DNA from: a virus
Lineage: Duplodnaviria > Heunggongvirae > Uroviricota > Caudoviricetes
Length of the DNA stretch: 42,002 nt
Direction: 5' to 3' (one strand)
Virus record (IMG/VR): IMGVR_UViG_2563366918_000005
Numbering within the stretch: position 1 is the stretch's first letter; each line of letters begins with the position of its first letter. The notes beneath the pieces were generated by a model. It was not told the origin of the DNA. It did not search any database and saw only the letters and a list, made by a program, of their open reading frames with translations. The translations under genes and the position numbers were made by a program. Shown here in pieces: positions 1 through 42,002 of this stretch.

Positions 1-516
1 ATGAAATTTAAAAAATGTCTTCTGCCTGTGGCAACGTTAGCGTCATTCACTCTGGCAGGATGCCAGTCAAATGCTGATGATCATGCCGCCGATGTTTATC
101 AAACCGATCAACTGAATACCAAACAAGAAACTAAAACCGTTAATATTATTTCCATTCTTCCCGCAAAAGTTGCCGTAGACAACTCCCAAAATAAACGAAA
201 CGCACAAGCCTTCGGCGCGCTTATTGGTGCAGTCGCTGGCGGTGTTATTGGCCACAACGTCGGGTCTGGCAGCAATTCCGGAACGACGGCAGGTGCAGTT
301 GGCGGCGGAGCTGTTGGCGCGGCAGCGGGTTCTATGGTGAATGATAAAACCTTAGTGGAAGGTGTTTCTTTAACGTATAAGGAAGGCACCAAAGTGTATA
401 CCTCCACCCAGGTGGGTAAAGAGTGCCAGTTTACGACAGGTTTAGCCGTTGTTATTACCACGACGTATAACGAAACGCGTATTCAGCCAAATACGAAATG
501 TCCTGAAAAGAGCTAA
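1..516 (+). CDS. yfgH: glycine-zipper outer-membrane lipoprotein (YfgH-like)
   Basis: 171-aa ORF. Lipoprotein signal with lipobox LAGC (MKFKKCLLPVATLASFTLAGC). Gly/Ala zipper AFGALIGAVAGGVIGHNVGSG. Recognised from memory as E. coli YfgH, upstream neighbour of yfgI. Confidence 0.8.
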   Translation: MKFKKCLLPVATLASFTLAGCQSNADDHAADVYQTDQLNTKQETKTVNIISILPAKVAVDNSQNKRNAQAFGALIGAVAGGVIGHNVGSGSNSGTTAGAVGGGAVGAAAGSMVNDKTLVEGVSLTYKEGTKVYTSTQVGKECQFTTGLAVVITTTYNETRIQPNTKCPEKS

Positions 517-531
517 TGATCAGGAGGAGTC

Positions 532-1071
532 ATGAAGAAAGTTTTTCTTTGCGCCATCTTAGCCTCCTTAAGCTATCCGGCTATCGCCTCATCATTGCAG
601 GATCAACTCTCTGCTGTCGCAGAAGCGGAACAGCAAGGTAAAAATGAAGAGCAAAGGCAGCATGACGAATGGATCGCGGAGCGCAACAGGGAAATCCAGC
701 AAGAGAAGCAACGTCGCGCAAACGCCCAGGCCGCCGCTAACAAAAGAGCGGCAACGGCAGCGGCAAATAAGAAAGCTCGTCAGGATAAACTGGATGCCGA
801 AGCCACTGCGGACAAAAAACGCGATCAAAGTTATGAAGATGAGCTACGCAGCTTAGAGATTCAGAAACAAAAACTGGCGCTGGCGAAAGAAGAAGCCCGC
901 GTTAAGCGCGAAAACGAATTTATCGATCAGGAACTGAAGCACAAAGCTGCGCAAACCGATGTGGTGCAATCTGAAGCTGACGCAAACAGGAATATGACTG
1001 AGGGCGGTCGCGATCTGATGAAAAGCGTGGGCAAAGCAGAAGAGAACAAATCGGACAGCTGGTTTAACTAA
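532..1071 (+). CDS. yfgI: secreted, highly charged coiled-coil protein (YfgI-like)
   Basis: 179-aa ORF with SD AGGAGGAG 5 nt upstream. Signal peptide MKKVFLCAILASLSYPAIA. Lys/Glu/Ala/Gln-rich remainder. Size and neighbourhood match my recollection of E. coli yfgI. Confidence 0.75.
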   Translation: MKKVFLCAILASLSYPAIASSLQDQLSAVAEAEQQGKNEEQRQHDEWIAERNREIQQEKQRRANAQAAANKRAATAAANKKARQDKLDAEATADKKRDQSYEDELRSLEIQKQKLALAKEEARVKRENEFIDQELKHKAAQTDVVQSEADANRNMTEGGRDLMKSVGKAEENKSDSWFN

Positions 1072-1104
1072 GCGATGTCAGTAACTTCAAGCCTATGATT
1101 CGTG

Positions 1105-1825
1105 AGTATAATAAATATCCTCCGGCATAGCCGGAGGTTTTTCAAATGCGCCTATAAGGCTCTCTTACCAGCCGCGCCCTAACAGGCGCACACGATCTGA
1201 CATTTGCATCCAACTTCGTTACTTACGGCCCGTAAACGGGCTGCCCGGATAGGGAATCGATAACTGCTCTCCCATTTTATCCTCTTCAAGCTGGTGCTTT
1301 ATGTAATCCTGTATCTTCGCCGTGTTCTTACCCACTGTATCGACGTAGTACCCTCTGCACCAGAACTCCCTGTTCCTGTATTTGAATTTCAAATCACCAA
1401 ACTGCTCGTAAAGCATCAGACTGCTTTTCCCTTTCAGATATCCCATAAACCCGGATACGCTCATTTTAGGCGGGATCTCCACAAGCATATGGATATGATC
1501 TGCACAGCATTCAGCTTCCAGAATCCGTACGCTTTTCCACTCACACAGCTTTCTCAAAATACTGCCTATTGCTCTACGCTTCTCTCTGTAGAACACCTGT
1601 CTTCGGTATTTTGGCGCAAAAACTATGTGATATTTACAGTTCCATCGGGTGTGCGCTAAGCTCTTTTCGTTCCCCATTGGGACCCCCTTTTGATTTCTTG
1701 TTTGACACTTGCAGTTGCCAGACCGCAAGGTGTTTTAACAAATCAAAAGGGGTTTTAATAACTGGCTCAAAGCTGAAAGCTTTCCGGAACCCCCAGCCTA
1801 GCTGGGGGTTTTCTGTGCACAAAAA
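1105..1825 (-). mobile_element. IS200 (IS200/IS605 family) insertion sequence; ends approximate
   Basis: Contains the Y1-transposase gene. Two subterminal 8-bp-stem/3-nt-loop hairpins show compensatory changes: 1119-1137 CCTCCGGC-ata-GCCGGAGG and 1790-1808 CCCCCAGC-cta-GCTGGGGG. A long stem (approx. 1682-1752, CCCCTTTTGATTT / AAATCAAAAGGGG) occludes the tnpA RBS, as known for IS200. The expected ~707-bp size fits. Exact termini not determinable by eye. Confidence 0.8.
1219..1677 (-). CDS. tnpA: IS200 transposase TnpA (Y1 HUH transposase)
   Basis: 152 aa from MGNEKSLAHTRWNCKYHIVFAPKYRR. HUH motif (ADHIHMLV) and C-terminal YIKHQ. The longer 169-aa ORF start (1728) is rejected because canonical IS200 TnpA starts at MG(D/N)EKSLAHTRW. 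Confidence 0.93.
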   Translation of the reverse strand: MGNEKSLAHTRWNCKYHIVFAPKYRRQVFYREKRRAIGSILRKLCEWKSVRILEAECCADHIHMLVEIPPKMSVSGFMGYLKGKSSLMLYEQFGDLKFKYRNREFWCRGYYVDTVGKNTAKIQDYIKHQLEEDKMGEQLSIPYPGSPFTGRK

Positions 1826-1850
1826 ACCCTCTGTAGTAACAGAGGGTTTT
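1819..1850 (-). terminator. rho-independent terminator downstream of the guaA stop (bidirectional shape)
   Basis: Stem AACCCTCTGT / ACAGAGGGTT (1825-1834 / 1839-1848), 4-nt loop. T-run follows on the - strand (A-run 1821-1826 on +). Lies 25 nt downstream (- direction) of the IEWE-stop fragment. Confidence 0.7.
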
Positions 1851-1874
1851 GTTCATTCATAGTGCAGGGTCAAA

Positions 1875-1889
1875 TCATTCCCACTCAAT
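1875..1889 (-). other. displaced 3-prime terminal fragment of guaA (ATT GAG TGG GAA TGA = IEWE-stop); probable attL core
   Basis: The reverse complement reads IEWE-stop, which I recall as the GMP synthase C-terminus. The codon upstream (ATA, preceded by in-frame TAA) no longer matches guaA, so homology ends near 1890. A 9-bp inverted repeat CACTCAATT (1882-1890) / AATTGAGTG (1910-1918) straddles the junction. Confidence 0.6.
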
Positions 1890-1999
1890 TATTTACGGAT
1901 ACCATAACCAATTGAGTGATAACATTTTTCCAAATCTCAATTTTTACCGTACCGTTTTATATACCGTCACCGGAAATCAGTACCATGAAAAATGCCATG

Positions 2000-2482
2000 C
2001 TATCTGGTCAGGGTGTCGTACTGTTTTTCACAGACTCTTCCGGCTTCGGCTGCCCGGTCAGCATACTCTGCCAGTTGTCTGTTTCTCTCGAGAGATTTAC
2101 TGAGCACGTCGGCAAGCAAAACTCCGGTGTCTGCGGCTGACGTCCCAGCGCCGACAATGGCGTTATACTGCCTGAGCTGCTCACGGATGGCAACGAGCTG
2201 TTGCTGCAACCGGCCAGCGCGAGCGGCAGCATCAAGAGCATCATTGCGCGCCTGGTCGATCCTCTGCTGCGCTTCACGTTCATTGATCGATTTCTCCTGT
2301 TCGTAGTGCTGACGAACTCTCTCATCTTCGGTTTTGCGGTCTTCTTTCGCCTGTGCATACCCGGCGTCGTACTGACGACTACCGTGTACATTCCAGGCAA
2401 CAACCCCTGATATGACCAGAACAGCAAGCACCGCCACGATAAGCAACTGTTTCCAGTATGCTTTTACGAATGCCCAGATCAT
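2000..2482 (-). CDS. i-spanin (Rz-like, N-terminal TM anchor plus coiled coil)
   Basis: 160 aa. N-terminal [21 protein letters not shown] followed by a charged coiled coil. Last gene of the lysis cassette. ATGA overlap with the endolysin stop (2479-2482). Confidence 0.85.
2008..2283 (-). CDS. o-spanin (Rz1-like lipoprotein) embedded in the +1 frame of the i-spanin gene
   Basis: Internal start [26 protein letters not shown], with lipobox LAGC preceded by a positive n-region. SD GGAGA 9 nt upstream of the ATG at 2283. Pro/Ser-rich mature part. Fully embedded, as in lambda Rz/Rz1. Confidence 0.75.
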   Translation of the reverse strand: MNVKRSRGSTRRAMMLLMLPLALAGCSNSSLPSVSSSGSITPLSALGRQPQTPEFCLPTCSVNLSRETDNWQSMLTGQPKPEESVKNSTTP

Positions 2483-3108
2483 ACCGCCAGCACCTTACTG
2501 GCAGTGATGTACCGCGCTCTCCGGTCGTCGATGCCGTTCCTGCCACCATTGATAATCAAAGTTACACGTGCAATATCGCCGGTATACTTCATGCAACCTT
2601 TGCTGGAGAAGAACCACGCCGCGCTACGAGCCGCATATTCGTCCTGCGCTAACAGTTCAGGATTCTCCAGCAGGTCCACTTTCAGGCCGTTTCCGCAGTC
2701 ACGATAGTTATTCAAACCGGTAATCTGGATAAGTCCACGGCCTCGGTAATTCCAGCCGTCACCAGGGGAATTGTTCCCCATGCGTTTGCTGTACACCAGA
2801 TTGGCGATCGCTCGCTGGCGCTCGAGTGGCAATGGTGGTTCACCAGCACGGCGACCCAGTGCATTAGCCTGCCCCTGAGTGAGACGCCCAGCCCGAACGA
2901 AGTTAGCCAGACCGCTGACACTGTAGTTGAAATTCTCCTGCAATCTGGTGAAGCCCACAGATTCATGCCCGACCTGAGCAATAAACATTGCCAGATCTTC
3001 TGGTTTGCTGATACCAAACTCTTTCATCGCAGAAGTTATATGCGAGAACCAGCGTGCGGCCAGCGCCTCGCTAATACCAGCAGCTCGCTGGAATTGTTTA
3101 ATCTCCAT
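2479..3108 (-). CDS. endolysin, glycoside-hydrolase family 19 (chitinase-like) type
   Basis: 209 aa from [12 protein letters not shown]. Motifs [12 protein letters not shown] and [12 protein letters not shown] are typical of GH19 phage lysozymes. The 286-aa ORF extension would overlap the upstream holin gene and is rejected. Confidence 0.88.
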
Positions 3109-3406
3109 GTTTAGACCTCGATATTTTGAAAATCTGAACAACGTTACCGCGTGTTTTAATAACCGCGGCAAGCATGACAGCGTTGATAATGACCTCAGAT
3201 AAATCCACAGCCATTGGCGTGCGTAACCAGATTGCATAGACGACACGAACAGGAATACTGGCCGCAGCAACAATAAGGAAATAAGCAAGCCACCCTCCCC
3301 ATCTTCGATGTTGAGAGCCGTTACGCCGGAATGTGACAACGCGAATTGCTATGCCAGTACAAATAACTGCATTGGTGATAAGCAAAAAAAACTCATGCGT
3401 TACCAT
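3098..3406 (-). CDS. holin-like small membrane protein
   Basis: 102 aa with hydrophobic helices ([43 protein letters not shown]) and a charged C-tail. SD GGAG 8 nt upstream. Overlaps the endolysin start by 11 nt. Confidence 0.7.
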
Positions 3407-3809
3407 CGTCTTTTCTCCCCGGAATTAAATCGCGTGGATTGTCTGAACGGTGGTAGAGCCATATACCAATACGCACAGCGACAATTGCTGACACGAATGC
3501 GCCAGCAGAGAAAACAATACCTTTTTCAAAAGAGTCCTGCGTGATGGTAGGGATCAGGCTGGCTATGCCGATAAGAATTGATGCTGCTGGTTTGTAGAAA
3601 AGAAGTCCGCAGAGAAAGCTGAGCATCGACAAGAGTACGCGACGACGAATTGGATACTCTACCGCAGAGGTAACAAAAATTACCGCGCCAGCAAGAGCAC
3701 CGAGCGCCACCTCTGGCGGAACGCCTACGATAACCGCAGCAAGAGAGCTCACACTAAGCCATTGATTTAAAGACTCAGTTGTTATGTTAACCGACATAGC
3801 ACACACCAT
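3393..3809 (-). CDS. holin-like membrane protein (first gene of the lysis cassette)
   Basis: 138 aa with about four hydrophobic segments and a charged C-terminus. Two closely spaced Met codons (MVCAM; alternative start 3797). Confidence 0.65.
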   Translation of the reverse strand: MVCAMSVNITTESLNQWLSVSSLAAVIVGVPPEVALGALAGAVIFVTSAVEYPIRRRVLLSMLSFLCGLLFYKPAASILIGIASLIPTITQDSFEKGIVFSAGAFVSAIVAVRIGIWLYHRSDNPRDLIPGRKDDGNA

Positions 3810-3972
3810 TTTTTTTGTACATATCGAACCTCTTCACTTACAGATCACCACACACAACAAACCATATATGTTTAACCATCAGATATTCTGAAATAACTAT
3901 CAATTCATTGGTTTTTGATGACAATATTCATAAACAACCATAAATGTAAGGCGGTTTATTAGTTGCCAAAAT

Positions 3973-6579
3973 TTATTTCCTGCAAACTCCAGATGATGTT
4001 AATCCATCAAAAATAACCTGCACTCTGGCAATAACAACATCAACTCCAGAAGTCGTTTCACTTGCATAACCAAGTTTTATTTTAGATACAATATCCTGAG
4101 TAAGTTCAGATATTTCAGTTTCTGCAATGTTACCAGAGGCCATGTGATTATCGTATGCCATAGAATGAATTCCATTATTGACATCGATTGAACTAGTATG
4201 TTTGTGAAAAATAGATGGGTTTACCTGAAACGAATTTGAACCGATAAGATCAGAATATACTCCATTCATCACTGCAGTACAGCGTGGAATATTATTATCG
4301 GTTATTGTCATATGCAGACGGTTACCAGTTAACCCCTCACCAAGTGTGACATAATACGCCAATTCTCCACCTGCATATTGTTTCCCCTCAACAATAACAG
4401 TAATCCCTCTTAATTTCTGATTAGCTAGCAAAAACTTATTACTGTCTATATAGCATTTATTTGCGGAACCAAAAACAGCCCCTTCTAAAATATCTGATGA
4501 ATAGGAATAAATAAGGTCACCTGAAACAAAGGAAAGAATATCAGATACGTTTCCTTTTTTAGATAAGTTAGGAGAATAGCTATTAACTATTTCATATTGT
4601 CCTGTGATAAAATCAAGGTAAACGCCATCAGTTTTCATCTCTTTAAAGAAAATGCTATTAAAGCATCCATCAAGAACCGGTGGATATATTCTAGAGCTTG
4701 CATAAGCTGTTGGGTGATTCTTATTATTACCACTACCAGGCGAATAAACATCTTCGTTAGTCATTGACTTTTTAAGCTTAACAGGAATCATCGGCTGCAT
4801 ATCAATTTTGCAGTTCCCTGAACCACCGATGCGAGGATAAAATAAACCACCAAACCTTACAATATTACTACTGAATAGTATTTCGTTATCGTTAAGTGTT
4901 ATCTCAACGAAGTTTCCAATAAGTTTAAATTCAACTGAAAACAAACCAAGTGGAGCAGATAATTTAACAATATTGCGCATAAAAACACCTACAGTCCCTG
5001 TTGATGCAGTATAGTGTGTGGTTTCAAAGGCAGAGCCTGTATATTTCAAGTTAATGAAATTATTATGGTATGAAGACAATTGAAATTGAATCCCAGAACT
5101 AAGGATTTCAATATCTACAAATTGAATCCTTACGGAGTAAGCATATGATAAATCTTCATATTCATAAGGCAATGTAACATCTTTTGAAATAGTTGCCCTC
5201 ACATAATTACCAGAAACCACATCAATCCCATCACGTACAGCATTAAAGTAACGATTAAAATCAATAAGCCCAGCGCCAACATACTGCGCATATGACCGAG
5301 TCCATCCTGCCATTGCGTTTCGTCCATTCTGAGCTTCTAAACTGCTAAATTCAGAGTCACTTGTGGTACTTGATGGGAGGATATTTGTACAAAAAATAAT
5401 TTCAGGCATTGAAGTAATATCATTCAGTTCAGCCATCAATTTAAAAAAAGTTTTCTGCGGGAAGTTACCAACATCCCAACCATCTCCGTCATTCATGCCA
5501 AAAGCAATAATAACAACATCAGGGTTAATATCACGAATGTAATCAATCCAGCGTCTGTTCGTGTCTGAATACCATGGGTACTGTGAGTTATAAGAAGTAA
5601 TTGCTGGTGTATCTTTTCCAAGGTCATAGTACCTCATTCCACCAATTGCTCTGTTAAATAAAGTAGAACTTGGGAATTTCTCTTGCAAAACTCTCTTAAG
5701 ATGAGCGGCAAAAATGCTTGATCGATCCACTGTGCTTATATTATATGGGGCACTTAAGCTGTCACCAACTAACACTATTTTTGAGTTAGGCCTTGATAAT
5801 CTCTCAAGTGTTTTAGATGTGACTAAACTGCAGGAATTAATGAACTGAGTACTATTTAGCATCTGTTCAAGTGTATCACCAAATCTGGTACCAACGTATG
5901 ATGATCCGTTGACACTTGCTAGCTTAAGGCATAAATCAGCAGTATCTGTAATTGAAAAAATAGGAACAGGACGTCCTAAACTGTCATACCCCTGAATTGA
6001 GTTTGCCCTAGAAGATGCTGATGCCATTTCGCTTACTATCTCAGGGAAGCGGAGTGTTTTAGATATGTTGCTGTTAATAACTCCTTTGATAGATGAGTCT
6101 GTATATTTCTTCGTGGAAGCGTCCTGAGGAAATAATGGATCATCAAGGTTACGAATACGATTGCCGAGTGCATCGTAGTAAGTGGCACTAAATGATGGTT
6201 TACGAAGAGCCAGCCGAGCCATGCTTTTGACTAACTGGATCAGCATCGTTAGCTTATCAAAAGCATCCTCATGCACTTCCGCAAAGAACTTACCCTGATT
6301 GCGCAGATCAGTTTCCTGTGTAACCGGTAGCTCTCGTGATATAGAAATCTTATAGCCATTGGCCAACGCCTTCGACAATATTACATTTCCACCATTGTAT
6401 CCTCCGGCCCCGGTAACTATATAATCAGTATCAAGAGTCAGTACGGTGATATTTTCATGAATATCAACAACCTGCACAATCAAATCAGATTTATTGAAAA
6501 CCCTAAAGGCATACGGAAACGATGTCGTAACGCCGTTACCGGTGTATTCGTTGTGGTCAACTTCGGTTGAGACCGTCAT
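3973..6579 (-). CDS. tailspike / tail fibre with conserved N-terminal adaptor domain, central SGNH (GDSL) esterase-like domain and C-terminal beta-rich modules
   Basis: 868 aa. N-terminal ~155 aa (MTVSTEVDHNEYTGNGVTTSFPYAFRVF) resembles podovirus tailspike head-binding domains. SGNH blocks: KIVLVGDSLS (aa 267-276), AIGGMRY (aa 311-317), IIAFGMNDGDGW (aa 357-368). GC drops sharply below ~6100. Confidence 0.8.
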   Translation of the reverse strand: MTVSTEVDHNEYTGNGVTTSFPYAFRVFNKSDLIVQVVDIHENITVLTLDTDYIVTGAGGYNGGNVILSKALANGYKISISRELPVTQETDLRNQGKFFAEVHEDAFDKLTMLIQLVKSMARLALRKPSFSATYYDALGNRIRNLDDPLFPQDASTKKYTDSSIKGVINSNISKTLRFPEIVSEMASASSRANSIQGYDSLGRPVPIFSITDTADLCLKLASVNGSSYVGTRFGDTLEQMLNSTQFINSCSLVTSKTLERLSRPNSKIVLVGDSLSAPYNISTVDRSSIFAAHLKRVLQEKFPSSTLFNRAIGGMRYYDLGKDTPAITSYNSQYPWYSDTNRRWIDYIRDINPDVVIIAFGMNDGDGWDVGNFPQKTFFKLMAELNDITSMPEIIFCTNILPSSTTSDSEFSSLEAQNGRNAMAGWTRSYAQYVGAGLIDFNRYFNAVRDGIDVVSGNYVRATISKDVTLPYEYEDLSYAYSVRIQFVDIEILSSGIQFQLSSYHNNFINLKYTGSAFETTHYTASTGTVGVFMRNIVKLSAPLGLFSVEFKLIGNFVEITLNDNEILFSSNIVRFGGLFYPRIGGSGNCKIDMQPMIPVKLKKSMTNEDVYSPGSGNNKNHPTAYASSRIYPPVLDGCFNSIFFKEMKTDGVYLDFITGQYEIVNSYSPNLSKKGNVSDILSFVSGDLIYSYSSDILEGAVFGSANKCYIDSNKFLLANQKLRGITVIVEGKQYAGGELAYYVTLGEGLTGNRLHMTITDNNIPRCTAVMNGVYSDLIGSNSFQVNPSIFHKHTSSIDVNNGIHSMAYDNHMASGNIAETEISELTQDIVSKIKLGYASETTSGVDVVIARVQVIFDGLTSSGVCRK

Positions 6580-6682
6580 GTTAAATCTCCAGATAGTCGC
6601 AGCACCCGTTGCGCCGCATATCTGGTTATTCTATTACCTGAAAAACCATATATGTATAGAAAGACTATAAATACCAATAGAT

Positions 6683-6699
6683 ATTACCTTTATGGTAAT
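6683..6699. promoter_or_regulatory. 17-bp palindromic operator ATTACCTTTATGGTAAT (perfect)
   Basis: Member of the WTTACC-N5-GGTAAW family. Lies in the divergent region between tailspike (-) and the SOS-boxed gene (+). Half-site ATTACC also at 6633. Confidence 0.7.
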
Positions 6700-6716
6700 T
6701 TGCAAAACGTGCTGGA

Positions 6717-6753
6717 TAGCAAACAAATTATTTGATACTGTATAAATATACAG
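6717..6753 (+). promoter_or_regulatory. SOS-regulated promoter: LexA box TACTGTATAAATATACAGTT (core CTGT-N8-ACAG 6738-6753) overlapping a TATAAAT -10
   Basis: Matches the consensus TACTGTATATATATACAGTA at 18/20 positions. -10 TATAAAT at 6741-6747, SD GGAG at 6763-6766, ATG at 6775. Confidence 0.85.
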
Positions 6754-6774
6754 TTATTGCATGGAGAAGATAAG

Positions 6775-7032
6775 ATGCAGCGGTATCACTATCCACTGGA
6801 AGACGGATTTACCGAAAGGATTCACACGCCGGGAGGCGTCAGGTCACTGGTGGAGGGATCGCACTTGATGAAATTACTCCGGGATCTCGATAAGGATGGA
6901 TTTAATGTCGATGGCCCACTTGCCGAACTGACTGCACTGATTAACTACGTCACCAGCTCACAGATGTCTATGCGGGATCTGCAAACACATCTCGACTATT
7001 GTGCCGAACAATTACGAAAACAAACCAGATAA
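6775..7032 (+). CDS. small LexA-controlled protein, candidate antirepressor (paralog of the Bro-N protein C-terminus)
   Basis: 85 aa from MQRYHY (GGAG 8 nt upstream; the TTG at 6757 is less likely). Residues HTPGGVRSLVEGSHLMKLLRDLDKDGFNVDGPLAELT...MRDLQTHLDY align with HSPSGVLGLTENSLLMNLLNQLQEDGHDVSGAAAELT...LRDIQTHAEY of the 7347-8039 product. Confidence 0.7.
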   Translation: MQRYHYPLEDGFTERIHTPGGVRSLVEGSHLMKLLRDLDKDGFNVDGPLAELTALINYVTSSQMSMRDLQTHLDYCAEQLRKQTR

Positions 7033-7062
7033 GGTTTGCAATTACCAAGTGGAGTGCTTATA

Positions 7063-7079
7063 TTTACCTTTGAGGTAAA
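7063..7079. promoter_or_regulatory. 17-bp palindromic operator TTTACCTTTGAGGTAAA
   Basis: Same family. Nested between the 7-bp inverted repeats GGAGTGC (7051-7057) and GCACTCC (7088-7094). A weaker neighbour lies at 7041-7057. Confidence 0.6.
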
Positions 7080-7172
7080 TTTACATCGCACTCCTCTTGT
7101 GCCATAGTAATCGGGCACTGGCAAAATCCAGTGCCGGGATTGGTCTCCCGGATTACTACAGAGGCACATATG

Positions 7173-7192
7173 CCGCATAAGCGGTTTTTTTT
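7173..7192 (+). terminator. probable rho-independent terminator (short stem, U8 tail)
   Basis: CCGC-ataa-GCGG followed by TTTTTTTT (7185-7192). The stem is only 4 bp, so strength is uncertain. Confidence 0.45.
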
Positions 7193-7346
7193 ATGTGTAA
7201 AGCGCACCTATTCTATGGTGGGCTGTGTGGGGGCACCGAAAGGTGCGCCGGGTTCCTTTGTAGCCGGTAAGACCAACTCTGCACAGTTCACCACCATCTG
7301 ATTGGTCTCAGCGGTGGTGATTAACCTAACTACAAAGGTGATCGCC

Positions 7347-8039
7347 ATGAATACCAAACCTTCCATCTTTTCCTTTGAGTCATCCTGCCAGATCCGTATG
7401 TTCATGATTGACGGAGAACCTTGGTTTGTCACCAAAGATGTGTGCAATGCTTTGAATATTGATGTTACACAAGCGAGAAAACTTGATAAAAAAGGCTGGA
7501 ACAAAAAGGGGCTGTATTCAATACAGACCCCTGGTGGAATACAAGAACTATCCATCGTTTCAGAATCAGGTCTCTACATCCTTATTCTGCGTTGCAAAGA
7601 GGCAATGACTGAGGGAACGAGAGCATTCAGATTTCTTGAATGGGTTACAGGCGAGGTTCTTCCTCAGATCCGCCGCACCGGAAGTTACATTAAAAACTCG
7701 CTACCGCAGGAAGAACGCATAAAGATGGTTGCCGACCAGGTAGCCAACGCCACGGCGTCAGCAGTAATGCAGGCGATGAAGATAGAGAACAAAACCTACA
7801 ACGCCCCGCTGAAGCCCGGCTACCGCAGCCTGATTCATTCCCCGTCTGGTGTTCTCGGCCTGACGGAGAACTCACTGCTGATGAATCTGCTGAACCAGTT
7901 ACAGGAAGACGGGCACGACGTATCGGGCGCGGCGGCGGAGCTGACCACCATGTTCTGCTACATCGTCGGTGTGAGCAAATGCCTGCGTGATATCCAGACG
8001 CACGCGGAGTACATCAACGACAAAGCAGGGTTCTTCTGA
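7347..8039 (+). CDS. Bro-N domain antirepressor-like protein
   Basis: 230 aa from MNTKPSIFSFES (SD AAGGTGA). N-terminal Bro-N signature (IRMFMIDGEPWFVTKDVCNALNI ... ESGLYILILR ... FLEWVTGEVLPQIRRTGSY). C-terminal ~70 aa paralogous to the 6775-7032 product. Confidence 0.8.
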   Translation: MNTKPSIFSFESSCQIRMFMIDGEPWFVTKDVCNALNIDVTQARKLDKKGWNKKGLYSIQTPGGIQELSIVSESGLYILILRCKEAMTEGTRAFRFLEWVTGEVLPQIRRTGSYIKNSLPQEERIKMVADQVANATASAVMQAMKIENKTYNAPLKPGYRSLIHSPSGVLGLTENSLLMNLLNQLQEDGHDVSGAAAELTTMFCYIVGVSKCLRDIQTHAEYINDKAGFF

Positions 8040-8103
8040 CGGGCGGCGGCACAGGGATGTGCCTTTAAATAATTCTGTACAGATTGCAGGTGAATAGCTT
8101 ACT

Positions 8104-8120
8104 ATTACCTCACGGGTGAT
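8104..8120. promoter_or_regulatory. operator ATTACCTCACGGGTGAT with candidate -35 TTGCAG (8084-8089)
   Basis: One mismatch in the right half-site. Spacing to the TTGCAG hexamer resembles the 25615 promoter/operator arrangement. Confidence 0.55.
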
Positions 8121-8207
8121 CCATAGCGATTAGGCACCGATACAGGAGGAGCCCACATGAGAAAATTTGACGAGTACGAAGGCGTTTAACATTCGGATAG
8201 TTTAATG

Positions 8208-8230
8208 ACGGGGCCATTAGGCCCCGTTTT
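8208..8230 (+). terminator. rho-independent terminator
   Basis: ACGGGGCC-atta-GGCCCCGT followed by TTTC. Sits 18 nt upstream of the GTG start at 8249. Confidence 0.7.
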
Positions 8231-8248
8231 CATGTCTGGAGACAGTTT

Positions 8249-8788
8249 GTGTTAAGTGAAGAAATGCAATTTGCCATGGCTGTGGCTCAAATCGTAAGTG
8301 CAGTCGCGGTTTCGCTTGGCTTGTTCATAGCTATCGCTACTATTATTTATAATGTAAATACAGCGAGAAAAGTACACACTTCAGTATTCCTTGGTGAAAG
8401 CAGGTTTGATGTAGATTATAAGAAAGGCCTATCTACTATGCGCCGCATTCACGAATCGAACAAATCATTCCGCTCTTATATGTATCCAAGCAATGGGCAG
8501 GCTGATCTTACGGATGAAGAAAAGACAGAGAAGAGAGAAATAATTTACTGTCTAGGTTTCTACGAACGCATGGCTGTGAGCGTGAAGCGGAAAACTTATG
8601 ATGAGACCATGATTAAGGAAGTATTTTACAGCTCCGTTGTAAATAACTATCAGATTGCGCTACCTCTTATACAAGCCATTAGAGAAAAAGAAAACATAAA
8701 CACATATTTTAAAGAATATGAATGGTTGGCCACACGATGGAAGGATTGCCCATTGAAGGATAAATCCCCGTGGTACAAGTTTTGGTAA
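8249..8788 (+). CDS. N-terminally membrane-anchored moron protein (resembles DUF4760-type proteins; from memory)
   Basis: 179 aa with GTG start and GGAG 7 nt upstream. Single TM helix AVAVSLGLFIAIATIIYNV, then a soluble domain. AT-rich. Flanked by its own terminators (8208-8230, 8789-8810). Confidence 0.7.
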   Translation: MLSEEMQFAMAVAQIVSAVAVSLGLFIAIATIIYNVNTARKVHTSVFLGESRFDVDYKKGLSTMRRIHESNKSFRSYMYPSNGQADLTDEEKTEKREIIYCLGFYERMAVSVKRKTYDETMIKEVFYSSVVNNYQIALPLIQAIREKENINTYFKEYEWLATRWKDCPLKDKSPWYKFW

Positions 8789-8810
8789 GCCAGCGCTGCG
8801 GGCTTTTTTT
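8789..8810 (+). terminator. rho-independent terminator
   Basis: GCCaGC-gct-GCgGGC followed by T7, immediately after the stop at 8786-8788. Confidence 0.6.
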
Positions 8811-8882
8811 GTGGACGAAACAAAAGTCAGTGCTACACTCATTGACGCCACATTGAGGTGGCTTATAGATGGAAATTTCACA

Positions 8883-9044
8883 ATGAAAAAAGCATTTGCT
8901 GCACTGTTCGTTTTGTTGTCTCTGGTAGCTTCAACTCAGGCTTTTGCCGGTCGTTGTCAGCACGACAGCGATACTGCCGCTGACGGCTCCCGCTGCGGTG
9001 GGCGTTCTGCGGATTCCCGCCCGGGTGGCGGTGGCATTCGTTAA
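8883..9044 (+). CDS. small secreted Gly/Arg/Asp-rich peptide
   Basis: 53 aa from MKKAFAALFVLLSLVASTQAFA (classic Sec signal, AFA cleavage motif). Mature ~31 aa with 2 Cys. Candidate promoter TTGACG-16-TATAGA at ~8842-8869. The longer ORF start 8811 is rejected. Confidence 0.55.
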   Translation: MKKAFAALFVLLSLVASTQAFAGRCQHDSDTAADGSRCGGRSADSRPGGGGIR

Positions 9045-9050
9045 AAACAA

Positions 9051-9066
9051 GGCCGCGAAAGCGGCC
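9051..9066. terminator. GC hairpin between convergent genes; T-tract on the - strand ends the virion operon
   Basis: GGCCGC-gaaa-GCGGCC. On the - strand it is followed by TTGTTTTT. Confidence 0.65.
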
Positions 9067-9075
9067 TGTGACATG

Positions 9076-9372
9076 TCACGTCCCTTTTCTGAATGATAGC
9101 CATTCGAAAAATGATGACATTCCACCGCAGACAACAGCAAAGATGATCCCACCAAAGAAGAGAATGCCAGCCTGCCACCACTCCCACCGCCATACATCCA
9201 CAGCGCCAACCATACCAACAATCGCTCCAACAAATGGAATATAGCTCACGATGAAAGCAATGGGGGCTGCAATTATCCAGTGCAATCCCCACCATGATTC
9301 AAGCCCAGCCATAATTGCTGCCAACTGAAAAAGACCAACGACGATATAAACAATGAATCCTATAGCTTGCAT
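9076..9372 (-). CDS. small polytopic inner-membrane protein (last gene of virion operon)
   Basis: 98 aa, 3-4 hydrophobic helices, Trp-rich (WRWEWWQ). SD GGTGA upstream of the ATG at 9372. Confidence 0.65.
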   Translation of the reverse strand: MQAIGFIVYIVVGLFQLAAIMAGLESWWGLHWIIAAPIAFIVSYIPFVGAIVGMVGAVDVWRWEWWQAGILFFGGIIFAVVCGGMSSFFEWLSFRKGT

Positions 9373-9384
9373 GTAGTCACCTAT

Positions 9385-9558
9385 TTACCCAGTAAAAATC
9401 AGAGGCCTCCCCTCAATAAGGCTTGCAACAAGAACTATTCCCTGCACAACAAAGATGAACCAGCAAATAGCTTGAGTCTGAGGGTTAAGAAAATATTTGT
9501 AGCGGTCAATAAATAACAACCCACCAAAAATTATCACACTCAAAATAATTAAAAACAC
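9385..9558 (-). CDS. unlisted 57-aa two-helix membrane peptide
   Basis: Below the ORF-track cutoff. GTG start with GGAAG 4 nt upstream. Hand translation: MFLIILSVIIFGGLLFIDRYKYFLNPQTQAICWFIFVVQGIVLVASLIEGRPLIFTG. Fills the gap between the 824-aa gene and the 98-aa membrane gene. Confidence 0.45.
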   Translation of the reverse strand: MFLIILSVIIFGGLLFIDRYKYFLNPQTQAICWFIFVVQGIVLVASLIEGRPLIFTG

Positions 9559-9567
9559 AACACTTCC

Positions 9568-12042
9568 TTATTGCGGAGTGACATCCTGAGGTCGCCACCA
9601 GTATGTCTGGTTAAACTCTTTCTTCGAACGTTGCTCCATTTTACGCAAATAACCTGGTGAAAAATACTCCTGCATCTGGTTAAAGATCATGTGATCGAGA
9701 GCCGCCTTTAAGTACCAGAGATTCGCACCTGGCATCAGACCTTTCCCCAGCTTGACCAGATCACCACCAGTCTGCTCATTCTTCCCTTCCACAGCATTTA
9801 ACGGTATGCCCTGAGCAATCTTCACTACGTCATCAACCAGACCAGCTACCGGGCCAAGCATCGACGCCAGCGCGCCGCTTCCGTACCTAGTGTGATCTGA
9901 CAATAAAAAGTCACCGTAAAGGCCAAGACCACCACCTTTCAGTAGAGCACCAAGCCAAAATTTAGCAGCATCTTCTCCTGTCATCTCACGAGGATTACGA
10001 CCAGACGCAAGGTCGTTAAGTTGCTGCGACAAAGCGCCAAGAATGGTCGTACTGGCAATAAACGTCGCAATATATGCCGCACGCCCACCAGCAGACGGCA
10101 TACCCATAGCGCGTGACCAGTGACGCATAACCACCGAGATAGGGAACGATTTAAACAGGAAAACACTTCTCGTTAATTCACCTTTCCATGTTCCACGCTG
10201 AATACCAGAACCGGTTATCAGTTGCTCACGTGCTCCCGGTGTAATAACAGCCATATCAACTTCTTCAGTTACGGCACCGAGCAGTTTACGCATTGCCTCA
10301 AATTTCACGCGTTCAGGCTCACCAAGATGTTTAACTGCTGAATCAGGGATACGCATAATGCTTTCCGGTGTCAGCATCGTATTATTACCGTTCCCCCAGT
10401 CCTCCTGTTGCGCCAGCTTCCATACGCTCCAGTCTGTGTCAGTAATTCCTTTGCTTTTCAGGATACGAAAATCAGAGTCATCGAGGCTACGAAGGTCTGG
10501 TGTCCGTGACACTACTTCTCCCAGGCTTCCCATCATGGTTACGCCATAGGCGCGCTTGTGCGCATCTGACCATGCTGTAAGCCCACTGGCACGCATTACC
10601 GCCGTTGCCGCCCAGCGAGACACTGACGGCCCCATATTATCCATCGCCCAGCGGTTAACGCTGCCAAGTAGAGATTCCATCGCCAGACCAGCGCGGCGCG
10701 CCCGCGCAAGTTCTGTACGGTTCGTTGGGTCCATAGCTTCAAGCTGGTTGCGGAATAACTGGTTCATTGGAAGGTTGGTAACCTTCGCAGACAGATACAT
10801 GGTTCCAAGATCAGAGAACGATGACAGCAACGCGGATCCGAGTCTGCTGGCAACCAGCCAGTTGCGGATATTGTCAGACCATCGCGCGATGTGCGGATTT
10901 GCTACAGGCTGTGTCTTTCCGGAAATAAAGTTGTACAGATTCTCTGTGTTGTTCGCCAGCCGCTCGACTTTACCGGTTTTACTCGGGTTAGCTGTTGCCG
11001 TTTCTGCCTTCACCTGATCAAGAAGAGAGCGGAAAACATGATCTGGGTTTGGGCCATATGTTTCCACCAGTGCAATATCTTTACTGATACCTTCCAGGTG
11101 ACCGACCATGATTTCCCATAGAGAGCGATCGCCATAAAGTTGCTGATATTGCAGATAGGAATCTGCATCTTTGAAATGTATCTGTCGTGATGCATTACCA
11201 CGGTTAGCACGTGCGCCGGAAATTCGCATTCCGGTATCAGTAAGCTTATTCAGCCCACCAGTAGCGATCGTGTTATAAGCCTCTCCAAGAAATGCAGACA
11301 ACTCGGCATCGTTCATCAGTTGTCCATCGGCTCGGATATAATATTTGCGATCCAGCTTACCTATAACATCGCTAACCCACTTATCCTTTGATACCGCCCC
11401 AACCTTTTCCATAGAATGATGTTGAGGGATCCCCCAGTTTTCGAGATAGCCAATGTCCCCGCCAGCATCATTAAACCGGCGGCGCAGTAGATCTGTCACT
11501 TCTCTCCACGCCTTAGCACCTTTTCTTGCTTTAGCATTGCCAGTATTTTGTCCTCGCATTTCATATACCAGGTCACGCACGCCAGCTTCATCTTCAAACA
11601 GGCCAAAAAAGCGAGGATCAACTGCTTCAAATGCCTCCTGCAATTGACTCAATGCATAATCACGAGTGGCTTTTGTTCTGGACTCAACAGAGAGGAAATT
11701 CGATTTACCGTCTGCATTAAAAGCAATAGTACGGTTAAGAGCGCCAAGTTTCCCATCAGCCCCTTGATAGCTATTGATAAATTTATCCAATCTCTGACGT
11801 GCGGCTATAGTGAGGGCCACACGACGTTTCTTTAATGCCGCTTCTCGCTGTAATTCTTCAGATGCCAATTGTGCTGCTCGATATAGCCGCTCTGATTCGG
11901 AAAGTTGTCTCCACGACATCGGGTCATCACGAGCAATGGAGCGCATATTTCGATAAATGCGGTCTTCAATGTTCTGTATTTCTCGCGCCGTTAACGTGCG
12001 CTGCGCCGCCTGCTGAACCGCTTGTATACATTCCTGTCTCAT
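9568..12042 (-). CDS. large virion-associated (internal/ejection or tail-hub) protein
   Basis: 824 aa. Position after the other large internal proteins in a podovirus structural operon. Hydrophobic Gly-rich segment near the C-terminus (AAYIATFIASTTILGALS ... GGGLGLYGDFLL). No family recognised. Confidence 0.55.
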   Translation of the reverse strand: MRQECIQAVQQAAQRTLTAREIQNIEDRIYRNMRSIARDDPMSWRQLSESERLYRAAQLASEELQREAALKKRRVALTIAARQRLDKFINSYQGADGKLGALNRTIAFNADGKSNFLSVESRTKATRDYALSQLQEAFEAVDPRFFGLFEDEAGVRDLVYEMRGQNTGNAKARKGAKAWREVTDLLRRRFNDAGGDIGYLENWGIPQHHSMEKVGAVSKDKWVSDVIGKLDRKYYIRADGQLMNDAELSAFLGEAYNTIATGGLNKLTDTGMRISGARANRGNASRQIHFKDADSYLQYQQLYGDRSLWEIMVGHLEGISKDIALVETYGPNPDHVFRSLLDQVKAETATANPSKTGKVERLANNTENLYNFISGKTQPVANPHIARWSDNIRNWLVASRLGSALLSSFSDLGTMYLSAKVTNLPMNQLFRNQLEAMDPTNRTELARARRAGLAMESLLGSVNRWAMDNMGPSVSRWAATAVMRASGLTAWSDAHKRAYGVTMMGSLGEVVSRTPDLRSLDDSDFRILKSKGITDTDWSVWKLAQQEDWGNGNNTMLTPESIMRIPDSAVKHLGEPERVKFEAMRKLLGAVTEEVDMAVITPGAREQLITGSGIQRGTWKGELTRSVFLFKSFPISVVMRHWSRAMGMPSAGGRAAYIATFIASTTILGALSQQLNDLASGRNPREMTGEDAAKFWLGALLKGGGLGLYGDFLLSDHTRYGSGALASMLGPVAGLVDDVVKIAQGIPLNAVEGKNEQTGGDLVKLGKGLMPGANLWYLKAALDHMIFNQMQEYFSPGYLRKMEQRSKKEFNQTYWWRPQDVTPQ

Positions 12043-12047
12043 TTAAT

Positions 12048-13850
12048 TTAACCTCTCAAGAAACACGCCACAGCGACATCAAACAGGCTGGAATCCTGTA
12101 TTGCCTGCTCACTTTCCATGTTCGCTTCATCCAGTACTTCACGCGCACTGCGCGATTGTGGATTACCATCATCATCCAGCACGGTGATTATCATGTCAGG
12201 TGATTCAAGCAGCGAGTCTTCAGCTATGCGCAGATCAATATCTCCTGCCTGATCTGACATCATTTTTTGTTCTGCCTGTTGCAATATTTTATCAGCCTCA
12301 AAAGGAGCTACTTCGTCTGGCGTCCTGACCTCTGCTGTTTTATAGAATGAAACAGCCTGAGCATTAAGTTCACTTTCAGCCTGCTGTCTCCGTGCCAGTT
12401 CTGCTCGAGCTTCAAAAAACTGACCGCCAGGCTCATGCGGTGCCAACACGTTACGGGAAAATTCCAGGCGTTCTTGTGCCTGCCGGATTCGTTGGTCAAT
12501 ATCGCGAAGTCTGGCCTGTTTATCTGATCGAGCACGAGATAAAGCCTTACCGCTACCGGTTGGCTCTTCTGCAAGAATTTGTGCGCGCTGTTCAGTGAGA
12601 TTTTCAATAATTCGTTGGCTATTAGCGATTTCAGACTGGTAAACCTGTCTATCGCCACGCGACAAAAGCTGCGCGGCCTGTTCTTCAAGCAACCGATTTT
12701 CTATAGCGCGCGCCGTTACTCCATCATCTACAGATGACAGAGCCTCATTAACTGCCTGAGACAGCAGACTCTTGCGCCCAGGAATTTCACTGAAAGATGC
12801 AGACTCAACAATGCTGGCAACGTCTACAGGTCTCCCCTGGCTAACATCAGACATGGCTTTTCGCAGAGCCTGAATGTGCGAATTACGCGAAAGCACGTTG
12901 ATCGGAACGCCGGGAGCAATATCAATTTCAGCATGATGAGCGGCATTCGCCGCCAGTGCAGCATCAATATCAACTGGTGAAAAATTTGGTGCGCTTGTAG
13001 ACTCGCCGCGAGAGTTAATAAATCTGCCGACACCACCAAACGCCACCCCAAGAACAGCATCAATAGCAATTGCCTGTCGATCCAACACATCATACTGGTT
13101 AGCCATTTCGCTATAGCCACCATCACGAAGCGTTTTTGCAGTAAGCCCACGCTGTGCCATACCGAACGCAATATTTGTACCTGCGGCATAGGCAATATCT
13201 GGCGTTGCACGTACTGCTGTTGCTGCGGCGCGTCGCACTGAACTTTCACCCGTCCGCGCAAGCTGAGCCGCCACACCTTCCGCCAGCGCACCACCAGCAC
13301 GTAACCCGAGGCTCATAGGGATCAGTGTTCCGGCACCAGCAGTAATACCCTGCACTAATCCCGCTTCCTGCGCCGTCCTGAAATCAACACCCTGTGCTGT
13401 CAGCCGTTCAAACTCAGAAAAACCCTGTAGAGAAGTTACCGCCGCAGCACCTCCGACCGGACCACCGAGCGTTGTACCGACAACAGCCTGCCCGCCCATA
13501 TCGAACAACCCATAAAGGACCTGCCCGGCGGTTCCGGTTGTCGCGGCATCAGGCGTCAGCCGCTTAACCTGCTGCTCTGCTAGTTTTCTCTGCTCAGCAA
13601 TGTATGAAACTGAAGTGTCATTGAGCGAGGTGTTTTCGTTAACAAGCTGAGCAATCGGGGATACGATTTTATCCATCCCTGCCCATAGCAACTGATCTGG
13701 CTTTGCCACCAGCCCGGAGTACAAACCAGACAATGCCGCTCCTACAGCATTGTCGAAAAAACCAACATCGCTGTTAAAGCCAGCTGGATTTGATGCTGCT
13801 TCGTCAAGCTGCTGATTCTGGTTTACTGGATTAAGGCCAAAGTAACTCAT
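12048..13850 (-). CDS. internal virion / DNA-ejection protein with Gly/Ala-rich membrane-active segments and C-terminal coiled coil
   Basis: 600 aa. Segments GTTLGGPVGGAAAVTSL and GITAGAGTLIPMSLGLRAGGALAEGVAA. Position analogous to the T7 gp15/gp16 class. Confidence 0.55.
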   Translation of the reverse strand: MSYFGLNPVNQNQQLDEAASNPAGFNSDVGFFDNAVGAALSGLYSGLVAKPDQLLWAGMDKIVSPIAQLVNENTSLNDTSVSYIAEQRKLAEQQVKRLTPDAATTGTAGQVLYGLFDMGGQAVVGTTLGGPVGGAAAVTSLQGFSEFERLTAQGVDFRTAQEAGLVQGITAGAGTLIPMSLGLRAGGALAEGVAAQLARTGESSVRRAAATAVRATPDIAYAAGTNIAFGMAQRGLTAKTLRDGGYSEMANQYDVLDRQAIAIDAVLGVAFGGVGRFINSRGESTSAPNFSPVDIDAALAANAAHHAEIDIAPGVPINVLSRNSHIQALRKAMSDVSQGRPVDVASIVESASFSEIPGRKSLLSQAVNEALSSVDDGVTARAIENRLLEEQAAQLLSRGDRQVYQSEIANSQRIIENLTEQRAQILAEEPTGSGKALSRARSDKQARLRDIDQRIRQAQERLEFSRNVLAPHEPGGQFFEARAELARRQQAESELNAQAVSFYKTAEVRTPDEVAPFEADKILQQAEQKMMSDQAGDIDLRIAEDSLLESPDMIITVLDDDGNPQSRSAREVLDEANMESEQAIQDSSLFDVAVACFLRG

Positions 13851-16360
13851 TGCGGAATATCTCCGGAGAATCTCTGACGCTTCTGTGTCAGATCAAGAAC
13901 AACAGGAGAACCATCATCTTTCAGCAGATAACCAGTACCAAGTTTCACCAGGTACTGACTATCGCCGTAACTTTGCAAACCATACTGACCAGGCGGTGTT
14001 TTTATCCCGGTGCCGACAACTTGTTCATTCCAAGCCTGATTAACCTGCTTATCGAATTGCTCTGCAGACATTCCCCACGGCAAAAGAACATTCCCCATTC
14101 CGTTATAGTCATGCACGCCACCTGTAGCTACGTTAACAGCCTGTTTCCAGATATCATTGTCAATTTCGCCTGATACCACGCCTTTTTTCGCCATCACACC
14201 AGCGTAATAGTCCTTTGCGATCTCGTATGCCATTGATGCCCCCTGAGCATCACCAGCAAATGCATCCTTCACCATGTCAGAAAACTCAAGGCGAAGATCA
14301 GCATCTTTAGGCATCGGAATACCTTTCGCGTCATCAGTACCTTTACGAGCCGCCGCGCCAGCAAGAATTGTCTGCGCAGCGGTTTCAGGAGACACGGAAA
14401 CATCCGGATTAAACCAGTTTTTTTCTGCCAAAATACCACCAGGCTTGTCCATCAGTATCCCGGCAACGGCAGCAGATGGAGCGTTGGCACTGATCTGCTG
14501 TAGTGCTGACATATACACCTGCCCACCACCAGTGCTCTGCCTGATGGTATCGAGATATGCTGCCTGTTGGGAAACGGGCGCATCACGAAAGAAAACACCG
14601 ATCTGATTGGCCTCGTCTTTGGAAAAGAACGTCAGTGGAGTGCCATATGACTTAGCAAGGTCACTGACCTGAGCAGCACGCAAGGCAACGCTCTGTCCAA
14701 AGTTATCCTTATTGCTCATGTCGATAGGCTTTGCCTGTCCGGCGGCAAGAGAGAACTGTACAGGATCAGCCTGTCTCTGCTTTATCACCTGACTTGCAGC
14801 CGACACAACGTTGTCATAAAGAGCGGCTCGTGCCGCATAACCCTCCCCTGTCTCACCAGTATCCGGGCGTAATTGCTCAACATATGCTGTAATGCTGCTT
14901 GTCGGCATGTTGCGGAAAGAGCCTATATACTGTCCGGCGATTTGCGTATTTCTGAACTCGGTATATCGCAGGTTTCCTTCTCTGACTCCATAAGCTGCAA
15001 TAAAATCAGCCTCACCAGGTGGGTTAGGAAATTCAACGCCACGCATATACGCAGCTGTCGCATCGCGAACTTGGCTGTCAATCATCGTTTTATATTCAGC
15101 CTGCTGCTGCCGACGCAGTTGATCCGCCTGTCGCATAAAACTTGCCTGCGCCTCAGGAGATGCCGCATCGAATGCTGCATTACCGGTATAGCGTTTGGTG
15201 TTGGTTGGAATTGTTGATAAACCAAGTGCTGCACTGACACCAGCAGTTAACTGCTGATCACTGTATGGCTGGCTACCGTTCTCATGATGGATAATGGCTG
15301 CACAAAGCGCCTTCAGGGTATCAGGATTAGATGCATCGAGAGGCTCATCAGCAGAAACGCCAAGTTGTTCGCACACTGCTTTGATATACGACATAGTGTC
15401 ATTTTTATCAGTAGGCGGTGCCCAGCGATTAATTATCTCGCTGACGGTATCAATACCCTGCCTCTGATACGACATCAGGTTCCGCCCTAATGCACGAATC
15501 CCGTGTTCAGGTGTTTCGAATTTAGCAAATCGACCATCATCACCGGTCTGGCCTACCCACGGATTGGTTTTGCTGTATTCGAGATTTCCTGGGTTATTGT
15601 TGCGTATGCCACGGGCACGCTCGGAAGAATCACTATCTGCTACAGCACGGCGAGCTCCAGCAGCAGTATCACTTAACTCGCCATTACTTTGGATGAATGC
15701 GGTCGCATTGTTTGCCGACCACTGGGACAATGCTGCATCAGCAACCTTCTCTTTAAACTCGATTTTCTTGGCCTGGATTTGCTCGTCGCTCCAGCCATGC
15801 GCAATGCCGTAATCCTCAATTTGCTGGAAAGTTTGCTTATTAGCCAATACGTATGCGGCGTTGTCGCCATACAATGCTGCGGCATTTTTACCATTGTTCA
15901 GCAGCGTCGCCTGAAACTGGCCTTCTTCGTAGGCATTTATTTGCCATATCTCGTGCCGCCCGGCCTGCGTAGTGAACTGAATGCGCTGCTGCTGCGCCTG
16001 CTGCATGAAAGCATTACGAGCCTGTTCATCCGGCAGCGACATAGCCAGTTGCTCGACCTGGGCATCAAACTGCTGCGTATACTCCTGACCTTTTCCAATA
16101 GCATTTTTCCCTTTCAGGTTAAGCAAACCTGTTTCAGGGTTATTCAGCAGATCGCTGCTTATCTGACTGAGGTTAAGGGATGCCTCCTGTGCCAGAGCGA
16201 TATTGGCACGCTGTTTTGCCTGACCAAAAACATCAATTGCCTCTGTCCCTGCCCGAACAAAAGCATCACCAATACCAGGCTGAGAAAACGTCTGCAAGCC
16301 TGCTGACTGAACGCCACGGCTCTGAACCTGACGGCCGGATACTGTTGGTACGACTGGCAT
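13847..16360 (-). CDS. large internal virion protein with conserved NNPGN-motif domain
   Basis: 837 aa from MPVVPTVSGRQ. SD GGAGGA; TAATG overlap with the upstream stop at 16360. Central motif ARGIRNNNPGNLEYSKTNPWVGQ...FETPEHGIRALGRNL...RWAP is seen in many phage structural proteins; its function is not known to me. The 862-aa start at 16435 is rejected. Confidence 0.6.
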   Translation of the reverse strand: MPVVPTVSGRQVQSRGVQSAGLQTFSQPGIGDAFVRAGTEAIDVFGQAKQRANIALAQEASLNLSQISSDLLNNPETGLLNLKGKNAIGKGQEYTQQFDAQVEQLAMSLPDEQARNAFMQQAQQQRIQFTTQAGRHEIWQINAYEEGQFQATLLNNGKNAAALYGDNAAYVLANKQTFQQIEDYGIAHGWSDEQIQAKKIEFKEKVADAALSQWSANNATAFIQSNGELSDTAAGARRAVADSDSSERARGIRNNNPGNLEYSKTNPWVGQTGDDGRFAKFETPEHGIRALGRNLMSYQRQGIDTVSEIINRWAPPTDKNDTMSYIKAVCEQLGVSADEPLDASNPDTLKALCAAIIHHENGSQPYSDQQLTAGVSAALGLSTIPTNTKRYTGNAAFDAASPEAQASFMRQADQLRRQQQAEYKTMIDSQVRDATAAYMRGVEFPNPPGEADFIAAYGVREGNLRYTEFRNTQIAGQYIGSFRNMPTSSITAYVEQLRPDTGETGEGYAARAALYDNVVSAASQVIKQRQADPVQFSLAAGQAKPIDMSNKDNFGQSVALRAAQVSDLAKSYGTPLTFFSKDEANQIGVFFRDAPVSQQAAYLDTIRQSTGGGQVYMSALQQISANAPSAAVAGILMDKPGGILAEKNWFNPDVSVSPETAAQTILAGAAARKGTDDAKGIPMPKDADLRLEFSDMVKDAFAGDAQGASMAYEIAKDYYAGVMAKKGVVSGEIDNDIWKQAVNVATGGVHDYNGMGNVLLPWGMSAEQFDKQVNQAWNEQVVGTGIKTPPGQYGLQSYGDSQYLVKLGTGYLLKDDGSPVVLDLTQKRQRFSGDIPQ

Positions 16361-16905
16361 TATAATCCTCCGGGTAATCTGGTTCCTGCTGCTGCCCCGA
16401 TTGGCGCAGGGGTGCTTTGAGTAAACGGACTCCACGTCCCACCAAACATCTGGTACGCACCGTATGCCTTCAGAGGCGCAGTGAGCAATGTTGTTGCTGC
16501 TCCCACATTCCCCTGTTTACGGGCTGAACTGGCTTCTGCTTTATAGTTGGCAGCCTGAACCTGATAACCGTAAGCCTCGCGTTGCGCGTTATTCGCCGTC
16601 GTCAGAGAATCAAGAGCGCCAAACTGGGCAGTGTCGCCAAATATATCCAGCGCGTTACCTGTAGATAAATCAGCGCCGGTAGCCCCCATTGTCGCCGCCT
16701 GTGTACCAAGCCGCTGTCGGGTCTCTCTGCGCCGTTGCTCAGCTTCAGCGTTACCTCTGTTTATTGCATCATTTGCCTGAGCTGTGGCTATATCTGCGTT
16801 CGCTTCTGCAACCTTCGAGGCATACTTTCCCTGTTGGTACTGGGTGTATGCCTGAATGCCACTCATGGCGAGCATTGCGCCACCAGCAATAACCGGATCG
16901 CACAT
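16360..16905 (-). CDS. internal virion protein (T7 gp14-position analogue)
   Basis: 181 aa, Ala/Gly/Gln-rich, N-terminal hydrophobic stretch VIAGGAMLAMSGI. Assigned by gene order. Confidence 0.5.
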   Translation of the reverse strand: MCDPVIAGGAMLAMSGIQAYTQYQQGKYASKVAEANADIATAQANDAINRGNAEAEQRRRETRQRLGTQAATMGATGADLSTGNALDIFGDTAQFGALDSLTTANNAQREAYGYQVQAANYKAEASSARKQGNVGAATTLLTAPLKAYGAYQMFGGTWSPFTQSTPAPIGAAAGTRLPGGL

Positions 16906-17369
16906 TATTTTCTCTCCATGTGAAATCTGTGGAAATTAAGACCAAGAGCACCATAAGGCGCGGCTTCTTCAAGCCTGAATCCAAGCCAGTGCAGCCATGC
17001 TTTGGCAACATGGTTTCGCTCGTCGACATAGTTTTCCAGGCGCGGATAAACTGCCAGCATCTGCTGCAATACAGGGCGGCAGTGGCGAAGAAATGTCTTC
17101 TGATATTTTTCGATACGGCTGGTTCCGACCAGCCATGGCGTACCATTGCCACCGATCATTGACGCCGGAGATACGCCAAACATGGTTACCAGTTCTCCGT
17201 TCGCGAACCCTGACCAGGCCATAGTCGCAGTGCGAAGACCAACACGCAGCGCATCTTCGGTAGTCATCAGCGATACCGCATACAGTTCGTCAATATCAGC
17301 CTGACGAACATCCGGCAAAATCATCTGAAGATGCTCTTTGGTGGCGGGAATAATTCGAACATCGATCAT
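16905..17369 (-). CDS. small virion-associated protein (T7 gp13-position analogue; fold unknown)
   Basis: 154 aa, translationally coupled on both sides. Assignment is by position only. Confidence 0.4.
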   Translation of the reverse strand: MIDVRIIPATKEHLQMILPDVRQADIDELYAVSLMTTEDALRVGLRTATMAWSGFANGELVTMFGVSPASMIGGNGTPWLVGTSRIEKYQKTFLRHCRPVLQQMLAVYPRLENYVDERNHVAKAWLHWLGFRLEEAAPYGALGLNFHRFHMERK

Positions 17370-19840
17370 CAGAATCCCCCAACAGTAAGACGAGGAATAA
17401 CGGCAAGAACAGACAGCGGCAACGGATCGAGCTGACGGATTTTTACACGTCCGTTTTTGCCCCAGTTACTGTCCAGTTTCACTTCTACTTTTCCGGTAGC
17501 GTCATCAACAGGATCATCGTAGAACTCGAATTCACGCTGTGGATATTCGTACCATTTACCGCCGGGCGTAGTCGCCCAGATGCCGCGACTGGCATTCACA
17601 ACAAGAGTAACGGACGGGATCACCTGTTTTTTGTCCAGCAGCGTTTCCTGTCCGTTAATGTTGATATCCAGTGTTTCGAATTCAGCAGTTATTGGCAGGC
17701 CGATGTGCACAACAGCCCCAGGTGATTCCAGCGTGACGGCACCTCCGGAAACCACTTTCTGTGGTTCCACGTTCGCATCAGAGAGAATGTTTACGGTCTG
17801 GCCTTCAAGATGAGACAGGCCTCCAAATGTCCGGCGCGCCATCTGCCAGTTCGTGGTAGCCACATTCCTGAGGGATGGCGGGACGTTCCTGTTAGCACGA
17901 ACCACTACAGCGGTATTGCTGGTTACAGAAATGATGTCGCAACGTAATTCTTTTGACACTTCATCGCCAGTATCAGGATCAGTTCCGGTATAAGGGAACT
18001 GTAGTTGAGCACCGGCATCACTACTGGTGAAGTACGCACCACCAGAAACACTGATTGTATATTCCGCGCGGTAATCCCATTCGCCAGAACCACCAGTGAT
18101 GATCATCGTTCTGTCAGACGTATTTCTTCCATCATAGCTAAGGCCAGAATCAACAAAGAAAGCATCTTCATCGCTGGTAAATAAACGGCTGGACAGTCGC
18201 TCGATGTATCTCACTGTTTGCCCGTTAACGGTTCGGTTAACGACGAAATACACCGCATCTTCATTGCCTTCGCTGATACTGCATGTGCTTTCATATTTTC
18301 CGGTACTGGATTGTGGTGCCCATGCAAAAACCTGCTGATCACGCAAATAGGTCATCACCAGTAATTTACCGTCATCACGAATGCAGAATGCGCTGGAGTA
18401 AGGAACAATCGAGAAGCACCAGTCAACAATGCTGTGCTTCTGAAAAAGATGATTGGCAAGGATGGTCAGGTCGTTCCCCTGATAGCCGTCAACATCGAAT
18501 GAGTAGGCCAGATCACGGACAACACTGCCTTTCTCTTGGACGAACAGAGCAATATTCGCTACGGCAATTGGTGGGACATTACTCGAGCCATTTGATCCCT
18601 GAGAGCTGAATGCAAATGATGATGGGGTTAACACTTTGTTCTGGTCGCCGGTGATGACGTACTCACCTCCGGAAGTCAGCGCCACCAGAGAACCAACATC
18701 AATCAGGTGACGGATCTCATTAACCTGACGCCCGGCATAGGTGTAGATAATTCTGTCGTCATCCTGCGTAGGATTGCTTTTGCCAAAATCCTTATAATCC
18801 CCGGTACGGCTGGCCCAGATAGTCTGAGGGAACGCAGTCGATGCGGCGAAGTAAAGACGTTGTTGATAATAAACAACAGTGCCAGGATAACCATTAACAC
18901 TGTTCCAGGCATATTTAGCCCATTTATAGCTGGCATTATCCTCGCCCACGACCTGCGAAGGGATATAGGAAATCACCTCGGCAGTTGCAGTAGTTCCATT
19001 TGCAGCAGTGATACGGGCAATGCCAAAACCACTGTGCAGATATTCCCACTCAATGCCAGTATCATCATCACCGGATCCGCCCCAGCCATCCCATGATGTG
19101 CCTTCTGTATGCGAAGGGCGCAAAGTACCTGTTTTGCCTGCTGTAACGGCGCGATAGTAGTTACTGTCTGCACGGCGAATATCGCCAATCGACGTACTCT
19201 TACTGGTTTCCCATACCGGCACAGAATCCACTGCAGGCTGTTCCAGATAGAACAATTTGCCTGCCTGCTCCGCGCCAAAAATAGAGGCGCTTGCCGTTAA
19301 CGTAATTGTCCCGGTGCTGGCGCTGGCATAAACCGTCACTGACTCATCAATATTGATATCTTCAAATGGCCCGTTCTTCGTTACCACATCAACCAGTTGC
19401 CAGTTGTCATGCGCATAGCGGCGCAGCTCTTTCGGCGGGTATGCCGGGTGAACCAGCGTAAGCACGTCGGCGCTTTGCGTGAATTTAATTCGGAACAGAT
19501 CGGCTTCAGTATATGGCGTGGCAATTTCATAAATAACATTGCTGCTGTTCAGCACCAACGCACCATCTTTGATAACGCGCATGTACTGGTGTCCGAACTC
19601 CAGAGCATAGGTCTGAACCGTCGAGAACTGGAACGGGATCAGGCGGCATTTCCGATTTGGGTATTTGGCGGCACCGACAAAACGCGTACCAGGTCGATTC
19701 TCAACGCCGCCATACTGCCGCACGATAAAGTTATCGCACTTGCGCAATGCCACCTGGTACTTCGCCATGTCGATACGACCGTACAACGACGGTCCAATCT
19801 CACCACCGGCAAAGCTGGGCTGGATCCAACTGATAGCCAT
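17369..19840 (-). CDS. tail tubular protein B-like (nozzle; T7 gp12 class)
   Basis: 823 aa. N-terminus MAISWIQPSFAGGEIGPSLYGRIDMAKYQVALRKCDNFIVRQYGGVENRPGTRF follows the gp12-type pattern (GGIS..P......Y......N......G...RPG). Directly follows the gp11-like gene. Confidence 0.7.
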   Translation of the reverse strand: MAISWIQPSFAGGEIGPSLYGRIDMAKYQVALRKCDNFIVRQYGGVENRPGTRFVGAAKYPNRKCRLIPFQFSTVQTYALEFGHQYMRVIKDGALVLNSSNVIYEIATPYTEADLFRIKFTQSADVLTLVHPAYPPKELRRYAHDNWQLVDVVTKNGPFEDINIDESVTVYASASTGTITLTASASIFGAEQAGKLFYLEQPAVDSVPVWETSKSTSIGDIRRADSNYYRAVTAGKTGTLRPSHTEGTSWDGWGGSGDDDTGIEWEYLHSGFGIARITAANGTTATAEVISYIPSQVVGEDNASYKWAKYAWNSVNGYPGTVVYYQQRLYFAASTAFPQTIWASRTGDYKDFGKSNPTQDDDRIIYTYAGRQVNEIRHLIDVGSLVALTSGGEYVITGDQNKVLTPSSFAFSSQGSNGSSNVPPIAVANIALFVQEKGSVVRDLAYSFDVDGYQGNDLTILANHLFQKHSIVDWCFSIVPYSSAFCIRDDGKLLVMTYLRDQQVFAWAPQSSTGKYESTCSISEGNEDAVYFVVNRTVNGQTVRYIERLSSRLFTSDEDAFFVDSGLSYDGRNTSDRTMIITGGSGEWDYRAEYTISVSGGAYFTSSDAGAQLQFPYTGTDPDTGDEVSKELRCDIISVTSNTAVVVRANRNVPPSLRNVATTNWQMARRTFGGLSHLEGQTVNILSDANVEPQKVVSGGAVTLESPGAVVHIGLPITAEFETLDININGQETLLDKKQVIPSVTLVVNASRGIWATTPGGKWYEYPQREFEFYDDPVDDATGKVEVKLDSNWGKNGRVKIRQLDPLPLSVLAVIPRLTVGGF

Positions 19841-20445
19841 CAGGACAACCTCGCAATGGTAAACTCGTCAACCGGTGGCTGTGGTTCCTGTGATTCATTC
19901 TGGCTATGCGAGCCAGCACTAAGAATCACGCGATTGTACATATTGAGGGCAAACGTACCGAGGTCTGCATTCCCAGTCAGCGCCATGTTAATAGCTGCCG
20001 CAAGACGCCAGGCCAACGCCTCCATAAAAATGGCATCAAACATGTTCACATCTGAAACGCGAGAGACATACTTGAGCCATGCCTGAGGCTGGTCTGTGTA
20101 GATCAACTTTCCTGTTCCGTTGGTGTCTGCACCAACTTCGTACTGAACGCGCATTGATGCTGTTGGATTGCGTACACCAGGAAGCATAATTTCAGTAATG
20201 CGCAGACAATCTGACGGGTACTGGTACGCATATTCCCAGTCAGGCGGTGGATTGCTCGTATCTGCAAGCGCCACGCGTTTGGTAGCAAAGTTCCAGTCAA
20301 AATCAGAAAGCACAGCATCACGGCAGGCCTCAAAGTGCAGCGAACATTCCCCCGCTTCCTTGCTGGCTTCCGTCAGGCTGTTAATGCTGCGGCTGTTGCC
20401 AATATTGGACAGCGCACGATTGCAGATCTCTACTACAGAGGCCAT
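19840..20445 (-). CDS. tail tubular protein A-like (adaptor/gatekeeper; T7 gp11 class)
   Basis: 201 aa from MASVVEICNRALSNIGNSRSINSL (SD GGAGGTGA). The pattern N.AL..IG .... W.F is typical of gp11-like proteins. Confidence 0.65.
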   Translation of the reverse strand: MASVVEICNRALSNIGNSRSINSLTEASKEAGECSLHFEACRDAVLSDFDWNFATKRVALADTSNPPPDWEYAYQYPSDCLRITEIMLPGVRNPTASMRVQYEVGADTNGTGKLIYTDQPQAWLKYVSRVSDVNMFDAIFMEALAWRLAAAINMALTGNADLGTFALNMYNRVILSAGSHSQNESQEPQPPVDEFTIARLS

Positions 20446-20768
20446 CACTCACCTCCGTTACCGTACAGAGTTTCAGCCGCTGATTTTTCTACATCCCCGG
20501 AAACAGGAGCGATCGCCATATCAGTGATCTGCAGATCGGCGCTGCGATTAACGCCATCGTCAGTTTCTCTGGCAGACAGGCCTCGAATAACAGCCTTTGC
20601 AGTTATCATCACTTCTGTTCCGACGCCCTGAGGTTGCGCCTTCAGCTTATTCAATGTGTCGTTATTCAGCGTGATGCACAGCCCCCACGGGTATTCATCG
20701 CGAGTTCTGGTTTCTCCGCTCTCATCCTGGTAGCTGTCAGTGCCGGTTTTGAGGTTTACGAGTTCCAT
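20445..20768 (-). CDS. head-tail joining region hypothetical protein
   Basis: 107 aa from MELVNLKTG (AGGAG 5 nt upstream; the GTG at 20774 is less likely). Confidence 0.55.
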   Translation of the reverse strand: MELVNLKTGTDSYQDESGETRTRDEYPWGLCITLNNDTLNKLKAQPQGVGTEVMITAKAVIRGLSARETDDGVNRSADLQITDMAIAPVSGDVEKSAAETLYGNGGE

Positions 20769-20784
20769 ATACACTCCTGCAATA

Positions 20785-20802
20785 AAGGGGCCGAAGCCCC
20801 TT
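20785..20802 (-). terminator. intra-operon hairpin / partial terminator after the capsid module
   Basis: On the - strand: AAGGGGC-ttcg-GCCCCTT followed by TATT. Confidence 0.5.
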
Positions 20803-20818
20803 GTCTCATCCGCGAGGC

Positions 20819-21154
20819 TTACACGCCCAGTTCTTTACGCTTATCTGCGATCTTCTCGCGGAGCGTTTCTGCTTTGGCGTTATGGTGTGGCTTCTCGTTA
20901 AAGAGCAATTCGTACTCTTCACGGAGCTTATCCAGTTCACCATCATCTGACACATCGTTGATGATTTTGGTGCTGGTTGCTGCCATAGACACCTTTCCTG
21001 CTACCTTTGCTTTTGCCTGTCTGGCTGCATCGTTAACAGGTTCCAGTGCGCTACCAGGCTCACCTTCGTATTCGATTTCTGCCCCCTCCTGCCACAGTGT
21101 GTTATGGATATGAGAGAGGCGCAGAACGCGGTATCTTGGTTTCTCACCTGACAT
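20819..21154 (-). CDS. hypothetical structural-module protein
   Basis: 111 aa from MSGEKPRYRV (AAGGTGA 5 nt upstream). Acidic, helical C-terminal half. Confidence 0.55.
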   Translation of the reverse strand: MSGEKPRYRVLRLSHIHNTLWQEGAEIEYEGEPGSALEPVNDAARQAKAKVAGKVSMAATSTKIINDVSDDGELDKLREEYELLFNEKPHHNAKAETLREKIADKRKELGV

Positions 21155-21164
21155 CGATATCACC

Positions 21165-21602
21165 TTAACCAGTTACTTTTGAGCGGATCGGGTACGGTGT
21201 ATTGGCATCAACATCCAGACTGATACCCGCAGTGAATTTGCCGGCCGTTAGTGGGCCAGTTGCGACGGAGTAGTTAACACGCAGATATCGCTGAACACCG
21301 GCAGGCACCTTTGCAGAAACAACTCGTTTACCTGCTTTCAGGGTAGCCTTTGCCAGTTCGCCACTATCATAAATAGTGGACCATGAGCTGTTATTCTCAC
21401 TCGTCTGCAACTGGATGTTTACAGTTGCCTCACCACTTGCCGTGGCGGCTTCGTTAACCAGCGCCCAAAACTCAAGCGGGTAACCCACGCCGATATCGCG
21501 ACGATTTCCATCAATTGGACCGAGATCGATTACGTCAGTAGAAGCCGCGGTATTCGTAACCGCCTGAGCTTCGGAGAACATCAACAGTTTGTCGGTGATC
21601 AT
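21165..21602 (-). CDS. probable capsid decoration / cement protein
   Basis: 145 aa, beta-rich, immediately downstream of the major capsid gene. GGAG 7 nt upstream. Resembles the cement/staple protein position of epsilon15/BPP-1-type phages (recollection). Confidence 0.5.
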   Translation of the reverse strand: MITDKLLMFSEAQAVTNTAASTDVIDLGPIDGNRRDIGVGYPLEFWALVNEAATASGEATVNIQLQTSENNSSWSTIYDSGELAKATLKAGKRVVSAKVPAGVQRYLRVNYSVATGPLTAGKFTAGISLDVDANTPYPIRSKVTG

Positions 21603-21653
21603 CTTCTTTCTCCATTAGTGGGTCTGTTACGACCAACAGGTTAATAACAGGCG

Positions 21654-22640
21654 TTACACCACGCGGGCTTCTGTTTCCAGAAGCGCATCAGTTTCACGGA
21701 TTGGTACACCACGGAATGAAGTCCACCACTCGCCTTCAGTCTCTTTTACGCTGATAGCCAGAGATGTTTTCTCCAGAGACTGCAGATCAAGAGCCTGGCC
21801 TACAGTGCGGTTCATGTAGAACACCGGGCGGCCCATGCCACGGTTTGGAATGCGATGCAGTGCTTTAACCATCAACTTCGCAATATTTGCGGCAGAGGAA
21901 GGTTCTGAAAGATTGCTGACATCGATGTTTGCAATGCGAACAACATAACGCCAGTCACGCAGAGCAAGTCCGTTGTCCCATTTGTAATGGGTACGGTAGC
22001 CTTCGTACTTGCCGCCATTAACATCTTTCAGTGTCACCTGGCCTTTATCTTCCATCTGGATGCCAGCCTTCTGCCCTTTCGGGAAGATGCCATGCACGGT
22101 GTTTTCGCCCCACACCACTAACCAGATTGAGGTGTTATCTGTACCCGTGCCACCAGCATCAATGATGTTCTGAGCATTACCCGCAGACAGGCTGGAATAG
22201 CGGGAGGACAGTCCCATAAACTGCTGAGGGTTAACGCTGGAATCACCATAAAACAACGTCTGCGCCATCTGCTGATTCATCGCTTCAATAAATGCGCGGT
22301 CTTCAGACAGGCGGAATTCGGCGGTATTACCGTTCAGATCAGCCAGTGACTTATCGACTTCAGCATAGGTTTCCAGCATTCCAACGGAATCGGTGACCTG
22401 CACTGTGGTTGATTTGCTTGGCTGTACGCCATAGTTCAGCAAACGCCAGGTGGCCGAAGGTAAACCAGAACGAATGGTGGTTCGGTGTCCGGTAGGAAGG
22501 TTCCCTTCGACAAAAGGCATATCCTGAAGGATCGGGTTAGTTTGACCGAGAAGCTCGATAATCTTATCGACTTTCCCGTTTGGATCGACGCGCTTACCCC
22601 AGTCAGCCAGCGTTAGCGCAGTTAAGCCTTTAACAGACAT
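21654..22640 (-). CDS. major capsid protein (HK97 fold class)
   Basis: 328 aa from MSVKGLTALTLADWGKR. The second ATG has proper SD spacing to GAGAGGAA; the first ATG at 22646 abuts the SD. Size, position after the scaffold gene and composition are typical. Confidence 0.8.
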   Translation of the reverse strand: MSVKGLTALTLADWGKRVDPNGKVDKIIELLGQTNPILQDMPFVEGNLPTGHRTTIRSGLPSATWRLLNYGVQPSKSTTVQVTDSVGMLETYAEVDKSLADLNGNTAEFRLSEDRAFIEAMNQQMAQTLFYGDSSVNPQQFMGLSSRYSSLSAGNAQNIIDAGGTGTDNTSIWLVVWGENTVHGIFPKGQKAGIQMEDKGQVTLKDVNGGKYEGYRTHYKWDNGLALRDWRYVVRIANIDVSNLSEPSSAANIAKLMVKALHRIPNRGMGRPVFYMNRTVGQALDLQSLEKTSLAISVKETEGEWWTSFRGVPIRETDALLETEARVV

Positions 22641-22654
22641 TGTCATTTCCTCTC

Positions 22655-23350
22655 TTATTTGCCATAGAGCACTTCGGCCGCACTACGCTGGCCTTCATTA
22701 CCACCGGTGACCATGCCATCTTCAGACATCGCCTTTCCGATTTTCACGAACGTTTTGACCAGATCAGGGTGATTACCCAGCCCGGTGGTGTTCAGATATT
22801 CTTTGAGCTCAGGTGTCCCGAACTGGTCAAGCGCACGCTGTGCGGCGCTAAGGTTAGAAATCAACTTGTCGCCACCGATTTCTTTGTCAGCTTTTACATC
22901 CGCAGCCCACTGCTCGGTTGTTTTCTGCCAGGCTTCTGCCTGGCGCTGCTGAACACCTGCCAGAATCTTCGGATAAGCATCAACCAGCTTTTGCGCTTGC
23001 TCGTTGGTCAGGTTAAGTTCTCGCGCCACAGGCTCGAATTCCTTCAACGCTTCTGTATCCAGCTCTACGCCTTCGGCAGCCTGAAACTCGTACTTCTCAG
23101 GCGCACCCTCTGGTTTATTGCCGTCCTTTTTTTCATCCTGCTTATCGTTTTCAGGCTTTTTGTCATCAGCAGGTTTATCGCCATCAGCAACAGGTTGTGG
23201 CTTATCACCTTCCTGTTGTGATGGATCACCAACTGGAGCAGGGTTATCACCTGCAGGCGCTGACGGTTCTGACGCAGCCGGAGCTGCTCCACCATCGACT
23301 GGTTGCTCATTGCAAAGACGGCGATACAGCAAACGCTCAAATAAATTCAT
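22655..23350 (-). CDS. scaffolding protein
   Basis: 231 aa from MNLFERLL (AGGAG 5 nt upstream). Acidic Pro/Asp/Lys-rich low-complexity N-half, helical C-half. Lies between portal and capsid genes. Confidence 0.7.
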   Translation of the reverse strand: MNLFERLLYRRLCNEQPVDGGAAPAASEPSAPAGDNPAPVGDPSQQEGDKPQPVADGDKPADDKKPENDKQDEKKDGNKPEGAPEKYEFQAAEGVELDTEALKEFEPVARELNLTNEQAQKLVDAYPKILAGVQQRQAEAWQKTTEQWAADVKADKEIGGDKLISNLSAAQRALDQFGTPELKEYLNTTGLGNHPDLVKTFVKIGKAMSEDGMVTGGNEGQRSAAEVLYGK

Positions 23351-23352
23351 GA

Positions 23353-23649
23353 TCACTCCTGTTCACTGGCCTCTTTGGCCATCTTCAAATACTGTTCAGG
23401 GCAATGCGCCATAACGCGCTGAAACAGTTCCAGCGCCAGATTGCGTTGCCCCTCATTAAACGCCATTGCCATAGCGTCCATCGGTGAGATAGCGGAAAAC
23501 ACACGGCCTTTCTCCAGCACCGACCAGACAACGCGACGCCCCTGTTCACTGCTCATGACAAAGCGAATGTCATCAATTTCACGCTGCGCCATGTCACGTT
23601 GCTTACGGGCGTTTTCTTCTTTCAGTTGATCGTCTTCGTAATCTGTCAT
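23353..23649 (-). CDS. hypothetical protein between portal and scaffold
   Basis: 98 aa. ATGA coupling to the portal stop. Confidence 0.55.
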   Translation of the reverse strand: MTDYEDDQLKEENARKQRDMAQREIDDIRFVMSSEQGRRVVWSVLEKGRVFSAISPMDAMAMAFNEGQRNLALELFQRVMAHCPEQYLKMAKEASEQE

Positions 23650-25325
23650 TGTGATTGCCCACCCTGACCACTAACTGCATTCGCCATAGCTGACAACACA
23701 CTCGGATCCGAAGTTTTAGCTTCGCTTAGCGTCTTGGCACCCTGTGCCGCAGCCATCCCCATCGCCATCATTTGTTGCTGCTGTTGCTGCTGTGCCCGTT
23801 GCTGGCGAGCCTGCTCAACCTGTTCCTGCGGAACAATGACGGTTGGAGACACTCCAGACATATCAGCGAATGCATCGATTGCCTGATCAACGTTGAGTTT
23901 GTCGAGAGCTTCTGGTTTCGCTTGCGCAAGTTGACCAATGAAGTTGACCGTAGACGCCAGACTGGACAGGCCGATAGACTTCTGCGCCTGAGCCATGACG
24001 GAAATGTATTCGACCTTCAGGGGCATACCTTCCATCGCGTCAGGCGGGGGCGGCAGCATGTTTTTACGCACCATCATCGAGAAAGAGCGGTCAATGAGAG
24101 GATTAAGACATTCGTCGTTCAGACGCTCCAGAACCGGCCCCAACATCAGAAGTTTTTCTTCTTTCATTTCGATCACCGCTTCAACAGGCATCGAGCGGGT
24201 ATTGATGTTCTGCAACATCATGAACAGATCGACAAAGTAGGCGCTGTTAATGATTTGACGAGTGTCCTGAATGTCTGCCACCAAATCTGCTGTACTGGGG
24301 TTAACCAGATAAGCAGGCCTGAAGCCATCCTGACCAGTAATCTGATCGATATACGTGATGTCGCCAGGAAGAAGGGAGGCGCGCTGATTCTTGAGGGAAG
24401 TCGGAGCAACCATCGGCGGATTGGTGGCTTTATCAATCAACTGCGACTTGCGCTTCTGGAGAAGCTGCAATGCCTTAACAGATCCAAGCGCCAGCATACC
24501 CGGGCATGATGATCCATAAACATCTTCGCCGTTAACTTCCCAGCGCGGAGCCATAATTGGAAACTCATCGAATCCGGACTCACGCAACAACTTGTCGTTA
24601 TCGCCACCAACCTCGTAATAAACCGATTTGAATGGCTTGTTCTTGCTATCCAGCTTCGATGTATCGCGGTCAATGTTCGGGTAAACCGAATGCATCACTT
24701 CAATCCACTTCTCGTAGGTGCCGCTTTCCCACATGCTTTTTACGGATTCGCTGACGTTATTTAGCCCGAACTCCTGAACAAGCTGACGAACAGTCATAGA
24801 GAACTTGCGAAAACAGGTGTCCACACTGCCACGAGGTGAGTTAGCCAGGTAGTAACTGCCTATCGGGAATGGCATTGTGCGAATGATGTCCTCGTCATCC
24901 TCCAGCACTGCCATTGCACCAGTGCTGTATGTGCCGAGGCTTCCGTATAACTGCGGCAGCGACTGATAGAGATTCGACTTATTGAACATATCGTTCATGC
25001 GGTTCTGCACCGCCTCAAGCCACAACTTAACAGGGCCATAATCCATCATTTCAGGATCTGGCGTAGCCAGGCGAAACCACGGACGCGCGGGGCTTGTGAT
25101 GCCTGACATCATGCCGCTGGCGAGAGTGCGCGCCGCCATAGTCCCGGTCGAATCAATAATGCGTGTATTGCGTCGATCGTTACGGTTGACCTCAGAAGTC
25201 AGAAAGCGGGAACCACGTGGGTTGATGTAATCACTCAACTCGCGCCAGTGCGGCTCGAACGACTGACGCTCGCTTTCAAGTTGTGCGAACTGTTTGTTCA
25301 ATCGCTCTTTAGTTGTTTCCGCCAT
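23646..25325 (-). CDS. portal protein (podovirus head-to-tail connector type)
   Basis: 559 aa. Position and size fit. Gln-rich C-terminus (QQRAQQQQQQQMMAMGMAAAQG) is typical of T7-like connectors. Confidence 0.8.
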   Translation of the reverse strand: MAETTKERLNKQFAQLESERQSFEPHWRELSDYINPRGSRFLTSEVNRNDRRNTRIIDSTGTMAARTLASGMMSGITSPARPWFRLATPDPEMMDYGPVKLWLEAVQNRMNDMFNKSNLYQSLPQLYGSLGTYSTGAMAVLEDDEDIIRTMPFPIGSYYLANSPRGSVDTCFRKFSMTVRQLVQEFGLNNVSESVKSMWESGTYEKWIEVMHSVYPNIDRDTSKLDSKNKPFKSVYYEVGGDNDKLLRESGFDEFPIMAPRWEVNGEDVYGSSCPGMLALGSVKALQLLQKRKSQLIDKATNPPMVAPTSLKNQRASLLPGDITYIDQITGQDGFRPAYLVNPSTADLVADIQDTRQIINSAYFVDLFMMLQNINTRSMPVEAVIEMKEEKLLMLGPVLERLNDECLNPLIDRSFSMMVRKNMLPPPPDAMEGMPLKVEYISVMAQAQKSIGLSSLASTVNFIGQLAQAKPEALDKLNVDQAIDAFADMSGVSPTVIVPQEQVEQARQQRAQQQQQQQMMAMGMAAAQGAKTLSEAKTSDPSVLSAMANAVSGQGGQSQ

Positions 25326-25339
25326 TTCAATGACTCCGG

Positions 25340-25546
25340 TTACTGACCAAGCAGCGTTTTACCGCTGGTATTAGCGGTTGATGTGTCGCCCTGAGAACCG
25401 GTAAGCAGCGTAGAACTACGACCAGCAGCAGCGCGACGGCGACGAGTTTCTTCGTCGCGGGCATCAACAACGGCGGCATCCTGCTCCTGTGGTGCTGCCT
25501 GAACTTCTGGTGTTGCAGGCACTGATGGTGAGCTACCCATGCACAT
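25340..25546 (-). CDS. small hypothetical protein upstream of portal
   Basis: 68 aa. SD GGAG with the same 12-nt initiation region (CGGAGTCATTGA) as the portal gene. Confidence 0.45.
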   Translation of the reverse strand: MCMGSSPSVPATPEVQAAPQEQDAAVVDARDEETRRRRAAAGRSSTLLTGSQGDTSTANTSGKTLLGQ

Positions 25547-25614
25547 ATCAATGACTCCGTACGCAATTAAATTATTACCAATTTAACCACATATGATTTA
25601 TTTATCGTAGATAG

Positions 25615-25652
25615 TTGACATTTAACGCACAAATTATTACCTTTCAGGTAAG
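25615..25652 (+). promoter_or_regulatory. candidate sigma70 promoter TTGACA-17-TACCTT overlapped by operator ATTACCTTTCAGGTAAG (25636-25652)
   Basis: Perfect -35 at 25615-25620. The -10 keeps only T1, A2 and T6. The operator covers -10/+1. Points towards the tRNA and the IS1-split gene. Confidence 0.55.
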
Positions 25653-25973
25653 CAAAGAGTTCATTCCGGTTATTAACCTGACTGGCTTGTCGTTAAATTG
25701 AACAGGTGGAGTGAGCTTTTATTTTGAGCAGTACGGCGTATGGCACATGCGCCGATAGCGGTCTGGATACGTTTAAGGGGCACCCTCCCTTGCTCGGGCA
25801 AACGAACCAGGTAGCCGGAATGTGCAAGTCGAGCGGTTTTATTCCGCGCACGGGGATTCACCATCCCGGCGATTCGGTGTGACGCCTCGGAAGAGACGAG
25901 GGTACAACGATGAGAGCATTTATGGAGCCGCGACAAAGTGTGGCGCCTTAACAGGCTAAGTGCTCTCAGCGTT

Positions 25974-26050
25974 GTGGCATTAGCTCAGTTGGACAGAGCA
26001 ACCGCCTTCTAAGCGGTTGGTCGCAGGTTCGAATCCTGCATGCCACGCCA
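25974..26050 (+). tRNA. tRNA-Arg (anticodon UCU, reads AGA)
   Basis: 77 nt. Acceptor GTGGCAT/ATGCCAC, D-arm GCTC/GAGC, anticodon stem ACCGC/GCGGT with loop CTTCTAA (TCT at 26008-26010), T-arm GCAGG-TTCGAAT-CCTGC, discriminator G, encoded CCA. Resembles E. coli argU. Confidence 0.93.
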
Positions 26051-26093
26051 GAATCACGCCTAAGGACCGTGATGCCAGAAGTTCCAGGTGCTT

Positions 26094-26135
26094 GGCGGTG
26101 ATAGTTTCCCTTGAAGGACTATCACCGCCCTTTTT
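26094..26135 (+). terminator. strong rho-independent terminator after the tRNA
   Basis: 12-bp stem GGCGGTGATAGT / ACTATCACCGCC, 12-nt loop, then CTTTTT. Confidence 0.8.
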
Positions 26136-26213
26136 ACAGCAGGACGCCATTGCGATGACTTCATGCTGTAAACCCGTGCAGCCACGGAAGGCATAACTCA
26201 TTGCTTCCAGTTC

Positions 26214-26237
26214 GCCCGGTTCGCCGGGCATTTTTTT
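26214..26237 (+). terminator. second rho-independent terminator
   Basis: GCCCGG-ttcg-CCGGGC-A-TTTTTTT. Confidence 0.7.
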
Positions 26238-26252
26238 GCTTGATGACCGCAA

Positions 26253-26269
26253 ATTACCTTAAAGGTATA
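26253..26269. promoter_or_regulatory. operator-like site ATTACCTTAAAGGTATA overlapping a TATAAT hexamer (26266-26271)
   Basis: Left half perfect, right half GGTATA. -35-like ATGACC at 26243-26248, 17-nt spacer. Confidence 0.5.
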
Positions 26270-26551
26270 ATCATGAAAAACTTCAAGGTAATTAGCATGT
26301 TTGAATCGTTCAAAGAGCTGTTTTTATCTACTGCCAATACTGCCGTGAATCGAGCCAAAAACCCTGTGCTTGGTGCTTTTGTTATGTCCTGGTGCGCCTT
26401 CAACTGGAAATCAATTCTTTATCTATTTTTTAGCAAATCAAACATAATAGATAAAATTTCATATATCTCAGATAACAGCACATGGAAAACTGTTATGTTT
26501 TATCCATGCTTATCTGTAATTGCTATCTGCTGCCTAGGTAATGACTCCAAC

Positions 26552-27055
26552 TTACTGATAGTGTTTTATGTTCAGATAATGCCCGATGACCTTGTCATGC
26601 AGCTCCACCGATTTTGAGAACGACAGTGACTTCCGTCCCAGCCTTGCCAGATGTTGTCTCAGATTCAGGTTATGCCGCTCAATTCGCTGAGTGTAACGCT
26701 TGCTGATTACGTGCAGCTTTCCCTTCAGGCGGGATTCATACAGCGGCCAGCCATCCGTCATCCATACCACGACCTCAAAGGCCGACAGCAGGCTTAGAAG
26801 ACGCTCCAGTGTGGCCAGAGTGCGTTCACCGAATACGTGCGCAACAACCGTCTTCCGGAGCCTGTCATACGCGTAAAACAGCCAGCGCTGGCGCGATTTA
26901 GCCCCGACGTATCCCCACTGTTCGTCCATTTCCGCGCAGACGATGACGTCACTGCCCGGCTGTATGCGCGAGGTTACCGACTGCGGCCTGAGTTTTTTAA
27001 ATGGCGGAAAATCGTGTTGAGGCCAACGCCCATAATGCGGGCGGTTGCCCGGCAT
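26552..27055 (-). CDS. insB: IS1 InsB reading frame (expressed as InsAB-prime by -1 frameshift)
   Basis: 167-aa ORF with ...[21 protein letters not shown]...[11 protein letters not shown]..., recognised as IS1 InsB. Confidence 0.93.
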
Positions 27056-27249
27056 CCAACGCCATTCATGGCCATATCAATGATTTTCTGGTGCGTACCG
27101 GGTTGAGAAGCGGTGTAAGTGAACTGCAGTTGCCATGTTTTACGGCAGTGAGAGCAGAGATAGCGCTGATGTCCGGCGGTGCTTTTGCCGTTACGCACCA
27201 CCCCGTCAGTAGCTGAACAGGAGGGACAGCTGATAGAAACAGAAGCCAC
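26974..27249 (-). CDS. insA: IS1 InsA
   Basis: 91 aa [43 protein letters not shown]..., recognised as IS1 InsA. Confidence 0.95.
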
Positions 27250-27864
27250 TGGAGCACCTCAAAAACACCATCATACACTAAATCAGTAAGTTGGCAGCAT
27301 CACCTGCTGCCTATTACCATGGGTAAACAATATCATTAACGTATGGCAAGCAAAGCCTCTTGATAATAATGACTCAATCGAAAATCACCTGAAGGCAAGA
27401 AAAATCCAGCGTGAAACAAGACTGCAGAGGTTATTGGCTAAAAAAGATGTTACATACGACAAAGTTAAGACTGGCGCGGAAAAAGACATCCAAGAGATGA
27501 AAGAAGAGATTATTCGATCAAAGAATAGTATGGGGGAATTGACTGCCGAGTTGAAAGCTAAAGATGACGAATTGAGATCCGCCAGTGCTCAGTTAGCAGC
27601 TCTAAATCATTCATTAAAAGAGATATCGGAAACTCTTGGAAGAATGAATGAGGCATATAAGACCCTCCAAAATGATTTCGACGAATACAAACTCAAATAC
27701 CCTGAAAAATCTCAAATAAAAAGCCTTGAACTTGGCAACGGCCAAACAATTAGCAACTTTTTGGAGCAACACAACTTATCCGGATTAAAATCTGGTAAGC
27801 CAAACGTTTTTAATAACTTTGGTGTTCTATCTGGATTATCAGGTTTCGAGGATAAAAATAAAGA

Positions 27865-29340
27865 CTAAGCATATGGATCGTACTCGGTAAGCGCCTTGCC
27901 TTGCTGGTTCTGCTGCCCGGGAAGTCGCAGGCGCTTTGACACCGGGAAAGCAAACGTCAGCAGTAGCGCATCGCCTTTACCAGGCGAACGCCCAAGTCGT
28001 TCTTTGATATCTTCCTTCGGTTCGATAACGATTTTACCGTCCACGCGAACTTTGTACTCTGCCGCCGACAGATCGTCCGCTGTTTCCTGGTCATCCAGCA
28101 TCCCGCCCAACCTCAGCCATGTCTTGCATGAGTTGAACATCTCCCCGCGCTTGTTGAGCATCTGAGGGTCAGTTGACGCACCACCGAACGGAACAAGTTG
28201 CCATGTGCGCCCCCAGCCGTCACCGATTGACTTCAGACCGGTTCCGTAACCGAAGTCGATGAACACCGCGTCAGCCTGATACTGGTCTTCAAAGTCAGCG
28301 ATACGCTTCGCCATAATCAGATCGTCAGTGGTCTTGTTGCCAGTCCATAGCACCTTACTATGCAACCCCTGCCGCAGGTATATCACCGCGTCATCAACGC
28401 CTGAATATGCCGGGTCAACACCGATTATCACCGGAGCATGTGCCACCTGCGCAGCGGTTACCACCCGTTTCATTGCCTCATCAGTAAGACCGGTAGGGAT
28501 AAACTGCAATTCAGATGCATCAGGGAATATGCCGCGCACACGGATTTTAACGAAGTCGCTGTCTTCCCCGTAGTCATCAACCCATTTCTGCAACTGCTGT
28601 TTGTTAGTACCTTCCACCGTCCGGCTGTCAATCTGCGCAGTTTTCCAGCGGTGTTTGTATTTGCGGAAACATTCGCGAAAACGCCCGGTATTACGTGTAG
28701 GGTTTCCGAACGCCACCCAGATAATCTCAGTGTCTTCGTCCGTAAGCGCACCCTCAGCAACTTCCCACACCAGATCCGCAATGTTCGACGCTTCATCGAA
28801 TACCACGATGATGCGTTTGCGCTCGTTGTGTAGTCCGGCGAATGCCTCAGTGTTGTGCTCAGACCAGGGGATTGCGTCAGCTCGCCACCGCTTGTCGTGC
28901 CCAGGATCATTGCTGTACATCGCGGTAGCGGTACAGGTAAACCAGTCTTTCGTGATAGCAAGGTTCGACCACTTGATAATTTCCGGCCAGGTCTTCGTTC
29001 GTAGCTGGTTGTCGGTGTTGGCGGTCACCACGACCTTACAATCCTCGCAAGTGGACATGCCCCAGTTGATCAGCATTGAGATGAATGCGGATTTACCAAT
29101 ACCGTGACCAGAAGCACGTGCCAGCATAAGCGGCTGATAACGCGTCTCTGGATTCTGCAGGTGATCACGTATCTCTCGGAACGCATCGGCCTGCCACTGA
29201 CGTGGGCCGGTAGCATGTGCCAGTTCAGTCCCCTCTTCCCCCCACGGGAACGCATAGAGGGCATAGCCAAGCGGATCGTGAGTGAACCCTGCAATATCCT
29301 CGATTAACTGCTCTTCAGGAGATAACGCTGTATCTGTCAC
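27865..29340 (-). CDS. terminase large subunit
   Basis: 491 aa, GTG start. Walker A SGHGIGKS. Acidic motif IIVVFDEAS. Follows the small-subunit gene with a 4-nt overlap. Confidence 0.88.
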   Translation of the reverse strand: MTDTALSPEEQLIEDIAGFTHDPLGYALYAFPWGEEGTELAHATGPRQWQADAFREIRDHLQNPETRYQPLMLARASGHGIGKSAFISMLINWGMSTCEDCKVVVTANTDNQLRTKTWPEIIKWSNLAITKDWFTCTATAMYSNDPGHDKRWRADAIPWSEHNTEAFAGLHNERKRIIVVFDEASNIADLVWEVAEGALTDEDTEIIWVAFGNPTRNTGRFRECFRKYKHRWKTAQIDSRTVEGTNKQQLQKWVDDYGEDSDFVKIRVRGIFPDASELQFIPTGLTDEAMKRVVTAAQVAHAPVIIGVDPAYSGVDDAVIYLRQGLHSKVLWTGNKTTDDLIMAKRIADFEDQYQADAVFIDFGYGTGLKSIGDGWGRTWQLVPFGGASTDPQMLNKRGEMFNSCKTWLRLGGMLDDQETADDLSAAEYKVRVDGKIVIEPKEDIKERLGRSPGKGDALLLTFAFPVSKRLRLPGQQNQQGKALTEYDPYA

Positions 29341-29933
29341 TGATTACCATCCTGACGTTCTTTGAGTCGCTTCCTGGCTGCTGCTATGCGATCAGCAATT
29401 GTCACATTCACATTAACATCCAGACGTTCTTTGAACGCGTTGACATCAACATGCTTACCAATCAGCTCAAGGTTCTTCACCTTGTCAGGCCATTTAATTT
29501 TTTTGAGGATTGTCTCTATCGAATCCTCGTTCATGTTCATGATGGTCGATGACAAATCAAAGCCACTAAGCGTAGTGCGCCAGATTTTCGGCCACTCACG
29601 GATTGGTTTAAGGCTCCCATCGTCGTTGAGGATGTCGATCACGTCCATCTGGTCGATCTGCACCAGGCGCATGAGAACGTAATCAGCACTGACGCGCATT
29701 CGTTTGTTGCGCTCCTCCATCAACTCGGCAATCCGTTTTTGAATGCGTTCATCGCGCATCATGACACTGGCTTTAACTGCCGCTGTATTTGGGGAGAATC
29801 CTGCGTTAATCGCTGCCTGAGTCTGGTTTTCAGGCGTTTTGATGTATGACTGGCAATAAGCCTCCTGCATTGCTGTTAGTGGCTTAAATTGCGTTGATTT
29901 GCGTTTATAGGTTTTAGGTTCAGCAGGCATCAT
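29337..29933 (-). CDS. terminase small subunit
   Basis: 198 aa from MMPAEPKTYKRKSTQFKPLTAMQEAYCQSYIKTPENQTQAAINAGFS (HTH-like N-terminus typical of the Terminase_2 family). The longer TTG start at 30011 would run through the operators and terminator and is rejected. Confidence 0.8.
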   Translation of the reverse strand: MMPAEPKTYKRKSTQFKPLTAMQEAYCQSYIKTPENQTQAAINAGFSPNTAAVKASVMMRDERIQKRIAELMEERNKRMRVSADYVLMRLVQIDQMDVIDILNDDGSLKPIREWPKIWRTTLSGFDLSSTIMNMNEDSIETILKKIKWPDKVKNLELIGKHVDVNAFKERLDVNVNVTIADRIAAARKRLKERQDGNQ

Positions 29934-29966
29934 AACCACCGTGGTAATAGTTACCGTTGTGGTAAT
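29932..29966. promoter_or_regulatory. two abutting operators ATAACCACCGTGGTAAT (29932-29948) and GTTACCGTTGTGGTAAT (29950-29966) over the terS start
   Basis: Same 17-bp family, 1-bp gap. The first overlaps the terS ATG ATG. Confidence 0.65.
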
Positions 29967-29976
29967 AGTACCATGC

Positions 29977-30002
29977 AAAATAAAGCCGCCATAGTTGGCG
30001 GC
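29977..30002 (-). terminator. rho-independent terminator between early-left genes and terS
   Basis: On the - strand: GCCGCC-aactat-GGCGGC followed by TTTATTTT. Confidence 0.7.
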
Positions 30003-30051
30003 AGTATTCAAAACCCATCAAATTCATCATGCATAATCTACTCGTGACATG

Positions 30052-30390
30052 TCACACTATTAATTTCGTTTCATGCCAGCCTTTAGTCACCCAGCATTGC
30101 GAGTCACCATTACACGGGCATGAATTAACTGGAACTCTCTCGCCGCACTTACCGCAACATTTTCTGCTGATCGATTTTATACGCCCGCGCACGCGTGCAT
30201 CATCCTGGCGGATCAGTAACGCTATATACTCACCAAATTCGTAAGGCGCACGCCCGGGGCGACGCGTGGCACAGTTACGCTCCAGCATTTCAATTTCCTG
30301 AGCATCAAGCACAATTTCCAGCTTACGCACACCAGATGCAGCTTGTCTGGCTCTCTGAGCGGCTTTGCGCTCTGCTGCTGATTTAGCCAT
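30052..30390 (-). CDS. hypothetical protein with basic helical N-terminus and Cys-rich C-terminus (candidate regulator)
   Basis: 112 aa. N-terminus MAKSAAERKAAQRARQAASG. C-terminal CCGKCGERVPVNSCPCNGDSQC. Last early-left gene before the late terminator. Confidence 0.55.
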   Translation of the reverse strand: MAKSAAERKAAQRARQAASGVRKLEIVLDAQEIEMLERNCATRRPGRAPYEFGEYIALLIRQDDARVRGRIKSISRKCCGKCGERVPVNSCPCNGDSQCWVTKGWHETKLIV

Positions 30391-30736
30391 TCTGATTTTC
30401 CTGCATCATGAGGAAGACAATCATGGCGGCGCGGAGAACATTTTCATGCTCATGCTCCCAAATATGGTTGGCAGAAGCACCGTGCAAACCGCTTTCGTTC
30501 CAGTCCCAGAGAATGTTAACTCCGTTATCAGCAATAATCGGCCATGAGGCGCTCGGATCATTGCAGTAGTCAGGTAAAGGGTTTAATGGCTCGAAAGTTG
30601 TATCAGCATTTCCGTAATACCATTTGTTGGTGTTATTCCCTGACGTTTCCGGTTTACATGCCCAAAGGCCTTTAAAAATTATGTCTCCTACCATTCTGTT
30701 AATTTCAAAATCACTTAACTGTGAATAGTCCATCAT
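30383..30736 (-). CDS. NinX-like (DUF2591-type) phage protein
   Basis: 117 aa. N-terminus MMDYSQLSDFEINRMV recalls the NinX/DUF2591 family (memory). Confidence 0.55.
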   Translation of the reverse strand: MMDYSQLSDFEINRMVGDIIFKGLWACKPETSGNNTNKWYYGNADTTFEPLNPLPDYCNDPSASWPIIADNGVNILWDWNESGLHGASANHIWEHEHENVLRAAMIVFLMMQENQNG

Positions 30737-31437
30737 TTCGCCACCTTCGGAGGTTCTGGTAGCGGCATCCAGTGGGTTACACCGCCAATTGGCTCATCGT
30801 CGTCGTACTCCAATGCGGCTATATAGAACCCGTCACGACGAGAATAAGAAATCCCTGACATTACAATGCCATCCGAAACAACAATAATGTCACCCGTTTC
30901 TTCCGGCATTCTCTCACTACAGCTTATCCAACCATCCGGAGTTACCGGAGAGTTGCCCGACAGCTTGTTCAACTTGTAAGTCTGGCTTACAGGTTTGGCA
31001 CCATGAAGCATGGCGTCGCTCCGCTCTATGCCATCCAGCGCGATTCGCAGTGCCTGAATTGTGGTAATGCTATCGTTTGGGGCTATTCCATATCGCTCGA
31101 ATACAGCGATATGACCGCGCATAATCTCAGGCGTAAGCTCTTTGTAAGCATAAGCAAGCGACCCTGATGCCTCATCCGGCACAACCGACGCAGGCGCGGC
31201 AGCATAAACAGGAATAACGTCCGCTTGCTCTTTATTGCTTTCATCCGTTAAAGCCCAGAATAATTTCCCGGCCGGATGTTTGAAAATATAAGCAACTGGT
31301 TCTGCTTCCAGCGATGCCAGAGCAATTCGTGCCAGTTCTTCCGCTTCTTCTGCTGGCAGTACAACGTTGCTACCAGGTCCGTATGTTTCGCGCCACTGTT
31401 TGATTGTCAGTAGTCGCTCTTTGGTAATAGTGGTCAT
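30733..31437 (-). CDS. hypothetical early protein with DUF551-like C-terminal domain
   Basis: 234 aa. C-terminal WISCSERMPEE...GVTHWMPLPEPP pattern is typical of DUF551 (memory). Confidence 0.5.
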   Translation of the reverse strand: MTTITKERLLTIKQWRETYGPGSNVVLPAEEAEELARIALASLEAEPVAYIFKHPAGKLFWALTDESNKEQADVIPVYAAAPASVVPDEASGSLAYAYKELTPEIMRGHIAVFERYGIAPNDSITTIQALRIALDGIERSDAMLHGAKPVSQTYKLNKLSGNSPVTPDGWISCSERMPEETGDIIVVSDGIVMSGISYSRRDGFYIAALEYDDDEPIGGVTHWMPLPEPPKVAK

Positions 31438-31439
31438 AG

Positions 31440-31631
31440 CTATTTCACCTTAATCTCAACATTTCGCAGCTTTAGCTCTACTGGCAGGTCTGACTTTCCG
31501 GTTAATGCTAATGCGAGATTTTCTGGAGTAATGAGAGCCGTTATTGTTTTCCCCATCGCCAGACGAATAGTCATTCGTATCTCGCGATCGTCACATGCTC
31601 CCGGTCGAACAATTGAGATTTGTCCGTTCAT
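31440..31631 (-). CDS. small hypothetical protein
   Basis: 63 aa from MNGQISIVRPG (AAGGAGAG SD; start 1 nt after the upstream TGA). The longer start at 31664 is rejected. Confidence 0.5.
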   Translation of the reverse strand: MNGQISIVRPGACDDREIRMTIRLAMGKTITALITPENLALALTGKSDLPVELKLRNVEIKVK

Positions 31632-31632
31632 A

Positions 31633-32118
31633 TCACTCTCCTTTGATGCGAATGCCTGTTGCAATGCTGTTTATGATGCTGTCAGTGCATGGGGTAGAAA
31701 GCTGGGCATCTCCAACAATTTTCATGACCTCAACATCTGCATATCGAATACCGAGGTGTATCAGACCGGCTATGCCTGACTTAAGCCGAGCATTTTCCAT
31801 AAATAGAACTTTTGCCCGCTGTTTTTCTGCTTCAAGCTCAACGCGCAGCTTCCCTACCGTTAGCGCAATTTCCTCGTTCTCCTGGTCGCGGCGTTTGATG
31901 TATTGCTGGTTTCTTTCCCGTTCATCCAGTAGTGCCAGCACGGTTTCTGGTCCGGCCAGAAATTTGAAGGCGTTGAGCGCATCAATATCCACACCGTAAT
32001 CTTTAAGTTCCTGTTCGCTTATCAGATCATCATCAACTGGCAACATTAACAGGCGTTCCATTGCCGGAATTGCACGTTCTGCCGCCTCACGCAGTGCCTG
32101 ATAGTTAATTTTGGTCAT
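31633..32118 (-). CDS. Ead/Ea22-like early protein
   Basis: 161 aa. MTKINYQALREAAERA ... PETVLALLDERE pattern and coiled coil are typical of the Ead/Ea22 family (memory). Confidence 0.5.
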   Translation of the reverse strand: MTKINYQALREAAERAIPAMERLLMLPVDDDLISEQELKDYGVDIDALNAFKFLAGPETVLALLDERERNQQYIKRRDQENEEIALTVGKLRVELEAEKQRAKVLFMENARLKSGIAGLIHLGIRYADVEVMKIVGDAQLSTPCTDSIINSIATGIRIKGE

Positions 32119-32119
32119 A

Positions 32120-32419
32120 TCACATCACCCTGAAGCCGTTGCATTTACGTAAAAAATCGCAGATATAGCCCTTCATTTTTTTATGCCAATCTCGATCATT
32201 CCCATTGCACCAACCATCAGGTGGAGTCCAGTTTTCTATCAGAGCAGCCATTTTCTTTGCTTTCGCCGGAGTAGCTGTTGCGGTATCGCAGTAATGACGA
32301 GTGTCAACCAACGCATCCATACCATCGATATCAAGTACGCAAAACCATGTGTGATTCGGAATTCCTACAGGTGGTATTTGTTGCCCACGTCGGCGTTTAT
32401 CAATGAGATATACACTCAC
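32120..32419 (-). CDS. hypothetical early protein
   Basis: 99-aa ORF, tightly packed in the operon. Confidence 0.5.
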   Translation of the reverse strand: MSVYLIDKRRRGQQIPPVGIPNHTWFCVLDIDGMDALVDTRHYCDTATATPAKAKKMAALIENWTPPDGWCNGNDRDWHKKMKGYICDFLRKCNGFRVM

Positions 32420-33000
32420 TGGTTGCCTCCTTTGCGAAGCTGGGCAGCAAAGTCACGGATAGTGTCATCAAGGTCTGGGCACAACAGATGGTCAGCAAAC
32501 ATCTCTACCCCCTGCGCACGTACTTCAGCCAGAAAAGTGTCGGTGGCTGGGGTTTCGATATTAGGTAGAAGCGCATAATCGCAAATCGTATCGATCGCAG
32601 GATCACAACAGTCATCCTCGTTGCGTGGTCGTTCGCCAACCTTCGTTGACGATTGCATGATGATTCCCCAGCAAATACTATCGACCTCTTCGCTCCATCC
32701 ATCGCAAGCATCACCGCGATAGTCGTCGATTGCAGCCTCAGCCGATTCGATAGCTTCCTCAGCAGTTTTGTGCCATTCGAAATTATGCTCAGAGCCATAT
32801 GAGAAATATGAATGTCCCGCCTTCAGCCCCGCATTCTCCGCTGCCATCGCATTAGCACGCACCAGTTGCACTTCCAGTTGCGTTGCCAAATCGCTGATCA
32901 GCTTTGCCACACTACGCATATCAACGGCACCACATTCTGCTTTCAGTTCCGAAGCCATCTCATGCCCGGCGGCAACTAACCCTTTGATATTACTTTCCAT
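32416..33000 (-). CDS. hypothetical early protein (Ea22-like N-terminus)
   Basis: 194 aa, acidic, Cys/Asp-rich centre. ATGA coupling downstream. Confidence 0.5.
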   Translation of the reverse strand: MESNIKGLVAAGHEMASELKAECGAVDMRSVAKLISDLATQLEVQLVRANAMAAENAGLKAGHSYFSYGSEHNFEWHKTAEEAIESAEAAIDDYRGDACDGWSEEVDSICWGIIMQSSTKVGERPRNEDDCCDPAIDTICDYALLPNIETPATDTFLAEVRAQGVEMFADHLLCPDLDDTIRDFAAQLRKGGNQ

Positions 33001-33061
33001 CTTTACCCTCGCTTATCCACATAACTTATTGATTACATTGATAACTAAAAAGATCGTCGAT

Positions 33062-33406
33062 TCAGAACTCTTCGATGTTCCAGCCACCACCTGCTTTCTT
33101 TGGTTTAACCGTTACCCCGATGATTCGGAACGGATACTGATCTGCGGCGACTTTGGTTTTCACCCTGGCGTCGTCGGTCCAGAAACCTTTCACTTCGTGC
33201 AGTTCCATCTCGCCGGTGGCGAGCATCACAGCAAAATCGGGCGTATAGAACGTGTTGTCAGCTAACCGCAGCTTGATACCCTCAAATCGATACCAGACGA
33301 TTTCTCCTGCACGTTTACGCAGCTCAAGGTGCTGGCAATACGCAGATTCTGTTTTGTTCATCTGTCCTGTTTTGAGTCGACCAAGAGCCTGTATCTGTTT
33401 TCTCAT
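33062..33406 (-). CDS. DUF1064-like protein, probable PD-(D/E)xK nuclease
   Basis: 114 aa. YTPDF ... ELHEVKG fits a PD...ExK motif. Confidence 0.55.
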   Translation of the reverse strand: MRKQIQALGRLKTGQMNKTESAYCQHLELRKRAGEIVWYRFEGIKLRLADNTFYTPDFAVMLATGEMELHEVKGFWTDDARVKTKVAADQYPFRIIGVTVKPKKAGGGWNIEEF

Positions 33407-33408
33407 GA

Positions 33409-33487
33409 TTTACCCCTGAGGTAATTAAAAACCACATAAGACACGAAATCAATAGATTTTAGAATATTTTATTACCTAACAGGTAAT
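33409..33487. promoter_or_regulatory. two operators TTTACCCCTGAGGTAAT (33409-33425) and ATTACCTAACAGGTAAT (33471-33487)
   Basis: Same family, 62 bp centre-to-centre. The first abuts the DUF1064-like start codon. Confidence 0.65.
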
Positions 33488-33498
33488 TATCGAAACGT

Positions 33499-33518
33499 AA
33501 AAAAATGCGCTATCGCGC
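33499..33518 (-). terminator. short GC hairpin plus T7 after the P-like gene
   Basis: On the - strand: GCGC-gata-GCGC-A-TTTTTTT. The stem is only 4 bp. Confidence 0.45.
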
Positions 33519-33523
33519 TGGTA

Positions 33524-34309
33524 TTACTTGATAAATCCTGCCGCCTTTCCTCGCCTGTATTCCTCCATCAGCCACTGCGCCGGTGTTATTCCCCCAAGGG
33601 TGGCGGCGTTAGGCATGCACCCGAAACTTCGCCCTGGTGGATGGTAAACGTCTCTCCCTGTGTCCGGAGGCGTACTCATGGGTTCTGGCTTTGCCTGTAT
33701 GCTGATCACCGGATCGGGTATCTGCTGTCCGGAAGCCACCTTTTTCGCCCAATCATCGAGCAGCCTGCGCGCGTGTTTCTCAACCTCTATCTCGCTAAGC
33801 TGGCGCTGATACATTGCACGGCGGGTATCACATACGACCCAGTACATAACCGGATGCCGCCACGGGAATCTTTCGGGACCACCAGGATATAAACTTTTTT
33901 CCTTGCTGTACCGGTGAAACTCCGTCATCACATCGTCAATGGTGACGCCAAGAACCATCTTGCTGTCTTTGCACCACTTGATGAATTGCCCTGGCGACGG
34001 CCAGAACGGAGAATCACTGGCGCGGGCGTGGCGCATACCAGCAGAAACCTGTTCACGGGTTCGGATCCCCCCTTCGGCAAACGCAGCAATCCACTGCTGT
34101 TTTGCAGCAACTTCCTGCTCTGGCGTCTTCAGGTTGGTTACCACTGCCGCCGGAAACAGTTGTTTCAACTGTTTGAAAAGGGCATCAACAAGCCTCTCTG
34201 CTGACATGTTCACTACGTTGTCATTGTTGACGTACTGATGCTCATAACCTGACATGCGAGAAAGGGCTTCTCCGTCACGGTTTTGTATTGCGGTAAAAAC
34301 GTTGTTCAC
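33524..34309 (-). CDS. lambda P-like replication (helicase-loader) protein
   Basis: 261 aa from GTG 34309. SD GGGAGGA 6 nt upstream; GTGA overlap with the O-like stop. Aligns by eye with lambda P (…WIAAFAEGGIRTREQVSAGMRHARASDSPFWPSPGQFIKWC versus lambda …WVLAFRENGITTMEQVNAGMRVARRQNRPFLPSPGQFVAWC). ATG 34324 is the alternative start. Confidence 0.85.
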   Translation of the reverse strand: MNNVFTAIQNRDGEALSRMSGYEHQYVNNDNVVNMSAERLVDALFKQLKQLFPAAVVTNLKTPEQEVAAKQQWIAAFAEGGIRTREQVSAGMRHARASDSPFWPSPGQFIKWCKDSKMVLGVTIDDVMTEFHRYSKEKSLYPGGPERFPWRHPVMYWVVCDTRRAMYQRQLSEIEVEKHARRLLDDWAKKVASGQQIPDPVISIQAKPEPMSTPPDTGRDVYHPPGRSFGCMPNAATLGGITPAQWLMEEYRRGKAAGFIK

Positions 34310-35097
34310 AAGAAATCCTCCCATGCTTCAGGGCTGTTCCAGTGCGGAACGTTGTTATCAGGTAATGTTGATTGCTTCTGTCTGCTAATCTGCAGCCGCC
34401 TTGCCAGCTTCTGCTCCCACTGCGCCTGATGGTATGCCTTACCCTCAGCCATCCAGTAAATTCTGAACTCTGCAAGTTCCTGTGCCGTTGGCAGACTGTC
34501 CAGGTAGATCCCCTGCAATGAGCTTTTCCGAAGAAAGTCATCTGATGGTTGCCATTGTTCATGCATGACAAATTTGCCTAATTGCCCTGGCCCACCAGGA
34601 GGAACAAAGTTATTCATCACGGCGTTGTTTGCGCCGGGGTCATGAGGCACAGAATCCCCGCTTTTTGTCCTGCTCTCCCTCTCTTGGTTAAATGACTGGT
34701 TATATGACTGGTTCTGGATCCCGTTTTTGGGATCATTCAACATCCCGTTTTTGGGTATATTCCCGTTTTCGGTAACATTACCGTTTTCGGGTTCATTACC
34801 CCCTTCCCGGTTGCCTTTAATGTTCCCGTTTTTGGTTATATTAAGAGAGAAAACCCGCACTCTTTTCGTCGCTCCCTTTCTCTCTCCGGTATCTGAAATA
34901 AGCCCCATTTTCATGAGCGATATAAGCCCGGCCTGCACGGTTTTTTTATTCAGGCAAGTGTCTTTAACGAGGCGTTCTATGCTGGGGTAGCAGAGGTTAT
35001 ATTCATCGGCTCTGTCAGCCATCGAGAGCAGTATGAGCTTTAATGACGAGCTACCTGGATCTGTCTCCCAGGCCCAATCTGTTGCATGTCTGCTCAT
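34306..35097 (-). CDS. replication initiator (lambda O-like role; winged-helix N-terminus, iteron-encoding middle)
   Basis: 263 aa. N-terminal HTH-like LKLILLSMADRADEYNLCYPSIERLVKDTCLNKKTVQAGLISL. Repeated NG/PKNG peptide encoded by the iterons. Immediately upstream of the P-like gene. Confidence 0.75.
   Translation of the reverse strand: MSRHATDWAWETDPGSSSLKLILLSMADRADEYNLCYPSIERLVKDTCLNKKTVQAGLISLMKMGLISDTGERKGATKRVRVFSLNITKNGNIKGNREGGNEPENGNVTENGNIPKNGMLNDPKNGIQNQSYNQSFNQERESRTKSGDSVPHDPGANNAVMNNFVPPGGPGQLGKFVMHEQWQPSDDFLRKSSLQGIYLDSLPTAQELAEFRIYWMAEGKAYHQAQWEQKLARRLQISRQKQSTLPDNNVPHWNSPEAWEDFL
34719..34835. repeat. origin iterons: 5-6 copies of TCCCGTTTT(T/C)GG(G) at 18-24 bp spacing inside the initiator gene
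   Basis: Copies at 34719, 34743, 34761, 34779, (34805, degenerate) and 34824. Adjacent direct repeat ATGACTGGTT x2 (34692-34714). Confidence 0.75.
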
Positions 35098-35112
35098 GAT
35101 TAATCTCCGCTA

Positions 35113-35313
35113 TCAGCTTGAATGTTGTGGGGAGGAATTAATCATGATCTGCTTAATCTCTGCCCTGATACGACGGTTTGATTCCATGGTGCACTCAACA
35201 CAGTGTCCGTTGTAAACCCAGCGTTCACTGTCATGTCCGTGCTTACATGTTTTTCCGGTGTAGTAGCGTTTAAGTCCGCGCTTTGCGGCATCAATACGTG
35301 TAATGATTTCCAT
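35113..35313 (-). CDS. small Cys/His-containing early protein (start uncertain)
   Basis: 66 aa from MEIITRIDAAKRGLKRYYTGKTCKHGHDSERWVYNGHCVECT (CxHxH...CxxC). No strong SD. Longer alternatives up to 35376. Confidence 0.5.
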   Translation of the reverse strand: MEIITRIDAAKRGLKRYYTGKTCKHGHDSERWVYNGHCVECTMESNRRIRAEIKQIMINSSPQHSS

Positions 35314-35392
35314 GGTAAGCCCTGTTATTAGTATTGGGATTACGGTCATTTTGTGCTGACACAAAAAAAATATCAACCAGATTTGGTTTTTT

Positions 35393-35409
35393 ATTACCTT
35401 TGAGGTACG
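35393..35409. promoter_or_regulatory. operator ATTACCTTTGAGGTACG
   Basis: Same family. Just downstream (- direction) of the terminator at 35419-35442. Confidence 0.55.
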
Positions 35410-35418
35410 AATAGATAT

Positions 35419-35442
35419 GAAAAGACCGCCGGGTGGCGGTCT
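35419..35442 (-). terminator. rho-independent terminator after the Cro-like gene
   Basis: On the - strand: AGACCGCC-accc-GGCGGTCT followed by TTTTCAT. Confidence 0.7.
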
Positions 35443-35463
35443 ACAGAGGGTTGTGGCTGGATA

Positions 35464-35694
35464 TCATGAGTAGAAGAAGTATGCCAGTTCTGCTTTTGAG
35501 CGCAGCCATTGTCTTGTTTTACAGGCTTTAAAAAGCCCATTCATCAATACTTTACCTGGCATTTTGCGCTTACCTGTTAAGTGAGTCTGGATATAGTGAC
35601 TCGTCGTTCCGGCTTCCTGTGCGAAGGCTTCACGCTCATCCGGAGTAAGTGCAAGCCAGTGCTTTTTGAAATCGAAATGTCCGTTATCGCTCAT
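35464..35694 (-). CDS. Cro-like HTH regulator
   Basis: 76 aa. First gene of the leftward early operon, divergent from the repressor. HTH-like EAFAQEAGTTSHYIQTHLTG. Confidence 0.65.
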   Translation of the reverse strand: MSDNGHFDFKKHWLALTPDEREAFAQEAGTTSHYIQTHLTGKRKMPGKVLMNGLFKACKTRQWLRSKAELAYFFYS

Positions 35695-35729
35695 AGCTAT
35701 TGCCTGATATTTATTTCAGATAATAAATA

Positions 35730-35794
35730 TTCACCCATAAGGTAACAAAAATCAAGGATAGTTACCTATGAGGTGCATTTACCTGTTGGGTAAT
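35730..35794. promoter_or_regulatory. immunity operator cluster: TTCACCCATAAGGTAAC (35730), GTTACCTATGAGGTGCA (35761), TTTACCTGTTGGGTAAT (35778)
   Basis: Three sites in the 154-bp divergent region. The last two abut directly. Candidate leftward promoter TTGATT-17-GAATAT overlaps the first site. Confidence 0.7.
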
Positions 35795-35848
35795 ATTGCT
35801 TTAAATTGAATCATCTACTGATTCATATATGAGGCGATTTTCCAGAAA

Positions 35849-36433
35849 ATGAAAAGTATCCAGGACGTCCGCAGGCAAAATCTCAACGACTTGATCGACC
35901 GTGAATTCAATGGTGTTCAGACGCGGATGGCAGAAAAACTTGGAACTCAGGCAAATCTGGTAAACCGCTGGGCTCTTGGCAAGAAGGTTATCGGCGACCA
36001 GGTTGCACGAAAAATTGAAGCTGCCGCCAATAAACCCCGTAACTGGCTTGATATTGATCGCTCGCTTTCTCAGGAGGGTTTTCAGCCTGTCGGCCCGAGC
36101 GATATAGGTCAGCTGGCGGCTCACAACCTGGAACGCTGGATGAGCGAAAGCCGCGACCTTTCAACGCAGGGAAAACTACACCGCGCATCCGGCGTCGCCC
36201 AGGTGACAATCAGCCGCCTGTTAAACAATGAGGTCAGCGTTTCCATTTCCACCCTGGAGAATGTTGCATCCGCATTCGGGCGTCACGGCTATGAATTACT
36301 GATTCACCCGCACGACCCTGCGACCATCAACTATGATCGCTCGCGCTACGCATTGTTACCCGAAACCGAGAAAGCAAAGATCGAAAGTTACATTGAATTT
36401 GTCATCAACCAGAACGAAAAAAACAAACAATAA
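35849..36433 (+). CDS. prophage repressor with two tandem HTH (XRE-type) domains and no S24 peptidase domain
   Basis: 194 aa. HTH 1 is TRMAEKLGTQANLVNRWALG. HTH 2 is KLHRASGVAQVTISRLLNN. Only ~35 aa follow the second HTH. No SD before the ATG (possibly leaderless). Confidence 0.75.
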   Translation: MKSIQDVRRQNLNDLIDREFNGVQTRMAEKLGTQANLVNRWALGKKVIGDQVARKIEAAANKPRNWLDIDRSLSQEGFQPVGPSDIGQLAAHNLERWMSESRDLSTQGKLHRASGVAQVTISRLLNNEVSVSISTLENVASAFGRHGYELLIHPHDPATINYDRSRYALLPETEKAKIESYIEFVINQNEKNKQ

Positions 36434-36453
36434 AATCATATTTTTCAGTAAGT

Positions 36454-36478
36454 AAGCCGCCAGAAGGCGGCTTTTTTA
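36454..36478 (+). terminator. rho-independent terminator after the repressor gene
   Basis: AAGCCGCC-agaa-GGCGGCTT followed by TTTTATT. Confidence 0.8.
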
Positions 36479-36489
36479 TTGCCTATTCG

Positions 36490-36568
36490 ATTACCTAATG
36501 GGTAATTTTTTTAACTCATATCTATTGACATCAAACCAGATACGCATAATTATTACCTCAACGGTAAC
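36490..36568 (+). promoter_or_regulatory. rightward early promoter region: operator ATTACCTAATGGGTAAT (36490), -35 TTGACA (36525-36530), operator ATTACCTCAACGGTAAC (36552)
   Basis: Perfect -35. The -10 is ambiguous (TAATTA / AATTAT, 36547-36553). Operators flank the promoter. Confidence 0.6.
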
Positions 36569-36586
36569 AGACCGAGGTAACAAGTT

Positions 36587-36739
36587 ATGCAGTGGAAAAT
36601 CATCAACGGTTGGTACTGCGTTACTGCATGCGGATTCATGAGCTGGAAGTTCCGCACCTTACAGGAAGGCATTAAGTGGGCTTTCGTCAGCAAAGAAGCT
36701 CGCGATGTGGCCAACGATAACGAGATATGGGAGGGCTGA
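36587..36739 (+). CDS. unlisted 50-aa early protein
   Basis: Below the ORF-track cutoff. GAGGT 8 nt upstream. MQWKIINGWYCVTACGFMSWKFRTLQEGIKWAFVSKEARDVANDNEIWEG. Its stop is 2 nt before the next ATG. Confidence 0.5.
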   Translation: MQWKIINGWYCVTACGFMSWKFRTLQEGIKWAFVSKEARDVANDNEIWEG

Positions 36740-36741
36740 TA

Positions 36742-37041
36742 ATGAACGTTAATCAGCAGAAAAATCTTCAAAAAATCATGCTGGCATTCGACAAGGACTA
36801 CCGCCTGTCAGAACAGCTATATGACCGACAAGTTGAACTGATTGAGAGTATCCGGCTTCATCAACTGGCATCAACTTTCGACGTTGTAACAGTTAAAGGC
36901 GTTCGCCAGGAAGTACTGGAGGCCGCTAAAGACAGCCCTGAGTTCGAAGAACTAATGGATGCCTACCGGCGCGAGGCAATGGCAATTATCGCCCGCTGGG
37001 ATCTGGCTGATCAGATTGATGGGCAGAGGGACGCGGCATGA
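36742..37041 (+). CDS. hypothetical early protein preceding the recombination genes
   Basis: 99 aa from MNVNQQKN (GGGAGGG SD). Confidence 0.55.
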   Translation: MNVNQQKNLQKIMLAFDKDYRLSEQLYDRQVELIESIRLHQLASTFDVVTVKGVRQEVLEAAKDSPEFEELMDAYRREAMAIIARWDLADQIDGQRDAA

Positions 37042-37859
37042 ATCCGGGAATTTATTTCGATATCAGCAACGAGGACTACCACGCCGGTGACGGCGTGAGT
37101 AAGTCGCAGCTAGATATGGTGGCTAAGAACCCTGCCCTTCTGAAATGGGTGAAGGCTGCTCCGGAAGACGAAGAGAAGAAGTCTGCACTGGACATGGGTA
37201 CTGCTCTGCACTGTCTGCTTCTGGAACCTGGAGAGTTTGACAAACGCTTCATCGTTTCACCGAAATTCGATCGTCGGACAAAACAAGGTAAAGCTGACGA
37301 AGAGGCATTTATTCGTGATGTAGCGGATATGGGGATTTCGGTACTTGATGCAGAGCAGTGGCGAAAACTGGAGCTGATGCGTGATAGCGCAATGGCTCAC
37401 CCGGCGGCACGCTGGATGTTGGAAGCACCTGGTTACTGCGAAGCATCAATGTACTGGAACGATGAAGATACGGGTGAGTTGTGCCGAATTCGTCCAGACA
37501 AATGGCTGAACGAGCACAACGTGATCGTCGACGTGAAAAAGGTTGCAGATATGGACCGTTTTGCACGCCACATCGAGGAGTTCCGCTACCACGTGCAGGA
37601 CGCAATGTACCGCGAAGGCGCAATGAGGGTTACTGGTCAGCCACATGGTTTTTTCTTTCTTGCCGTGAGCGAAAGCATTGATTGTGGTCGGTATCCGGTA
37701 CGCGTGTTCGAGCTGGATGCGCCGGATGTCGATGCCGGGCACGCTCTGTTCCGCCGGGATCTGAATACCTATCACGAATGCCGCATCAACGATGAGTGGG
37801 GCGGAGTGGAAATTATTAAACGCCCTGACTGGGCACGTAAACAGGATATGTACGTATGA
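37038..37859 (+). CDS. PD-(D/E)xK exonuclease (RecE-C-terminal / exonuclease VIII-like)
   Basis: 273 aa. N-terminal ISNEDYHAGDGVSKSQL, later IRPDK ... IVDVKK motif. Partnered with the annealase gene. Confidence 0.7.
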   Translation: MNPGIYFDISNEDYHAGDGVSKSQLDMVAKNPALLKWVKAAPEDEEKKSALDMGTALHCLLLEPGEFDKRFIVSPKFDRRTKQGKADEEAFIRDVADMGISVLDAEQWRKLELMRDSAMAHPAARWMLEAPGYCEASMYWNDEDTGELCRIRPDKWLNEHNVIVDVKKVADMDRFARHIEEFRYHVQDAMYREGAMRVTGQPHGFFFLAVSESIDCGRYPVRVFELDAPDVDAGHALFRRDLNTYHECRINDEWGGVEIIKRPDWARKQDMYV

Positions 37860-38737
37860 GCAATGATATCGCAATCACATCACAACCAGGCGCAACTGTA
37901 GGTACTGCTGCGGCAATCTTCAGCCCGGAGGGCATGAATCAACTGGTGCGTTTCGCGGAGTTGATGTCACAAAGCAAAGCGACTGTACCGAAACATCTTG
38001 AAGGCAAACCTGCCGATTGTCTGGCGGTGACCATGCAGGCGGCACAGTGGGGAATGAATCCTTTCGCCGTGGCGCAGAAAACGCATGTGGTAAACGGAAC
38101 GTTAGGCTACGAAGCACAGTTGGTAAACGCGGTCGTATCCTCTTCCAGCCTGCTAGCGACACGCCTGAATTATCGCTGGAGCGGTGACTGGTCGAATGTT
38201 AACGGCAAAACAGATAAATCACCGAATCTGACGGTAACTGTGTCAGCAGTTCTTAAAGGAGAAGCAGAACCCCGTGAGCTTACCATCAGTATGGCGCAAG
38301 CCGGAGTGCGTAACTCTCCATTGTGGGAACAGGATCCGCGCCAGCAGCTTGCCTATCTTTGCACGAAACGATGGGCTCGCCTGCACGCTCCTGATGTACT
38401 TCTCGGTGTTTACACCCCTGACGAATTACAGGAAACGGCACCGCGCGTTGAGCGAGACATTACTCCGCAAACGACCACTGCTGCGGGAATGAACAGTCTG
38501 ATCAACGCTAAACCAGCGAAAAAGCCTGATGAGCAAACGCGTAAAGCGGATAGCCGTGATCCAGAAGAAATGCTGATGGCCTTTACCAGCGCAGCGATGA
38601 ATTACAGCACTGTCTCCGAACTGGATAAGGCTTACAAATACATTGCACAAAAACTTTCAGATGATGACGAACTGCTGGCAAAAGCCACCGACGTTTACAG
38701 CGTTCGTCGGGAAGAATTAAACGAAACATCTATGTAA
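37856..38737 (+). CDS. RecT/Red-beta family single-strand annealing protein
   Basis: 293 aa. AAQWGMNPF core. The ERDITPQT segment recalls lambda Bet ERDITPVN. Confidence 0.75.
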   Translation: MSNDIAITSQPGATVGTAAAIFSPEGMNQLVRFAELMSQSKATVPKHLEGKPADCLAVTMQAAQWGMNPFAVAQKTHVVNGTLGYEAQLVNAVVSSSSLLATRLNYRWSGDWSNVNGKTDKSPNLTVTVSAVLKGEAEPRELTISMAQAGVRNSPLWEQDPRQQLAYLCTKRWARLHAPDVLLGVYTPDELQETAPRVERDITPQTTTAAGMNSLINAKPAKKPDEQTRKADSRDPEEMLMAFTSAAMNYSTVSELDKAYKYIAQKLSDDDELLAKATDVYSVRREELNETSM

Positions 38738-38786
38738 CCACCACCGCGGCGCCACGCGCGCCGCACTGCAACCAAGAGAGGTATTT

Positions 38787-39035
38787 ATGAAAGGTGCATT
38801 AGGTAAGAAGGAACTCCTGGCGGTGGTGCCACTGTCATGGAGCACTATCGACCGTATGGAGCGCGCAGGGGAATTTCCTAAACGCTGGTATATCACCGAT
38901 AAACGCTGCGCATGGAACCGTGATGAAGTTGAGCGTTGGCTTGATGAACGTCAGGCAGCAAGCCCGGCAGAGTTCCAGGGTAAAAAACCTCCTGTTCAGC
39001 AACGTGTATATCGTCCCGTGAGCAACGCGGCATGA
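38787..39035 (+). CDS. AlpA/Xis-like small HTH protein (probable excisionase)
   Basis: 82 aa. LSWSTIDRMERAGEFPKRWYITDKRCAWNRDEVERWL is typical of the AlpA/MerR-type excisionase family. Confidence 0.65.
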   Translation: MKGALGKKELLAVVPLSWSTIDRMERAGEFPKRWYITDKRCAWNRDEVERWLDERQAASPAEFQGKKPPVQQRVYRPVSNAA

Positions 39036-39192
39036 GTGTGCTGCTAAGGCACTGGAGCAAATGGTCAGGATGGTACTTATTCCTGGCCTCTGTTTCTGCA
39101 TGGCTTTATCTGCTGGCATTAATTTTCAGAGAGGGTTGGATTAAGTGAGAAAGTTAAGCCGACTTGAAAAATATCACATGAACAAGGTTTCA

Positions 39193-39444
39193 ATGCGCAG
39201 CCCTTCAAAGGTTGTTGCCGTTACTCCTGCGGCGATAGAGATCGAAAAACGCGCGATTGAAAGAGAGAAAAAAGGGCAGTTCCGCATTGCCGCCCACCTT
39301 TGGCTTCAGTGTATGGATGTTGCTTCTGGTGATGTTGAGCGTGCAAGGATCGCGGTTCGCAGGGACCAATGTATCACAAAAGGTAACGGCCTTCGCCGTG
39401 GCGACTATAGCGGCATAGGATGTTGCGGGGTGGTTTATGACTAA
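39193..39444 (+). CDS. PerC-family transcriptional activator-like protein (start uncertain, 39145-39193)
   Basis: EKKGQFRIAAHLWLQCMDVASGDVERARIAVRRDQC matches the PerC/Pch pattern (G.YRRAA..W..........ER......R...C) from memory. AAGG SD before the ATG at 39193. Confidence 0.55.
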   Translation: MRSPSKVVAVTPAAIEIEKRAIEREKKGQFRIAAHLWLQCMDVASGDVERARIAVRRDQCITKGNGLRRGDYSGIGCCGVVYD

Positions 39445-40087
39445 GAAATACACACTAATCTATGCAGATCCACCCTGGGTATACCGGGACAAAGCCGCAG
39501 ATGGTAATCGCGGTGCCGGTTTTAAATATCCGGTTATGAGTGTGCTGGATATCTGCCGCCTTCCTGTGTGGGATTTGGCCGATGAAAACTGTCTGTTGGC
39601 CATGTGGTGGGTGCCAACACAACCACTCGAAGCACTAAAAGTTGTTGAAGCCTGGGGATTCCGTCTGATGACCATGAAGGGCTTCACGTGGATAAAATGT
39701 GGTAGTCGACAACCAGATAAACTGGTTATGGGTATGGGACACATGACTCGCGCCAATAGTGAAGATTGCCTGTTTGCAGTAAAGGGAAAACTACCTCCGC
39801 GCATTAATGCAGGGATCGTTCAGTCATTTACCGCACCGCGGCTTGAGCATTCAAGAAAACCAGATGTCGTTCGTGAAAAACTTGTGCAATTGTTAGGCGA
39901 TGTTTCTCGCATTGAACTGTTCGCCCGCCAGTCGTCTCATGGCTTCGATGTTTGGGGTAATCAGTGCGAAGACCCGGCAGTGCAACTACACCCTGGATAC
40001 GCATTGGATATTGCCAGATTAACAAATGCATTCAGCAATGCTCAGGTGTCACCAATAGACAACCAGGGGCGGGAGCGTGCAGCATGA
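39437..40087 (+). CDS. MT-A70 family N6-adenine DNA methyltransferase
   Basis: 216 aa. Catalytic DPPW ([10 protein letters not shown]). Confidence 0.8.
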
Positions 40088-40743
40088 ACCTATATCAACG
40101 CATCAATGGCGCTGACTGGTGCAATATCTTCGTCGTCGGCGATCTGCATGGGTGCTACACGCTGCTGATGAACGAACTCGACAAAGTTTCATTCGACCCG
40201 GCGCGCGATTTACTTATTTCCGTTGGTGACCTTGTTGACCGCGGCGCTGAAAACGTCGAATGCCTGGATTTGATTACTATGCCGTGGTTCCGAGCTGTTC
40301 GTGGCAACCATGAGCAGATGATGCTGGATGCACTGGTCAACGGCGGAAGTTTCGGACATTGGATGTCAAACGGCGGTGGATGGTGGCACCAACTTGATTC
40401 TGAGCAGGATGTGCAACTCAAATACCTTCTGCCAAAGATTACCAACCTCCCGATGATTATCGAACTGGTTACCGGCAATAAGAAGGTCGTCATCTGTCAC
40501 GCAGACTACCCGCACAACGAATACGCATTCGATAAGCCAGTACCAGAAGAAATGGTGATATGGAATCGTGAGCGGGTTAGCGACGCGCAGGACGGTATTG
40601 TCTCGGAGATAACCGGTGCCGATTTGTTCATCTTCGGTCATACGCCAGCACATCACCCACTGGTGTATGCAAACCAGATGTACATCGACACCGGCGCAGT
40701 GTTCTGCGGAAATCTGACGCTTACCAAAGTCCAGGAAGGATAG
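40084..40743 (+). CDS. lambda-type Ser/Thr protein phosphatase (metallophosphoesterase)
   Basis: 219 aa from MNLYQRI (ATGA overlap with the methylase stop). Motifs GDLHG, GDLVDRG, GNHE. Confidence 0.85.
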
Positions 40744-40745
40744 AA

Positions 40746-42002
40746 TTATTTATTACTGTCTTCCATCCACCTCTCAAACTTCGACGGGGAGAACGGAATC
40801 AGATCCGTATGCTCCCCGTTAATCCAGGAATCAATCATATCGGCCCACTGCTGCAACATGTAGGCGCGCTGTCTGGCGTATTCCGCTTTGTTATATACGG
40901 CGCGCACACCTTTCTGCTCATGTGCCAGAGCCTTTTCAATCCAGTCTGAAGGATAACCAGCCTCATGCAACAACGTACTGGCTGTACGGCGCATATCATG
41001 TACGGTGAAGTCCTGAATATGCTCACCATCTTCATTTATTATTTTCACCGTTCTGTCGATCAGAGAGTTCAGCGCGGCATTAGATAATGGCTTCCGGAAG
41101 TTGTAACGACCAGGAACCAGATATTCACTTCCACCAGCGCACATCTGCAACCCGACCAATATATCCTGTGCCTGTTTAGGCAGGTAAATAACATGCGCCC
41201 GGCTTCCCTTCATGCGGTCTGAAGGAATTGTCCATGTCCATTTTTTAAAATCTATTTCGTCCCACGTTGCATTGGTGAATTCGCCTTTACGAACCATAGT
41301 GATAAGCACCAGCTTTAAAGCCATTTTCATAGTGCCCATAGCACCAATGGCATCCAGCGTGCGGAAGAACAGGCCAATTTCTTCTGGTGTCAGTGTTCGC
41401 TCTCGTGGTTTAAATATGGCGATAGACGAAGGTTTAATGTCAGCCGCAGGATTAAACAAACCATGACCACGGTCATTGGCGTGACGGTATACGCTGCTGA
41501 TGATCTCCCTGGCCTGCACTGCTGTTGCCCGACCACCGCGTTCGACAATCCGGTCACACAAATCACGAACCATCGATGTGGTAATTTCAGTCATCATTTT
41601 GTTGCCAAGAAACGGAAGTATGTCACGGTCGATCACCGCCTGCTTCATTGCGCGGGTACTGTCAGCCAGGATGACATGTTTCATATAACTGTCGGTATGT
41701 ACCGCAAACGTCTCGGCACCACGAATCTTTTTGATACCGTCACGTTTAGCCGCAGCCGGTGACTGGCCTGCTTTAAGCAGCTTCTTTGCAGCAATCAGTT
41801 CTTCTCGCGCTTCTGCCAGGCTGATACCGTCACGCCCATACTGCCCGATTACCAGTGTTTCGCGGCGACCGTTGATACGGTAGTCATAGCGAAACGAGAC
41901 CGTGCCTGACGTAAGCACAGCTACATACAGCCCGTCACGATCGGAGACCTTGTACAGTTTGTCCTGCGGCTTGAGGTTTTTTAATTTTGTATCGGTAAGC
42001 AC
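40746..42002 (-). CDS. int: tyrosine integrase, P4-type (N-terminal DUF4102-like arm-binding domain); 5-prime end at the window edge
   Basis: 418 aa read. N-terminus LTDTKLKNLKPQDKLYKVSDRDGLYVAV. Catalytic HDMRRT and terminal Tyr region (VRAVYNKAEY). The first codon in the window is GTG, so the true start may be at or just beyond 42002. Confidence 0.85.
   Translation of the reverse strand: MLTDTKLKNLKPQDKLYKVSDRDGLYVAVLTSGTVSFRYDYRINGRRETLVIGQYGRDGISLAEAREELIAAKKLLKAGQSPAAAKRDGIKKIRGAETFAVHTDSYMKHVILADSTRAMKQAVIDRDILPFLGNKMMTEITTSMVRDLCDRIVERGGRATAVQAREIISSVYRHANDRGHGLFNPAADIKPSSIAIFKPRERTLTPEEIGLFFRTLDAIGAMGTMKMALKLVLITMVRKGEFTNATWDEIDFKKWTWTIPSDRMKGSRAHVIYLPKQAQDILVGLQMCAGGSEYLVPGRYNFRKPLSNAALNSLIDRTVKIINEDGEHIQDFTVHDMRRTASTLLHEAGYPSDWIEKALAHEQKGVRAVYNKAEYARQRAYMLQQWADMIDSWINGEHTDLIPFSPSKFERWMEDSNK

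Follow-up and report, generated by a model that had tools for sequence, protein, structure and literature searches.

A tailspike with a predicted carbohydrate esterase head in an epsilon15/phiV10-type prophage of Escherichia coli

The single tailspike encoded by a temperate podovirus of the epsilon15/phiV10 type has no beta-helix depolymerase and very probably bears, as its enzymatic part, a carbohydrate O-acyl esterase. The DNA analyzed here (the window; 42,002 nucleotides) represents a Uetakevirus-like prophage of this type, inserted into E. coli at guaA; the copy in the window is disrupted by IS1. Its sole gene for a tailspike, or receptor-binding protein, is the listed open reading frame at 3973..6579 on the minus strand (ATG start, 868 amino acids plus stop). 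All features described below lie on the minus strand and are given in window coordinates.

Results

The spike gene is flanked by a lysis cassette on one side and by tail/injection genes on the other. PHROG 17220 matches the 868-residue protein over its full length and tail-protein PHROGs match its N terminus; an NCBIfam scan of the protein gave no match. A gene 100% identical to it in E. coli NZ_AP022222 is annotated "SGNH/GDSL hydrolase family protein," the product name assigned by PGAP (NCBI). At DNA identities of at least 99.5%, the gene recurs, identical or nearly so, in 37 of the 5426 complete E. coli genomes; in another E. coli, a prophage of this type has a second, allelic SGNH spike in the corresponding position. 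Scanning for promoters and terminators around the gene yielded none exceeding shuffled expectation, and PADLOC returned nothing among the opposite-strand genes adjoining the spike. Phage BP9 was considered as a relative and rejected: its 99.7% match is a fragment beside an integrase, a lysis cassette, and an IS2 gene within a 138-kb Vequintavirus record, an arrangement that suggests either chimeric assembly or capture of host DNA.

Profile and structural analyses confirmed that the spike belongs to the SGNH/GDSL hydrolase superfamily. Pfam PF13472 (Lipase_GDSL_2) matched above threshold (E = 2.4e-9; 38.4 bits versus a gathering cutoff of 32.9 bits). The AlphaFold2 model of aa 235-868 (mean pLDDT 89.8, pTM 0.84), whose core was reproduced by the full-length model, shows an alpha/beta/alpha SGNH fold with a parallel five-stranded sheet. 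The first part of this fold (aa 262-451; 5227..5796) spans strands beta1 to beta5 and blocks I to III and ends in RDG. In the full-length model, a strand at residues 267-272 lies immediately ahead of block I (VLVGDSLS, aa 269-276; 5752..5775), where alignments place the predicted nucleophile, Ser274 (codon 5758-5760). Block II (AIGGMRY, aa 311-317; 5629..5649) and block III (FGMNDG, aa 360-365; 5485..5502) supply the predicted oxyanion-hole residues Gly313 and Asn363, respectively. The open reading frame and all three blocks are thus exactly where the first-pass annotation had put them. That annotation had also proposed an SGNH esterase core, to be given up should searches find no SGNH fold or no catalytic Ser/His pair; the fold is found, and the pair Ser274/His622 is present and conserved. 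Searches of the PDB with phmmer and the family profile detected no solved homologue of the esterase part, the phmmer matches falling in the anchor only.

Conservation was assessed in alignments of 38 and 56 sequences and over 190 aligned rows, the latter comprising the hits of both alignments plus the best 150 of an all-against-all search. G272, D273, S274, G361, M362, N363, and D364 did not vary in either the 38- or the 56-sequence alignment, and G313 was kept in at least 90% of their rows. Over the 190 rows, conservation was 0.98 for S274, 0.89 for G313, 0.98 for N363, and 0.96 for H622. An ordered signature drawn from the alignments as a working definition of the family, GDS...G[MW]ND...xDGxD...116-210 aa...NH, is complete in the spike and in 133 of 187 family representatives. 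At E ≤ 1e-10 the family numbers at least 286 sequence clusters; those with the best scores are ∼500 to 1100 aa long, the length of receptor-binding proteins. When contigs were scanned with a single FGMND-based pattern, mostly generic SGNH genes with blocks I to III only were recovered (Planctomycetota and others), together with one true family member, from Pantoea.

The first-pass annotation saw no clear block V. However, a His motif is present at aa 617-624 (GNNKNHPT; 4708..4731), with His622 (codon 4714-4716) as the candidate catalytic residue from alignments; a ConA-like beta-sandwich of ∼153 aa, inserted into the SGNH fold just ahead of it, had concealed it. Both the models and Pfam place this loop in the second part of the SGNH fold (aa 605-645; 4645..4767), which also contributes the last helix; in both models a helix at residues 625-641 comes after the His622 loop. 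G617, N621, and H622 were invariant in 38 sequences and conserved at 0.93 to 0.96 over the 190 rows. The residue three positions before the His is Asn619, so the spike has no D-x-x-H. Of 133 family members, 102 have Gly at this position, 9 have Asp, and 2 have Asn. Since accepted SGNH members such as CE2 and a Streptomyces scabies esterase likewise have no functional Asp (PMC9487903), its absence does not exclude membership of the superfamily, and Ser-His dyads and noncanonical triads are established among SGNH enzymes (PMC9487903, PMC12313940). Going by the aligned sequences, in which the active esterase gp66 of phage Possum and 102 of the 133 members have Gly here, the missing Asp does not appear disqualifying. 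His622 may be polarized by Asn619 or by Asp450/Asp453, or may act unaided as part of a Ser-His dyad.

Asn619 in place of Asp nevertheless raises the possibility that the SGNH domain has lost all or nearly all catalytic activity and serves as a scaffold, and that the spike is purely a lectin-type binder acting through its two ConA-like domains. The presence of two lectin-like domains would fit such a protein, and infection by epsilon15 does not require its petal esterase, which is slow (bioRxiv 10.64898/2026.07.31.742079). However, conservation of Ser274, Gly313, Asn363, and His622 at 0.89 to 0.98 implies selection on catalysis; the SGNH part, and not the lectin domains, is the best-conserved segment of the spike; and Possum gp66, which is active, also has no Asp at this position (PMC9569702). 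We therefore regard a dead scaffold as unlikely and favor a catalytically competent esterase, probably acting as a trimer.

The first-pass annotation had also described two beta-rich lectin-like modules following the esterase. Both are real ConA-like/LamG/galectin-like jelly rolls, but the first is inserted inside the esterase rather than placed after it. This ConA-like/LamG-type beta-sandwich (aa 452-604; 4768..5226) was delimited from the models and Foldseek; the segment E452-E601 is all-beta in both AlphaFold2 models, and the insertion is occupied in 96% of the family (190 rows). It bears a conserved loop, RFGGLFYP (aa 575-582; 4834-4857), in which G577, G578, and P582 are conserved at 0.89 to 0.93. 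The C-terminal ConA-like/lectin-type beta-sandwich (aa 650-862; 3994..4632), the most variable part of the spike, is a probable glycan-recognition domain. In Foldseek searches the insertion and the C-terminal domain aligned jointly to tandem galectin/LamG pairs.

Deleting the insertion in silico allowed both Pfam GDSL models to reach their C-terminal ends (173/178 and 203/208). In both models, RDGID (aa 449-453; 5221..5235) sits where helix 441-450 ends, immediately ahead of the opening strand of the insertion, and it takes the position of the canonical SGNH D-G-x-H. Over the 190 rows D450 was conserved at 0.91 and D453 at 0.97, making both candidates for the third catalytic residue. A tentative reading, less likely than not, is that the family is a structurally undescribed SGNH subfamily in which block V, D-G-x-H-P, is split by the ConA-like domain and the acid and base come from the stems of the insertion: Asp450 (RDGID) and His622 (NHPT) would flank the ∼170-residue insertion on its N- and C-terminal sides, respectively, and the insertion loop RFGGxFxP would complete the active site, coupling glycan recognition to catalysis. 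In a Pfam splice test, DGI joined to HPT scored best (46.8 versus 44.9 to 45.4 bits), a margin of only ∼2 bits that gives the split weak support.

The spike is mosaic, as first proposed, and its N-terminal particle-attachment domain is likewise borne out. Residues 1-234 (5878..6579) form an epsilon15 gp20-type particle-binding arm, with 67% identity (E = 1e-92) to aa 1-234 of an epsilon15-type gp20. In phmmer searches of the PDB, chain 28lx_A (the N terminus of the Dpo31 tailspike) matched aa 1-164 (E = 6e-24), and 9m4c/9m4d matched aa 135-232. The arm is poor in the full-length AlphaFold2 monomer model (pLDDT 30 to 60), presumably because a trimeric arm was modeled as a monomer. The DNA encoding aa 1-145 (6145..6579), a segment delimited by megablast ends and GC content, is alignable with that of other Uetakevirus-type spikes, and phage DNA matches, which include the E15, TL-2011b, and PAS61 spikes, are confined to it. 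Nested recombination breakpoints fall at approximately 6464, 6235, and 6145, near aa 39, 115, and 145 (megablast match ends at query positions 337/338, 566, and 655/656 of window:5680-6800 on the minus strand). It is at these breakpoints that DNA similarity to ∼500 other E. coli prophage spikes ends, spikes annotated as beta-helix, GH28-related, or endosialidase proteins.

GC content falls along the gene from 0.437 (aa 1-145) through 0.404 (aa 146-234) to 0.359 (aa 235-868), compared with 0.493 in the rest of the window, and the spacer at 3810-3972 (0.301) prolongs the AT-rich stretch. The drop and the AT-rich run to ∼3810 reported at first pass are therefore real. The N-terminal part, described there as host-like in GC, does exceed the remainder of the gene, but at 43.7% it falls short of the 49% found in the DNA around it.

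Downstream of the arm, a short helical linker (aa 235-261; 5797..5877), helical in both AlphaFold2 models, marks the start of a portable module. Residues ∼235-868 recur at ∼40% identity behind the anchors PF18668, PF12571, and PF03906, and alignments with homologues on other anchors start at core residues 2 to 20. The module is present on at least five phage chassis: it occupies the tail-fiber slot of a P2-like Aeromonas prophage and is found in a Kayfunavirus, a Phapecoctavirus, and N4-like Cbunaviruses. These sequence comparisons show that it has been exchanged between phage types in modular fashion.

Among the predicted viral structures of BFVD, the strongest Foldseek matches were phage anhysbys (E = 3e-77) and the Possum tail spike (E = 5e-32, 578 columns). 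BLASTP aligned the spike to Possum gp66 over aa 258-648, the esterase-plus-insert unit, at 27% identity (E = 5e-34; tblastn, E = 2e-25), and the alignment spans GDS, GG, FGMND, RDGxD, the insertion, and GGNGINHP. On this sequence homology, which extends from the first SGNH part through the insertion to block V, the spike can be assigned to the Possum gp66-type group of esterase modules. Possum gp66 was shown by NMR to remove the 2-O-acetyl group from rhamnose of the host O-polysaccharide (PMC9569702), and homology to it lends indirect support to polysaccharide O-deacetylation by the spike.

These data are consistent with the following model. As in epsilon15 gp20, residues 1-234 would anchor the spike, presumably a trimer, to the tail, and aa 262-451 and 605-645 would form a single SGNH domain. 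Ser274 would serve as nucleophile and His622 as base, with the Gly313 backbone and the Asn363 side chain as oxyanion hole. The insertion (aa 452-604) would occupy the loop that normally bears block V and, together with the variable domain at aa 650-862, would hold a polysaccharide over the active site. The virion may bind an O-acetylated E. coli surface polysaccharide (O antigen, capsule, or other exopolysaccharide) and strip its acetyl groups, leaving the backbone uncut, as a first adsorption step of the kind described for Possum gp66 and G7C gp63.1. No beta-helix was matched by Pfam, and the models show the SGNH domain and two beta-sandwiches.

Two other activities were weighed. An active SGNH hydrolase could act on another substrate, either an outer-membrane lipid ester (as GDSL lipases/lysophospholipases do) or another acyl decoration. 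We consider this quite improbable: the top structural matches with a named, characterized activity are carbohydrate or peptidoglycan O-acetylesterases, two domains of carbohydrate-binding type flank the site, and the sole characterized homologue deacetylates O-polysaccharide (PMC9569702). The SGNH fold is also that of O-acyltransferases such as OatA, PatB, and AlgX, which would modify a surface glycan rather than hydrolyze it. That reading is very improbable, as esterases score higher among the structural matches, the characterized homologue is a deacetylase (PMC9569702), and an extracellular virion protein would have no obvious acyl donor. A carbohydrate O-acyl esterase thus remains the preferred assignment.

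Of the 37 carriers, at least 27 belong to one of two serogroups, with at least 6 in O15 and at least 21 in O102, whereas the two serogroups together account for ∼207 of the 5426 genomes. O15 and O102 are serogroups often linked with E. coli ST69 and ST405. This enrichment would fit a serogroup-specific O antigen (O15 or O102), rather than capsule or a cross-serogroup glycan, as substrate and receptor, and receptor-binding proteins of Uetakeviruses are often O specific (PMC10408124). However, the enrichment may merely mirror clonal inheritance, possibly of two lineages, and nearly the same spike (at least 99.5% DNA identity) occurs in strains with two different O-antigen clusters. Furthermore, receptor-binding proteins of some E. 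coli phages and prophages, one Uetakevirus among them, span several serogroups, for which a shared receptor such as capsule has been suggested (PMC10408124). No annotated acetyltransferase gene was found in the O15 and O102 O-antigen clusters of carrier strains, so that these loci give no sign of O acetylation of the O antigen. An O-specific target is accordingly plausible but, in our judgment, rather less than an even prospect; it concerns the target only. An association with one serogroup was rejected: carriers span at least two unrelated O serogroups, O15 and O102, and prophage residence therefore does not point to one receptor. A group-3-type capsule locus with an AlgX-like O-acetyltransferase, considered as a correlate, was present in only 9 of the 37 carriers.

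Discussion

A spike with an SGNH esterase head in place of a sugar-cutting beta-helix is a documented type and fairly ordinary. It represents no new kind of biology: the RefSeq name already reads SGNH/GDSL hydrolase, and a homologue has been biochemically characterized. The present case indicates that an E. coli epsilon15/phiV10-type prophage can bear an esterase-only spike replacing the depolymerase, in agreement with recent reports on Klebsiella and Acinetobacter temperate phages, and it illustrates the portability of one esterase module across podovirus, T7-like, N4-like, P2-like, and large-myovirus chassis. The family signature, GDS...GMND...RDGxD...insertion...NHP, is of practical use, since searches for a contiguous D-x-x-H or with full-length Pfam GDSL models truncate such proteins or miss block V. 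The spike, with its Ser274/His622 pair, is also a candidate for engineering or typing reagents against O15 and O102 strains.

Esterase spikes had been described at first pass as known from very few phages, but many are now documented: G7C gp63.1, Possum gp66, PP99, Aristophanes, Moo19/B2, and the epsilon15 gp20 petal, as well as receptor-binding proteins of many Klebsiella and Acinetobacter prophages (PMC13123978, PMC12115436, PMC11654681, bioRxiv 10.64898/2026.07.31.742079). G7C gp63.1 (Escherichia phage, PDB 4QNL), then taken as the reference example, is a more distant relative of the spike than Possum gp66. Its esterase domain has no sequence-profile homology to that of the spike by hhalign, in which the sole match was to the N-terminal anchor region of other family members. 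In gp63.1, unlike in the spike, block V is a contiguous, canonical D-T-T-H that no inserted domain precedes; gp63.1 also has a different anchor and acts in a branched two-spike complex. The spike thus shows neither of the traits, a homologous esterase and a contiguous D-x-x-H, that would define a gp63.1-type protein.

Gp20 of the Salmonella phage epsilon15 resembles the spike in virus type, in its particle-binding arm, and in carrying an SGNH esterase. Gp20 combines a beta-helix endorhamnosidase, a beta-sandwich, and a C-terminal SGNH "petal" with the canonical triad Ser787/Asp1035/His1038 (bioRxiv 10.64898/2026.07.31.742079). The spike differs in having no right-handed beta-helix glycosidase body; beyond aa 234 it has no similarity to gp20, the best local alignment of its SGNH domain with the petal giving E = 0.066. 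Also comparable are the Klebsiella and Acinetobacter prophage proteins, which are from temperate phages and in which an SGNH esterase replaces a pectin-lyase-like depolymerase (PMC13123978, PMC12115436); two of them are active on p-nitrophenyl acetate (PMC13123978, PMC12115436), and their host genera differ from that of the spike, E. coli. Among cellular enzymes, CE20 (PMC12313940) and CE2 with the Streptomyces scabies esterase (PMC9487903) also have a beta-sandwich set into the SGNH domain and contributing to the active site, as well as a noncanonical third catalytic position. However, these enzymes serve cellular polysaccharide degradation and have no sequence relationship to the spike family, and in CE20 D-x-H is contiguous after the insertion, unlike in the spike.

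Possum gp66 shares the most with the spike: the order GDS...GG...FGMND...RDGxD...∼170-200 aa beta-sandwich...GGNxxNHP, the lack of Asp three residues before the His, and the position of the enzyme in the distal part of a receptor-binding protein. The two differ in their C-terminal domains and in their anchors, which are of the TSP1/gp66 type on an adaptor protein in Possum and of the epsilon15 gp20 type in the spike. Possum is a virulent N4-like Cbunavirus of Pectobacterium that carries the module in a tail fiber, whereas the spike belongs to a temperate E. coli podovirus; of the two proteins, gp66 is the one with proven deacetylase activity.

Results

The spike gene (window positions 3973..6579, minus strand) is a single long ORF with an ATG start encoding 868 amino acids, and its translation places SGNH blocks I (VLVGDSLS, aa 269-276), II (AIGGMRY, aa 311-317), and III (FGMNDG, aa 360-365) exactly where the first-pass annotation had read them. 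The Pfam model Lipase_GDSL_2 matched aa 271-447 above the gathering score and ended at model position 155 of 178; because the match stops there, block V had escaped the first reading, which saw no clear copy of it. We found this block as GNNKNHPT (aa 617-624), in the loop preceding the last SGNH helix. Its residues G617, N621, and H622 were invariant across 38 homologues, and their conservation over 190 aligned rows was 0.93 to 0.96, with values of 0.98, 0.89, and 0.98 for S274, G313, and N363, respectively. Structure prediction, which had been proposed as a check, recovered the fold: AlphaFold2 modeled aa 235-868 from a 56-sequence input at pLDDT 89.8 and pTM 0.84. In the secondary structure of this model, SGNH strands beta1-beta5 carrying blocks I-III are followed by a helix with RDG at its end (aa 441-451), an inserted all-beta domain (aa 452-604), a short helix, a loop, the last SGNH helix (aa 625-641), and a C-terminal jelly roll (aa 650-862). 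When the insertion was deleted in silico, both Pfam GDSL models reached their C-terminal ends and their scores rose. With a complete SGNH fold and both members of the Ser/His pair in place, neither of the two observations that the first-pass annotation had named as refuting its reading was made. A full-length AlphaFold2 run reproduced the core with a poor N terminus, as expected for a trimeric arm modeled as a monomer. The two ConA-like jelly rolls in the model explain why tandem galectin/LamG pairs dominated the Foldseek matches.

The position three residues before the catalytic histidine (His-3), typically Asp in block V, is Asn619. Of the 133 family members that carry every element of the signature in order, 102 have Gly at this site, 9 have Asp, and 2 have Asn, so it is not a conserved catalytic acid. 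It is also Gly in gp66 of Pectobacterium phage Possum, an active O-polysaccharide deacetylase (PMC9569702), and there is good documentation of SGNH enzymes that use a Ser-His dyad or a water-mediated triad (PMC9487903, PMC12313940). The absent Asp is no argument for inactivity. Conserved acids are present at the foot of the insertion in an RDGxD motif (D450, 0.91; D453, 0.97), at the position of D-G-x-H in canonical enzymes. Joining DGI to HPT in silico recreated a canonical block V and gave the best Pfam score, by a margin of only ∼2 bits. We hypothesize that the inserted domain lies between Asp450/453 and His622. The only strongly conserved motif within the insertion is the family-wide loop RFGGLFYP (aa 575-582, window 4834-4857; G577, 0.93; G578, 0.89; P582, 0.93 over 190 rows). 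By analogy with CE20 enzymes, this conservation suggests that the insertion forms part of the active site or binding groove, and the loop may extend to the active site. As far as we found, a domain inserted at block V has apparently not been described in the literature.

The proposal that the spike is mosaic was upheld by both protein and DNA comparisons. Residues 1-234 share 67% identity (E=1e-92) with the first 234 residues of epsilon15-type gp20, and correspond to what is described for gp20 as a flexible phage-binding arm (bioRxiv 10.64898/2026.07.31.742079); the region also matches solved depolymerase-spike N termini and many "tail protein" PHROGs. At the DNA level, the 5' end is common to ∼500 E. 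coli genomes, with similarity breaking off in nested fashion around codons 39, 115, and 145, and in those genomes the downstream parts carry beta-helix, GH28-related, or endosialidase annotations. Residues ∼235-868 form a module that is found again, at ∼40% identity over 95 to 98% of its length, behind quite different anchors, namely TSP1/gp66-type (PF18668), P2-type tail-collar fiber (PF12571), and T7 fiber (PF03906). This module occupies the fiber slot of a P2-like Aeromonas prophage and is found in Phapecoctavirus anhysbys, a Kayfunavirus, and N4-like Cbunaviruses. In another E. coli, a prophage of this type has an allelic SGNH spike (Logan SRR13340274 contig, gene 6001-8562; 853 aa, ∼42% identical in the core) in the corresponding slot, indicating that esterase heads have been swapped among themselves in this lineage. 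That prophage shares the chromosomal site of the one described here, and an extra 103-aa ORF lies between its spike and holins. An anchor with exchangeable heads is the established organization of Uetakevirus receptor-binding proteins (PMC10408124).

The reported collapse in GC content within the gene is genuine: GC falls from 0.437 (codons 1-145) through 0.404 (codons 146-234) to 0.359 (codons 235-868), and the low-GC stretch runs on through the spacer at 3810-3972 (0.301). Calling the 5' part host-like was somewhat generous, since it is richer than the rest of the gene but falls short of the 0.493 of the window outside the gene.

Searching 1.84 billion cluster representatives all-against-all with HMMER yielded 492 family clusters at E<=1e-3; the number fell to 286 at E<=1e-10 and to 42 at E<=1e-30. 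Matches were mostly limited to the SGNH-plus-insertion unit, with the C-terminal jelly roll common to ∼22% of the 190 aligned rows. Within the close subfamily, identity was 52 to 59% in the SGNH part, 33 to 46% in the insertion, and 30 to 36% in the C-terminal domain, a gradient that would be expected if the catalytic core is conserved while the surfaces recognizing glycans diversify.

Over its first 26.5 kb, the window shows 99.996% identity to E. coli NZ_AP022222, in which the matching region is a ∼39-kb prophage bounded by guaA and yfgI/IS200. It encodes an integrase adjoining guaA, RecT-type recombination and replication genes, terminase, portal, capsid, T7-gp14-like core and injection proteins, the spike, two holins, a GH19 endolysin, and a spanin; this layout is that of an epsilon15/phiV10-type podovirus (Uetakevirus). 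An IS200C-family transposase gene (window ∼1219-1677; AP022222 annotation) lies between yfgI and the spanin end, and a prophage-borne tRNA-Arg (anticodon TCT, 25974-26050) lies between the terminase and portal regions. A 767-bp segment (26537-27303) is missing from the otherwise near-identical AP022222 prophage, so the copy in the window is not that of AP022222. The segment fits an IS1 element by size and by its minus-strand ORFs of 167 and 91 aa, and appears to interrupt a 272-aa hypothetical gene adjoining the tRNA.

Adjoining the spike gene is a variable region, an opposite-strand block (6757-8788, plus strand) that separates it from the tail/injection genes and encodes a 91-aa hypothetical protein, a BRO-N domain protein, and a DUF4760 protein. 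In some Uetakeviruses, the spike gene is followed by genes for O-antigen modification (PMC10408124); here, PADLOC returned no match for the block's genes, and no acetyltransferase or glycosyltransferase is annotated in the entire prophage.

The spike gene was detected at 99.6 to 100% identity in 37 of 5426 complete E. coli genomes, under the RefSeq name "SGNH/GDSL hydrolase family protein." We found the whole gene in no sequenced phage isolate. The 138-kb Vequintavirus record of Escherichia phage BP9 (PP488543.1) contains a block (125362-131681) 98 to 99% identical to the prophage, comprising integrase, methyltransferase, phosphatase, lysis cassette, and the final 320 bp of the spike gene, and ending at an IS2 gene. 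We rejected BP9 as a true spike relative, as the block looks like a chimeric assembly or captured host/prophage DNA.

AP022222 carries an O15 cluster, and the 37 carriers include at least 6 of serogroup O15 and at least 21 of O102. This enrichment could simply reflect clonal inheritance, and neither O-antigen cluster has an annotated acetyltransferase. Beside yghD, AP022222 has a group-3-type capsule locus (NZ_AP022222.1 813709-837236) with kpsD/M/T/E-like genes, three GT2 genes, an AlgX-related O-acetyltransferase, a sugar dehydrogenase, rfbBDAC, and kpsC/S-like genes. This content, including the rhamnose genes, suggests an O-acetylated rhamnose/uronic-acid capsule, but the full locus, present in 46 of 5426 genomes, occurs in only 9 of the 37 carriers. 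Some receptor-binding proteins of E. coli phages and prophages, including one from a Uetakevirus, have been noted across several serogroups, and capsule targets have been suggested (PMC10408124). Candidates for the receptor are a capsule, a common exopolysaccharide, and an O antigen whose acetylation depends on an unlinked gene.

Discussion

Esterase spikes had been described in the first-pass annotation as known from very few phages. That count is outdated: examples now include G7C, Possum, PP99, Aristophanes, Moo19/B2, and epsilon15 itself, and in receptor-binding proteins of Klebsiella and Acinetobacter prophages, SGNH is reported to be among the commonest enzymatic domains (PMC13123978, PMC12115436, PMC11654681). 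Judged by its sequence, the spike gene is probably a further member of this known kind with a recognizable subfamily signature. G7C gp63.1, the example offered earlier, shares the SGNH fold only: its SGNH domain has a contiguous D-T-T-H without an insertion before it, and it has no profile-level similarity to the spike family. The petal esterase of epsilon15 is unrelated in sequence to the spike SGNH domain. Possum gp66 is the closest characterized relative of the spike esterase. Its alignment spans aa 258-648 (E=5e-34, 27% identity) and takes in the insertion together with all the motifs; among the viral structural matches it ranks second, behind anhysbys.

What the first reader, a model, noticed from the sequence alone, without database searches (positions are those of the whole stretch)
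6683..36568. A 17-bp palindrome (WTTACC-N5-GGTAAW) marks essentially every operon boundary of the prophage
By hand I found 15 copies, all in intergenic DNA:
- 6683 ATTACCTTTATGGTAAT
- 7063 TTTACCTTTGAGGTAAA
- 8104 ATTACCTCACGGGTGAT
- 25636 ATTACCTTTCAGGTAAG
- 26253 ATTACCTTAAAGGTATA
- 29932 ATAACCACCGTGGTAAT
- 29950 GTTACCGTTGTGGTAAT
- 33409 TTTACCCCTGAGGTAAT
- 33471 ATTACCTAACAGGTAAT
- 35393 ATTACCTTTGAGGTACG
- 35730 TTCACCCATAAGGTAAC
- 35761 GTTACCTATGAGGTGCA
- 35778 TTTACCTGTTGGGTAAT
- 36490 ATTACCTAATGGGTAAT
- 36552 ATTACCTCAACGGTAAC

There are also half-sites or weak sites at 6633, 7041 and 25574. Three copies in the cro/repressor divergent region are what an immunity operator should look like. 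The other 12 precede the tailspike/antirepressor region, two morons, the tRNA cargo, the terminase gene and internal early modules.

The prophage has under 3 kb of intergenic DNA in total, so this density is far above chance. It implies that one dimeric regulator addresses nearly all transcription units directly. Candidates are the tandem-HTH repressor and/or the Cro-like protein. That logic is closer to the P1 C1 multi-operator system or to mycobacteriophage L5 stoperators than to lambda. I cannot tell from here whether this network has been described for this phage group.
Basis: seen in the sequence. Interest (0 to 1): 0.7.

Follow-up and report, generated by a model that had tools for sequence, protein, structure and literature searches.

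The report
Scattered repressor operators of a phiV10-like prophage
The 17-bp palindrome is real and marks almost every transcription-unit start of this prophage, but it is the already annotated operator of the ε15/SPC32H-type phage repressor, so the finding is correct and largely already known.

Summary
All 15 sites exist exactly as written. TTACC-N5-GGTAA with at most 1 mismatch occurs 15 times, 14 of them in the 7.7% of the window that is non-coding (p≈3e-15).

The window is a phiV10-like Uetakevirus prophage. The same palindrome sits at homologous positions in phiV10, ε15, SPC32H, Tyrion and Klebsiella phage BUCT711, with 11-15 sites per genome. The ε15 RefSeq record already annotates seven of these sites as 'protein_bind: repressor'.

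The repressor (35849-36433) is a full-length homologue of SPC32H Rep (PDB 5D50). Rep is a tetramer that binds palindromic sites and is inactivated by a small LexA-controlled antirepressor. That antirepressor is here (6775-7032, 87% identical), with a LexA box at 6736-6755.

The best reading is that one phage repressor directly silences nearly every unit and is removed everywhere at once by Ant. This works like the P1 C1 network but is not homologous to it. The regulator is a tetramer, not a dimer.

Small increments seen here:
- Operator pairs spaced exactly 62 bp.
- Tandem operators between a terminator and the terS start.
- A P1 immI-like isrK-C4-Bro module behind one operator.
- A second conserved palindrome, AACCATATATGGTT.

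Novelty is low.

The parts
6683..6699 (.). Rep operator ATTACCTTTATGGTAAT in the tailspike/ant divergent region
   Evidence: The homologous site in ε15 (19895-19911) is annotated 'repressor'. Conserved in 6 genomes.
6736..6755 (+). LexA box TACTGTATAAATATACAGTT just upstream of ant
   Evidence: There is one such box per genome, next to ant in 5 of the 6 genomes. Sequence shown.
6775..7032 (+). ant, a small antirepressor of 85 aa
   Evidence: 87% identical to SPC32H Ant (Ant is annotated in KC911856).
7063..7079 (.). Rep operator abutting the -35 (TTTACA 7080-7085) of the isrK-C4-Bro unit
   Evidence: Conserved 380-383 bp from the 6683 site in phiV10 and Tyrion.
7115..7191 (+). isrK-like sRNA with terminator
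   Evidence: Rfam RF01394, 74.7 bits against a gathering score of 50. Starts 7 nt after the predicted -10 CATAGT.
7211..7298 (+). C4 antisense RNA (P1/P7 immI type)
   Evidence: Rfam RF01695, 78.6 bits against a gathering score of 45.
7302..8039 (+). Bro-N domain protein (second putative antirepressor, immI-like). The true start codon is uncertain.
   Evidence: Pfam Bro-N, E=1.9e-13.
8104..8120 (.). Rep operator ATTACCTCACGGGTGAT before a mini-ORF and the DUF4760 cargo gene (8249-8788)
   Evidence: Absent from phiV10 itself; the region is shared with phiv142-3 and HEMP4.
25636..25652 (.). Rep operator overlapping the -10 region of a conserved TTGACA promoter (25615-25620, + strand) that reads towards tRNA-Arg. 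Divergent from gp3 (25546<-).
   Evidence: The ε15 homologue 2931-2947 is annotated 'repressor'.
25974..26050 (+). tRNA-Arg(UCU), downstream of the operator-controlled promoter
26253..26269 (.). Rep operator ATTACCTTAAAGGTATA fused to the -10 TATAAT (26266-26271) of the cargo-gene promoter
   Evidence: The same 17-mer sits at the int promoter of phiV10 and SPC32H.
29932..29966 (.). Two abutting Rep operators (29932-29948 and 29950-29966) between a terminator (30002-29985, - strand) and the terS ATG (29931)
   Evidence: The ε15 homologue 12-27 is annotated 'repressor'.
33409..33425 (.). Rep operator covering the Shine-Dalgarno region of the DUF1064 gene (ATG at 33406, - strand). Downstream member of a 62-bp pair.
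33471..33487 (.). Rep operator in the spacer of promoter TCGATA-16-TAAAAT (33493-33466, - strand). Upstream member of the 62-bp pair.
   Evidence: The ε15 homologue 35906-35922 is annotated 'repressor'.
35393..35409 (.). Rep operator between the cro terminator (35442-35423) and the promoter TTGATA-17-CAAAAT (35376-35348, - strand)
35464..35694 (-). Cro-like HTH protein (76 aa)
   Evidence: phrog_35 'transcriptional repressor', E=5.6e-13. The motif 'AGTTSHYIQTHLT' is invariant in 5 genomes.
35730..35794 (.). Three Rep operators in the rep/cro switch region (35730-35746, 35761-35777, 35778-35794). The first overlaps the predicted PR (TTGTTA-17-TATTAT, 35748-35720, - strand).
   Evidence: The same 17 + 30/31 bp spacing is found in phiV10, ε15 and SPC32H; Tyrion and BUCT711 have only two scoring sites there.
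35849..36433 (+). rep, an SPC32H-type repressor (194 aa)
   Evidence: PDB 5D50, E=4e-42 over residues 1-190. 100% identical to phiV10 p40. The N-terminal 'NLVNRW' is invariant.
36490..36506 (.). Rep operator upstream of the PL -35, just after the rep terminator (36454-36473). Member of a 62-bp pair.
   Evidence: The ε15 homologues are annotated 'repressor'.
36525..36553 (+). PL core promoter TTGACA-17-AATTAT
   Evidence: The -35 and -10 are invariant in 6 genomes.
36552..36568 (.). Rep operator overlapping the end of the PL -10 and the start site. Member of the 62-bp pair.

Best explanation
The 15 palindromes are operators of the prophage's own repressor Rep (35849-36433), a member of the ε15/SPC32H Rep family.

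How it works:
- In the lysogen, Rep occupies an operator at or next to the core promoter of nearly every phage transcription unit: PR/cro, its own promoter, PL, two internal early-right units, terS, the tRNA/gp3 region, the tailspike/ant region, the isrK-C4-Bro unit, two cargo units and, outside the window, int. Silencing is therefore direct and unit by unit, not a cascade from two early promoters.
- Each palindrome is bound by a pair of N-terminal HTH domains.
- Rep binds DNA as a tetramer with two such head pairs. This fits the paired sites: exactly 62 bp (about 6 helical turns) apart around PL and the DUF1064 promoter, and abutting (17-18 bp) at terS and in the switch region.
- DNA damage cleaves LexA and frees the LexA box in front of ant (6736-6755). 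Ant (6775-7032) takes Rep tetramers apart, and all units are derepressed together.
- The Cro-like protein probably shares at least the switch-region sites.

Shown here: the sites, their enrichment, their positions, their conservation, and the homology of Rep, Ant and the LexA box.
Taken from the literature or from record annotation: that Rep binds palindromic sites as a tetramer and is disassembled by Ant, and that these sites are labelled 'repressor' in ε15.
Inferred: the promoter assignments, the role of the 62-bp pairs, and Cro sharing the sites.
For: - Enrichment and non-coding restriction.
- Three sites lie between the divergent rep and cro genes and overlap predicted promoters. PL is flanked by two sites.
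- The same motif occurs at homologous positions in six Uetakeviruses from four host genera. Footprints show invariant half-sites and a free central 5 bp.
- The ε15 RefSeq record annotates seven homologous sites as 'protein_bind, repressor, lysogeny'.
- Rep is a full-length homologue of SPC32H Rep, PDB 5D50 and 5D4Z.
- PMC9638917 states that SPC32H Rep binds DNA as a tetramer. It also says the head pairs that bind the palindromic sites come from different dimers, and that Ant breaks the tetramer.
- Ant is 87% identical to SPC32H Ant and has a LexA box in front of it.
- Over-expressing the identical repressor in phage ZX5 cut holin and endolysin transcripts by more than 99.9% (PMC9782041).
- The recognition-helix region 'NLVNRW' is invariant across the genus, matching the invariant operator.
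- The 62-bp spacing is kept in 11 of 12 pairs (63 bp in the other) with no indels, although the intervening sequence diverges.
Against: - No binding data for these sites could be read directly. Kropinski 2007 and Kim 2013/2016 are not held, and the ε15 feature table gives no experimental qualifier.
- Rep and the Cro-like protein are both invariant in their HTH regions, and the motif never changes. Co-variation therefore cannot separate the two candidates.
- Several single operators (6683, 7063, 35393) lie just upstream of the predicted -35 rather than over the core promoter. No sigma-70 promoter is evident at terS. Simple occlusion therefore does not explain every site.
- Promoters are consensus predictions only. 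Their overall count is not above the shuffle expectation.
Confidence: 0.85

Rival explanations
1. The palindromes are bound mainly or only by the Cro-like protein (35464-35694), acting as a lytic-phase regulator. Rep would recognise something else.
For: Cro-like is an HTH protein in a 'transcriptional repressor' PHROG. Its putative recognition region is invariant across the genus, as is the motif. Cro proteins generally share operators with their repressor (established knowledge of lambdoid switches).
Against: The ε15 record assigns the sites to the repressor. SPC32H Rep is reported to bind palindromic sites. Repressor over-expression alone silences late genes. Sites at int, ant and cargo promoters make sense for a lysogenic repressor. 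Shared use is likely; exclusive use is not.
Confidence: 0.07
2. A subset of the sites works as elongation roadblocks, stoperator-like, rather than as promoter operators. These are the tandem pair before terS, 33409, 35393 and 36490, all just downstream of terminators.
For: Four or five sites follow an intrinsic terminator within 15-30 bp. No sigma-70 promoter is visible between the terminator and terS. Site 33409 lies at about +40 of its predicted promoter, over the ribosome-binding site.
Against: The sites are palindromic, with no orientation bias. Most overlap or flank conserved -35/-10 elements. The terminator-operator-promoter order is equally what one expects at the start of a new unit. 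This refines the main explanation rather than replacing it.
Confidence: 0.2
3. The motif is the site of a host transcription factor, or of another phage protein such as the N15 gp46-like regulator at 30052-30390, and not of Rep or Cro.
For: The motif is identical in phages of Escherichia, Salmonella, Enterobacter and Klebsiella, which share many host factors. The 30052-30390 product belongs to a 'transcriptional regulator' PHROG.
Against: A cluster of three sites sits exactly in the rep/cro switch region. The ε15 annotation assigns the sites to the repressor. I know of no enterobacterial factor with this consensus (own knowledge, not tested). There are no copies in the 1.9 kb of flanking non-phage DNA, although that stretch is too short to be informative.
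Confidence: 0.03
4. The repeats are module-boundary recombination sequences, or a chance or compositional feature, with no regulatory role.
For: Some sites coincide with breaks in homology to phiV10: 26253 next to the break at 26237, and 8104 next to the break at 8050. The same 17-mer occurs at the cargo promoter here and at Pint in phiV10.
Against: The statistics exclude chance. Half-site-specific conservation with a free centre, and the fixed geometry relative to -35/-10, indicate protein recognition. Most sites lie inside fully conserved regions.
Confidence: 0.02

Closest known systems
ε15 / SPC32H (Uetakevirus) Rep-operator-Ant immunity system
   Same: - Full-length Rep homologue (42-43% identity overall, N-terminal DNA-binding region much higher).
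- The same ATTACC-N5-GGTAAT palindrome at the same genomic positions.
- Ant is 87% identical and has a LexA box.
- Same gene order.
   Different: - This prophage and phiV10 add the isrK-C4-Bro module with its own operator, which ε15 and SPC32H lack.
- It has cargo units with operators at 8104 and 26253.
- It lacks the operator before the lysis cassette, because no conversion gene separates tailspike and lysis genes here.
- The ε15 record lists only 7 of the 14 sites that score in ε15.
Phage P1 C1 repressor with its dispersed operators and the immI (c4-icd-ant) operon
   Same: One repressor directly controls many separate operons through dispersed 17-bp operators. A repressor-controlled promoter drives a C4 antisense RNA followed by an antirepressor-type gene (the P1 facts are from established knowledge).
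   Different: - The P1 operators are asymmetric and C1 is unrelated in sequence (established knowledge; not tested here). Here the sites are palindromes and the protein is an HTH_3/XRE-type tetramer.
- Induction here runs through LexA and then Ant.
Mycobacteriophage L5 gp71 stoperators
   Same: Many copies of one repressor site spread through the genome in short intergenic gaps. Some copies here lie downstream of terminators or start sites.
   Different: L5 sites are 13-bp, asymmetric, orientation-dependent and act on elongation (established knowledge). These are symmetric and mostly promoter-associated.
Lambda CI/Cro tripartite OR switch
   Same: 17-bp two-fold symmetric operators. Three operators sit between the divergent repressor and cro genes. 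Cooperative pairs lie on the same helical face.
   Different: - Operators are not confined to PL and PR.
- The repressor has no S24 autocleavage domain.
- Induction is by an antirepressor.

Membership tests
Uetakevirus (ε15/SPC32H-type) Rep-operator-Ant system | Repressor homologous over its full length to SPC32H Rep | tested here: met
   phmmer against the PDB: 5D50_A, E=4e-42, residues 1-190. Alignment of 5 Reps.
Uetakevirus (ε15/SPC32H-type) Rep-operator-Ant system | Operator palindrome ATTACC-N5-GGTAAT, as annotated 'repressor' in the ε15 RefSeq record | tested here: met
   The ε15 annotated sites read ATTACC..GGTAAT. The window sites have the same consensus.
Uetakevirus (ε15/SPC32H-type) Rep-operator-Ant system | Operators at homologous genome positions (terS, gp3, tail fibre/ant, PL, rep/cro, internal early) | tested here: met
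Uetakevirus (ε15/SPC32H-type) Rep-operator-Ant system | Small Ant antirepressor preceded by a LexA box | tested here: met
   87% identity to SPC32H Ant. LexA box at 6736-6755.
Uetakevirus (ε15/SPC32H-type) Rep-operator-Ant system | Physical binding of Rep to the 17-mers and release by Ant | not testable with these tools
   Known only from secondary citation. The primary papers are not held.
P1 C1 multi-operator network | Many dispersed operators, each controlling a separate operon | tested here: met
   15 sites at about 11 unit starts.
P1 C1 multi-operator network | C1-family repressor and asymmetric operator | tested here: not met
   The sites are palindromic. The protein matches HTH_3 and SPC32H Rep only. 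The asymmetry of the P1 operator is from established knowledge.
P1 C1 multi-operator network | Repressor-controlled immI operon with C4 antisense RNA upstream of an antirepressor gene | tested here: met
   Operator 7063, then isrK, then C4 (RF01695, 78.6 bits), then the Bro-N gene.
Mycobacteriophage L5 stoperators | Asymmetric sites oriented with transcription | tested here: not met
   Symmetric PWM with both half-sites equal.
Mycobacteriophage L5 stoperators | Sites act within transcribed regions, away from promoters | tested here: inconclusive
   Most sites overlap or flank predicted promoters. The terS pair and 33409 lie downstream of a terminator or start site. No transcript data are available.
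Lambda-type CI switch | Three operators between divergent repressor and cro genes | tested here: met
   Sites at 35730, 35761 and 35778.
Lambda-type CI switch | RecA-stimulated self-cleaving (S24) C-terminal domain | tested here: not met
   No Peptidase_S24 hit. The C-terminal half matches the SPC32H Rep tetramerisation region.

The most novel reading that the evidence does not exclude
The repressor network has structure beyond a list of operators.

(a) Rep tetramers clamp promoters through operator pairs held at exactly 62 bp. They may also tie single operators into 337-712-bp loops that enclose ant, cro, rep and the tRNA unit.

(b) A second, apparently undescribed 14-bp palindrome, AACCATATATGGTT, sits at fixed 20 or 40-44 bp offsets from Rep operators. 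It occurs at the late, lysis and some early promoters across the genus. It would mark a second regulator layer, either a host factor or a phage late regulator, that works together with Rep.
Probability: 0.3. Interest if true: 0.5.

Novelty: already known. Interest (0 to 1): 0.2.

Why it matters
The finding shows that a temperate podovirus group common in E. coli, Salmonella, Enterobacter and Klebsiella keeps lysogeny by direct, unit-by-unit repression with a single tetrameric repressor. One LexA-controlled antirepressor releases that repression everywhere.

This is useful for annotating phiV10-type prophages, whose records lack these sites. It also helps in engineering phiV10 reporter phages and in predicting which cargo genes are silent in lysogens. 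It does not open a new question, because the sites and the regulator were already described for ε15 and SPC32H.

Tried and rejected
- I tried to read the primary papers: Kropinski 2007 (PMC2698709 and its DOI), Kim 2016 PNAS (PMC4983836) and Kim & Ryu 2013 (DOI and PMC3807360). None is held.
- A full-text search for my remembered consensus string ATTACCWDWWNGGTAAT found nothing. That recollection stays unverified.
- Searches for ATTACC/GGTAAT with phage and repressor, and for Uetakevirus with repressor binding sites, gave nothing relevant.
- A co-variation test between motif and regulator was not possible. All six genomes share the motif, and both Rep and Cro are invariant in their HTH regions.
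- I considered treating 6633 and 25574 as degenerate operators at 50 and 62 bp from full sites. I rejected this because the whole 28-bp block at 25566-25593 is invariant in six genomes and carries a different motif.
- I considered that the 26253 cargo promoter was copied from Pint, since the 17-mer is identical. The flanks are unrelated, so this is unsupported.
- PADLOC gave no convincing defence assignment for the cargo genes.
- I did not run the large protein-database searches. More distant Rep homologues would not separate Rep from Cro as the binder.

Full report
**Observation.** All 15 17-mers are present at the stated coordinates with the stated sequences.
- The strict pattern WTTACC-N5-GGTAAW occurs 6 times against 0.02 expected.
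- TTACC-N5-GGTAA with up to 2 mismatches occurs 38 times against 11.6 expected.
- I built a curated gene and RNA map from the phiV10 annotation, Pfam, PHROG and Rfam hits, and ORFs. On it the window has 3,216 non-coding bases (7.7%).
- 14 of the 15 hits with at most 1 mismatch lie in that non-coding DNA (Fisher p=3e-15). Markov simulations of non-coding composition give a mean of 0.12 hits and a maximum of 2.
- A symmetrised PWM puts the 15 sites at 13.3-22.9 bits. The only comparable hit is 3658 at 13.2 bits, inside a CDS. Everything else scores 10.9 or less.

**What the window is.** It is a phiV10-like prophage of the genus Uetakevirus.
- It is 95-98% identical to phiV10 over most of its length and inverted relative to the phiV10 record.
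- The att core ATTGAGTGGGAATGATT at 1873-1889 marks one prophage end.
- The integrase gene runs to the right edge of the window.

**The sites are already annotated in ε15.** The ε15 RefSeq record (NC_004775.2) carries seven 'protein_bind / repressor / lysogeny' features:
- before terS;
- before gp3;
- between gp19 and the tail fibre gene;
- three at PL;
- one before the RuvC gene.

These features read ATTACC-N5-GGTAAT, the same palindrome as in the window.

**Conservation across the genus.** I scanned phiV10, ε15, SPC32H, Enterobacter phage Tyrion and Klebsiella phage BUCT711 with the window's PWM. Each genome has 11-15 sites at homologous places:

| Position | Sites |
|---|---|
| before terS | one or two |
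| before gp3 | one |
| ant/tailspike divergent region | one |
| after ant (phiV10, Tyrion, BUCT711) | one |
| before the lysis cassette, only where a conversion gene intervenes | one |
| at the int promoter (outside this window) | one |
| at PL | a pair |
| between rep and cro | three in phiV10, ε15 and SPC32H; two scoring sites in Tyrion and BUCT711 |
| after the cro terminator | one |
| before the DUF1064/RuvC gene | a pair |

Alignments of the orthologous intergenic regions show invariant half-sites and a variable central 5 bp. The adjacent -35 and -10 hexamers are also invariant, for example PL TTGACA-17-AATTAT. This is the footprint of a protein-recognition site.

**The regulator.**
- The 194-aa product of 35849-36433 is identical to phiV10 p40.
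- It is a full-length homologue of the Salmonella phage SPC32H repressor, whose structures are PDB 5D50 and 5D4Z (E=4e-42).
- A paper that was readable here summarises the SPC32H work. Rep binds DNA as a tetramer, and the dimer binds only weakly.
- In that account, the head pairs that bind the palindromic sites come from different dimers.
- The tetrameric antirepressor Ant binds two Rep dimers and breaks the tetramer (PMC9638917).
- The N-terminal region, including 'NLVNRW', is invariant among five Reps that are otherwise only about 43% identical. This agrees with an unchanged operator.
- Pfam finds the clear HTH_3 match in residues 106-147, and only a weak YdaS-like HTH in residues 21-61. By my recollection of the 2016 abstract, the N-terminal domain is the DNA-binding one.
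- Over-expression of the identical repressor in phage ZX5 reduced holin and endolysin transcripts by more than 99.9% (PMC9782041).

**The release mechanism.**
- The ORF 6775-7032 is 87% identical to SPC32H Ant.
- A near-consensus LexA box (TACTGTATAAATATACAGTT, 6736-6755) sits just upstream of its ribosome-binding site. There is one such box per genome.

**Anatomy of individual sites.**

| Site(s) | Position relative to nearby features |
|---|---|
| 36490 and 36552 | PL (36525-36553) lies between them, 62 bp apart; 36552 overlaps the end of the -10 and the start site |
| 33471 and 33409 | 33471 fills the spacer of TCGATA-16-TAAAAT; 33409, 62 bp away, covers the ribosome-binding site of the DUF1064 gene |
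| 35730 | overlaps the predicted PR |
| 35761 and 35778 | abut each other next to the rep side |
| 25636 | overlaps the -10 region of a genus-conserved TTGACA promoter that points at tRNA-Arg(UCU) |
| 26253 | fused to the TATAAT of a cargo-gene promoter |
| 7063 | abuts the -35 of a promoter whose predicted start coincides with an isrK-like sRNA (7115-7191); a C4 antisense RNA (7211-7298) and a Bro-N gene follow, an arrangement like P1 immI |
| 29932 and 29950 | between an intrinsic terminator and the terS ATG; no sigma-70 promoter is evident there |
| 35393 and 36490 | each follows a terminator |

- The 62-bp spacing holds in 11 of 12 pairs across six genomes (63 bp in the other). There are no indels, although the intervening sequence diverges.
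- About 11 of the roughly 13 recognisable unit starts in the window carry a site. The exceptions are the lysis cassette, which here follows directly on the tailspike gene, and a small unit at 8931-9233.

**Mechanism.**
- I conclude, with confidence about 0.85, that these are Rep operators and that Rep silences nearly every unit directly.
- A tetramer with two head pairs explains the phased 62-bp pairs and the abutting pairs. That link is an inference.
- Induction runs from LexA to Ant to Rep disassembly, and derepresses all units at once.
- The Cro-like protein (phrog_35, with an invariant HTH region) probably shares at least the switch-region sites. Exclusive Cro binding is unlikely.
- A roadblock role for the terminator-proximal sites is possible but untested.

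**Comparison with known systems.**
- This is a member of the ε15/SPC32H Rep-operator-Ant system. All the sequence-level defining features tested here were met.
- It works like the P1 C1 network: dispersed operators, and even a C4-RNA immI-like module. It fails membership because the operators are palindromic and the repressor is unrelated.
- It is not an L5 stoperator system, because the sites are symmetric and mostly promoter-associated.
- It shares the tripartite switch region with lambda. It lacks an S24 cleavage domain, and its operators are not confined to PL and PR.

**Novelty and score.**
- The network is already annotated for ε15, and the regulator has been characterised structurally and functionally for SPC32H. 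The finding is therefore correct but already known.
- The increments seen here are:
  - the full site list for a phiV10-type prophage;
  - the strict 62-bp pairs;
  - operator-bearing cargo promoters, also seen with a different cargo gene in phage EC.W1-9;
  - the immI-like module;
  - a second conserved palindrome, AACCATATATGGTT, at fixed offsets from Rep operators.
- Interest is 0.2.

Noticed in passing
window 3860-3873, 6644-6657, 25585-25598 (inside the invariant block 25566-25593), 35375-35388; a degenerate copy in the PL spacer around 36536-36549: A second conserved 14-bp palindrome, AACCATATATGGTT. With up to 2 mismatches to a 12-mer core it matches 15 times against 3.3 expected. It lies before the lysis cassette, tailspike and gp3, and over the -35 of the unit after cro. 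In the other five Uetakeviruses it sits at fixed centre-to-centre offsets of 20 or 40-44 bp from a Rep operator. It is absent from the rep/cro switch region. Its binder is unknown.
   Followed up: partly
window 7115-7191, 7211-7298, 7302-8039: An isrK-like sRNA and a C4 antisense RNA (both above the Rfam gathering scores) are followed by a Bro-N gene. This is a P1/P7 immI-like module, present in addition to the small LexA-controlled Ant. The ORF 7131-7301 ('Ash' hit) is probably spurious.
   Followed up: partly
window 26297-26617, 26552-27278, 27434-27868: An IS1 element (InsA/InsB) splits a phrog_4780 cargo gene into two ORFs.
   Followed up: yes
window 1219-1889: The prophage att core ATTGAGTGGGAATGATT lies at 1873-1889. 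Just outside it is an IS200-type transposase gene (1219-1728) with its STnc490 RNA (1687-1810). Positions 1-1071 encode a glycine-zipper protein and a DUF5384 protein that are not in phiV10.
   Followed up: partly
window 29932-30011; L001 41-130: The phiV10 record starts terS at a TTG that places two operators and an intrinsic terminator inside the CDS. ATG 29931 (a 198-aa protein) matches the ε15, SPC32H and Tyrion annotations. The phiV10 CDS p04 also overlaps the tRNA-Arg(UCU) gene (window 25974-26050) on the opposite strand.
   Followed up: yes
L006 1501-1610 (phage EC.W1-9): A different 201-aa cargo gene sits at the same locus. It also has the order terminator, promoter-like sequence, operator (GTTACCTTGAAGGTAAG). 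In phiV10, ε15 and SPC32H, by contrast, the cargo gene follows the terminator with no operator. Operator-bearing promoters seem to travel with some cargo alleles.
   Followed up: partly
L005 382-401 (Klebsiella phage BUCT711): The only strong LexA box in BUCT711 is not next to its ant homologue (17054-17314). It lies between two small early genes near the genome end. A weaker CTGT-less box may sit before ant (ATATGTATATATATACAGTA in the alignment).
   Followed up: no
window 30044-30055: A perfect 12-bp palindrome, GTGACATGTCAC, overlaps the stop codon of the N15 gp46-like regulator gene. It lies just before the terminator that precedes the terS operators.
   Followed up: no

Follow-up and report, generated by a model that had tools for sequence, protein, structure and literature searches.

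How would a prophage sense DNA damage in its host when its repressor carries no autocleavage domain? The question arises from a viral sequence of 42,002 nucleotides (IMG/VR virus record IMGVR_UViG_2563366918_000005), which was analysed as a whole and is called the window below. A LexA (SOS) box lies directly upstream of a gene for an 85-aa protein, and an earlier note on this DNA had proposed that the product is a LexA-repressed antirepressor acting on a non-cleavable repressor. Our analysis indicates, with a probability of about 0.9, that the locus serves a phiV10/epsilon15-type (Uetakevirus) prophage as its SOS sensor and is orthologous to the Rep-Ant switch of Salmonella phage SPC32H. The two genes are therefore called ant and rep here.

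Identity and distribution of the prophage

The window is a Uetakevirus (phiV10/epsilon15-like) prophage. Its podophage relatives are phiV10, TL-2011b, vB_EcoP_ZX5 (ZX5) and EC.W1-9, and Tyrion, epsilon15 and SPC32H are more distant matches within Uetakevirus. The ant region was found in 531 of 5,426 complete E. coli genomes (~10%), where the gene is labelled 'hypothetical protein'. A single-protein locus search of the viral-contig collection gave 305 relatives, and the copies found were all 98-100% identical. Divergent loci were obtained through an alignment-based scan of a collection with one genome per species. The 88 related loci compared below consist of 80 viral contigs and 8 species genomes, the latter from Citrobacter, Erwinia, Superficieibacter, Pseudocitrobacter, Scandinavium, Klebsiella and Pseudescherichia.

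LexA box upstream of ant

6736-6755 (no strand assigned): LexA (SOS) box TACTGTATAAATATACAGTT, unique in the window
6775-7032 (+): ant, 85-aa antirepressor, ortholog of SPC32H Ant by its match to PDB 5D50_E and 87% identity

The near-consensus SOS box that had been claimed is present at 6736-6755, where TACTGTATAAATATACAGTT agrees with the consensus TACTGTATATATATACAGTA at 18 of 20 positions, the mismatches being positions 10 and 20. The pattern CTGT-N8-ACAG occurs twice in the 42-kb window; in the second copy (21624) the spacer is rich in GC. All 20-mers of the two strands were scored with a heterology-index (HI) matrix built from 19 E. coli SOS boxes, chromosomal and plasmid, and the HI values are approximate. 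The index of the box, a check that the earlier note had proposed, is ~1.2, and the reference boxes span approximately 0.6-9.0 with the same matrix. The next best 20-mer in the window has an HI of 10.7, and the best 20-mer per shuffled window scored 6.8-10 in 20 shuffles. The LexA box is real and lies far beyond chance.

The box is located 19-22 nt 5' of the ATG in 87 of the 88 related loci, which come from about ten genera. Its HI is below 5 in 84 loci and 6.3-9.2 in three, all of them diverged species in which the left arm reads ATGT. It is destroyed in a single locus, where the upstream half was replaced by foreign DNA. In an alignment of the window with phiV10, EC.W1-9, Tyrion, SPC32H and SPC32N, the arms TACTGT and ATACAGT are invariant and the 8-nt spacer drifts; the exception is SPC32N, in which ACAG has become AAAG. 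The same pattern of conserved arms and variable spacer extends across nine genera. With its CTGT-N8-ACAG arms, AT-rich spacer and an HI in the reference range, the site at 6736-6755 has the appearance of an operator of the E. coli SOS regulon.

The ORF runs from the ATG at 6775 to the TAA at 7030-7032, and GGAG at 6763-6766 precedes the ATG by 8 nt. The 85-aa ORF with its Shine-Dalgarno sequence thus stands as first described; its distance from the box is 19 nt, not 22.

Promoter of ant

6712-6718 (+): candidate -35 element of the ant promoter, CTGGATA; CTGGA is invariant in nine genera and its flanks vary
6733-6741 (+): candidate extended -10 element, TG-a-TACTGT, which shares bases with the left arm of the LexA box; every relative has the same TG and TA

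Two promoter-like elements are kept across nine genera, CTGGA(T/A)A (6712-6718) and TG-n-TAC(T)TGT (6733-6741), and 17 nt separate CTGGATA from TACTGT. Since these are the conserved elements, the left arm of the LexA box probably serves as the -10 itself. Phage 186 is arranged likewise at its annotated p95 promoter, where the -10, TACTGT, falls within the LexA site and is preceded by TG. The TATAAAT that had been taken for the -10 varies among the relatives and hence was not adopted. An alternative promoter, TTGCAA (6700-6705)-17-ACAAAT, was rejected, as it is conserved in the E. coli and Salmonella branch only. With the elements placed in this way, LexA bound to the box would occlude the predicted -10 and start site of ant.

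Ant and Rep

35849-36433 (+): rep, 194-aa two-domain HTH repressor, ortholog of SPC32H Rep by its match to PDB 5D50_A; no S24 module

The sole PDB match of Ant in a phmmer search was 5D50_E, 'Anti-repressor protein' (E 3.5e-46, residues 2-84), and tblastn showed 87% identity to the SPC32H gene annotated 'ant: anti-repressor protein' (KC911856). Ant also matches phrog_450. No model in Pfam, NCBIfam or PADLOC matched Ant, and Pfam gave no DinI domain; a search of PADLOC for defence systems gave no match for Ant, the Bro-N protein described below or the DUF4760 protein. The family is small. When 1.84 billion cluster representatives were searched in full with a profile, 59 relatives emerged, counted as 50%-clustering representatives, while a word-indexed protein search yields only relatives of at least 67% identity. 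Most of the relatives are 80-95 aa long, and a minority form the C-terminal part of longer proteins with an N-terminal AntA, Bro-N, Rha or ORF6N domain. The small Ant is therefore to be seen as a free-standing copy of the C-terminal module that classical large phage antirepressors carry.

Rep matched the other partner in the same PDB entry, 5D50_A 'Repressor' (E 4e-42, residues 1-190). The entry 5D50 is the solved Rep-Ant complex, and its chains match both proteins of the window. The C-terminal half of Rep matches 5D4Z and aligns with the SPC32H Rep(92-198) domain. Rep is 42% identical to SPC32H Rep from end to end and 100% identical to the repressors of phiV10 and ZX5. Residues 106-147 match HTH_3 and residues 21-61 weakly match an HTH; Pfam and NCBIfam gave HTH families only, with no match to Peptidase_S24. 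The two HTH domains and the missing S24 module agree with the layout proposed earlier, in which ~35 residues followed the HTH domains; we count about 47 after the second one. Rep probably does not belong to the self-cleaving repressors of the lambda CI/LexA type, which are defined by a C-terminal S24 domain with a Ser-Lys dyad.

The Rep proteins of the window and SPC32H have a well-conserved N-terminal DNA-binding region, in agreement with the operator motif common to both. As Rep retains 42% identity to its SPC32H counterpart and Ant 87%, binding between the Ant and Rep of the window is assumed.

Comparison with SPC32H and SPC32N

The genomes of SPC32H and SPC32N differ at exactly two bases. 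One difference (19960) breaks the CTGT arm of the LexA box, and the other (20147) lies in the tailspike gene. Kim and Ryu (2013) reportedly found that Rep is not cleaved and that ant is repressed by LexA; the single-base change in the LexA site is said to make Ant constitutive in SPC32N.

The window and SPC32H belong to the same genus, Uetakevirus. Their Ant proteins are of equal length besides being 87% identical, and their Rep proteins are collinear at 42% identity. In both, ant occupies the same place and is oriented away from the tailspike gene, the LexA box is equally far from the ATG and the two boxes align column for column, and TTACC-N5-GGTAA operators are present upstream of ant and at the early promoters. 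They differ in host, which is E. coli here, in the far greater divergence of Rep than of Ant, and in an isrK/C4 and Bro-N::Ant module that follows ant in the window and is absent from SPC32H. With a small Ant, a two-domain HTH Rep lacking S24 and a LexA box at the ant promoter, the locus can be assigned to the SPC32H type of Rep-Ant switch.

Two papers describe how this type works. In several Salmonella prophages, including the SPC32H system, LexA self-cleavage leads to production of an antirepressor, and the repressor is bound rather than cleaved (PMC7380047). SPC32H Rep binds DNA as a tetramer, and an Ant tetramer binds two Rep dimers (PMC9638917).

Operators of the TTACC-N5-GGTAA family

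6684-6698 (no strand assigned): operator TTACCTTTATGGTAA upstream of ant, with perfect palindromic arms of the TTACC-N5-GGTAA family
7064-7078 (no strand assigned): second operator copy TTACCTTTGAGGTAA, perfect, abutting the -35 of the isrK-type promoter; position invariant in six species
35464-35694 (-): cro-like gene, divergent from rep
35731-45, 35762-76 and 35779-93 (no strand assigned): three operators between rep and the cro-like gene, assigned by motif
36491-505 and 36553-567 (no strand assigned): two operators at the early rightward promoter, flanking TTGACA-17-AATTAT (36525-36553)

Perfect matches to TTACC-N5-GGTAA number nine in the window, where 0.02 would be expected, and ten in SPC32H, where the expectation is 0.06. 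Those of SPC32H lie at equivalent intergenic places, and the perfect sites are almost all intergenic. Between rep and the cro-like gene, the operator at 35731-45 overlaps the -35 and spacer of a minus-strand promoter (35748-35720), and SPC32H has three operators in the same arrangement at 34390, 34407 and 34437. At the early rightward promoter, the first base of the operator at 36553-567 is also the last of the -10 hexamer, and the other operator lies 62 bp upstream. This geometry of the early-promoter sites is the one expected for operators of the primary repressor, and Rep is predicted to bind them.

The operator upstream of ant is found at -91 to -95 from the ATG, with zero or one mismatch, in 87 of the 88 loci; across nine genera, its arms are invariant and its spacer varies. 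It is centred ~57 bp 5' of the inferred start site of ant (~6748) and ~70 bp from a conserved candidate tailspike promoter, and it overlaps neither core promoter. The proposal of dual control of ant by LexA and a phage regulator therefore stands in part: the operator is real and conserved, and its control of ant is possible but unproven. Alternatively, it could belong to the divergent promoter of the tailspike gene.

isrK/C4/Bro-N module next to ant

7080-7108 (+): candidate promoter TTTACA-17-(TG)CATAGT, hexamers invariant in six species, predicted start ~7115
7115-7191 (+): isrK-like sRNA (Rfam RF01394, 74.7 bits against a gathering threshold of 50), with the b1 target TTGGTCT at 7140-7146
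7211-7298 (+): C4-type antisense RNA (Rfam RF01695, 78.6 bits against a gathering threshold of 45)
7302-7338 (+): C4 targets b2, TTGGTCT at 7302-7308, and a2, CTACAAAGG at 7330-7338, exact reverse complements of the loops
7347-8039 (+): Bro-N antirepressor of 230 aa (Bro-N PF02498, E 1.9e-13), whose C-terminal ~80 aa are an Ant domain

A second antirepressor gene lies immediately downstream of ant and appears to be controlled by RNA. The promoter at 7080-7108 predicts a start exactly at the first position of the isrK model; a promoter-like match at 7036-7064 was set aside in its favour, as the hexamers at 7080-7108 stay invariant in six species. The isrK-like sRNA ends with a terminator-like site (7172-7185) followed by a T run, and its fold has a z-score of -3.9. 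The two loops of the C4-type RNA are CCUUUGUAG (7255-7263) and AGACCAA (7270-7276). UUGGUCU at 7140 and 7302 is in both places the exact complement of the loop AGACCAA. The a2 target, CUACAAAGG as RNA (7330-7338), is the complement of the loop CCUUUGUAG and covers the Shine-Dalgarno sequence of the Bro-N gene.

Loops and targets co-vary across species. One loop pairs with its target as AGACCAA/TTGGTCT, ACGCCAA/TTGGCGT or GTCTCAA/TTGAGAC, and the other as CCTTTGTAG/CTACAAAGG, TCCTTTTAG/CTAAAAGGA or CCACTTAG/CTAAGTGG. Compensatory changes of this kind were found in five species, namely C. werkmanii, Erwinia dacicola, Superficieibacter, Scandinavium and K. pneumoniae. The a1/b1 model RF03163 scored 39.9, below its gathering threshold of 46.7. 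When the whole C4 RNA was paired with its flanks by duplexfold, 50 of 300 and 16 of 300 shuffles were as good; duplexfold thus failed to discriminate and was dropped as evidence, and the exact complements and the covariation were used.

Over 74 aa, the C-terminus of the Bro-N protein shows 43% identity to Ant (E 9e-17). The protein has matches to phrog_130 'anti-repressor Ant' and to phrog_450, and its identity to ORF4 of ZX5 is 80%. Overexpression of ORF4 lowered prophage titres from 1e9 to 1e6 (~1000-fold) and repressor mRNA by 75%, and mitomycin C induced lysogens of ZX5, whose Rep is identical to that of the window, 100-fold (PMC9782041). The available text of that study treats ORF4 as the phage antirepressor and does not mention the small gene (PMC9782041).

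The isrK/C4/Bro-N module is found beside ant in 76 of the 88 loci and is absent from SPC32H and epsilon15. A C4 fold with two loops, repeated targets and a covered ribosome-binding site suggests that it is of the C4/immI type. Its closest described relatives are P1/P7 immI (c4-icd-ant) and Gifsy-1 isrK-orf45-anrP (PMC4825925), with which it has in common the order of a promoter, an isrK/a1b1 segment with terminator, a C4-type RNA, a2b2 over a ribosome-binding site and a Bro-N-type antirepressor. In the Gifsy-1 locus, IsrK, the stable RNA STnc1160 and AnrP follow each other in this order (PMC4825925). The module of the window differs from both in having no icd-like gene, in an a2 that covers the Shine-Dalgarno sequence of the antirepressor itself, in an SPC32H-type Ant domain at the C-terminus of the antirepressor, and in a Rep-type operator that abuts the promoter.

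Discussion

The mechanism that we propose for this prophage is as follows. In the lysogen, host LexA would sit on the box at 6736-6755, over the -10 and start site of ant, and keep the gene silent, while a Rep tetramer lacking an autocleavage domain would occupy the TTACC-N5-GGTAA operators at the early promoters. Upon DNA damage, activated RecA would promote the self-cleavage of LexA, and ant would be transcribed. The 85-aa Ant would then bind Rep, which would leave its operators and allow the lytic programme to start. The core of the earlier proposal, a LexA-repressed antirepressor acting against a non-cleavable repressor, is supported by the orthology of Ant and Rep with the SPC32H proteins, the conservation of the box in 87 of 88 loci and the SPC32N mutation. 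We infer that the LexA control, the Ant-Rep binding and the non-cleavage of SPC32H hold in the E. coli phage too. The LexA-gated Ant mechanism is already known for the genus (Kim & Ryu 2013; Kim et al. 2016), and the window adds nothing new to it, because the SPC32H switch has been shown genetically and structurally in the same genus.

Other explanations of the locus were weighed against this one. It is hardly conceivable that the match to the LexA box arose by chance as an AT-rich palindrome and regulates nothing. Its setting in AT-rich intergenic DNA speaks for this reading, but an HI of ~1.2 compares with 6.8 for the best of 20 shuffles (on the approximate matrix), the arms are invariant around a drifting 8-nt spacer, and the position relative to the ATG is fixed in 87 of 88 loci. 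Nor is induction likely to proceed through RecA-stimulated self-cleavage or other proteolysis of Rep, with the LexA-controlled gene playing another role, and we regard this as highly improbable. Lambda and P22 offer a general precedent for it, and nothing in the sequence points to it; Rep has no Peptidase_S24 in Pfam or NCBIfam, and the C-terminal half consists of another HTH-type domain, a homologue of the tetramerisation domain, Rep(92-198), of SPC32H. The literature on the SPC32H system gives antirepression instead (PMC7380047, PMC9638917).

The remaining alternatives concern how ant is controlled and which protein acts on Rep. LexA and Rep may jointly control ant, Rep at 6684-6698 adding repression or tuning, possibly by looping to 7064-7078; we consider this possible but doubtful. 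The site belongs to the operator family of the early promoters, its distance from ant is fixed in 87 of 88 loci from about ten genera, and beyond ant, at a distance of 380 bp, there is a second perfect operator. Looping would be allowed by a Rep tetramer with two DNA-binding dimers, as described for SPC32H Rep (PMC9638917). However, the site lies ~57 bp from the inferred start, outside the core promoter, unlike the early-promoter sites. The LexA-box change of SPC32N, which reportedly gives constitutive Ant, also suggests that the operator alone is insufficient to silence ant and that losing LexA binding suffices to deregulate the gene. It is improbable, though less so than cleavage of Rep, that the E. 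coli lineage relies mainly on the Bro-N protein with its Ant-like C-terminus (7347-8039) for induction and that the small Ant is auxiliary or redundant. The protein carries an Ant domain, its module is present in 76 of 88 loci, and the 80%-identical ORF4 of ZX5 affects titres and repressor mRNA when overexpressed (PMC9782041). Its gene, on the other hand, has no LexA box in the HI scan of the window, and a co-varying C4-type RNA targets its ribosome-binding site; in P1, C4 keeps ant off in lysogens. Furthermore, SPC32H and epsilon15 lack the gene and yet keep the LexA-ant module; the small ant and its box form the conserved core. The LexA-gated Ant is thus preferred as the inducer, and the neighbouring second antirepressor, which ends in a domain of the same kind, might contribute to this role or assume it.

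A tentative extension of the LexA-gated switch, which we hold to be rather less than an even chance, is that the E. coli/Citrobacter/Klebsiella branch has a two-stage antirepressor cascade in which one Rep-binding domain is used twice, by Ant as the trigger and by Bro-N::Ant as the second stage. Ant would then be the LexA-gated trigger, and Bro-N::Ant would be held off by the C4-type RNA, with a Rep-type operator at its promoter. Bro-N::Ant could act as a latch that makes induction irreversible after Rep falls, or serve anti-immunity on superinfection. Through the operators at 6684 and 7064, both stages could be made to depend on Rep occupancy, for instance by looping of the Rep tetramer or by Rep-stimulated synthesis of the isrK/C4 RNA in the lysogen. 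As far as we could find, the tandem of a LexA-gated Ant and an antisense-RNA-gated Ant-domain fusion is apparently undescribed for the genus. It would lend itself, as a compact system, to the question of why one phage retains a repressor-binding domain in two copies that are wired differently.

The practical value of the assignment lies in annotation, ant being unlabelled in about a tenth of E. coli genomes. The small LexA-gated Ant is the likely SOS induction route of very common prophages, for example under DNA-damaging antibiotics. The ZX5 study is the one experimental paper on an E. coli member, and in its available text the Bro-N protein alone was tested as antirepressor (PMC9782041).

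Other LexA-controlled antirepressors provide functional analogies. Coliphage 186 Tum, N15 AntC and the Gifsy prophages had been cited as precedents; they hold as analogies of function but not as protein relatives, and the correct reference is SPC32H Ant. Tum of phage 186 is likewise a LexA-repressed antirepressor acting on a non-cleavable repressor, and the 186 LexA box TACTGTATGTTTATACAGTA is almost identical to that of SPC32H. Tum differs in having 146 aa with a DinI-like half, whereas Ant is unrelated in sequence and has no DinI domain, and the repressor families differ. Homology between Ant and Tum was rejected, as BLASTP of Ant against 186 Tum gave 17 bits (E 0.04 for a single comparison). 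Ant therefore appears to fall outside the Tum/DinI-type LexA-controlled antirepressors of phage 186, Fels-2 and PSP3.

GfoA, GftA and GfhA of Gifsy-1/-2/-3 (PMC3121763) and AntC of N15 are small, directly repressed by LexA and encoded outside the immunity region. Their targets are short non-cleavable repressors, in keeping with the logic proposed for Ant (PMC3121763). The protein families and the operon structure are different, with dinI first in the Gifsy operon. The Gifsy repressors are single-domain proteins of ~136 aa that resemble the CI N-terminal domain, whereas the Rep of the window has two HTH-type domains; SPC32H Rep, unlike the single-domain Gifsy repressors, acts as a tetramer.

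Second antirepressor module downstream of ant

A second antirepressor module is located immediately 3' of ant, the gene for the 85-aa antirepressor, and spans 7064-8039 of the window. A perfect Rep-type operator, the sequence type associated with the phage repressor, forms its first element and an invariant promoter is also part of it; the other elements are as follows.

7115-7191: isrK-like sRNA
7211-7298: C4-type antisense RNA
7347-8039: Bro-N protein gene

One loop of the C4 RNA in the window is the exact complement of the Shine-Dalgarno sequence of the Bro-N gene, and in five other species the loops and their targets co-vary. The module was found in 76 of the 88 related loci and is lacking in both SPC32H and epsilon15. 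Two ORFs have been called over the C4 RNA: a 56-aa ORF in the window (7131-7301) and an ORF of vB_EcoP_ZX5 (1360-1473 of locus L096) annotated as an 'ash family protein'. They probably result from mis-calling across the gene for this RNA, or else correspond to orf45 of Gifsy-1.

The C-terminus of the Bro-N protein (encoded at 7785-8036) matches Ant (6775-7029). The 85-aa Ant is a free-standing copy of a C-terminal domain that in other proteins follows an AntA, Bro-N, Rha or ORF6N domain in the same chain; the proteins cited for this comparison are P0122, P0124, P0132 and P0175. With 59 representatives in 1.84 billion clusters, the family as a whole is small, and no model of it was found in Pfam, NCBIfam or PADLOC.

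Variation of the LexA box

The LexA boxes were compared by an approximate heterology index (HI), in which lower values are closer to the consensus. In one of the 88 loci, L059 (IMGVR_UViG_2563366870_000004), all sequence 5' of the box centre has been substituted by unrelated DNA, about 20-130 nt upstream of ant, and the best HI upstream of the gene is 17.7. This locus is a natural variant without box and operator, and the replacement is possibly an insertion or a recombination breakpoint. The most diverged relatives, from Superficieibacter, K. pneumoniae and Pseudescherichia (L091, L094 and L095), have ATGT instead of CTGT as the left box arm, plus one extra base, with approximate HI values of 6.3-9.2. 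Their boxes may be weaker LexA sites, in which case leakier or earlier induction could follow.

Dispersed operators and neighboring features

TTACC-N5-GGTAA operators are located 5' of many transcription units genome-wide, and not solely in the immunity region.

25637
26254
29933/29951
33410/33472
35394
35731-35793
36491/36553

The spacing is exactly 62 bp in two pairs. SPC32H shows the same pattern, including sites 5' of its terminase, portal, lysis and integrase genes, and the scattered sites are similar to the dispersed operators of P1 C1.

Three further features were noted.

6628-6656: conserved block, plus strand ATTCTATTACC ... TATATG-AT, read as a candidate promoter on the minus strand
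8249-8788: DUF4760 protein (E 8e-31), encoded after the Bro-N gene and in the same orientation
1687-1810, minus strand: strong match to STnc490, an Hfq-binding sRNA (Rfam, 146 bits vs a gathering score of 56)

On the minus strand, the 6628-6656 block reads TTCATA-17-TAGAAT in most species and is a candidate dedicated promoter of the tailspike gene; the inverted ant block sits between this gene and the remaining structural genes. The DUF4760 protein, which has a hydrophobic N-terminal stretch and matches neither PADLOC nor NCBIfam models, may be a moron. The STnc490 match, close to the window's left end, partially overlaps an ORF at 1219-1728.

Follow-up and report, generated by a model that had tools for sequence, protein, structure and literature searches.

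The prophage studied here encodes two putative antirepressors that contain paralogous versions of one presumed repressor-binding domain, and their locus probably operates as a two-stage switch: the SOS response triggers the first antirepressor (Ant), and the other one follows, its production being gated by the repressor Rep and by a C4-type antisense RNA. The window, i.e. the whole stretch of DNA analysed (42,002 nucleotides, IMG/VR record IMGVR_UViG_2563366918_000005), is an epsilon15/phiV10-like (Uetakevirus) prophage of E. coli. The first stage is proposed by close homology to experimentally studied proteins; for the second stage, the anatomy is visible in the DNA and the logic is what this anatomy suggests. 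Each part was already known, and the novelty lies in their combination and in the identity of the C-terminal domain of the second protein.

Two paralogous candidate antirepressors and their presumed target

The ant/fusion region is flanked by the tailspike gene and the injection-protein genes, as in phage SPC32H. The genes and the control site considered first are the following:

6736..6755, + strand: predicted LexA box TACTGTATAAATATACAGTT before ant (matches the consensus at 18 of 20 positions; separated from the ATG by 20 nt)
6775..7032, + strand: ant, free-standing 85-aa antirepressor, ortholog of SPC32H Ant (match to 5D50_E, E = 3.5e-46, about 87% identity)
7347..8039, + strand: Bro-N::Ant-like fusion, putative antirepressor of 230 aa (Bro-N, residues 16-106, 7392-7664; Ant-like domain, residues 149-222, 7791-8012)
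35849..36433, + strand: rep, 194-aa repressor, presumed target of both antirepressors (full-length match to 5D50_A, the SPC32H Rep, E = 4e-42)

A preliminary description of this DNA had proposed that the small protein encoded at 6775-7032 (+, 85 aa) is a free copy of the C-terminal domain of the protein encoded at 7347-8039 (+, 230 aa), with a colinear identity estimated by eye at roughly 40%. Both reading frames are confirmed, and BLASTP aligns residues 2-75 of the 85-aa protein with residues 149-222 of the 230-aa protein without any gap (32 identities over 74 positions, 43%, E = 8e-17). The Smith-Waterman score of 167 is far above that of shuffled controls (26.2 +/- 4.3 for 2000 shuffles, maximum 61; z about 32). 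The two proteins match the same PHROG, phrog_450 (E = 1e-47 and 3e-37), and the same solved chain, 5D50_E (E = 3.5e-46 and 4.9e-14); the Ant-like domain of the 230-aa protein is thus homologous to Ant in both sequence and fold. Neither Ant nor the C-terminal domain matched any Pfam or NCBIfam family above chance level.

Residues 2-84 of the window Ant align with residues 3-85 of 5D50_E, the identity of 87% is also obtained by tblastn, and the homolog in the SPC32H record is labelled "ant". In SPC32H, the entire 86-aa protein is the antirepressor that was crystallised with Rep (PDB 5D50). The proposal that the shared domain is the repressor-binding unit is thereby supported by analogy, as the free form is 87% identical to a protein that is by itself a whole antirepressor. 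A Rep-type repressor is encoded in the same genome (35849-36433), is not of the self-cleaving type, and is presumed to be the target of the fused C-terminal domain as well. Repressors with exactly this sequence (100% identity) occur in phiV10, ZX5, phiv142-3 and EC.W1-9.

The other copy of the domain had been described as fused to Bro-N, and residues 16-106 of the 230-aa protein indeed match the Pfam family Bro-N (PF02498) with 51.5 bits for a gathering score of 25.6. The 134 C-terminal residues of the fusion differ by one residue from those of ORF4 of phage ZX5, whose overexpression lowered the number of lysogens from 1e9 to 1e6, about 1000-fold (PMC9782041). This phenotype suggests, indirectly, that the fusion of the window is an antirepressor. 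The ratio dN/dS is about 0.08 for ant and 0.19-0.28 for the C-terminal domain of the fusion, which is under purifying selection. An AlphaFold model of the full 230-aa protein, built with 24 close homologs, was poor (pLDDT 55.7) and was not used. PADLOC returned no match for the fusion protein and its neighbours, and the Bro-N domain resembled Tad2 only weakly (E = 0.05), which was dismissed as insignificant.

A recent duplication is rejected, as the free and the fused Ant domains form separate clades and are consequently old paralogs. Their alignment reveals 24 invariant positions, mostly in the N-terminal two thirds. These common positions, together with the action of Ant as a tetramer, would be compatible with a fusion that modulates Ant and not Rep, by mixed tetramers, by tethering of Ant through Bro-N or by dominant-negative damping. 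We consider this explanation highly improbable: damping does not agree with ZX5 ORF4, which is pro-lytic when overexpressed, and neither the 43% identity nor the separate clades give any sign of a conserved hetero-interface.

The claim that one copy is under LexA control is supported by the near-consensus predicted LexA box at 6736-6755. TACTGTATAAATATACAGTT is the sole AT-spaced CTGT-N8-ACAG of the window. A second CTGT-N8-ACAG, at 21624, was considered as a chance occurrence because its spacer is GC-rich and it is located inside the late region. The box is kept in SPC32H (at the same position), phiV10 and Tyrion, and the Klebsiella, L013 and L015 lineages display ATGT..ACAG in place of CTGT..ACAG.

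The leader of the fusion gene and the candidate Rep operators

The fusion gene had also been described as lying behind a structured leader. The region 7071-7360 folds with z = -5.2 compared to shuffled sequences, and the Rfam matches allow the leader to be named: it is a known antisense riboregulator composed of IsrK and C4. The elements of the leader and the palindromes found around both genes are listed below (palindromes without strand):

6684..6698: palindrome TTACCTTTATGGTAA, candidate Rep operator (exact TTACC-N5-GGTAA; the LexA box of ant lies 54 nt further downstream)
7036..7064, + strand: upstream promoter-like site (TTGCAA, 17 nt, TATATT; the -10 abuts the palindrome; consensus match only)
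7064..7078: palindrome TTACCTTTGAGGTAA, candidate Rep operator (exact; centred near -44 relative to the IsrK start)
7080..7108, + strand: putative P_isrK-equivalent promoter (TTTACA, 17 nt, CATAGT, with TG; consensus scan)
7115..7191, + strand: IsrK-like sRNA (RF01394, 74.7 bits, gathering score 50)
7211..7298, + strand: C4-type antisense RNA (RF01695, 78.6 bits, gathering score 45, full model 1-87)
7215..7301, + strand: short upstream ORF of 28 aa, at the position of orf45 in Gifsy-1 (AUG inside C4; ends 45 nt before the Bro-N ATG)
7302..7341, + strand: C4 target sites on the mRNA (b2, 7302-7308, UUGGUCU; a2, 7330-7338, CUACAAAGG)
8105..8119: palindrome TTACCTCACGGGTGA, degenerate by one mismatch, located after the fusion gene

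The IsrK-like sRNA contains the decoy sites b1 (7140-7146) and a1 (7156-7164), followed by an intrinsic terminator (stem 7172-7185, then a T-run). Its start at 7115 was set by mapping of the Gifsy-1 numbering (A107 = AUG at C4 model position 5). On the same region, RF03163 (c4-a1b1) reaches 39.9 bits, under its gathering score of 46.7. The loops of the C4 RNA are a' (7255-7263, CCUUUGUAG) and b' (7270-7276, AGACCAA), which are perfect complements of a2 over 9 nt and of b2 over 7 nt, respectively. The Bro-N gene has the Shine-Dalgarno sequence AAGGUGA (7335-7341), with which a2 overlaps, and the gene found downstream of C4 (7347-8039) is a putative antirepressor gene, an arrangement shared with immI.

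The IsrK and C4 matches exceed the Rfam gathering scores in the window and in every relative carrying the second gene. From the alignment of eight leaders, we observe that the three-way complementarity of a1/a'/a2 and of b1/b'/b2 is kept through coordinated changes, which define four specificity classes, and that the pairing is lost between non-cognate C4 and target. No conserved icd-like coupled ORF was detected, the length of the upstream ORF ranging from 3 to 45 aa among relatives. The coupling described for Gifsy-1 orf45 is for this reason rejected as a conserved feature, and the Gifsy-1 mechanism is not transferable in detail. Concerning the activation in trans by IsrK, the sequence comparison reveals that the orf45 equivalent is not conserved while the decoy logic of a1/b1 versus C4 is.

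The motif TTACC-N5-GGTAA, with at most one mismatch, occurs at 15 sites in the window for 0.73 expected. Its distribution makes it a likely Rep operator: pairs of palindromes are found on both sides of rep (35731/35779 and 36491/36553), the palindrome at the position of TTACCTTTATGGTAA is kept in SPC32H, Tyrion, EC.W1-9 and phiv142-3, and exact palindromes are present at the position of TTACCTCACGGGTGA in TL-2011b, EC.W1-9, phiv142-3 and HEMP4. In 10 of 10 epsilon15-like loci carrying the cassette (the window and nine others), an exact palindrome precedes the isrK start by 48-51 nt, and a palindrome of the TTACCTTTGAGGTAA type is absent from the Gifsy-1 cassette. Being centred around -44 from where IsrK starts, TTACCTTTGAGGTAA could serve in activation rather than in repression of this promoter. 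The P_isrK-equivalent promoter aligns with the TTGACA-17-TATATT of Gifsy-1, and the arrangement TTGnnn-17-TATnAT of the upstream promoter-like site is kept in relatives despite differing flanks. A scan found no terminator between ant and the cassette, so that both are probably co-transcribed upon SOS induction.

Distribution of the module and of the Ant-like domain

The module is present in 542 of 5426 complete E. coli genomes (about one in ten). The fusions were seen only by an exhaustive profile search, a word-indexed search with Ant having recovered almost exclusively free forms. In all fusions, the Ant-like domain is C-terminal, and its partners are Bro-N, AntA, Rha, ORF6N and P22_AR_N, which are swapped freely. 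Other lineages, in which the identity of Ant falls to 44-57% and the N-terminal domains are ORF6N and Rha, again associate a free Ant and a C4-gated fusion. We propose that the N-terminal domain is an exchangeable accessory and that the Ant-like domain supplies the specificity for Rep. SPC32H and epsilon15 contain stage 1 (free Ant) alone, and the C-terminal domain of phiV10 carries a frameshift; the second stage is thus dispensable, at least in some settings.

Two functional ideas had been put forward for the duplication. Graded induction, in the form of a two-step induction of the prophage's own repressor, fits the evidence, whereas the targeting of a second, foreign repressor found no positive support within the window, which contains the prophage only. 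According to this latter idea, the free Ant would act on its own Rep and the fusion on the repressor of a co-resident prophage, which would synchronise the induction of polylysogens. Gifsy-1, Gifsy-3 and Fels-1 provide documented cases of antirepressors with foreign targets (PMC3121763), the N-terminal domains are exchanged, and two domains that are only 43% identical and belong to separate clades could differ in specificity. However, the fused domain is always accompanied, distant lineages included, by a free Ant and by a Rep-type palindrome at its promoter, it diverges in the same order as Rep does (E. coli, then Tyrion, then Klebsiella), and ZX5 ORF4 changed the lysogeny of its own phage. 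Cross-talk is, in our estimation, distinctly unlikely.

Comparison with known systems and proposed two-stage switch

[quoted passage not shown] By analogy, the window Ant may act as a tetramer binding Rep dimers. The locus resembles the SPC32H Rep-Ant system (Kim and Ryu 2013; Kim et al. 2016; PDB 5D50 and 5D4Z) by the phage genus, the genome position, the 87% identity of Ant, the place of the LexA box, the TTACC-N5-GGTAA palindromes flanking rep and a Rep that is not of the self-cleaving type. It differs in that SPC32H possesses the free Ant only, without the IsrK/C4 cassette and the fused paralog, and in that the SPC32H Rep is just 42% identical to that of the window.

The logic of the c4/ant cassette is known from P1 (PMC8546580; PMC7313666). 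With the immI locus of P1 and P7 (c4 - icd - ant1/ant2), the window shares a C4 RNA derived from the leader, the pairing of a'/b' with a2/b2 at the ribosome-binding site, the a1/b1 copies upstream, allelic C4 specificities among phages sharing a repressor, two antirepressors of which one is small (Coi in P1/P7), and operators dispersed over the genome (those of C1 in P1/P7). Unlike P1/P7, the effector of the window is a Bro-N::SPC32H-Ant-like fusion and not Ant1/2, no conserved icd-like ORF is present, the small antirepressor is under predicted LexA control, and a1/b1 are carried by an sRNA of the IsrK type that ends at a terminator.

The isrK-orf45-anrP cassette of Gifsy-1, whose logic is also known, drives prophage induction (Hershko-Shalev et al. 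2016, PMC4825925). The order of its elements is the same (promoter; IsrK, whose terminator allows read-through; the C4-like RNA STnc1160; antirepressor gene), its IsrK and C4 RNAs exceed the Rfam gathering scores, and a separate small antirepressor is under LexA control, the gene of the latter (by dinI) being assigned on position alone. In contrast to the window, AnrP combines ORF6N with an unrelated C-terminus, orf45 overlaps the start of anrP (the upstream ORF of the window stops 45 nt before the Bro-N ATG, and in the epsilon15-like relatives this ORF measures between 3 and 35 aa), and the promoter has no Rep-type palindrome. The kinship between the small antirepressor and the C-terminus of the fused one is not a general rule, as the C-terminus of AnrP compared with the small ORF downstream of dinI gives an E value of 8.2.

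The ORF4 "anti-repressor" of phage vB_EcoP_ZX5 occupies the same locus, in a phage with an identical Rep, and its linker and Ant-like domain are one residue apart from those of the window; its Bro-N allele is 68% identical and its C4 belongs to another class. In the ZX5 paper, the free Ant is annotated as hypothetical, and the domain homology and the riboregulator are not noted (PMC9782041). In the APSE phages, which are of a different type, isrK and c4 are annotated by a Bro-N gene, whose upstream region contains matches to a'/b'; neither an SPC32H-type Ant nor a corresponding Rep was reported there (Rouil et al. 2020, PMC7313666).

From these elements, we propose the following sequence of events. 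In the lysogen, LexA would occupy the box at 6736-6755, and C4 would pair with b2 and a2; the Shine-Dalgarno sequence being covered, the fusion would remain untranslated. DNA damage would remove LexA and allow the synthesis of the 85-aa Ant which, as in SPC32H, would engage two Rep dimers as a tetramer and break the DNA-binding Rep tetramer. The SOS-driven ant transcripts would run into the cassette, whose IsrK terminator would be leaky, and add IsrK-type a1/b1 decoys that soak up C4. The loss of Rep from the palindrome would open the cassette's own upstream promoter, and the fusion antirepressor would then keep Rep off independently of LexA, making induction self-reinforcing. During infection, the cassette may act like the P1 immI, delaying or preventing lysogeny until C4 accumulates, and a superinfecting relative whose C4 allele differs from that of the resident would escape the resident's immunity.

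The cassette could alternatively be an immunity determinant at the time of infection only, comparable to immI of P1/P7, with no part in the SOS induction of the resident prophage. P1 and P7 have a common C1 specificity and differ in c4. In parallel, at least three C4 specificity classes are found among phages with a 100% identical Rep. The ZX5 experiment scored lysogenisation after infection and not induction, P22 Ant is not required for induction (PMC3121763), and an insertion of 1.1 kb between ant and the cassette loosens their linkage in TL-2011b and EC.W1-9. This explanation appears unlikely in view of the probable co-transcription of ant and the cassette upon SOS and of the role of the homologous Gifsy-1 cassette in prophage induction.

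The two-stage switch remains our preferred reading, and its extension to a hybrid circuit of the Uetakevirus is advanced more tentatively, being less probable as a whole. In such a circuit, the SOS/LexA scheme of Gifsy and 186 and the immI scheme of P1/P7 would converge on one repressor through paralogous Rep-binding domains. The C4-gated copy would form a positive-feedback latch controlled by Rep, and the C4 alleles would define heteroimmunity groups like those of P1/P7, so that a superinfecting relative might induce the resident even though both have the same repressor. As a portable "warhead", the Ant-like domain would have been joined by recombination to five N-terminal domains unrelated to one another, together with their native cassettes (C4/IsrK, or sar in TL-2011b).

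As a paralog of SPC32H Ant, the C-terminal domain provides a concrete candidate target, Rep, for many unexplained prophage proteins with Bro-N, AntA, Rha, ORF6N or P22-Ant-N domains. A single repressor would respond both to DNA damage and to an immunity system based on antisense RNA, which bears on the stability, the inducibility and the mutual exclusion of related prophages, including those of O157 and other pathogenic E. coli. In RefSeq, the free Ant is labelled "hypothetical protein", and the name given to the fusion goes no further than "BRO-N domain-containing protein".

Two Ant-like proteins and their repressor

The window is an E. coli prophage of the genus Uetakevirus, a podophage of the epsilon15/phiV10 type. 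The two antirepressor-like genes, which agree with the preliminary description, lie between a tailspike gene and an injection-type protein gene.

3973-6579, minus strand: tailspike gene, one flank of the locus
6736-6755: near-consensus LexA box, TACTGTATAAATATACAGTT, 20 nt upstream of the ant ATG
6775-7032, plus strand: ant, 85 aa
7347-8039, plus strand: Bro-N::Ant-like fusion gene, 230 aa
9568-12042, minus strand: gene of an 824-aa injection-type protein, the other flank
35849-36433: rep homolog, 194 aa, matching 5D50_A (E 4e-42)

On sequence identity (~87%, E 3.5e-46), the 85-aa protein is the ortholog of Ant from Salmonella phage SPC32H, whose crystal structure was obtained together with the repressor Rep (5D50). 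The 194-aa protein aligns over its full length with SPC32H Rep (E 4e-42), which binds DNA as a tetramer; in that system two Rep dimers are bound by one Ant tetramer (PMC9638917). The Ant/Rep pair is of the type already described in SPC32H. The LexA box of ant is also found in SPC32H, phiV10 and Tyrion, and in a one-mismatch form in remoter lineages. A review (PMC7380047; its sources include the SPC32H work of Kim and Ryu 2013) describes several Salmonella prophages in which SOS induction and self-cleavage of LexA result in an antirepressor being made that blocks the lytic repressor by protein-protein interaction; LexA-controlled antirepressors like ant are likewise known from the Gifsy phages and phage 186. 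The Ant ortholog is labelled "hypothetical protein" in the listed E. coli RefSeq genomes and in most of the listed phage records, despite the solved structure of its homolog.

The 230-aa protein is composed of a Pfam Bro-N domain (residues 16-106), a linker and an Ant-like domain. An identity of roughly 40% had been estimated by eye between the small protein and the Bro-N protein C-terminus; BLASTP gives 43% over an ungapped alignment of residues 2-75 with residues 149-222 (E 8e-17). The Smith-Waterman score of 167 stands far above that of 2000 shuffles (26 +/- 4.3; z ~32), and both proteins match phrog_450 and the solved chain 5D50_E. The match to this chain was missed by Foldseek, and the full-length predicted structure of the 230-aa protein was too poor for use.

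The activity of the fusion can be approached through vB_EcoP_ZX5, whose Rep is identical to that of the window and whose ORF4 differs from the window fusion, from residue 97 on, at one position (the window's N152 is S in ZX5). Overexpression of ZX5 ORF4 reduced lysogens from 1e9 to 1e6 PFU/mL and repressor transcription by 75% (PMC9782041); the RNAs, the homology of the domains and the existence of a free Ant all go unmentioned in that study. That the fusion is aimed at foreign repressors, as in the cross-talk that the preliminary description raises as one of two possibilities, is quite unlikely in our estimation, and it is very improbable that the fusion acts by modulating Ant through mixed oligomers. 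In phiV10, the reference phage of the group, a frameshift (4169-4422 of its locus) splits and truncates the Ant-like domain, annotated as p23 (194 aa) and p22 (29 aa); this phage may be without a working second antirepressor, or its record may contain a sequencing error.

The IsrK/C4 riboregulator upstream of the fusion gene

The structured leader previously noticed before the Bro-N gene is present and can be identified further: it is the known IsrK and C4 riboregulator, as in P1/P7 immI and in isrK-orf45-anrP of Gifsy-1.

7102-7154: "a1,b1 targets of C4" model, Rfam 39.9 bits, slightly below gathering
7115-7191: IsrK sRNA, Rfam 74.7 bits (gathering 50)
7140-7146: b1, complement of C4 b'
7156-7164: a1, within IsrK, complementary to a'
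7172-7185, then a T-run: intrinsic terminator at the end of IsrK
7211-7298: C4 antisense RNA, Rfam 78.6 bits (gathering 45)
7255-7263: C4 loop a', CCUUUGUAG, complementary to a2 and to a1
7270-7276: C4 b', AGACCAA, complementary to b2 and b1
7302-7308: b2, complement of C4 b'
7330-7338: a2, CUACAAAGG, overlapping the Shine-Dalgarno AAGGUGA of the Bro-N gene

In P1/P7 immI, synthesis of the Ant proteins is repressed by c4 RNA (PMC7313666, PMC8546580). In Gifsy-1, read-through of the IsrK terminator yields a translationally silent mRNA that is activated in trans by short IsrK, and the prophage is induced by the antirepressor AnrP (PMC4825925). Cassettes of this kind are known upstream of an antirepressor in P1 and Gifsy-1 and upstream of a Bro-N protein in APSE (PMC7313666).

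The alignment of eight leaders reveals a three-way covariation, a1, a' and a2 changing together and likewise b1, b' and b2, and distributes the leaders into four C4 pairing classes: class I (window, EC.W1-9, Tyrion and one Klebsiella phage), class II (phiV10 and TL-2011b), class III (phiv142-3) and class IV (Gifsy-1). In class II, a1, a' and a2 have each lost one base, and b1, b' and b2 each show a UC-to-CG change. Pairing is lost in non-cognate class combinations; together with the coordinated changes, this argues strongly for a working RNA system in the window. The ZX5 leader, outside this alignment and 83.7% identical to that of the window, probably belongs to class II, since it has the same C4 Rfam score and the same upstream ORF as phiV10 and TL-2011b. 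A distant locus, L015, displays a fifth combination of pairing sites; its Rha::Ant-like gene call (10001-10960, 319 aa) is over-extended 5' across the leader, and the true start is probably the methionine of MNTSL... after the a2 site.

A short ORF, whose start AUG falls within C4, corresponds in position to Gifsy-1 orf45. It varies in length from 3 to 45 aa among leaders, the window copy stopping 45 nt short of the ATG, and the details of Gifsy-1 coupling therefore cannot be assumed here.

A candidate Rep operator and a proposed two-stage switch

With at most one mismatch allowed, the window contains 15 copies of the palindrome TTACC-N5-GGTAA (0.73 expected), nine of them exact. Pairs are found on either side of rep (35731/35779 and 36491/36553), as in SPC32H (33528, 33604, 33666 and 34390, 34407, 34437). 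Some copies precede late operons, among them those for terminase and structural proteins, and copies are often paired 48-62 bp apart. Their dispersal resembles that of the 22 scattered C1 operators of P1 (PMC8546580) and suggests that one repressor directly controls many promoters, as C1 does in P1. Other window copies are at 25637, 26254, 29933/29951, 33410/33472 and 35394; SPC32H copies are at 12, 3175, 20013, 33528-33666, 34390-34437 and 35972/36034.

One exact copy is placed between two promoter-like elements upstream of IsrK.

7036-7064: upstream element, TTGCAA-17-TATATT, whose last -10 base is the palindrome start
7064-7078: exact palindrome
7080-7108: downstream element, TTTACA-17-CATAGT, whose -35 begins one base past the palindrome end

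The downstream element can be aligned to the isrK promoter of Gifsy-1. The transcription start was placed at 7115 (Rfam model position 1) from the numbering of the Gifsy-1 paper, in which orf45 has its first AUG at A107 (PMC4825925). The palindrome is located 48-51 nt upstream of isrK in all epsilon15-like cassette loci examined (window, phiV10, TL-2011b, Tyrion, EC.W1-9, phiv142-3, KpST512, HEMP4, L013 and L015); it was not found in the region upstream of Gifsy-1 isrK. A second palindrome precedes the LexA box of ant by 54 nt, and SPC32H has this one too. From this distribution, the palindrome is likely a Rep operator gating the cassette; as its centre falls at about -44, it may either repress or activate the downstream promoter.

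The 7064 palindrome and the IsrK-promoter -35 are enclosed by the arms of a 12-nt inverted repeat (7046-7057/7088-7099, 11/12 complementary), which phiV10 and phiv142-3 share and Tyrion lacks. Just 3' of the fusion gene, before the next plus-strand genes, is a third conserved palindrome (8105-8119, here with one mismatch), with counterparts in TL-2011b (5674), EC.W1-9 (5094) and loci L006 (3980) and L011 (5351); beyond it lies a plus-strand DUF4760 gene (8249-8788).

We propose a switch in two stages. In the first, modelled on homologous, studied proteins, SOS would clear LexA, Ant would be made and Rep tetramers would be taken apart. For the second, we infer the logic from parts that are present. 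In the lysogen, C4 would mask the Shine-Dalgarno of the fusion gene. No terminator was found between ant and the cassette, so SOS transcripts of ant should supply IsrK-type C4 decoys and extra read-through mRNA. Departure of Rep from the 7064 palindrome would open at least the upstream promoter, and the fusion antirepressor would then keep Rep inactive with no need for LexA. At infection, the cassette should behave like P1 immI; as at least three C4 classes are found among phages with identical Rep, immI-type heteroimmunity should arise. It is rather unlikely that the role of the cassette is limited to infection.

Distribution and evolution of the module

All the components are of described kinds, and domain shuffling is already known in Bro-N-type phage regulators. 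Three points are apparently undescribed in the accessible literature: that the C-terminal domain of widespread fusions is a paralog of SPC32H Ant, that a LexA-gated and a C4-gated copy are maintained together for one repressor, and that a Rep-type palindrome stands at the cassette promoter. The module of ant and cassette is common in E. coli (542 of 5426 complete genomes), where RefSeq names its proteins "hypothetical protein" and "BRO-N domain-containing protein". It is also found in Enterobacter and Klebsiella relatives, while SPC32H, epsilon15 and SPN1S contain ant without the cassette.

When 1.84 billion cluster representatives were searched exhaustively with a profile, the Ant-like domain was recovered in only 61 clusters, free forms of 82-95 aa being commonest. 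The domain is C-terminal in every full-length fusion, its N-terminal partners being Bro-N, AntA, Phage_pRha, ORF6N and, in TL-2011b, P22_AR_N. Phages with 100% identical Rep carry near-identical C-terminal domains on different N-terminal domains, and the N-terminal swaps are therefore recent. In the neighbour-joining tree, the free Ants form one clade and the fused domains another. The two copies are homologous, as first described, and are old paralogs rather than products of recent duplication. Purifying selection acts on both (dN/dS ~0.08 for Ant, 0.19-0.28 for the C-terminal domain), and free Ant and C4-gated fusion still occur as a pair where Ant is just 44-57% identical to that of the window (L013, L015). 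No relation was found between the Gifsy-1 AnrP C-terminus and the small ORF downstream of dinI, taken by position only as the small LexA-controlled antirepressor of Gifsy-1; the paralogy is therefore specific to this phage group and not to such cassettes generally.

A few apparently free-standing proteins (P0124, P0125 and P0133; 89-95 aa) fall in the fused-domain clade. Their sequences open with the linker motif MPAI(L/M)EA, and they could be genuine linker-plus-domain proteins or result from truncated gene calls. TL-2011b contains a third Ant-like domain in its P22_AR_N fusion (L012 2732-3745, 314 aa), directly downstream of a sar antisense RNA (RF00262, 44.8 bits), which makes this arrangement equivalent to a P22-type immI unit that has the Ant-like domain as its effector. 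In EC.W1-9 (2957-3872) and TL-2011b (L003 3780-4868), an insertion of ~1.1 kb lies between ant and the IsrK promoter; its two minus-strand ORFs have no match in Pfam or PADLOC. In the Klebsiella phage ST512-KPC3phi13.3, a DUF1902 (PF08972) gene (3846-4103) is located between ant and the IsrK/C4 cassette.

Follow-up and report, generated by a model that had tools for sequence, protein, structure and literature searches.

Several described phage systems resemble the locus analysed here. The module between terL and gp3 is already partly annotated in epsilon15: its record marks gp50 there, along with a terminator and the sites of a repressor and of RNase III. In the ban operon of P1 the C1-controlled Pban is followed by a dicF-like region, trnA, trnT, tciABC, trnI and ban. 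Structured non-coding RNAs located near tRNA genes or co-transcribed with them are known from other phages and prophages: the large ornate RNAs ROOL and GOLLD and the stable RNAs C and D of T4, all of unknown function. Classic morons possess their own promoter and terminator, deviate in composition and are expressed in the lysogen. Finally, the put RNAs of HK022 are cis-acting processive antiterminators; in phages that lack N, they are transcribed directly behind an early promoter under repressor control (PMC9378689).

In the window, i.e., the whole 42,002-nucleotide stretch of phage DNA that was analysed, the segment at 25547-27868 follows terL (27865-29340, minus strand). On its other side lies a conserved minus-strand gene (25340-25546) for a 68-aa protein similar to epsilon15 gp3 (PHROG 831, E=2.4e-36), which is an ORF annotated in all relatives; the portal gene (23646-25325, minus strand) comes next. 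The segment therefore adjoins gp3, not the portal gene. Its orientation is opposite to that of the packaging and head genes, as a sequence-only reading had proposed when it described a cargo island between terL and the portal gene, and every sequence feature listed there was recovered at the same coordinates. The segment is a standard genus-wide, repressor-controlled early accessory module of epsilon15/phiV10-like (Uetakevirus) prophages. We regard this explanation as a whole, which includes the mechanism and, at a clearly lower probability, the role of its leader RNA (RNA-X) proposed below, as highly probable.

Conservation of the module and its variable slot

The sequence-only reading took terL to be normally followed directly by the portal gene and the segment to be an unusual insertion. 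Neither claim is supported by the relatives. Of the Uetakevirus-like phage records, 14 match both flanks, and each of these has an opposite-strand segment in between; all relatives examined carry the same backbone at this site, only the last gene being variable. The layout of promoter/operator, leader, tRNA (usually present), terminator and gene is found in the annotations of phiV10, TL-2011b, phiv142-3, epsilon15, SPN1S, Tyrion and a Klebsiella prophage, and aligning the backbone sequences gives the same picture. At an identity of at least 95% the backbone occurs in 472 E. coli records, while the present cargo occurs in 37 genomes only, and the backbone is recognisable at the same site in Salmonella, Klebsiella and Enterobacter relatives. 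The slot behind it holds 46 distinct sequences of 459-1969 nt with at least 10 unrelated cargo families, including Phage_gp49_66, HNH, DUF551 and a Tad2-like anti-Thoeris domain, the latter encoded in the slot of a Klebsiella relative. In phiV10, epsilon15, SPN1S, Tyrion and the Klebsiella prophage the slot gene starts 12-17 nt after the second terminator (t2) and has a Shine-Dalgarno sequence only.

Recent acquisition of a foreign island by the packaging/head operon of this prophage alone would agree with the GC content of the cargo (0.37-0.40 versus 0.50-0.55, about 0.53, in the flanks), with the differences in the cargo gene among relatives and with the presence of IS1. Such an origin is nevertheless highly improbable: hundreds of E. 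coli prophages have promoter, operator, RNA-X, tRNA and both terminators (t1 and t2) at this very site, with 95-100% identity, exchange is limited to the last gene, and the cargo family itself fills the same slot in other prophages with 56-74% identity. The sequence-only reading had proposed synteny as a check, with core status in most relatives as the outcome that would make the segment an ordinary conserved module. As the backbone is shared by the relatives, it proved to be largely core, whereas the last gene varies, and the comparison appears to have largely refuted the island.

Compared with its described counterparts, the window module shares with epsilon15 and phiV10 its position, orientation, TTGACA promoter with a TTACC-N5-GGTAA site, t2 and an opposite-strand accessory gene. 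In epsilon15 two thirds of RNA-X and the tRNA are deleted along with the left arm of t1, while the window has all of them. The slot of phiV10 and epsilon15 contains a Phage_gp49_66 gene without a promoter of its own, whereas in the window it is occupied by a PHROG 4780 cassette, interrupted by IS1 and equipped with a promoter of its own that an operator overlaps.

Upstream of gp3, a strongly conserved region contains a perfect palindrome TTAAATT-N6-AATTTAA (25567-25586), its single match in the window, which is also present in epsilon15, SPN1S, Tyrion and Klebsiella relatives and could be a late-control or IHF-type site. No good sigma-70 promoter directed at gp3 and the portal gene was found on the minus strand; a weak candidate, TTGTGC-17-TACGAT, has its -10 element at 25604-25609.

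Promoters, operators and the cargo cassette

The predicted module promoter (25615-25643, plus strand) consists of a -35 element TTGACA (25615-25620), a 17-bp spacer and a putative -10 element TACCTT (25638-25643), which would place the transcription start near 25650. The -10 element and this start site are covered by the perfect palindrome TTACCTTTCAGGTAA (25637-25651), a repressor operator that we designate O1. The TTGACA-N16/17-TTACCT arrangement is also present in relatives, and a TTGACA promoter with its -10 element inside a TTACC-N5-GGTAA operator is found in the window, epsilon15, SPN1S, Tyrion, the Klebsiella prophage and a Salmonella prophage (L136). The window has 15 TTACC-N5-GGTAA sites with at most one mismatch, where 0.73 would be expected, and none of 100 shuffles reaches this number. 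The sites cluster around the gene for a 194-aa double-HTH repressor (35849-36433), flanking both this gene and the ant module. The sequence-only reading had put the unit under a phage operator, and this prediction holds at the sequence level. The epsilon15 equivalent of O1 is annotated "repressor, lysogeny". The repressor of phage ZX5, reported to be identical in sequence to that of phiV10, was shown experimentally to act as a lysogeny repressor (PMC9782041); this evidence concerns the ZX5/phiV10 repressor, while the 194-aa protein of the window is known here from its own sequence and operator context.

The cargo cassette has a putative promoter of its own, ATGACC-17-TATAAT (26243-26271, plus strand), overlapped by the operator-like palindrome TTACCTTAAAGGTAT (26254-26268) with one mismatch. 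In a Salmonella prophage (L136) and two E. coli prophages (L139, L140), homologues of the cargo gene are preceded by the same kind of unit, RTGACC-17-TAKAAT with TTACCTTAAAGGTAK.

Between the two promoters lie RNA-X, a tRNA and two terminators. The tRNA and the terminators, like the IS1-split AT-rich gene, are as described in the sequence-only reading. The tRNA-Arg with anticodon UCU (25974-26050, plus strand) forms a cloverleaf in ARAGORN and scores 73.3 bits with the Rfam tRNA model. AGA codons make up 5.6 per 1000 in the sampled phage genes versus 15 per 1000 in the cargo gene. Terminator t1 (26094-26136, plus strand; hairpin 26094-26129) has a 14-bp stem followed by a U-run and is kept in relatives and lambdoid copies. 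The region around it (26083-26130) weakly resembles DicF, but t1 was rejected as a DicF sRNA, as it scores 16.9 bits with the Rfam model, whose gathering score is 48. Next comes a conserved stretch (26140-26237, plus strand) made up of a spacer, a hairpin and t2 (26214-26229; GCCCGG-TTCG-CCGGGC followed by T7), kept across E. coli, Salmonella, Klebsiella and Enterobacter relatives.

The cargo gene is represented by a 5' part (26297-26536, plus strand; PHROG 4780) encoding N-terminal hydrophobic helices and a 3' part (27314-27868, plus strand) encoding a coiled coil and a Gly/Ser/Asn-rich tail. Translation probably starts at ATG 26297 (Met9), since most listed homologues are 264 aa long and residue 9 is the first one covered by the PHROG profile; NCBI PGAP places the start at 26273. 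The two parts are separated by an IS1 of exactly 768 bp (26537-27304, minus strand) with insA/insB, terminal inverted repeats and a 9-bp target duplication TGCTGCCTA (26528-26536 and 27305-27313). Its removal in silico restores a single intact ORF; an intact allele with 100% identity is present in NZ_AP022222, and the IS1/cargo junction is absent from all 5,426 complete E. coli genomes. A Pfam/NCBIfam search of the cargo protein returned no family, and PADLOC defence profiles gave only weak coiled-coil matches (E>=1e-4). The slot is predicted to contain a gene for a membrane-anchored coiled-coil protein, inactivated by IS1. As had been noted earlier, the cargo gene and terL converge without a spacer: the TAA stop codon of the former (27866-27868) overlaps that of terL (27865-27867), which leaves the cassette without its own terminator.

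Promoter activity, repressor binding, RNA processing and read-through are all predicted here from sequence. In the lysogen, the repressor would hold both plus-strand promoters off; upon infection or induction the module would be expressed as an early transcript. The sigma-70 promoter with its -10 element in the 15-bp operator would give rise to an approximately 85-nt leader, RNA-X and tRNA-Arg(UCU), and a cut by RNase P at the 5' end of the tRNA would free RNA-X from it. Most transcripts would stop at t1 and t2, while the promoter-less slot genes of relatives would be expressed by read-through.

The cassette resembles a moron in being a variable slot gene of deviant GC content with its own promoter amid otherwise syntenic genes, and the module could be viewed as a lysogenic-conversion unit expressed in the lysogen, the palindromes at the two promoters not being functional repressor sites. 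The mismatch in the second palindrome agrees with this as well. We find it quite unlikely, as all relatives retain the first operator, a perfect palindrome over the -10 element, the second palindrome is conserved along with the cassette, and RNA-X follows repressor-controlled promoters in lambdoid phages and P1 too. Unlike a classic moron, the cassette lacks a terminator and its promoter bears a prophage operator, which points to early lytic rather than lysogen expression.

Structure and distribution of RNA-X

The conserved part of the leader (25734-25973, plus strand), which we call RNA-X, is an undescribed RNA of about 240 nt with six helices and a pseudoknot, defined by covariation and a covariance model. 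It starts with helices P1 (25734-25739/25749-25754) and P2 (25758-25765/25808-25815), a near-invariant 17-mer (25811-25827) and a variable hairpin P3 (25831-25849). These are followed by P4 (25853-25856/25864-25867), a covariation-supported pseudoknot (25859-25862/25876-25879), P5 with the loop GAAGAGA (25885-25889/25897-25901) and a long helix P6 (about 25903-25922/25957-25976), for which covariation was found as well; the tRNA begins at the end of the 3' strand of P6. In the alignment, 98.8% of cells in the helices are paired, against 26-45% in slid controls, and 11 pairs have compensatory changes. The fold z-score of the leader is -3.0. The window copy scores 165.7 bits with the covariance model, and matches of 130-180 bits were obtained in every type of locus. 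Of 21 copies retrieved independently via a 5' anchor, 20 have the exact 17-mer; overall, junction nucleotides are near-invariant and peripheral hairpins vary freely. No Rfam match to RNA-X was found in 25720-25980 at E<=10, nor at the gathering threshold in a search of the whole window. RNA-X thus matches neither ROOL nor GOLLD, is much smaller than both, and most of its copies have no tRNA neighbour.

Database records annotate ORFs over RNA-X (mEp460_037, cdtI orf40, phiV10p04) and many copies are stop-free in some frame, so the conserved leader could be taken for a coding sequence or a DNA-level site. This is almost certainly wrong. Measured from the two conserved anchors, the open frames are spread over 15 different combinations of strand and frame, and several are open simultaneously; length differences in the variable hairpins are not multiples of three, substitutions in the helices are compensatory, and no conserved ORF was found within RNA-X.

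RNA-X was detected in about a third (1,824) of 5,426 complete E. coli genomes; its hosts are Enterobacterales, and it is also present in a Stenotrophomonas phage. In lambdoid phages without N it is located directly after PL. It immediately follows a CI/S24 repressor gene in 57 of 134 loci, and in the inspected examples the cI terminator is followed by OL/PL and then by RNA-X, beginning 2-45 nt past the -10 element. No annotated N gene was found near the RNA-X locus in cdtI, mEp460 and WGPS2, or anywhere in the full cdtI record. In P1 (NC_005856) RNA-X occupies 71019-71224 between trnI and ban, downstream of Pban/Op72. The ban operon shares with the window module repressor-controlled early expression and a mix of tRNAs, a DicF-like element and RNA-X; it differs in that RNA-X lies 2.3 kb from the promoter, after the tRNA rather than before it, and has a different 3' domain. 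In epsilon15-like, lambdoid and P1 settings alike RNA-X is predicted to be part of a repressor-controlled early transcript. It is modular, occurring in unrelated phages with differing downstream genes, and constitutes a mobile RNA gene common to epsilon15-like phages, N-less lambdoid phages and P1. No annotation of RNA-X was found in epsilon15/phiV10-type or P1 records.

Candidate roles of RNA-X

Our best guesses for the role of RNA-X are a put-like cis antiterminator and an early trans-acting RNA (an anti-defence or host-factor decoy), and we hold them to be about equally likely. According to the former, which we put forward tentatively and by analogy, RNA-X may be a cis-acting, protein-independent antiterminator or anti-Rho leader, functionally similar to HK022 putL and structurally unrelated to it, which would let the early transcript pass the terminators downstream. 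HK022 and RNA-X loci share the order of PL, structured RNA, terminator and first gene. At least one strong terminator is located within 520 nt downstream of RNA-X in 92 of 119 loci, compared with 25 on the opposite strand and 12 upstream. The position upstream of terminators, the slot genes that would depend on read-through and the lack of annotated N near the loci are in favour of this role.

The put RNAs promote terminator read-through in cis via the zinc-binding domain of the RNA polymerase beta-prime subunit, whereas antitermination by RNA-X is only conjectured. They are about 70 nt long, have two stems and occur twice per phage, whereas RNA-X has 180-250 nt, six helices and a pseudoknot and occurs once. 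The RNA-X covariance model, run with filters off against HK022 23000-34000 (PL-putL-nun included), scored 3.4 bits at best, and blastn gave no match either. Several observations speak against antitermination. epsilon15 is viable and has kept its slot gene despite the loss of two thirds of RNA-X and of the tRNA (the left arm of t1 being lost too), RNA-X, unlike putL/putR, occurs just once per phage and is absent from the PR side, and P1 has no strong terminator within 520 nt downstream. Read-through is also unnecessary for the cargo gene of the window, which possesses a promoter of its own. The fold and the near-invariant segment of 17-22 nt exceed the needs of known antiterminator RNAs, and the fold suits a ligand- or protein-binding RNA equally well.

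The other guess, just as tentative, is that RNA-X is a processed trans-acting early RNA, i.e., a decoy or sponge for a conserved host or defence component (protein, tRNA or small signalling molecule) within a counter-defence/host-takeover cassette. A pseudoknotted multi-helix fold with near-invariant junctions and variable hairpins is what RNAs that bind ligands or proteins typically show, and mobility between unrelated phages with different downstream genes agrees with action in trans, as do the accessory and counter-defence neighbours (phage tRNAs, the DicF-like hairpin, the Tad2-like anti-Thoeris gene). RNA-X would be transcribed first once the repressor is lost, and tRNA boundaries would define its ends. 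A trans-acting role leaves unexplained the consistent position at the head of operons upstream of terminators. In a narrower and rather unlikely version, RNA-X would be a stand-alone aptamer/decoy neutralising a conserved host immune or regulatory component in P1, Stx/lambdoid and epsilon15-like phages, candidate targets being a signalling nucleotide, an effector protein or tRNA-Arg(UCU). If so, it would represent a novel kind of RNA-based counter-defence factor.

Since RNA-X abuts tRNA-Arg in the window, sits about 15 nt after tRNA-Ile in P1-type copies and forms the extreme 5' end of PL transcripts, it might also be a processing or stability element, such as a self-cleaving ribozyme or a nuclease-resistant structure, serving to mature the adjacent tRNA or to shield the 5' end of the transcript. 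We regard this as very unlikely: no tRNA lies within 450 nt in 84 of 134 loci, no Rfam ribozyme family was matched, and a protective hairpin would call for far less complexity and conservation than this fold has.

The terL-gp3 module and its variable slot

Judged by its sequence, the window is an E. coli prophage of the epsilon15/phiV10-like kind (genus Uetakevirus). terL (27865-29340) and the portal gene (23646-25325) are both on the minus strand, and a conserved 68-aa gene similar to epsilon15 gp3 (PHROG 831; 25340-25546) is located between the portal gene and an oppositely oriented module (25547-27868). The module includes a TTGACA element (25615-20) ahead of a perfect operator palindrome, TTACCTTTCAGGTAA (25637-51), and a leader with a structured RNA of about 240 nt, which we call RNA-X (25734-25973). 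tRNA-Arg(UCU) (25974-26050) begins at the end of P6, a helix of RNA-X, and is followed by two intrinsic terminators, t1 and t2 (26094-26129 and 26214-26229), and a second promoter unit, ATGACC-17-TATAAT (26243-71), overlapped by TTACCTTAAAGGTAT. The last gene, referred to as cargo, is AT-rich (GC 0.37-0.40); an IS1 of 768 bp (26537-27304), flanked by a target duplication of 9 bp, interrupts it. All the features listed by the sequence-only reading (TTGACA, operator, tRNA, two terminators, second unit and IS1-split AT-rich gene) were found in the window, and the overlap it claimed between the cargo and terL stop codons is seen in the sequence.

The same reading took the segment for an unusual inserted island. 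The segment itself is real, but the view of it as unusual and inserted is at most partly supported, as an intervening segment is present in 14 of the 14 Uetakevirus-like phage records matching both flanks. Comparison of the terL-portal junction in relatives has shown the same backbone genus-wide, with only the slot gene variable. By annotation and sequence, phiV10, TL-2011b, phiv142-3, epsilon15, SPN1S, Tyrion and a Klebsiella prophage share one backbone: the gp3 upstream region, TTGACA, operator, leader, usually tRNA-Arg, a trailer hairpin, t1, a conserved spacer and t2, after which comes the variable slot extending to the terL stop. Modules of this kind are known, and this one is ordinary for its genus. 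One member is reduced: in epsilon15 (locus L010, 2542-2634, compared with SPN1S, L014) a deletion has taken out all but the 5' third of RNA-X, together with the tRNA and the left arm of t1. The junction of the deletion is within a TTCCCTTGATGCT repeat common to the P2a loop of RNA-X and the t1 loop.

The slot ranges from 459 to 1969 nt over 50 loci, among which there are 46 different sequences. At least ten unrelated families are found in it, including Phage_gp49_66, a Tad2-like anti-Thoeris domain, HNH, DUF551 and several without a Pfam match. The backbone was found at ≥95% identity in 472 E. coli records, the cargo of the window in only 37 genomes. A gap of 12-17 nt separates the T-run of t2 from the slot gene in phiV10, epsilon15, SPN1S, Tyrion and the Klebsiella phage, and the gene is preceded by a Shine-Dalgarno sequence alone, so read-through would be its sole expression route. 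Klebsiella phage ST512-KPC3phi13.3 carries a Tad2-like protein (PF11195, Thoeris anti-defence; L012 3011-3532) in the corresponding slot. This suggests that the terL-gp3 slot is an early counter-defence hotspot and marks it as a predicted early-expressed location for accessory and anti-defence genes.

Scans have found no convincing minus-strand promoter before gp3 (a weak candidate, TTGTGC-17-TACGAT, was read by eye) and no strong minus-strand terminator within the module. Since all relatives have the same layout, antisense traversal of the module by late transcription, or an activator-dependent promoter in the very strongly conserved 25550-25610 stretch, would be normal for the genus. A perfect palindrome, TTAAATT-N6-AATTTAA (25567-25586), is a possible late-control site. 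It is located upstream of gp3, in a segment that hardly differs among the relatives from E. coli, Salmonella, Klebsiella and Enterobacter. IS1 could add polarity in the prophage of the window.

The cargo gene and repressor operators

Without IS1 and one of the two duplication copies, the cargo reads as an ORF of 272 codons, to which an intact gene of NZ_AP022222 is 100% identical. The intact PHROG-4780 gene has the accession WP_102779111.1. The IS1 junction is absent from all 5,426 complete E. coli genomes. Most of the listed homologues are 264 aa long and the PHROG-4780 profile begins at residue 9, which points to ATG 26297 as the probable true start. In prophages of Salmonella and E. coli this slot holds cargo homologues of 56-74% identity, which are preceded by the same RTGACC-17-TAKAAT promoter overlapped by TTACCTTAAAGGTAK. 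The second operator/TATAAT unit is thus conserved as part of the cassette. The protein begins with hydrophobic helices and contains a long coiled coil; searches of Pfam, NCBIfam and PADLOC gave no family, just coiled-coil noise, and the AlphaFold model was poor (pLDDT 63, pTM 0.25) and unfit for a fold search.

The t1 loop CCUUGAAG (26109-26116) is perfectly complementary to CUUCAAGG (26281-26288), which covers the Shine-Dalgarno region of the probable cargo start, and the P2a loops of RNA-X have UUCCCUUGA in common with t1 loops. Both matches were seen post hoc and may be due to chance.

Scanning of the window with TTACC-N5-GGTAA (up to one mismatch) has found 15 sites against 0.73 expected. 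Sites lie on both sides of the gene for a 194-aa double-HTH regulator (35849-36433) and of the ant/C4 module. The repressor of phage ZX5, reported to be identical in sequence to that of phiV10, was shown by experiment to be the lysogeny repressor (PMC9782041). We tentatively equate the putative 194-aa repressor with it, by domain description and the phiV10-like genome. In the epsilon15 record the equivalent site is labelled "repressor, lysogeny".

Directly upstream of the Ant antirepressor gene, Rfam places an isrK-like RNA and a C4 antisense RNA (7115-7298 and 7302-8039 for the whole), and this stretch is flanked by repressor operators at 6684 and 7064. It is a P1/P7-style c4-ant immunity module within an epsilon15-like prophage. 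terS has two neighbouring operator-like palindromes (29933-29965) inside its coding sequence, at the 5' end, in a stretch that codes for a TTVTITTVV repeat; they are possibly functional or a by-product of the repeat.

Structure and distribution of RNA-X

RNA-X is an undescribed, complex and widespread RNA family. Alignment of 24 diverse copies supports helices P1, P2 (closing a variable hairpin), P4 and P5 (with the loop GAAGAGA), together with a pseudoknot between the P4 loop and a downstream GGUG, where a C-G pair changes to A-U. Of the alignment cells, 98.8% are paired and 11 pairs have compensatory changes, compared with 26-45% pairing in slid controls. P6 is a long helix around an insert of 30-117 nt and displays extensive covariation. 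The loop of P5 (25885-25901) might contact the adjoining tRNA-Arg: it contains AGA codons, complementary to the tRNA's UCU anticodon, and most variants of the loop retain the 3' AGA.

Other readings of the leader did not survive. A protein-coding leader was rejected, as RNA-X has no conserved reading frame. The 3' strand of P6 (GUGCUCUY) could be read as boxA/nut-like, but it changes in step with its pairing partner and lacks conservation (e.g., in copies L163 and L047). A long-range GCACAU/AUGUGC pairing is 100% compatible with the alignment, but both of its sides are invariant and it is broken in copy L143.

Searches of Rfam yielded no family for the leader, either at gathering thresholds or in permissive scans (E≤10), and gave sub-threshold resemblances only for the terminators: t1 (26083-26130) is weakly DicF-like (16.9 bits), and the t2 region (26178-26237) has CAUUGCUUCCAGU and a terminator in common with RyhB (18.6 bits). 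A dicF-like region is annotated in the P1 ban operon record. Literature searches with conserved RNA-X strings found no paper containing them, and keyword searches nothing relevant; the passages on trnI, tciA and ban in a P1 transcriptome preprint do not mention RNA-X.

Megablast with the module matched unannotated DNA at about 83% identity in lambdoid prophages (between a cI-like gene and yfdP) and P1-like plasmids (between tRNA-Ile and ban). With a sensitive search, RNA-X was located in Uetakeviruses, in lambdoid phages of the SfV/cdtI type (among them Stx2a-, Stx2c- and Cdt-converting phages), in P1, P7, D6 and SJ46, in Klebsiella and Enterobacter phages and in a Stenotrophomonas phage. The P1 copy (L007, NC_005856 71019-71224) is unannotated and lies between trnI and ban. 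The RNA-X core is present in roughly a third of complete E. coli genomes (1,824 of 5,426; 2,449 places, 547 of them on plasmids), with no annotated feature beneath it among the matches listed. Its near-invariant 17-mer occurs exactly in at least 120 IMG/VR contigs. A 5'-anchored pattern retrieved RNA-X from 20 species-representative genomes, which all belong to the Enterobacterales. Of the 21 copies obtained with this anchor, one of them from a contig binned as Bacillota, 20 have the exact 17-mer. One IMG/VR contig (L031) has two copies on the same strand 0.8 kb apart (3973-4157 and 4780-4962). Several phage records annotate hypothetical proteins over RNA-X or the tRNA, in most cases on the other strand (phiV10p04, mEp460_037, cdtI orf40, Tyrion gp54); these are probably spurious calls.

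Candidate function of RNA-X

A CI/S24 repressor gene precedes RNA-X in 57 of 134 loci. In the inspected lambdoid examples the cI stop is followed by a terminator, OL/PL and RNA-X, which starts 2-45 nt past the -10 element. In P1, RNA-X is within the C1-controlled ban operon, beside tRNAs and the dicF-like region, and in the window it is downstream of the operator-covered promoter. Given these positions, RNA-X is predicted to be transcribed early and under repressor control in each of the three settings.

A strong intrinsic terminator is located up to 520 nt downstream of RNA-X in 92 of 119 loci (opposite strand, 25; upstream, 12), and lambdoid copies have a t1-type hairpin between RNA-X and the first PL gene. 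No N gene is annotated near the locus in cdtI, mEp460 and WGPS2, or anywhere in the full cdtI record. On inspection, the order is that of PL-putL-terminator-nun in HK022 (PMC9378689). From the downstream terminators, the phages lacking N and this shared order, we tentatively favour RNA-X as a put-like, cis-acting antiterminator or anti-Rho leader, while holding even this candidate to be doubtful. Homology to HK022 put was ruled out by a covariance-model search with filters off and by inspection. RNA-X is also far more elaborate than put and single-copy, with no second, putR-like copy in the window, the lambdoid loci or the whole cdtI genome. It is dispensable in epsilon15, although half of t1 is gone in the same deletion. 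RNA-X is about as likely to act early and in trans by binding a host or defence component, which would agree with its near-invariant junction and with the accessory and anti-defence nature of its neighbours.

The fixed position at the head of repressor-controlled early operons, especially in lambdoid phages without N, makes RNA-X a directly testable candidate: it could represent a second, structurally distinct class of RNA-only antiterminator, or an RNA effector that acts early.

Elsewhere in the window, the Rfam search located the Hfq-binding sRNA STnc490 on the minus strand (1687-1810, 146 bits).

Follow-up and report, generated by a model that had tools for sequence, protein, structure and literature searches.

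A conserved structured RNA upstream of tRNA-Arg in an epsilon15-like prophage represents an apparently undescribed RNA family of temperate enterobacterial phages

Introduction

Noncoding RNAs linked to tRNA processing are a known kind of phage product. The precursor of the C4 antisense RNA in phages P1 and P7 and the stable RNA species 1 and 2 encoded in the tRNA cluster of phage T4 are processed by RNase P. A similar mechanism operates in eukaryotes, in which a downstream tRNA-like structure, mascRNA, directs RNase P to generate the 3' end of the noncoding RNA MALAT1. Structured RNA, flanking helices and a tRNA are also combined in the bacterial rrn operon, which has a boxA leader, RNase III stems around the rRNA, a spacer tRNA and tandem terminators. 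Among lambdoid phages, a comparison is offered by HK022, an N-less phage whose put elements (putL and putR) are cis-acting antiterminator RNAs that bind the zinc-binding domain of the RNA polymerase beta' subunit and so promote read-through of terminators further on. The put elements are about 70 nt long, form two stem-loops and are present in both early operons (PMC9378689).

In this study we describe a structured RNA encoded directly upstream of a tRNA-Arg gene in a prophage, which shares features with each of these systems. As with the C4 and T4 RNAs, a noncoding RNA appears to be co-transcribed with a tRNA or tRNA-like structure in an early phage transcript, and its ends would be set by tRNA enzymes; however, it shows no sequence or structure similarity to them, its core is larger and pseudoknotted, and no antisense target is found in the phage. 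Its promoter, the long helices around a structured RNA, the adjacent tRNA, the strong terminators and boxA-like 3' strands recall the rrn design, but no Rfam rRNA model matches the core and the boxA-like motif is paired and not universal. The tRNA or cloverleaf directly downstream would allow RNase P to form the 3' end of the RNA, as with MALAT1 and mascRNA; this is an analogy of mechanism only, the latter system being eukaryotic, and no triple-helix stabiliser is evident here. Like put of HK022, the element can lie just past pL in lambdoids that lack N, with terminators downstream. Unlike put, it has a core of about 190 nt that comprises five or more helices plus two candidate pseudoknots; it is single-copy and optional, occurs also in P1-like and Uetakevirus contexts, and is absent from HK022. 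Phage noncoding RNAs tied to tRNA processing are a known kind of element; what seems to be new is this particular family, the way it folds and how common it is.

Results

The stretch of DNA analysed here (the window, 42,002 nt, IMG/VR record IMGVR_UViG_2563366918_000005) was identified by BLAST as a prophage of a phiV10/epsilon15-like temperate podovirus of the genus Uetakevirus, and positions 25540-26260 are 99% identical to phiV10, TL-2011b and the O157 typing phages 9 and 10. The element occupies the gap that separates the operon on the portal side from the large terminase gene, where the + strand carries, in this order, a promoter, a 320-nt stretch, tRNA-Arg(UCU), two intrinsic terminators and a cargo ORF that is broken by an IS1 copy at 26537-27304. 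The features of the locus are as follows.

23646-25325, - strand: portal gene
25340-25546, - strand: ORF of 68 aa
25615-25651, + strand: promoter with overlapping operator, read from the sequence
25655-25720, + strand: module A, a 5' hairpin (MFE fold; covariation in relatives)
25731-25918, + strand: core RNA (covariance-model match; about 60 positions invariant over 34 diverse relatives)
25905-25974, + strand: module B, a long helix of CAACGAUGAGAGCAUUU (25905-25921) with AAGUGCUCUCAGCGUUG (25958-25974) around a variable insert
25974-26050, + strand: tRNA-Arg, anticodon UCU (TCT in DNA), CCA encoded (ARAGORN; Rfam tRNA, 73.3 bits)
26094-26135, + strand: intrinsic terminator T1, a 14-bp stem (26094-26129) followed by CUUUUU (terminator scan)
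26214-26237, + strand: terminator T2, stem 26214-26229, end at 26237 (terminator scan)
27865-29340, - strand: large terminase gene

T1 is the end of the unit formed by promoter, RNA and tRNA. The cargo ORF begins with an ATG at 26274, shortly past the end of T2; a promoter-like site at 26243-26271 was rejected, its -10 element ending two bases before this ATG, and is probably a mere ribosome-binding region. The GC content of 25653-25973 is 0.533, compared with 0.486 for the whole window. Elsewhere in the window Rfam detects the C4 and isrK RNAs, and these two RNAs occur in the same phages as the core.

The promoter consists of a -35 element TTGACA (25615-25620), a 17-nt spacer and a -10 element TACCTT (25638-25643), and it is missing from the output of a simple promoter scan because the -10 element is weak. 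An earlier reading of this DNA made from the sequence alone had called it the cargo promoter; it is not a constitutive promoter of that kind, for a perfect palindrome, TTACCTTTCAGGTAA, overlaps it at 25637-25651. The window contains 18 occurrences of TTACCTTTCAGGTAA, where 1.06 would be expected, with clusters on both sides of an ORF with an HTH domain (35849-36433). The arrangement of promoter and palindrome is kept in relatives from Salmonella, Klebsiella and Pseudescherichia, and the corresponding site of epsilon15 is labelled as a repressor binding site in its GenBank record. Transcription would start at about 25650 from this putative, repressor-controlled promoter. The position of the palindrome and the epsilon15 annotation together suggest that synthesis of the RNA is probably shut off in lysogens and begins early once the prophage is induced.

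The stretch of about 320 nt at 25653-25973 was proposed by the sequence-only reading to be noncoding, and its coordinates and sequence are as that reading gave them. Two - strand ORFs, 25673-25936 (87 codons) and 25980-26252, are indeed present, the latter crossing the tRNA. However, no open frame is shared across the core among 34 relatives, whose open frames differ from one another, and seven of these relatives are closed in all six frames. The lengths of the variable segments take every residue modulo 3, so that insertions and deletions are not multiples of three. A 13-codon mini-ORF suggested at 25910 proves to lie in the stem of module B, and its ATG is missing from many relatives (CAACAGGTAAGAGCA). 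Some records carry a 'hypothetical protein' annotation over the element.

The region does not form a single fold, and instead contains three RNA modules on the + strand: module A, the core of about 190 nt and module B. Covariance model R1 finds the core once in the window (146.9 bits, E = 2e-46). To describe its fold, 34 diverse cores were aligned with MAFFT, which uses no structural information (alignment A2), and the alignment shows invariant blocks alternating with hairpins that differ in sequence and length. Two models were compared, one from RNAalifold and a pseudoknotted model of our own, and they agree on most helices. Standard pairs fill 99.1% of the 1019 pair cells in our model, compared with 91.3% in column shuffles (reached in 0 of 500), and when the 3' partners are slid by one to three columns as a control, only 27-46% remain paired. 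Ten pairs show compensatory changes on both sides, a number equalled by one of 500 shuffles, and the covariation score is 0.245 against 0.100 in shuffles. The core consists of the following elements.

25734-25754, + strand: P1, hairpin of CGGCG (25734-25738) with CGCCG (25750-25754), loop UAUGGCACAUG (covariation)
25743-25825, + strand: PK1, candidate pseudoknot of GCACAU (25743-25748, in the P1 loop) with AUGUGC (25820-25825), complementary in 34 of 34
25758-25815, + strand: P2, 25758-25759 and 25762-25765 with 25808-25811 and 25814-25815 (covariation)
25830-25852, + strand: P3, hypervariable hairpin region of 14-25 nt in relatives (alignment A2; length spectrum)
25853-25879 including PK2, + strand: P4, hairpin of GGGA (25853-25856) with UCCC (25864-25867), loop UUCACCA
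25859-25862 with 25876-25879, + strand: PK2, CACC of the P4 loop with GGUG, replaced by AACC/GGUU in three sequences
25885-25901, + strand: P6, hairpin of CCUCG (25885-25889) with CGAGG (25897-25901), loop GAAGAGA near-invariant

The pairs that vary do so in a coordinated way. In P1, which is 98.8% paired as a helix, 18 sequences have G-C and the other 16 have A-U at pair 8-20 of A2, without exception; RNAalifold favours a partly competing long-range partner for the 3' strand. P2 encloses a variable apical domain (25766-25807) with a recurrent YCCUUG motif; its pair 34-92 is C-G in 25 sequences and U-A in nine, and at pair 35-91 G-C is found in 32 sequences and A-U in two. Three of the four pairs of P4 covary (GGGA/UCCC, ACGA/UCGU, UUGA/UCAA, GCGA/UCGC), as do three of the five of P6 (CCUGG/CCAGG, GCCGG/CCGGC, CUCGG/CCGGG). 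Four stems had been picked out by eye in the sequence-only reading, and three of them belong to the conserved fold. That of P6 is borne out by covariation. The pairing of GCACAT with ATGTGC, now PK1, is complementary in every relative; however, both of its sides are invariant, so that a covariation test is impossible and the alignment is compatible with this helix without proving it. A third stem, CGGAAT (25816-25821) with ATTCCG (25841-25846), falls away, as it is not conserved, has its 3' arm in the hypervariable hairpin and clashes with GCACAT/ATGTGC. The fourth, GAGAGCA (25912-25918) with TGCTCTC (25961-25967), turns out to be the centre of the module B helix, which forms in more than 40 variants.

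The direction of the RNA is fixed by the G-U pairs that are invariant or frequent in P1, P2 and P4, including an invariant U-G pair in P2, since on the - strand their equivalents would be A-C mismatches and they are workable only on the + strand. The minimum free energy of the 25653-25973 region compared with shuffles gives z = -2.75 on the + strand and -1.98 on the - strand. Because of the covariation, the strand-specific G-U pairs and the lack of a conserved ORF, the proposal of a structured noncoding RNA on the strand of the tRNA is upheld. Judged by this comparative evidence, the element upstream of tRNA-Arg is a real, strongly conserved and pseudoknotted noncoding RNA.

The core is flanked by two modules of a different character. 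Module A has a closing stem of AAAGAGUUCAUUCC with GGAGUGAGCUUUU and a conserved internal GUCGUUAAAU, and the stem covaries in relatives, reading AAAGCGCGCUUC / GGAGCGCGCUUU in Tyrion, GAAAGCGCAC / GUGCGCUUC in Klebsiella and AAAACACGCAUC / GGUGUGUGUUUU in locus L157. The GenBank record of epsilon15 labels the equivalent of module A as an 'RNaseIII / mRNA processing' site. Hairpins of the same type are found 3' of the core in some lambdoids, and the modules therefore shuffle. Module B forms a helix of 18-20 bp around an insert of 0-160 nt, and across more than 40 variants that differ in sequence the duplex energy is -22 to -30 kcal/mol. The 3' strands of this helix look like boxA, and the match to the rrn boxA is perfect in two variants, which have UGCUCUUUAACAA directly after the core. 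We considered reading module B and the next hairpin as boxA, boxB and a nut site, a reading that is weakened by the finding that the boxA-like GUGCUCUC is buried inside the 18-20 bp helix and is replaced in some variants. The 'boxB-like' hairpin is the D-arm of a tRNA-like cloverleaf. The arrangement does not fit a lambda-type nut site, as GUGCUCUC is not single-stranded and no N gene was found in mEp460 or in the first downstream ORF clusters.

The final base of module B is nucleotide 1 of tRNA-Arg. RNase P cleavage at the 5' end of the tRNA, a putative processing step, would set the 3' end of the stretch, because the stretch ends exactly at this nucleotide. The RNA and the tRNA or tRNA-like structure lie on the same strand, directly adjoin each other and apparently form a single transcript. 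The link to a tRNA made in the sequence-only reading is thus sound insofar as a tRNA or cloverleaf adjoins the RNA, but it is not universal. A true tRNA stands beside the core only in Uetakeviruses (tRNA-Arg, downstream) and P1-like phages, in which tRNA-Ile is upstream, as in P7, and most members of the family have no true tRNA nearby; in all of the about 50 loci that have one, it is on the same strand. Lambdoids and Uetakeviruses without a tRNA have a cloverleaf-like element in its position (mEp460, Tyrion, BUCT554), with an acceptor-like stem of 7-10 bp (GUGGUGA...UCACCAC), a hairpin that resembles a D-arm and a further hairpin next to the 3' acceptor strand, which fits the idea of RNase P processing. 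In mEp460 and BUCT554 the terminator after the cloverleaf is homologous to T1 of the window. The position of the cloverleaf and this homology show that the core travels as one unit with module B, with the tRNA or cloverleaf and with the terminator. The tRNA-like element is also found without the core (locus L187).

The core matches no described RNA family. Among the 4227 covariance models of Rfam 15 nothing matches 25653-25973 even at E < 10, there is no match over the element in the window at the gathering threshold, and in six diverse relatives nothing matches the core at E < 5. Likenesses noticed by eye to 4.5S RNA, 5S rRNA, the 3' end of 16S rRNA and domain V of group II introns were dropped, as no Rfam model backs any of them. 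Homology to put was likewise rejected. Model R1 finds no copy in the complete HK022 genome (the best match, E = 2, is at an unrelated place), so that the core is not a put homologue; nor does HK022 contain the GTTGTGGTGAAT motif, and the architecture differs. In the text-searchable literature, outside which papers may differ, we found no description of the core RNA and, across 8 million papers, no match to an invariant 14-mer of the core as DNA, RNA or reverse complement. The report on vB_EcoP_ZX5, a phage 99.7% identical at this locus, mentions the tRNA only (PMC9782041). The core therefore apparently belongs to an undescribed family of structured RNAs.

This family is widespread in enterobacterial phages. 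In sensitive BLAST searches the central part (25733-25920, sometimes to 25973) shows 70-84% identity to sequences in phages otherwise unrelated to the window, and the element is present in 92 phage records. The carriers include the SfV-like lambdoids cdtI, mEp460, 2H10 and Ayreon, Stx2c- and Stx2a-converting phages, P7 and other P1-like phages, and Uetakeviruses of Salmonella, Klebsiella and Enterobacter. With the invariant 19-mer GGTAGCCGGAATGTGCAAG as a probe of IMG/VR and of species-representative genomes, we found at least 120 matching IMG/VR stretches, which together with loci fetched earlier give at least 105 distinct core sequences, and 24 loci in species-representative genomes. All of the latter are from Enterobacteriaceae except two from metagenome-assembled genomes, which are labelled Bacillota and Oscillospiraceae. 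The element is carried by 1840 of 5426 complete E. coli genomes (34%), in up to four copies each and some 2500 copies in all; 554 of these E. coli places are on plasmids, and among the matches listed they are unannotated save for one 'hypothetical protein'. Each phage has one copy, as found with R1 in the window and in the mEp460, cdtI, Stx2c, Stx2a and P7 loci and with BLAST as one place per record. The R1 search found neither a second core copy in the same phage nor a copy in a pR-type operon.

The family occupies three unrelated contexts in temperate phages, namely the gap between portal and terminase in Uetakeviruses, the early-left region of SfV-like lambdoids and the ban operon of P1 and P7. 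In lambdoids, the core lies about 55 nt downstream of a putative pL that bears a pair of operator-like repeats (TTGCAT...GCAA), and it comes directly after the cI gene with its terminator. In P7, it lies 18 nt after tRNA-Ile within the C1-controlled ban operon, 2.4 kb from the promoter and about 55 nt upstream of ban, with no terminator between. The element is sense to the surrounding transcription at all loci compared. Judging from operators and annotation, the RNA would be part of a repressor-controlled early transcript in all three contexts. At 52 of 60 sampled non-redundant loci, the next 600 nt of the sense strand contain a strong hairpin that resembles a terminator and has a U-tract, compared with eight of 60 on the antisense strand; such terminators belong to the contexts other than P1/P7. 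The first downstream ORF usually begins just past the hairpin. In both the window and epsilon15 the cargo ORF lies 15-40 nt beyond the second terminator, with 15 nt separating it from T2 in the latter. This layout fits either a self-contained RNA gene or a leader that needs antitermination. No N gene is annotated in mEp460, and none is found among the first downstream ORF clusters.

Another finding from this comparison is that the core is dispensable. Epsilon15 retains only module A and the first 60 nt or so of the core; the remainder of the core, together with module B, the tRNA or cloverleaf position and the 5' arm of T1, has been lost by deletion between UUCCCUUGA motifs that resemble each other. 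Eighty lambdoid loci in IMG/VR have the same terminators and a yfdQ-like gene of the early-left region that is 99-100% identical, and of these 28 contain the core and 52 do not. Directly past pL, the core-less loci have only the cloverleaf or else other short hairpins. The truncation in epsilon15 and the 52 core-less loci reveal that the core is an optional insert and not a required cis element of these operons. Searches for complementarity of the core elsewhere in the phage genome returned only chance-level matches and none of significance.

Discussion

These results lead us to propose that the family is a mobile, optional 'RNA moron' of temperate enterobacterial phages, which would act as an accessory early RNA, be excised by RNase III and RNase P and work in trans on a conserved host component, a reading that we favour tentatively and regard as slightly more doubtful than probable. 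In the window it would correspond to one early transcription unit from about 25650 to 26135, running from a repressor-controlled sigma-70 promoter through module A, the double-pseudoknotted core of about 190 nt, module B and tRNA-Arg(UCU) to T1. Loss of the repressor would allow the unit to be transcribed, RNase P would cut at the 5' end of the tRNA, and RNase III (or RNase E) would cut the flanking hairpins of 18-20 bp, much as rRNA and spacer tRNA are excised from rrn transcripts. The freed core, compact and presumably stable, may then bind a conserved host macromolecule in trans by means other than antisense pairing. We favour a trans-acting RNA because so many unpaired positions are invariant, because the fold is compact and pseudoknotted and no antisense target is found in the phage, and because of the unit-like organisation and the optional, mosaic distribution. 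Several observations speak against it: in lambdoids the element lies in a leader that early-left transcription must read through, the P7 core close before ban, with no terminator, has more the appearance of a 5' UTR element, and PK1 is based on invariant bases only.

The first of these objections leads to the main competing explanation, in which the core is a cis-acting processive antiterminator of the put type that would bind, while nascent, to the RNA polymerase transcribing it, which then reads through T1 and T2 or through the two terminators before yfdP. We consider this unlikely on balance, yet a cis role in read-through keeps some weight because the cargo ORF is so near T2 that there is little space for a promoter of its own. 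The position of the element downstream of an early repressor-controlled promoter in lambdoids and Uetakeviruses would suit such a mechanism, as would the strong terminators after most loci with the first ORF immediately beyond, and the boxA-like 3' strands of module B, perfect in two variants, point the same way. The core-bearing lambdoids also have no annotated N gene, and workers in the field have raised, as a speculation, RNA-mediated antitermination in relatives without N (PMC12315714). Against this stand the 52 of 80 lambdoid loci that have the same terminators and 99% identical downstream genes without a core, as well as epsilon15, which is viable despite its truncated copy. Neither does the family behave like put, for each phage has a single copy and none in a pR-type operon, there is no similarity to put, HK022 has neither a core match nor the GTTGTGGTGAAT motif, and the P7 core is far from its promoter with no terminator before ban. 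The boxA-like strand, moreover, is paired within its helix and replaced in some variants.

The conserved architecture could also suggest a catalytic or processing function, either as a new self-cleaving ribozyme or as a leader that would bind or chaperone the adjacent tRNA or tRNA-like element during its maturation and set it apart from the remainder of the early transcript. The approximately 60 invariant nucleotides outside the covarying helices and the two candidate pseudoknots are typical of ribozymes and riboswitches, and each of the three contexts has a neighbouring tRNA or tRNA-like cloverleaf. In addition, the UGGCA of the P1 loop and the AGAGA of the P6 loop appear to resemble the T-loop pentanucleotides by which stem I of T-box RNAs grips the tRNA elbow. 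However, no ribozyme or T-box model of Rfam matches, the tRNA-like element of L187 exists without the core, and phage tRNAs elsewhere are not known to need such a leader, so that this function appears improbable. A riboswitch-like sensor that chooses between termination and read-through at the next terminator would suit the leader position, the complex conserved fold and the downstream terminators, but variable modules of 0-300 nt, and even a whole tRNA gene, lie between core and terminator, which leaves no expression platform overlapping the aptamer; no terminator follows in P7 before ban, and the downstream genes are unrelated between contexts. We therefore regard it as very improbable. As for a decayed protein-coding gene or a set of chance stems, the 87-codon - strand ORF and the scattered 'hypothetical protein' annotations might be cited in favour, but the lack of a conserved frame, the seven relatives with stops in all six frames, the indels that are not multiples of three, the compensatory covariation and the + strand G-U pairs exclude this reading.

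Large structured RNAs with many invariant positions and pseudoknots but no assigned function are rare, and past examples have proved to be ribozymes, riboswitches or partners of key cellular machines. It is possible, though we think it rather doubtful, that a new functional class of large RNAs from bacteria or phages has its first member in this core, either as a ribozyme or as an RNA that binds and reprograms a central machine of the host. If so, this machine could be RNA polymerase, the ribosome or the pool of tRNAs, or a defence nuclease that targets RNA, and the RNA would be deployed in the first minutes after induction.

The element is found in the best-studied bacterium, in Stx2-converting phages, O157 prophages and P1-like plasmids, and its recognition removes several spurious 'hypothetical proteins' from annotation. 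It is defined and easily deletable, and epsilon15 and many lambdoids provide natural controls without a complete core, so that roles in early phage development, tRNA use and counter-defence may be probed. It also marks the early-left leader of N-less lambdoids.

RNA modules next to the core

In two lambdoid loci from IMG/VR, L091 and L035, module B, the 3' hairpin of the element, is replaced, just 3' of the core, by a short hairpin and, after it, a perfect rrn-type boxA (UGCUCUUUAACAA in L091 and AGCUCUUUAAUAA in L035), a hint of Nus-factor action on the core-bearing leader. In the loci of mEp460 (L002), Tyrion (L006) and BUCT554 (L012) and in lambdoid locus L187, the position of the tRNA is taken by a tRNA-like cloverleaf, located in mEp460 as follows.

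L002 3233-3378: tRNA-like cloverleaf, with the make-up GUUGUGGUGAAU - GCGCAGGCUGAUGCGC ... GCCGG...CCGGUCACCACAAC

Neither ARAGORN nor Rfam calls a tRNA in this cloverleaf, which in some lambdoids directly follows pL, the inferred early-left promoter, without the core; it may be a conserved RNA module in its own right within the early-left leader. The ban operon of P7 (L004) contains further candidates for structured RNAs, whose Rfam scores fall narrowly under the thresholds: the tRNA-Sec-like match reaches 46.6 bits where the cut-off is 47, and the STnc100-like match 43 bits where it is also 47.

L004 1852-1936 and 2049-2164: structured-RNA candidates in the P7 ban operon

A conserved unit between the terminators

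The interval between T1 and T2, the two terminators upstream of the cargo ORF, holds a unit of its own.

26136-26240, + strand: unit of about 100 nt, conserved in phage records

Its conservation is 75-100% across 35 phage records, the matches listed being Uetakeviruses and Klebsiella phages, with epsilon15 among the phages that carry it. The unit ends 3' in a GC hairpin followed by U7, and 13 nt within it, CAUUGCUUCCAGU, exactly match the RyhB consensus of the Rfam alignment. The unit is a candidate for an Hfq-type sRNA or a RyhB mimic; against the Rfam RyhB model it scores just 18.6 bits (E = 2), which by that test places it outside the family.

Probable repressor sites, known RNAs and an insertion

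The palindrome TTACCTnnnAGGTAA occurs 18 times in the window, where about one occurrence would be expected.

25637-25651, 26254-26268, 6684, 7064, 33410, 33472, 35394, 35779, 36491 and 36553: stronger sites (eight weaker sites in addition)
7115-7298, + strand: isrK and C4 antisense RNA in tandem (Rfam)
1687-1810, - strand: STnc490 (Rfam)
26537-27304: complete IS1 of 768 bp, with the InsA/InsB ORFs on the - strand and bounded by perfect terminal inverted repeats

Clusters of the palindrome flank an HTH_3-domain ORF (35849-36433), more sites lie close to the isrK/C4/antirepressor region, and the equivalent of a site is annotated in epsilon15 as a repressor binding site. The sites are probably scattered operators of the prophage repressor, much like the scattered operator set of P1. 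The isrK, C4 and STnc490 matches each exceed their own Rfam gathering score; a Bro-N antirepressor-like ORF (7302-8039) lies downstream of the isrK/C4 tandem, and C4/isrK also adjoin the core-bearing element in mEp460 and Stx2a_1447. IS1 splits the cargo ORF, which starts at 26274 and has its 3' part at 27434-27868; relatives carry an uninterrupted version of 263 aa.

A truncated core in epsilon15

Module A, the 5' hairpin, is kept in epsilon15, together with only the first 60 nt or so of the core.

L239 (epsilon15) 2109-2320, - strand: module A and truncated core

At the deletion junction, UUCCCUUGAUG of the P2 loop is fused to a similar motif of the T1 loop. The truncated copy is a natural knockout of the core RNA in a viable, well-studied phage.
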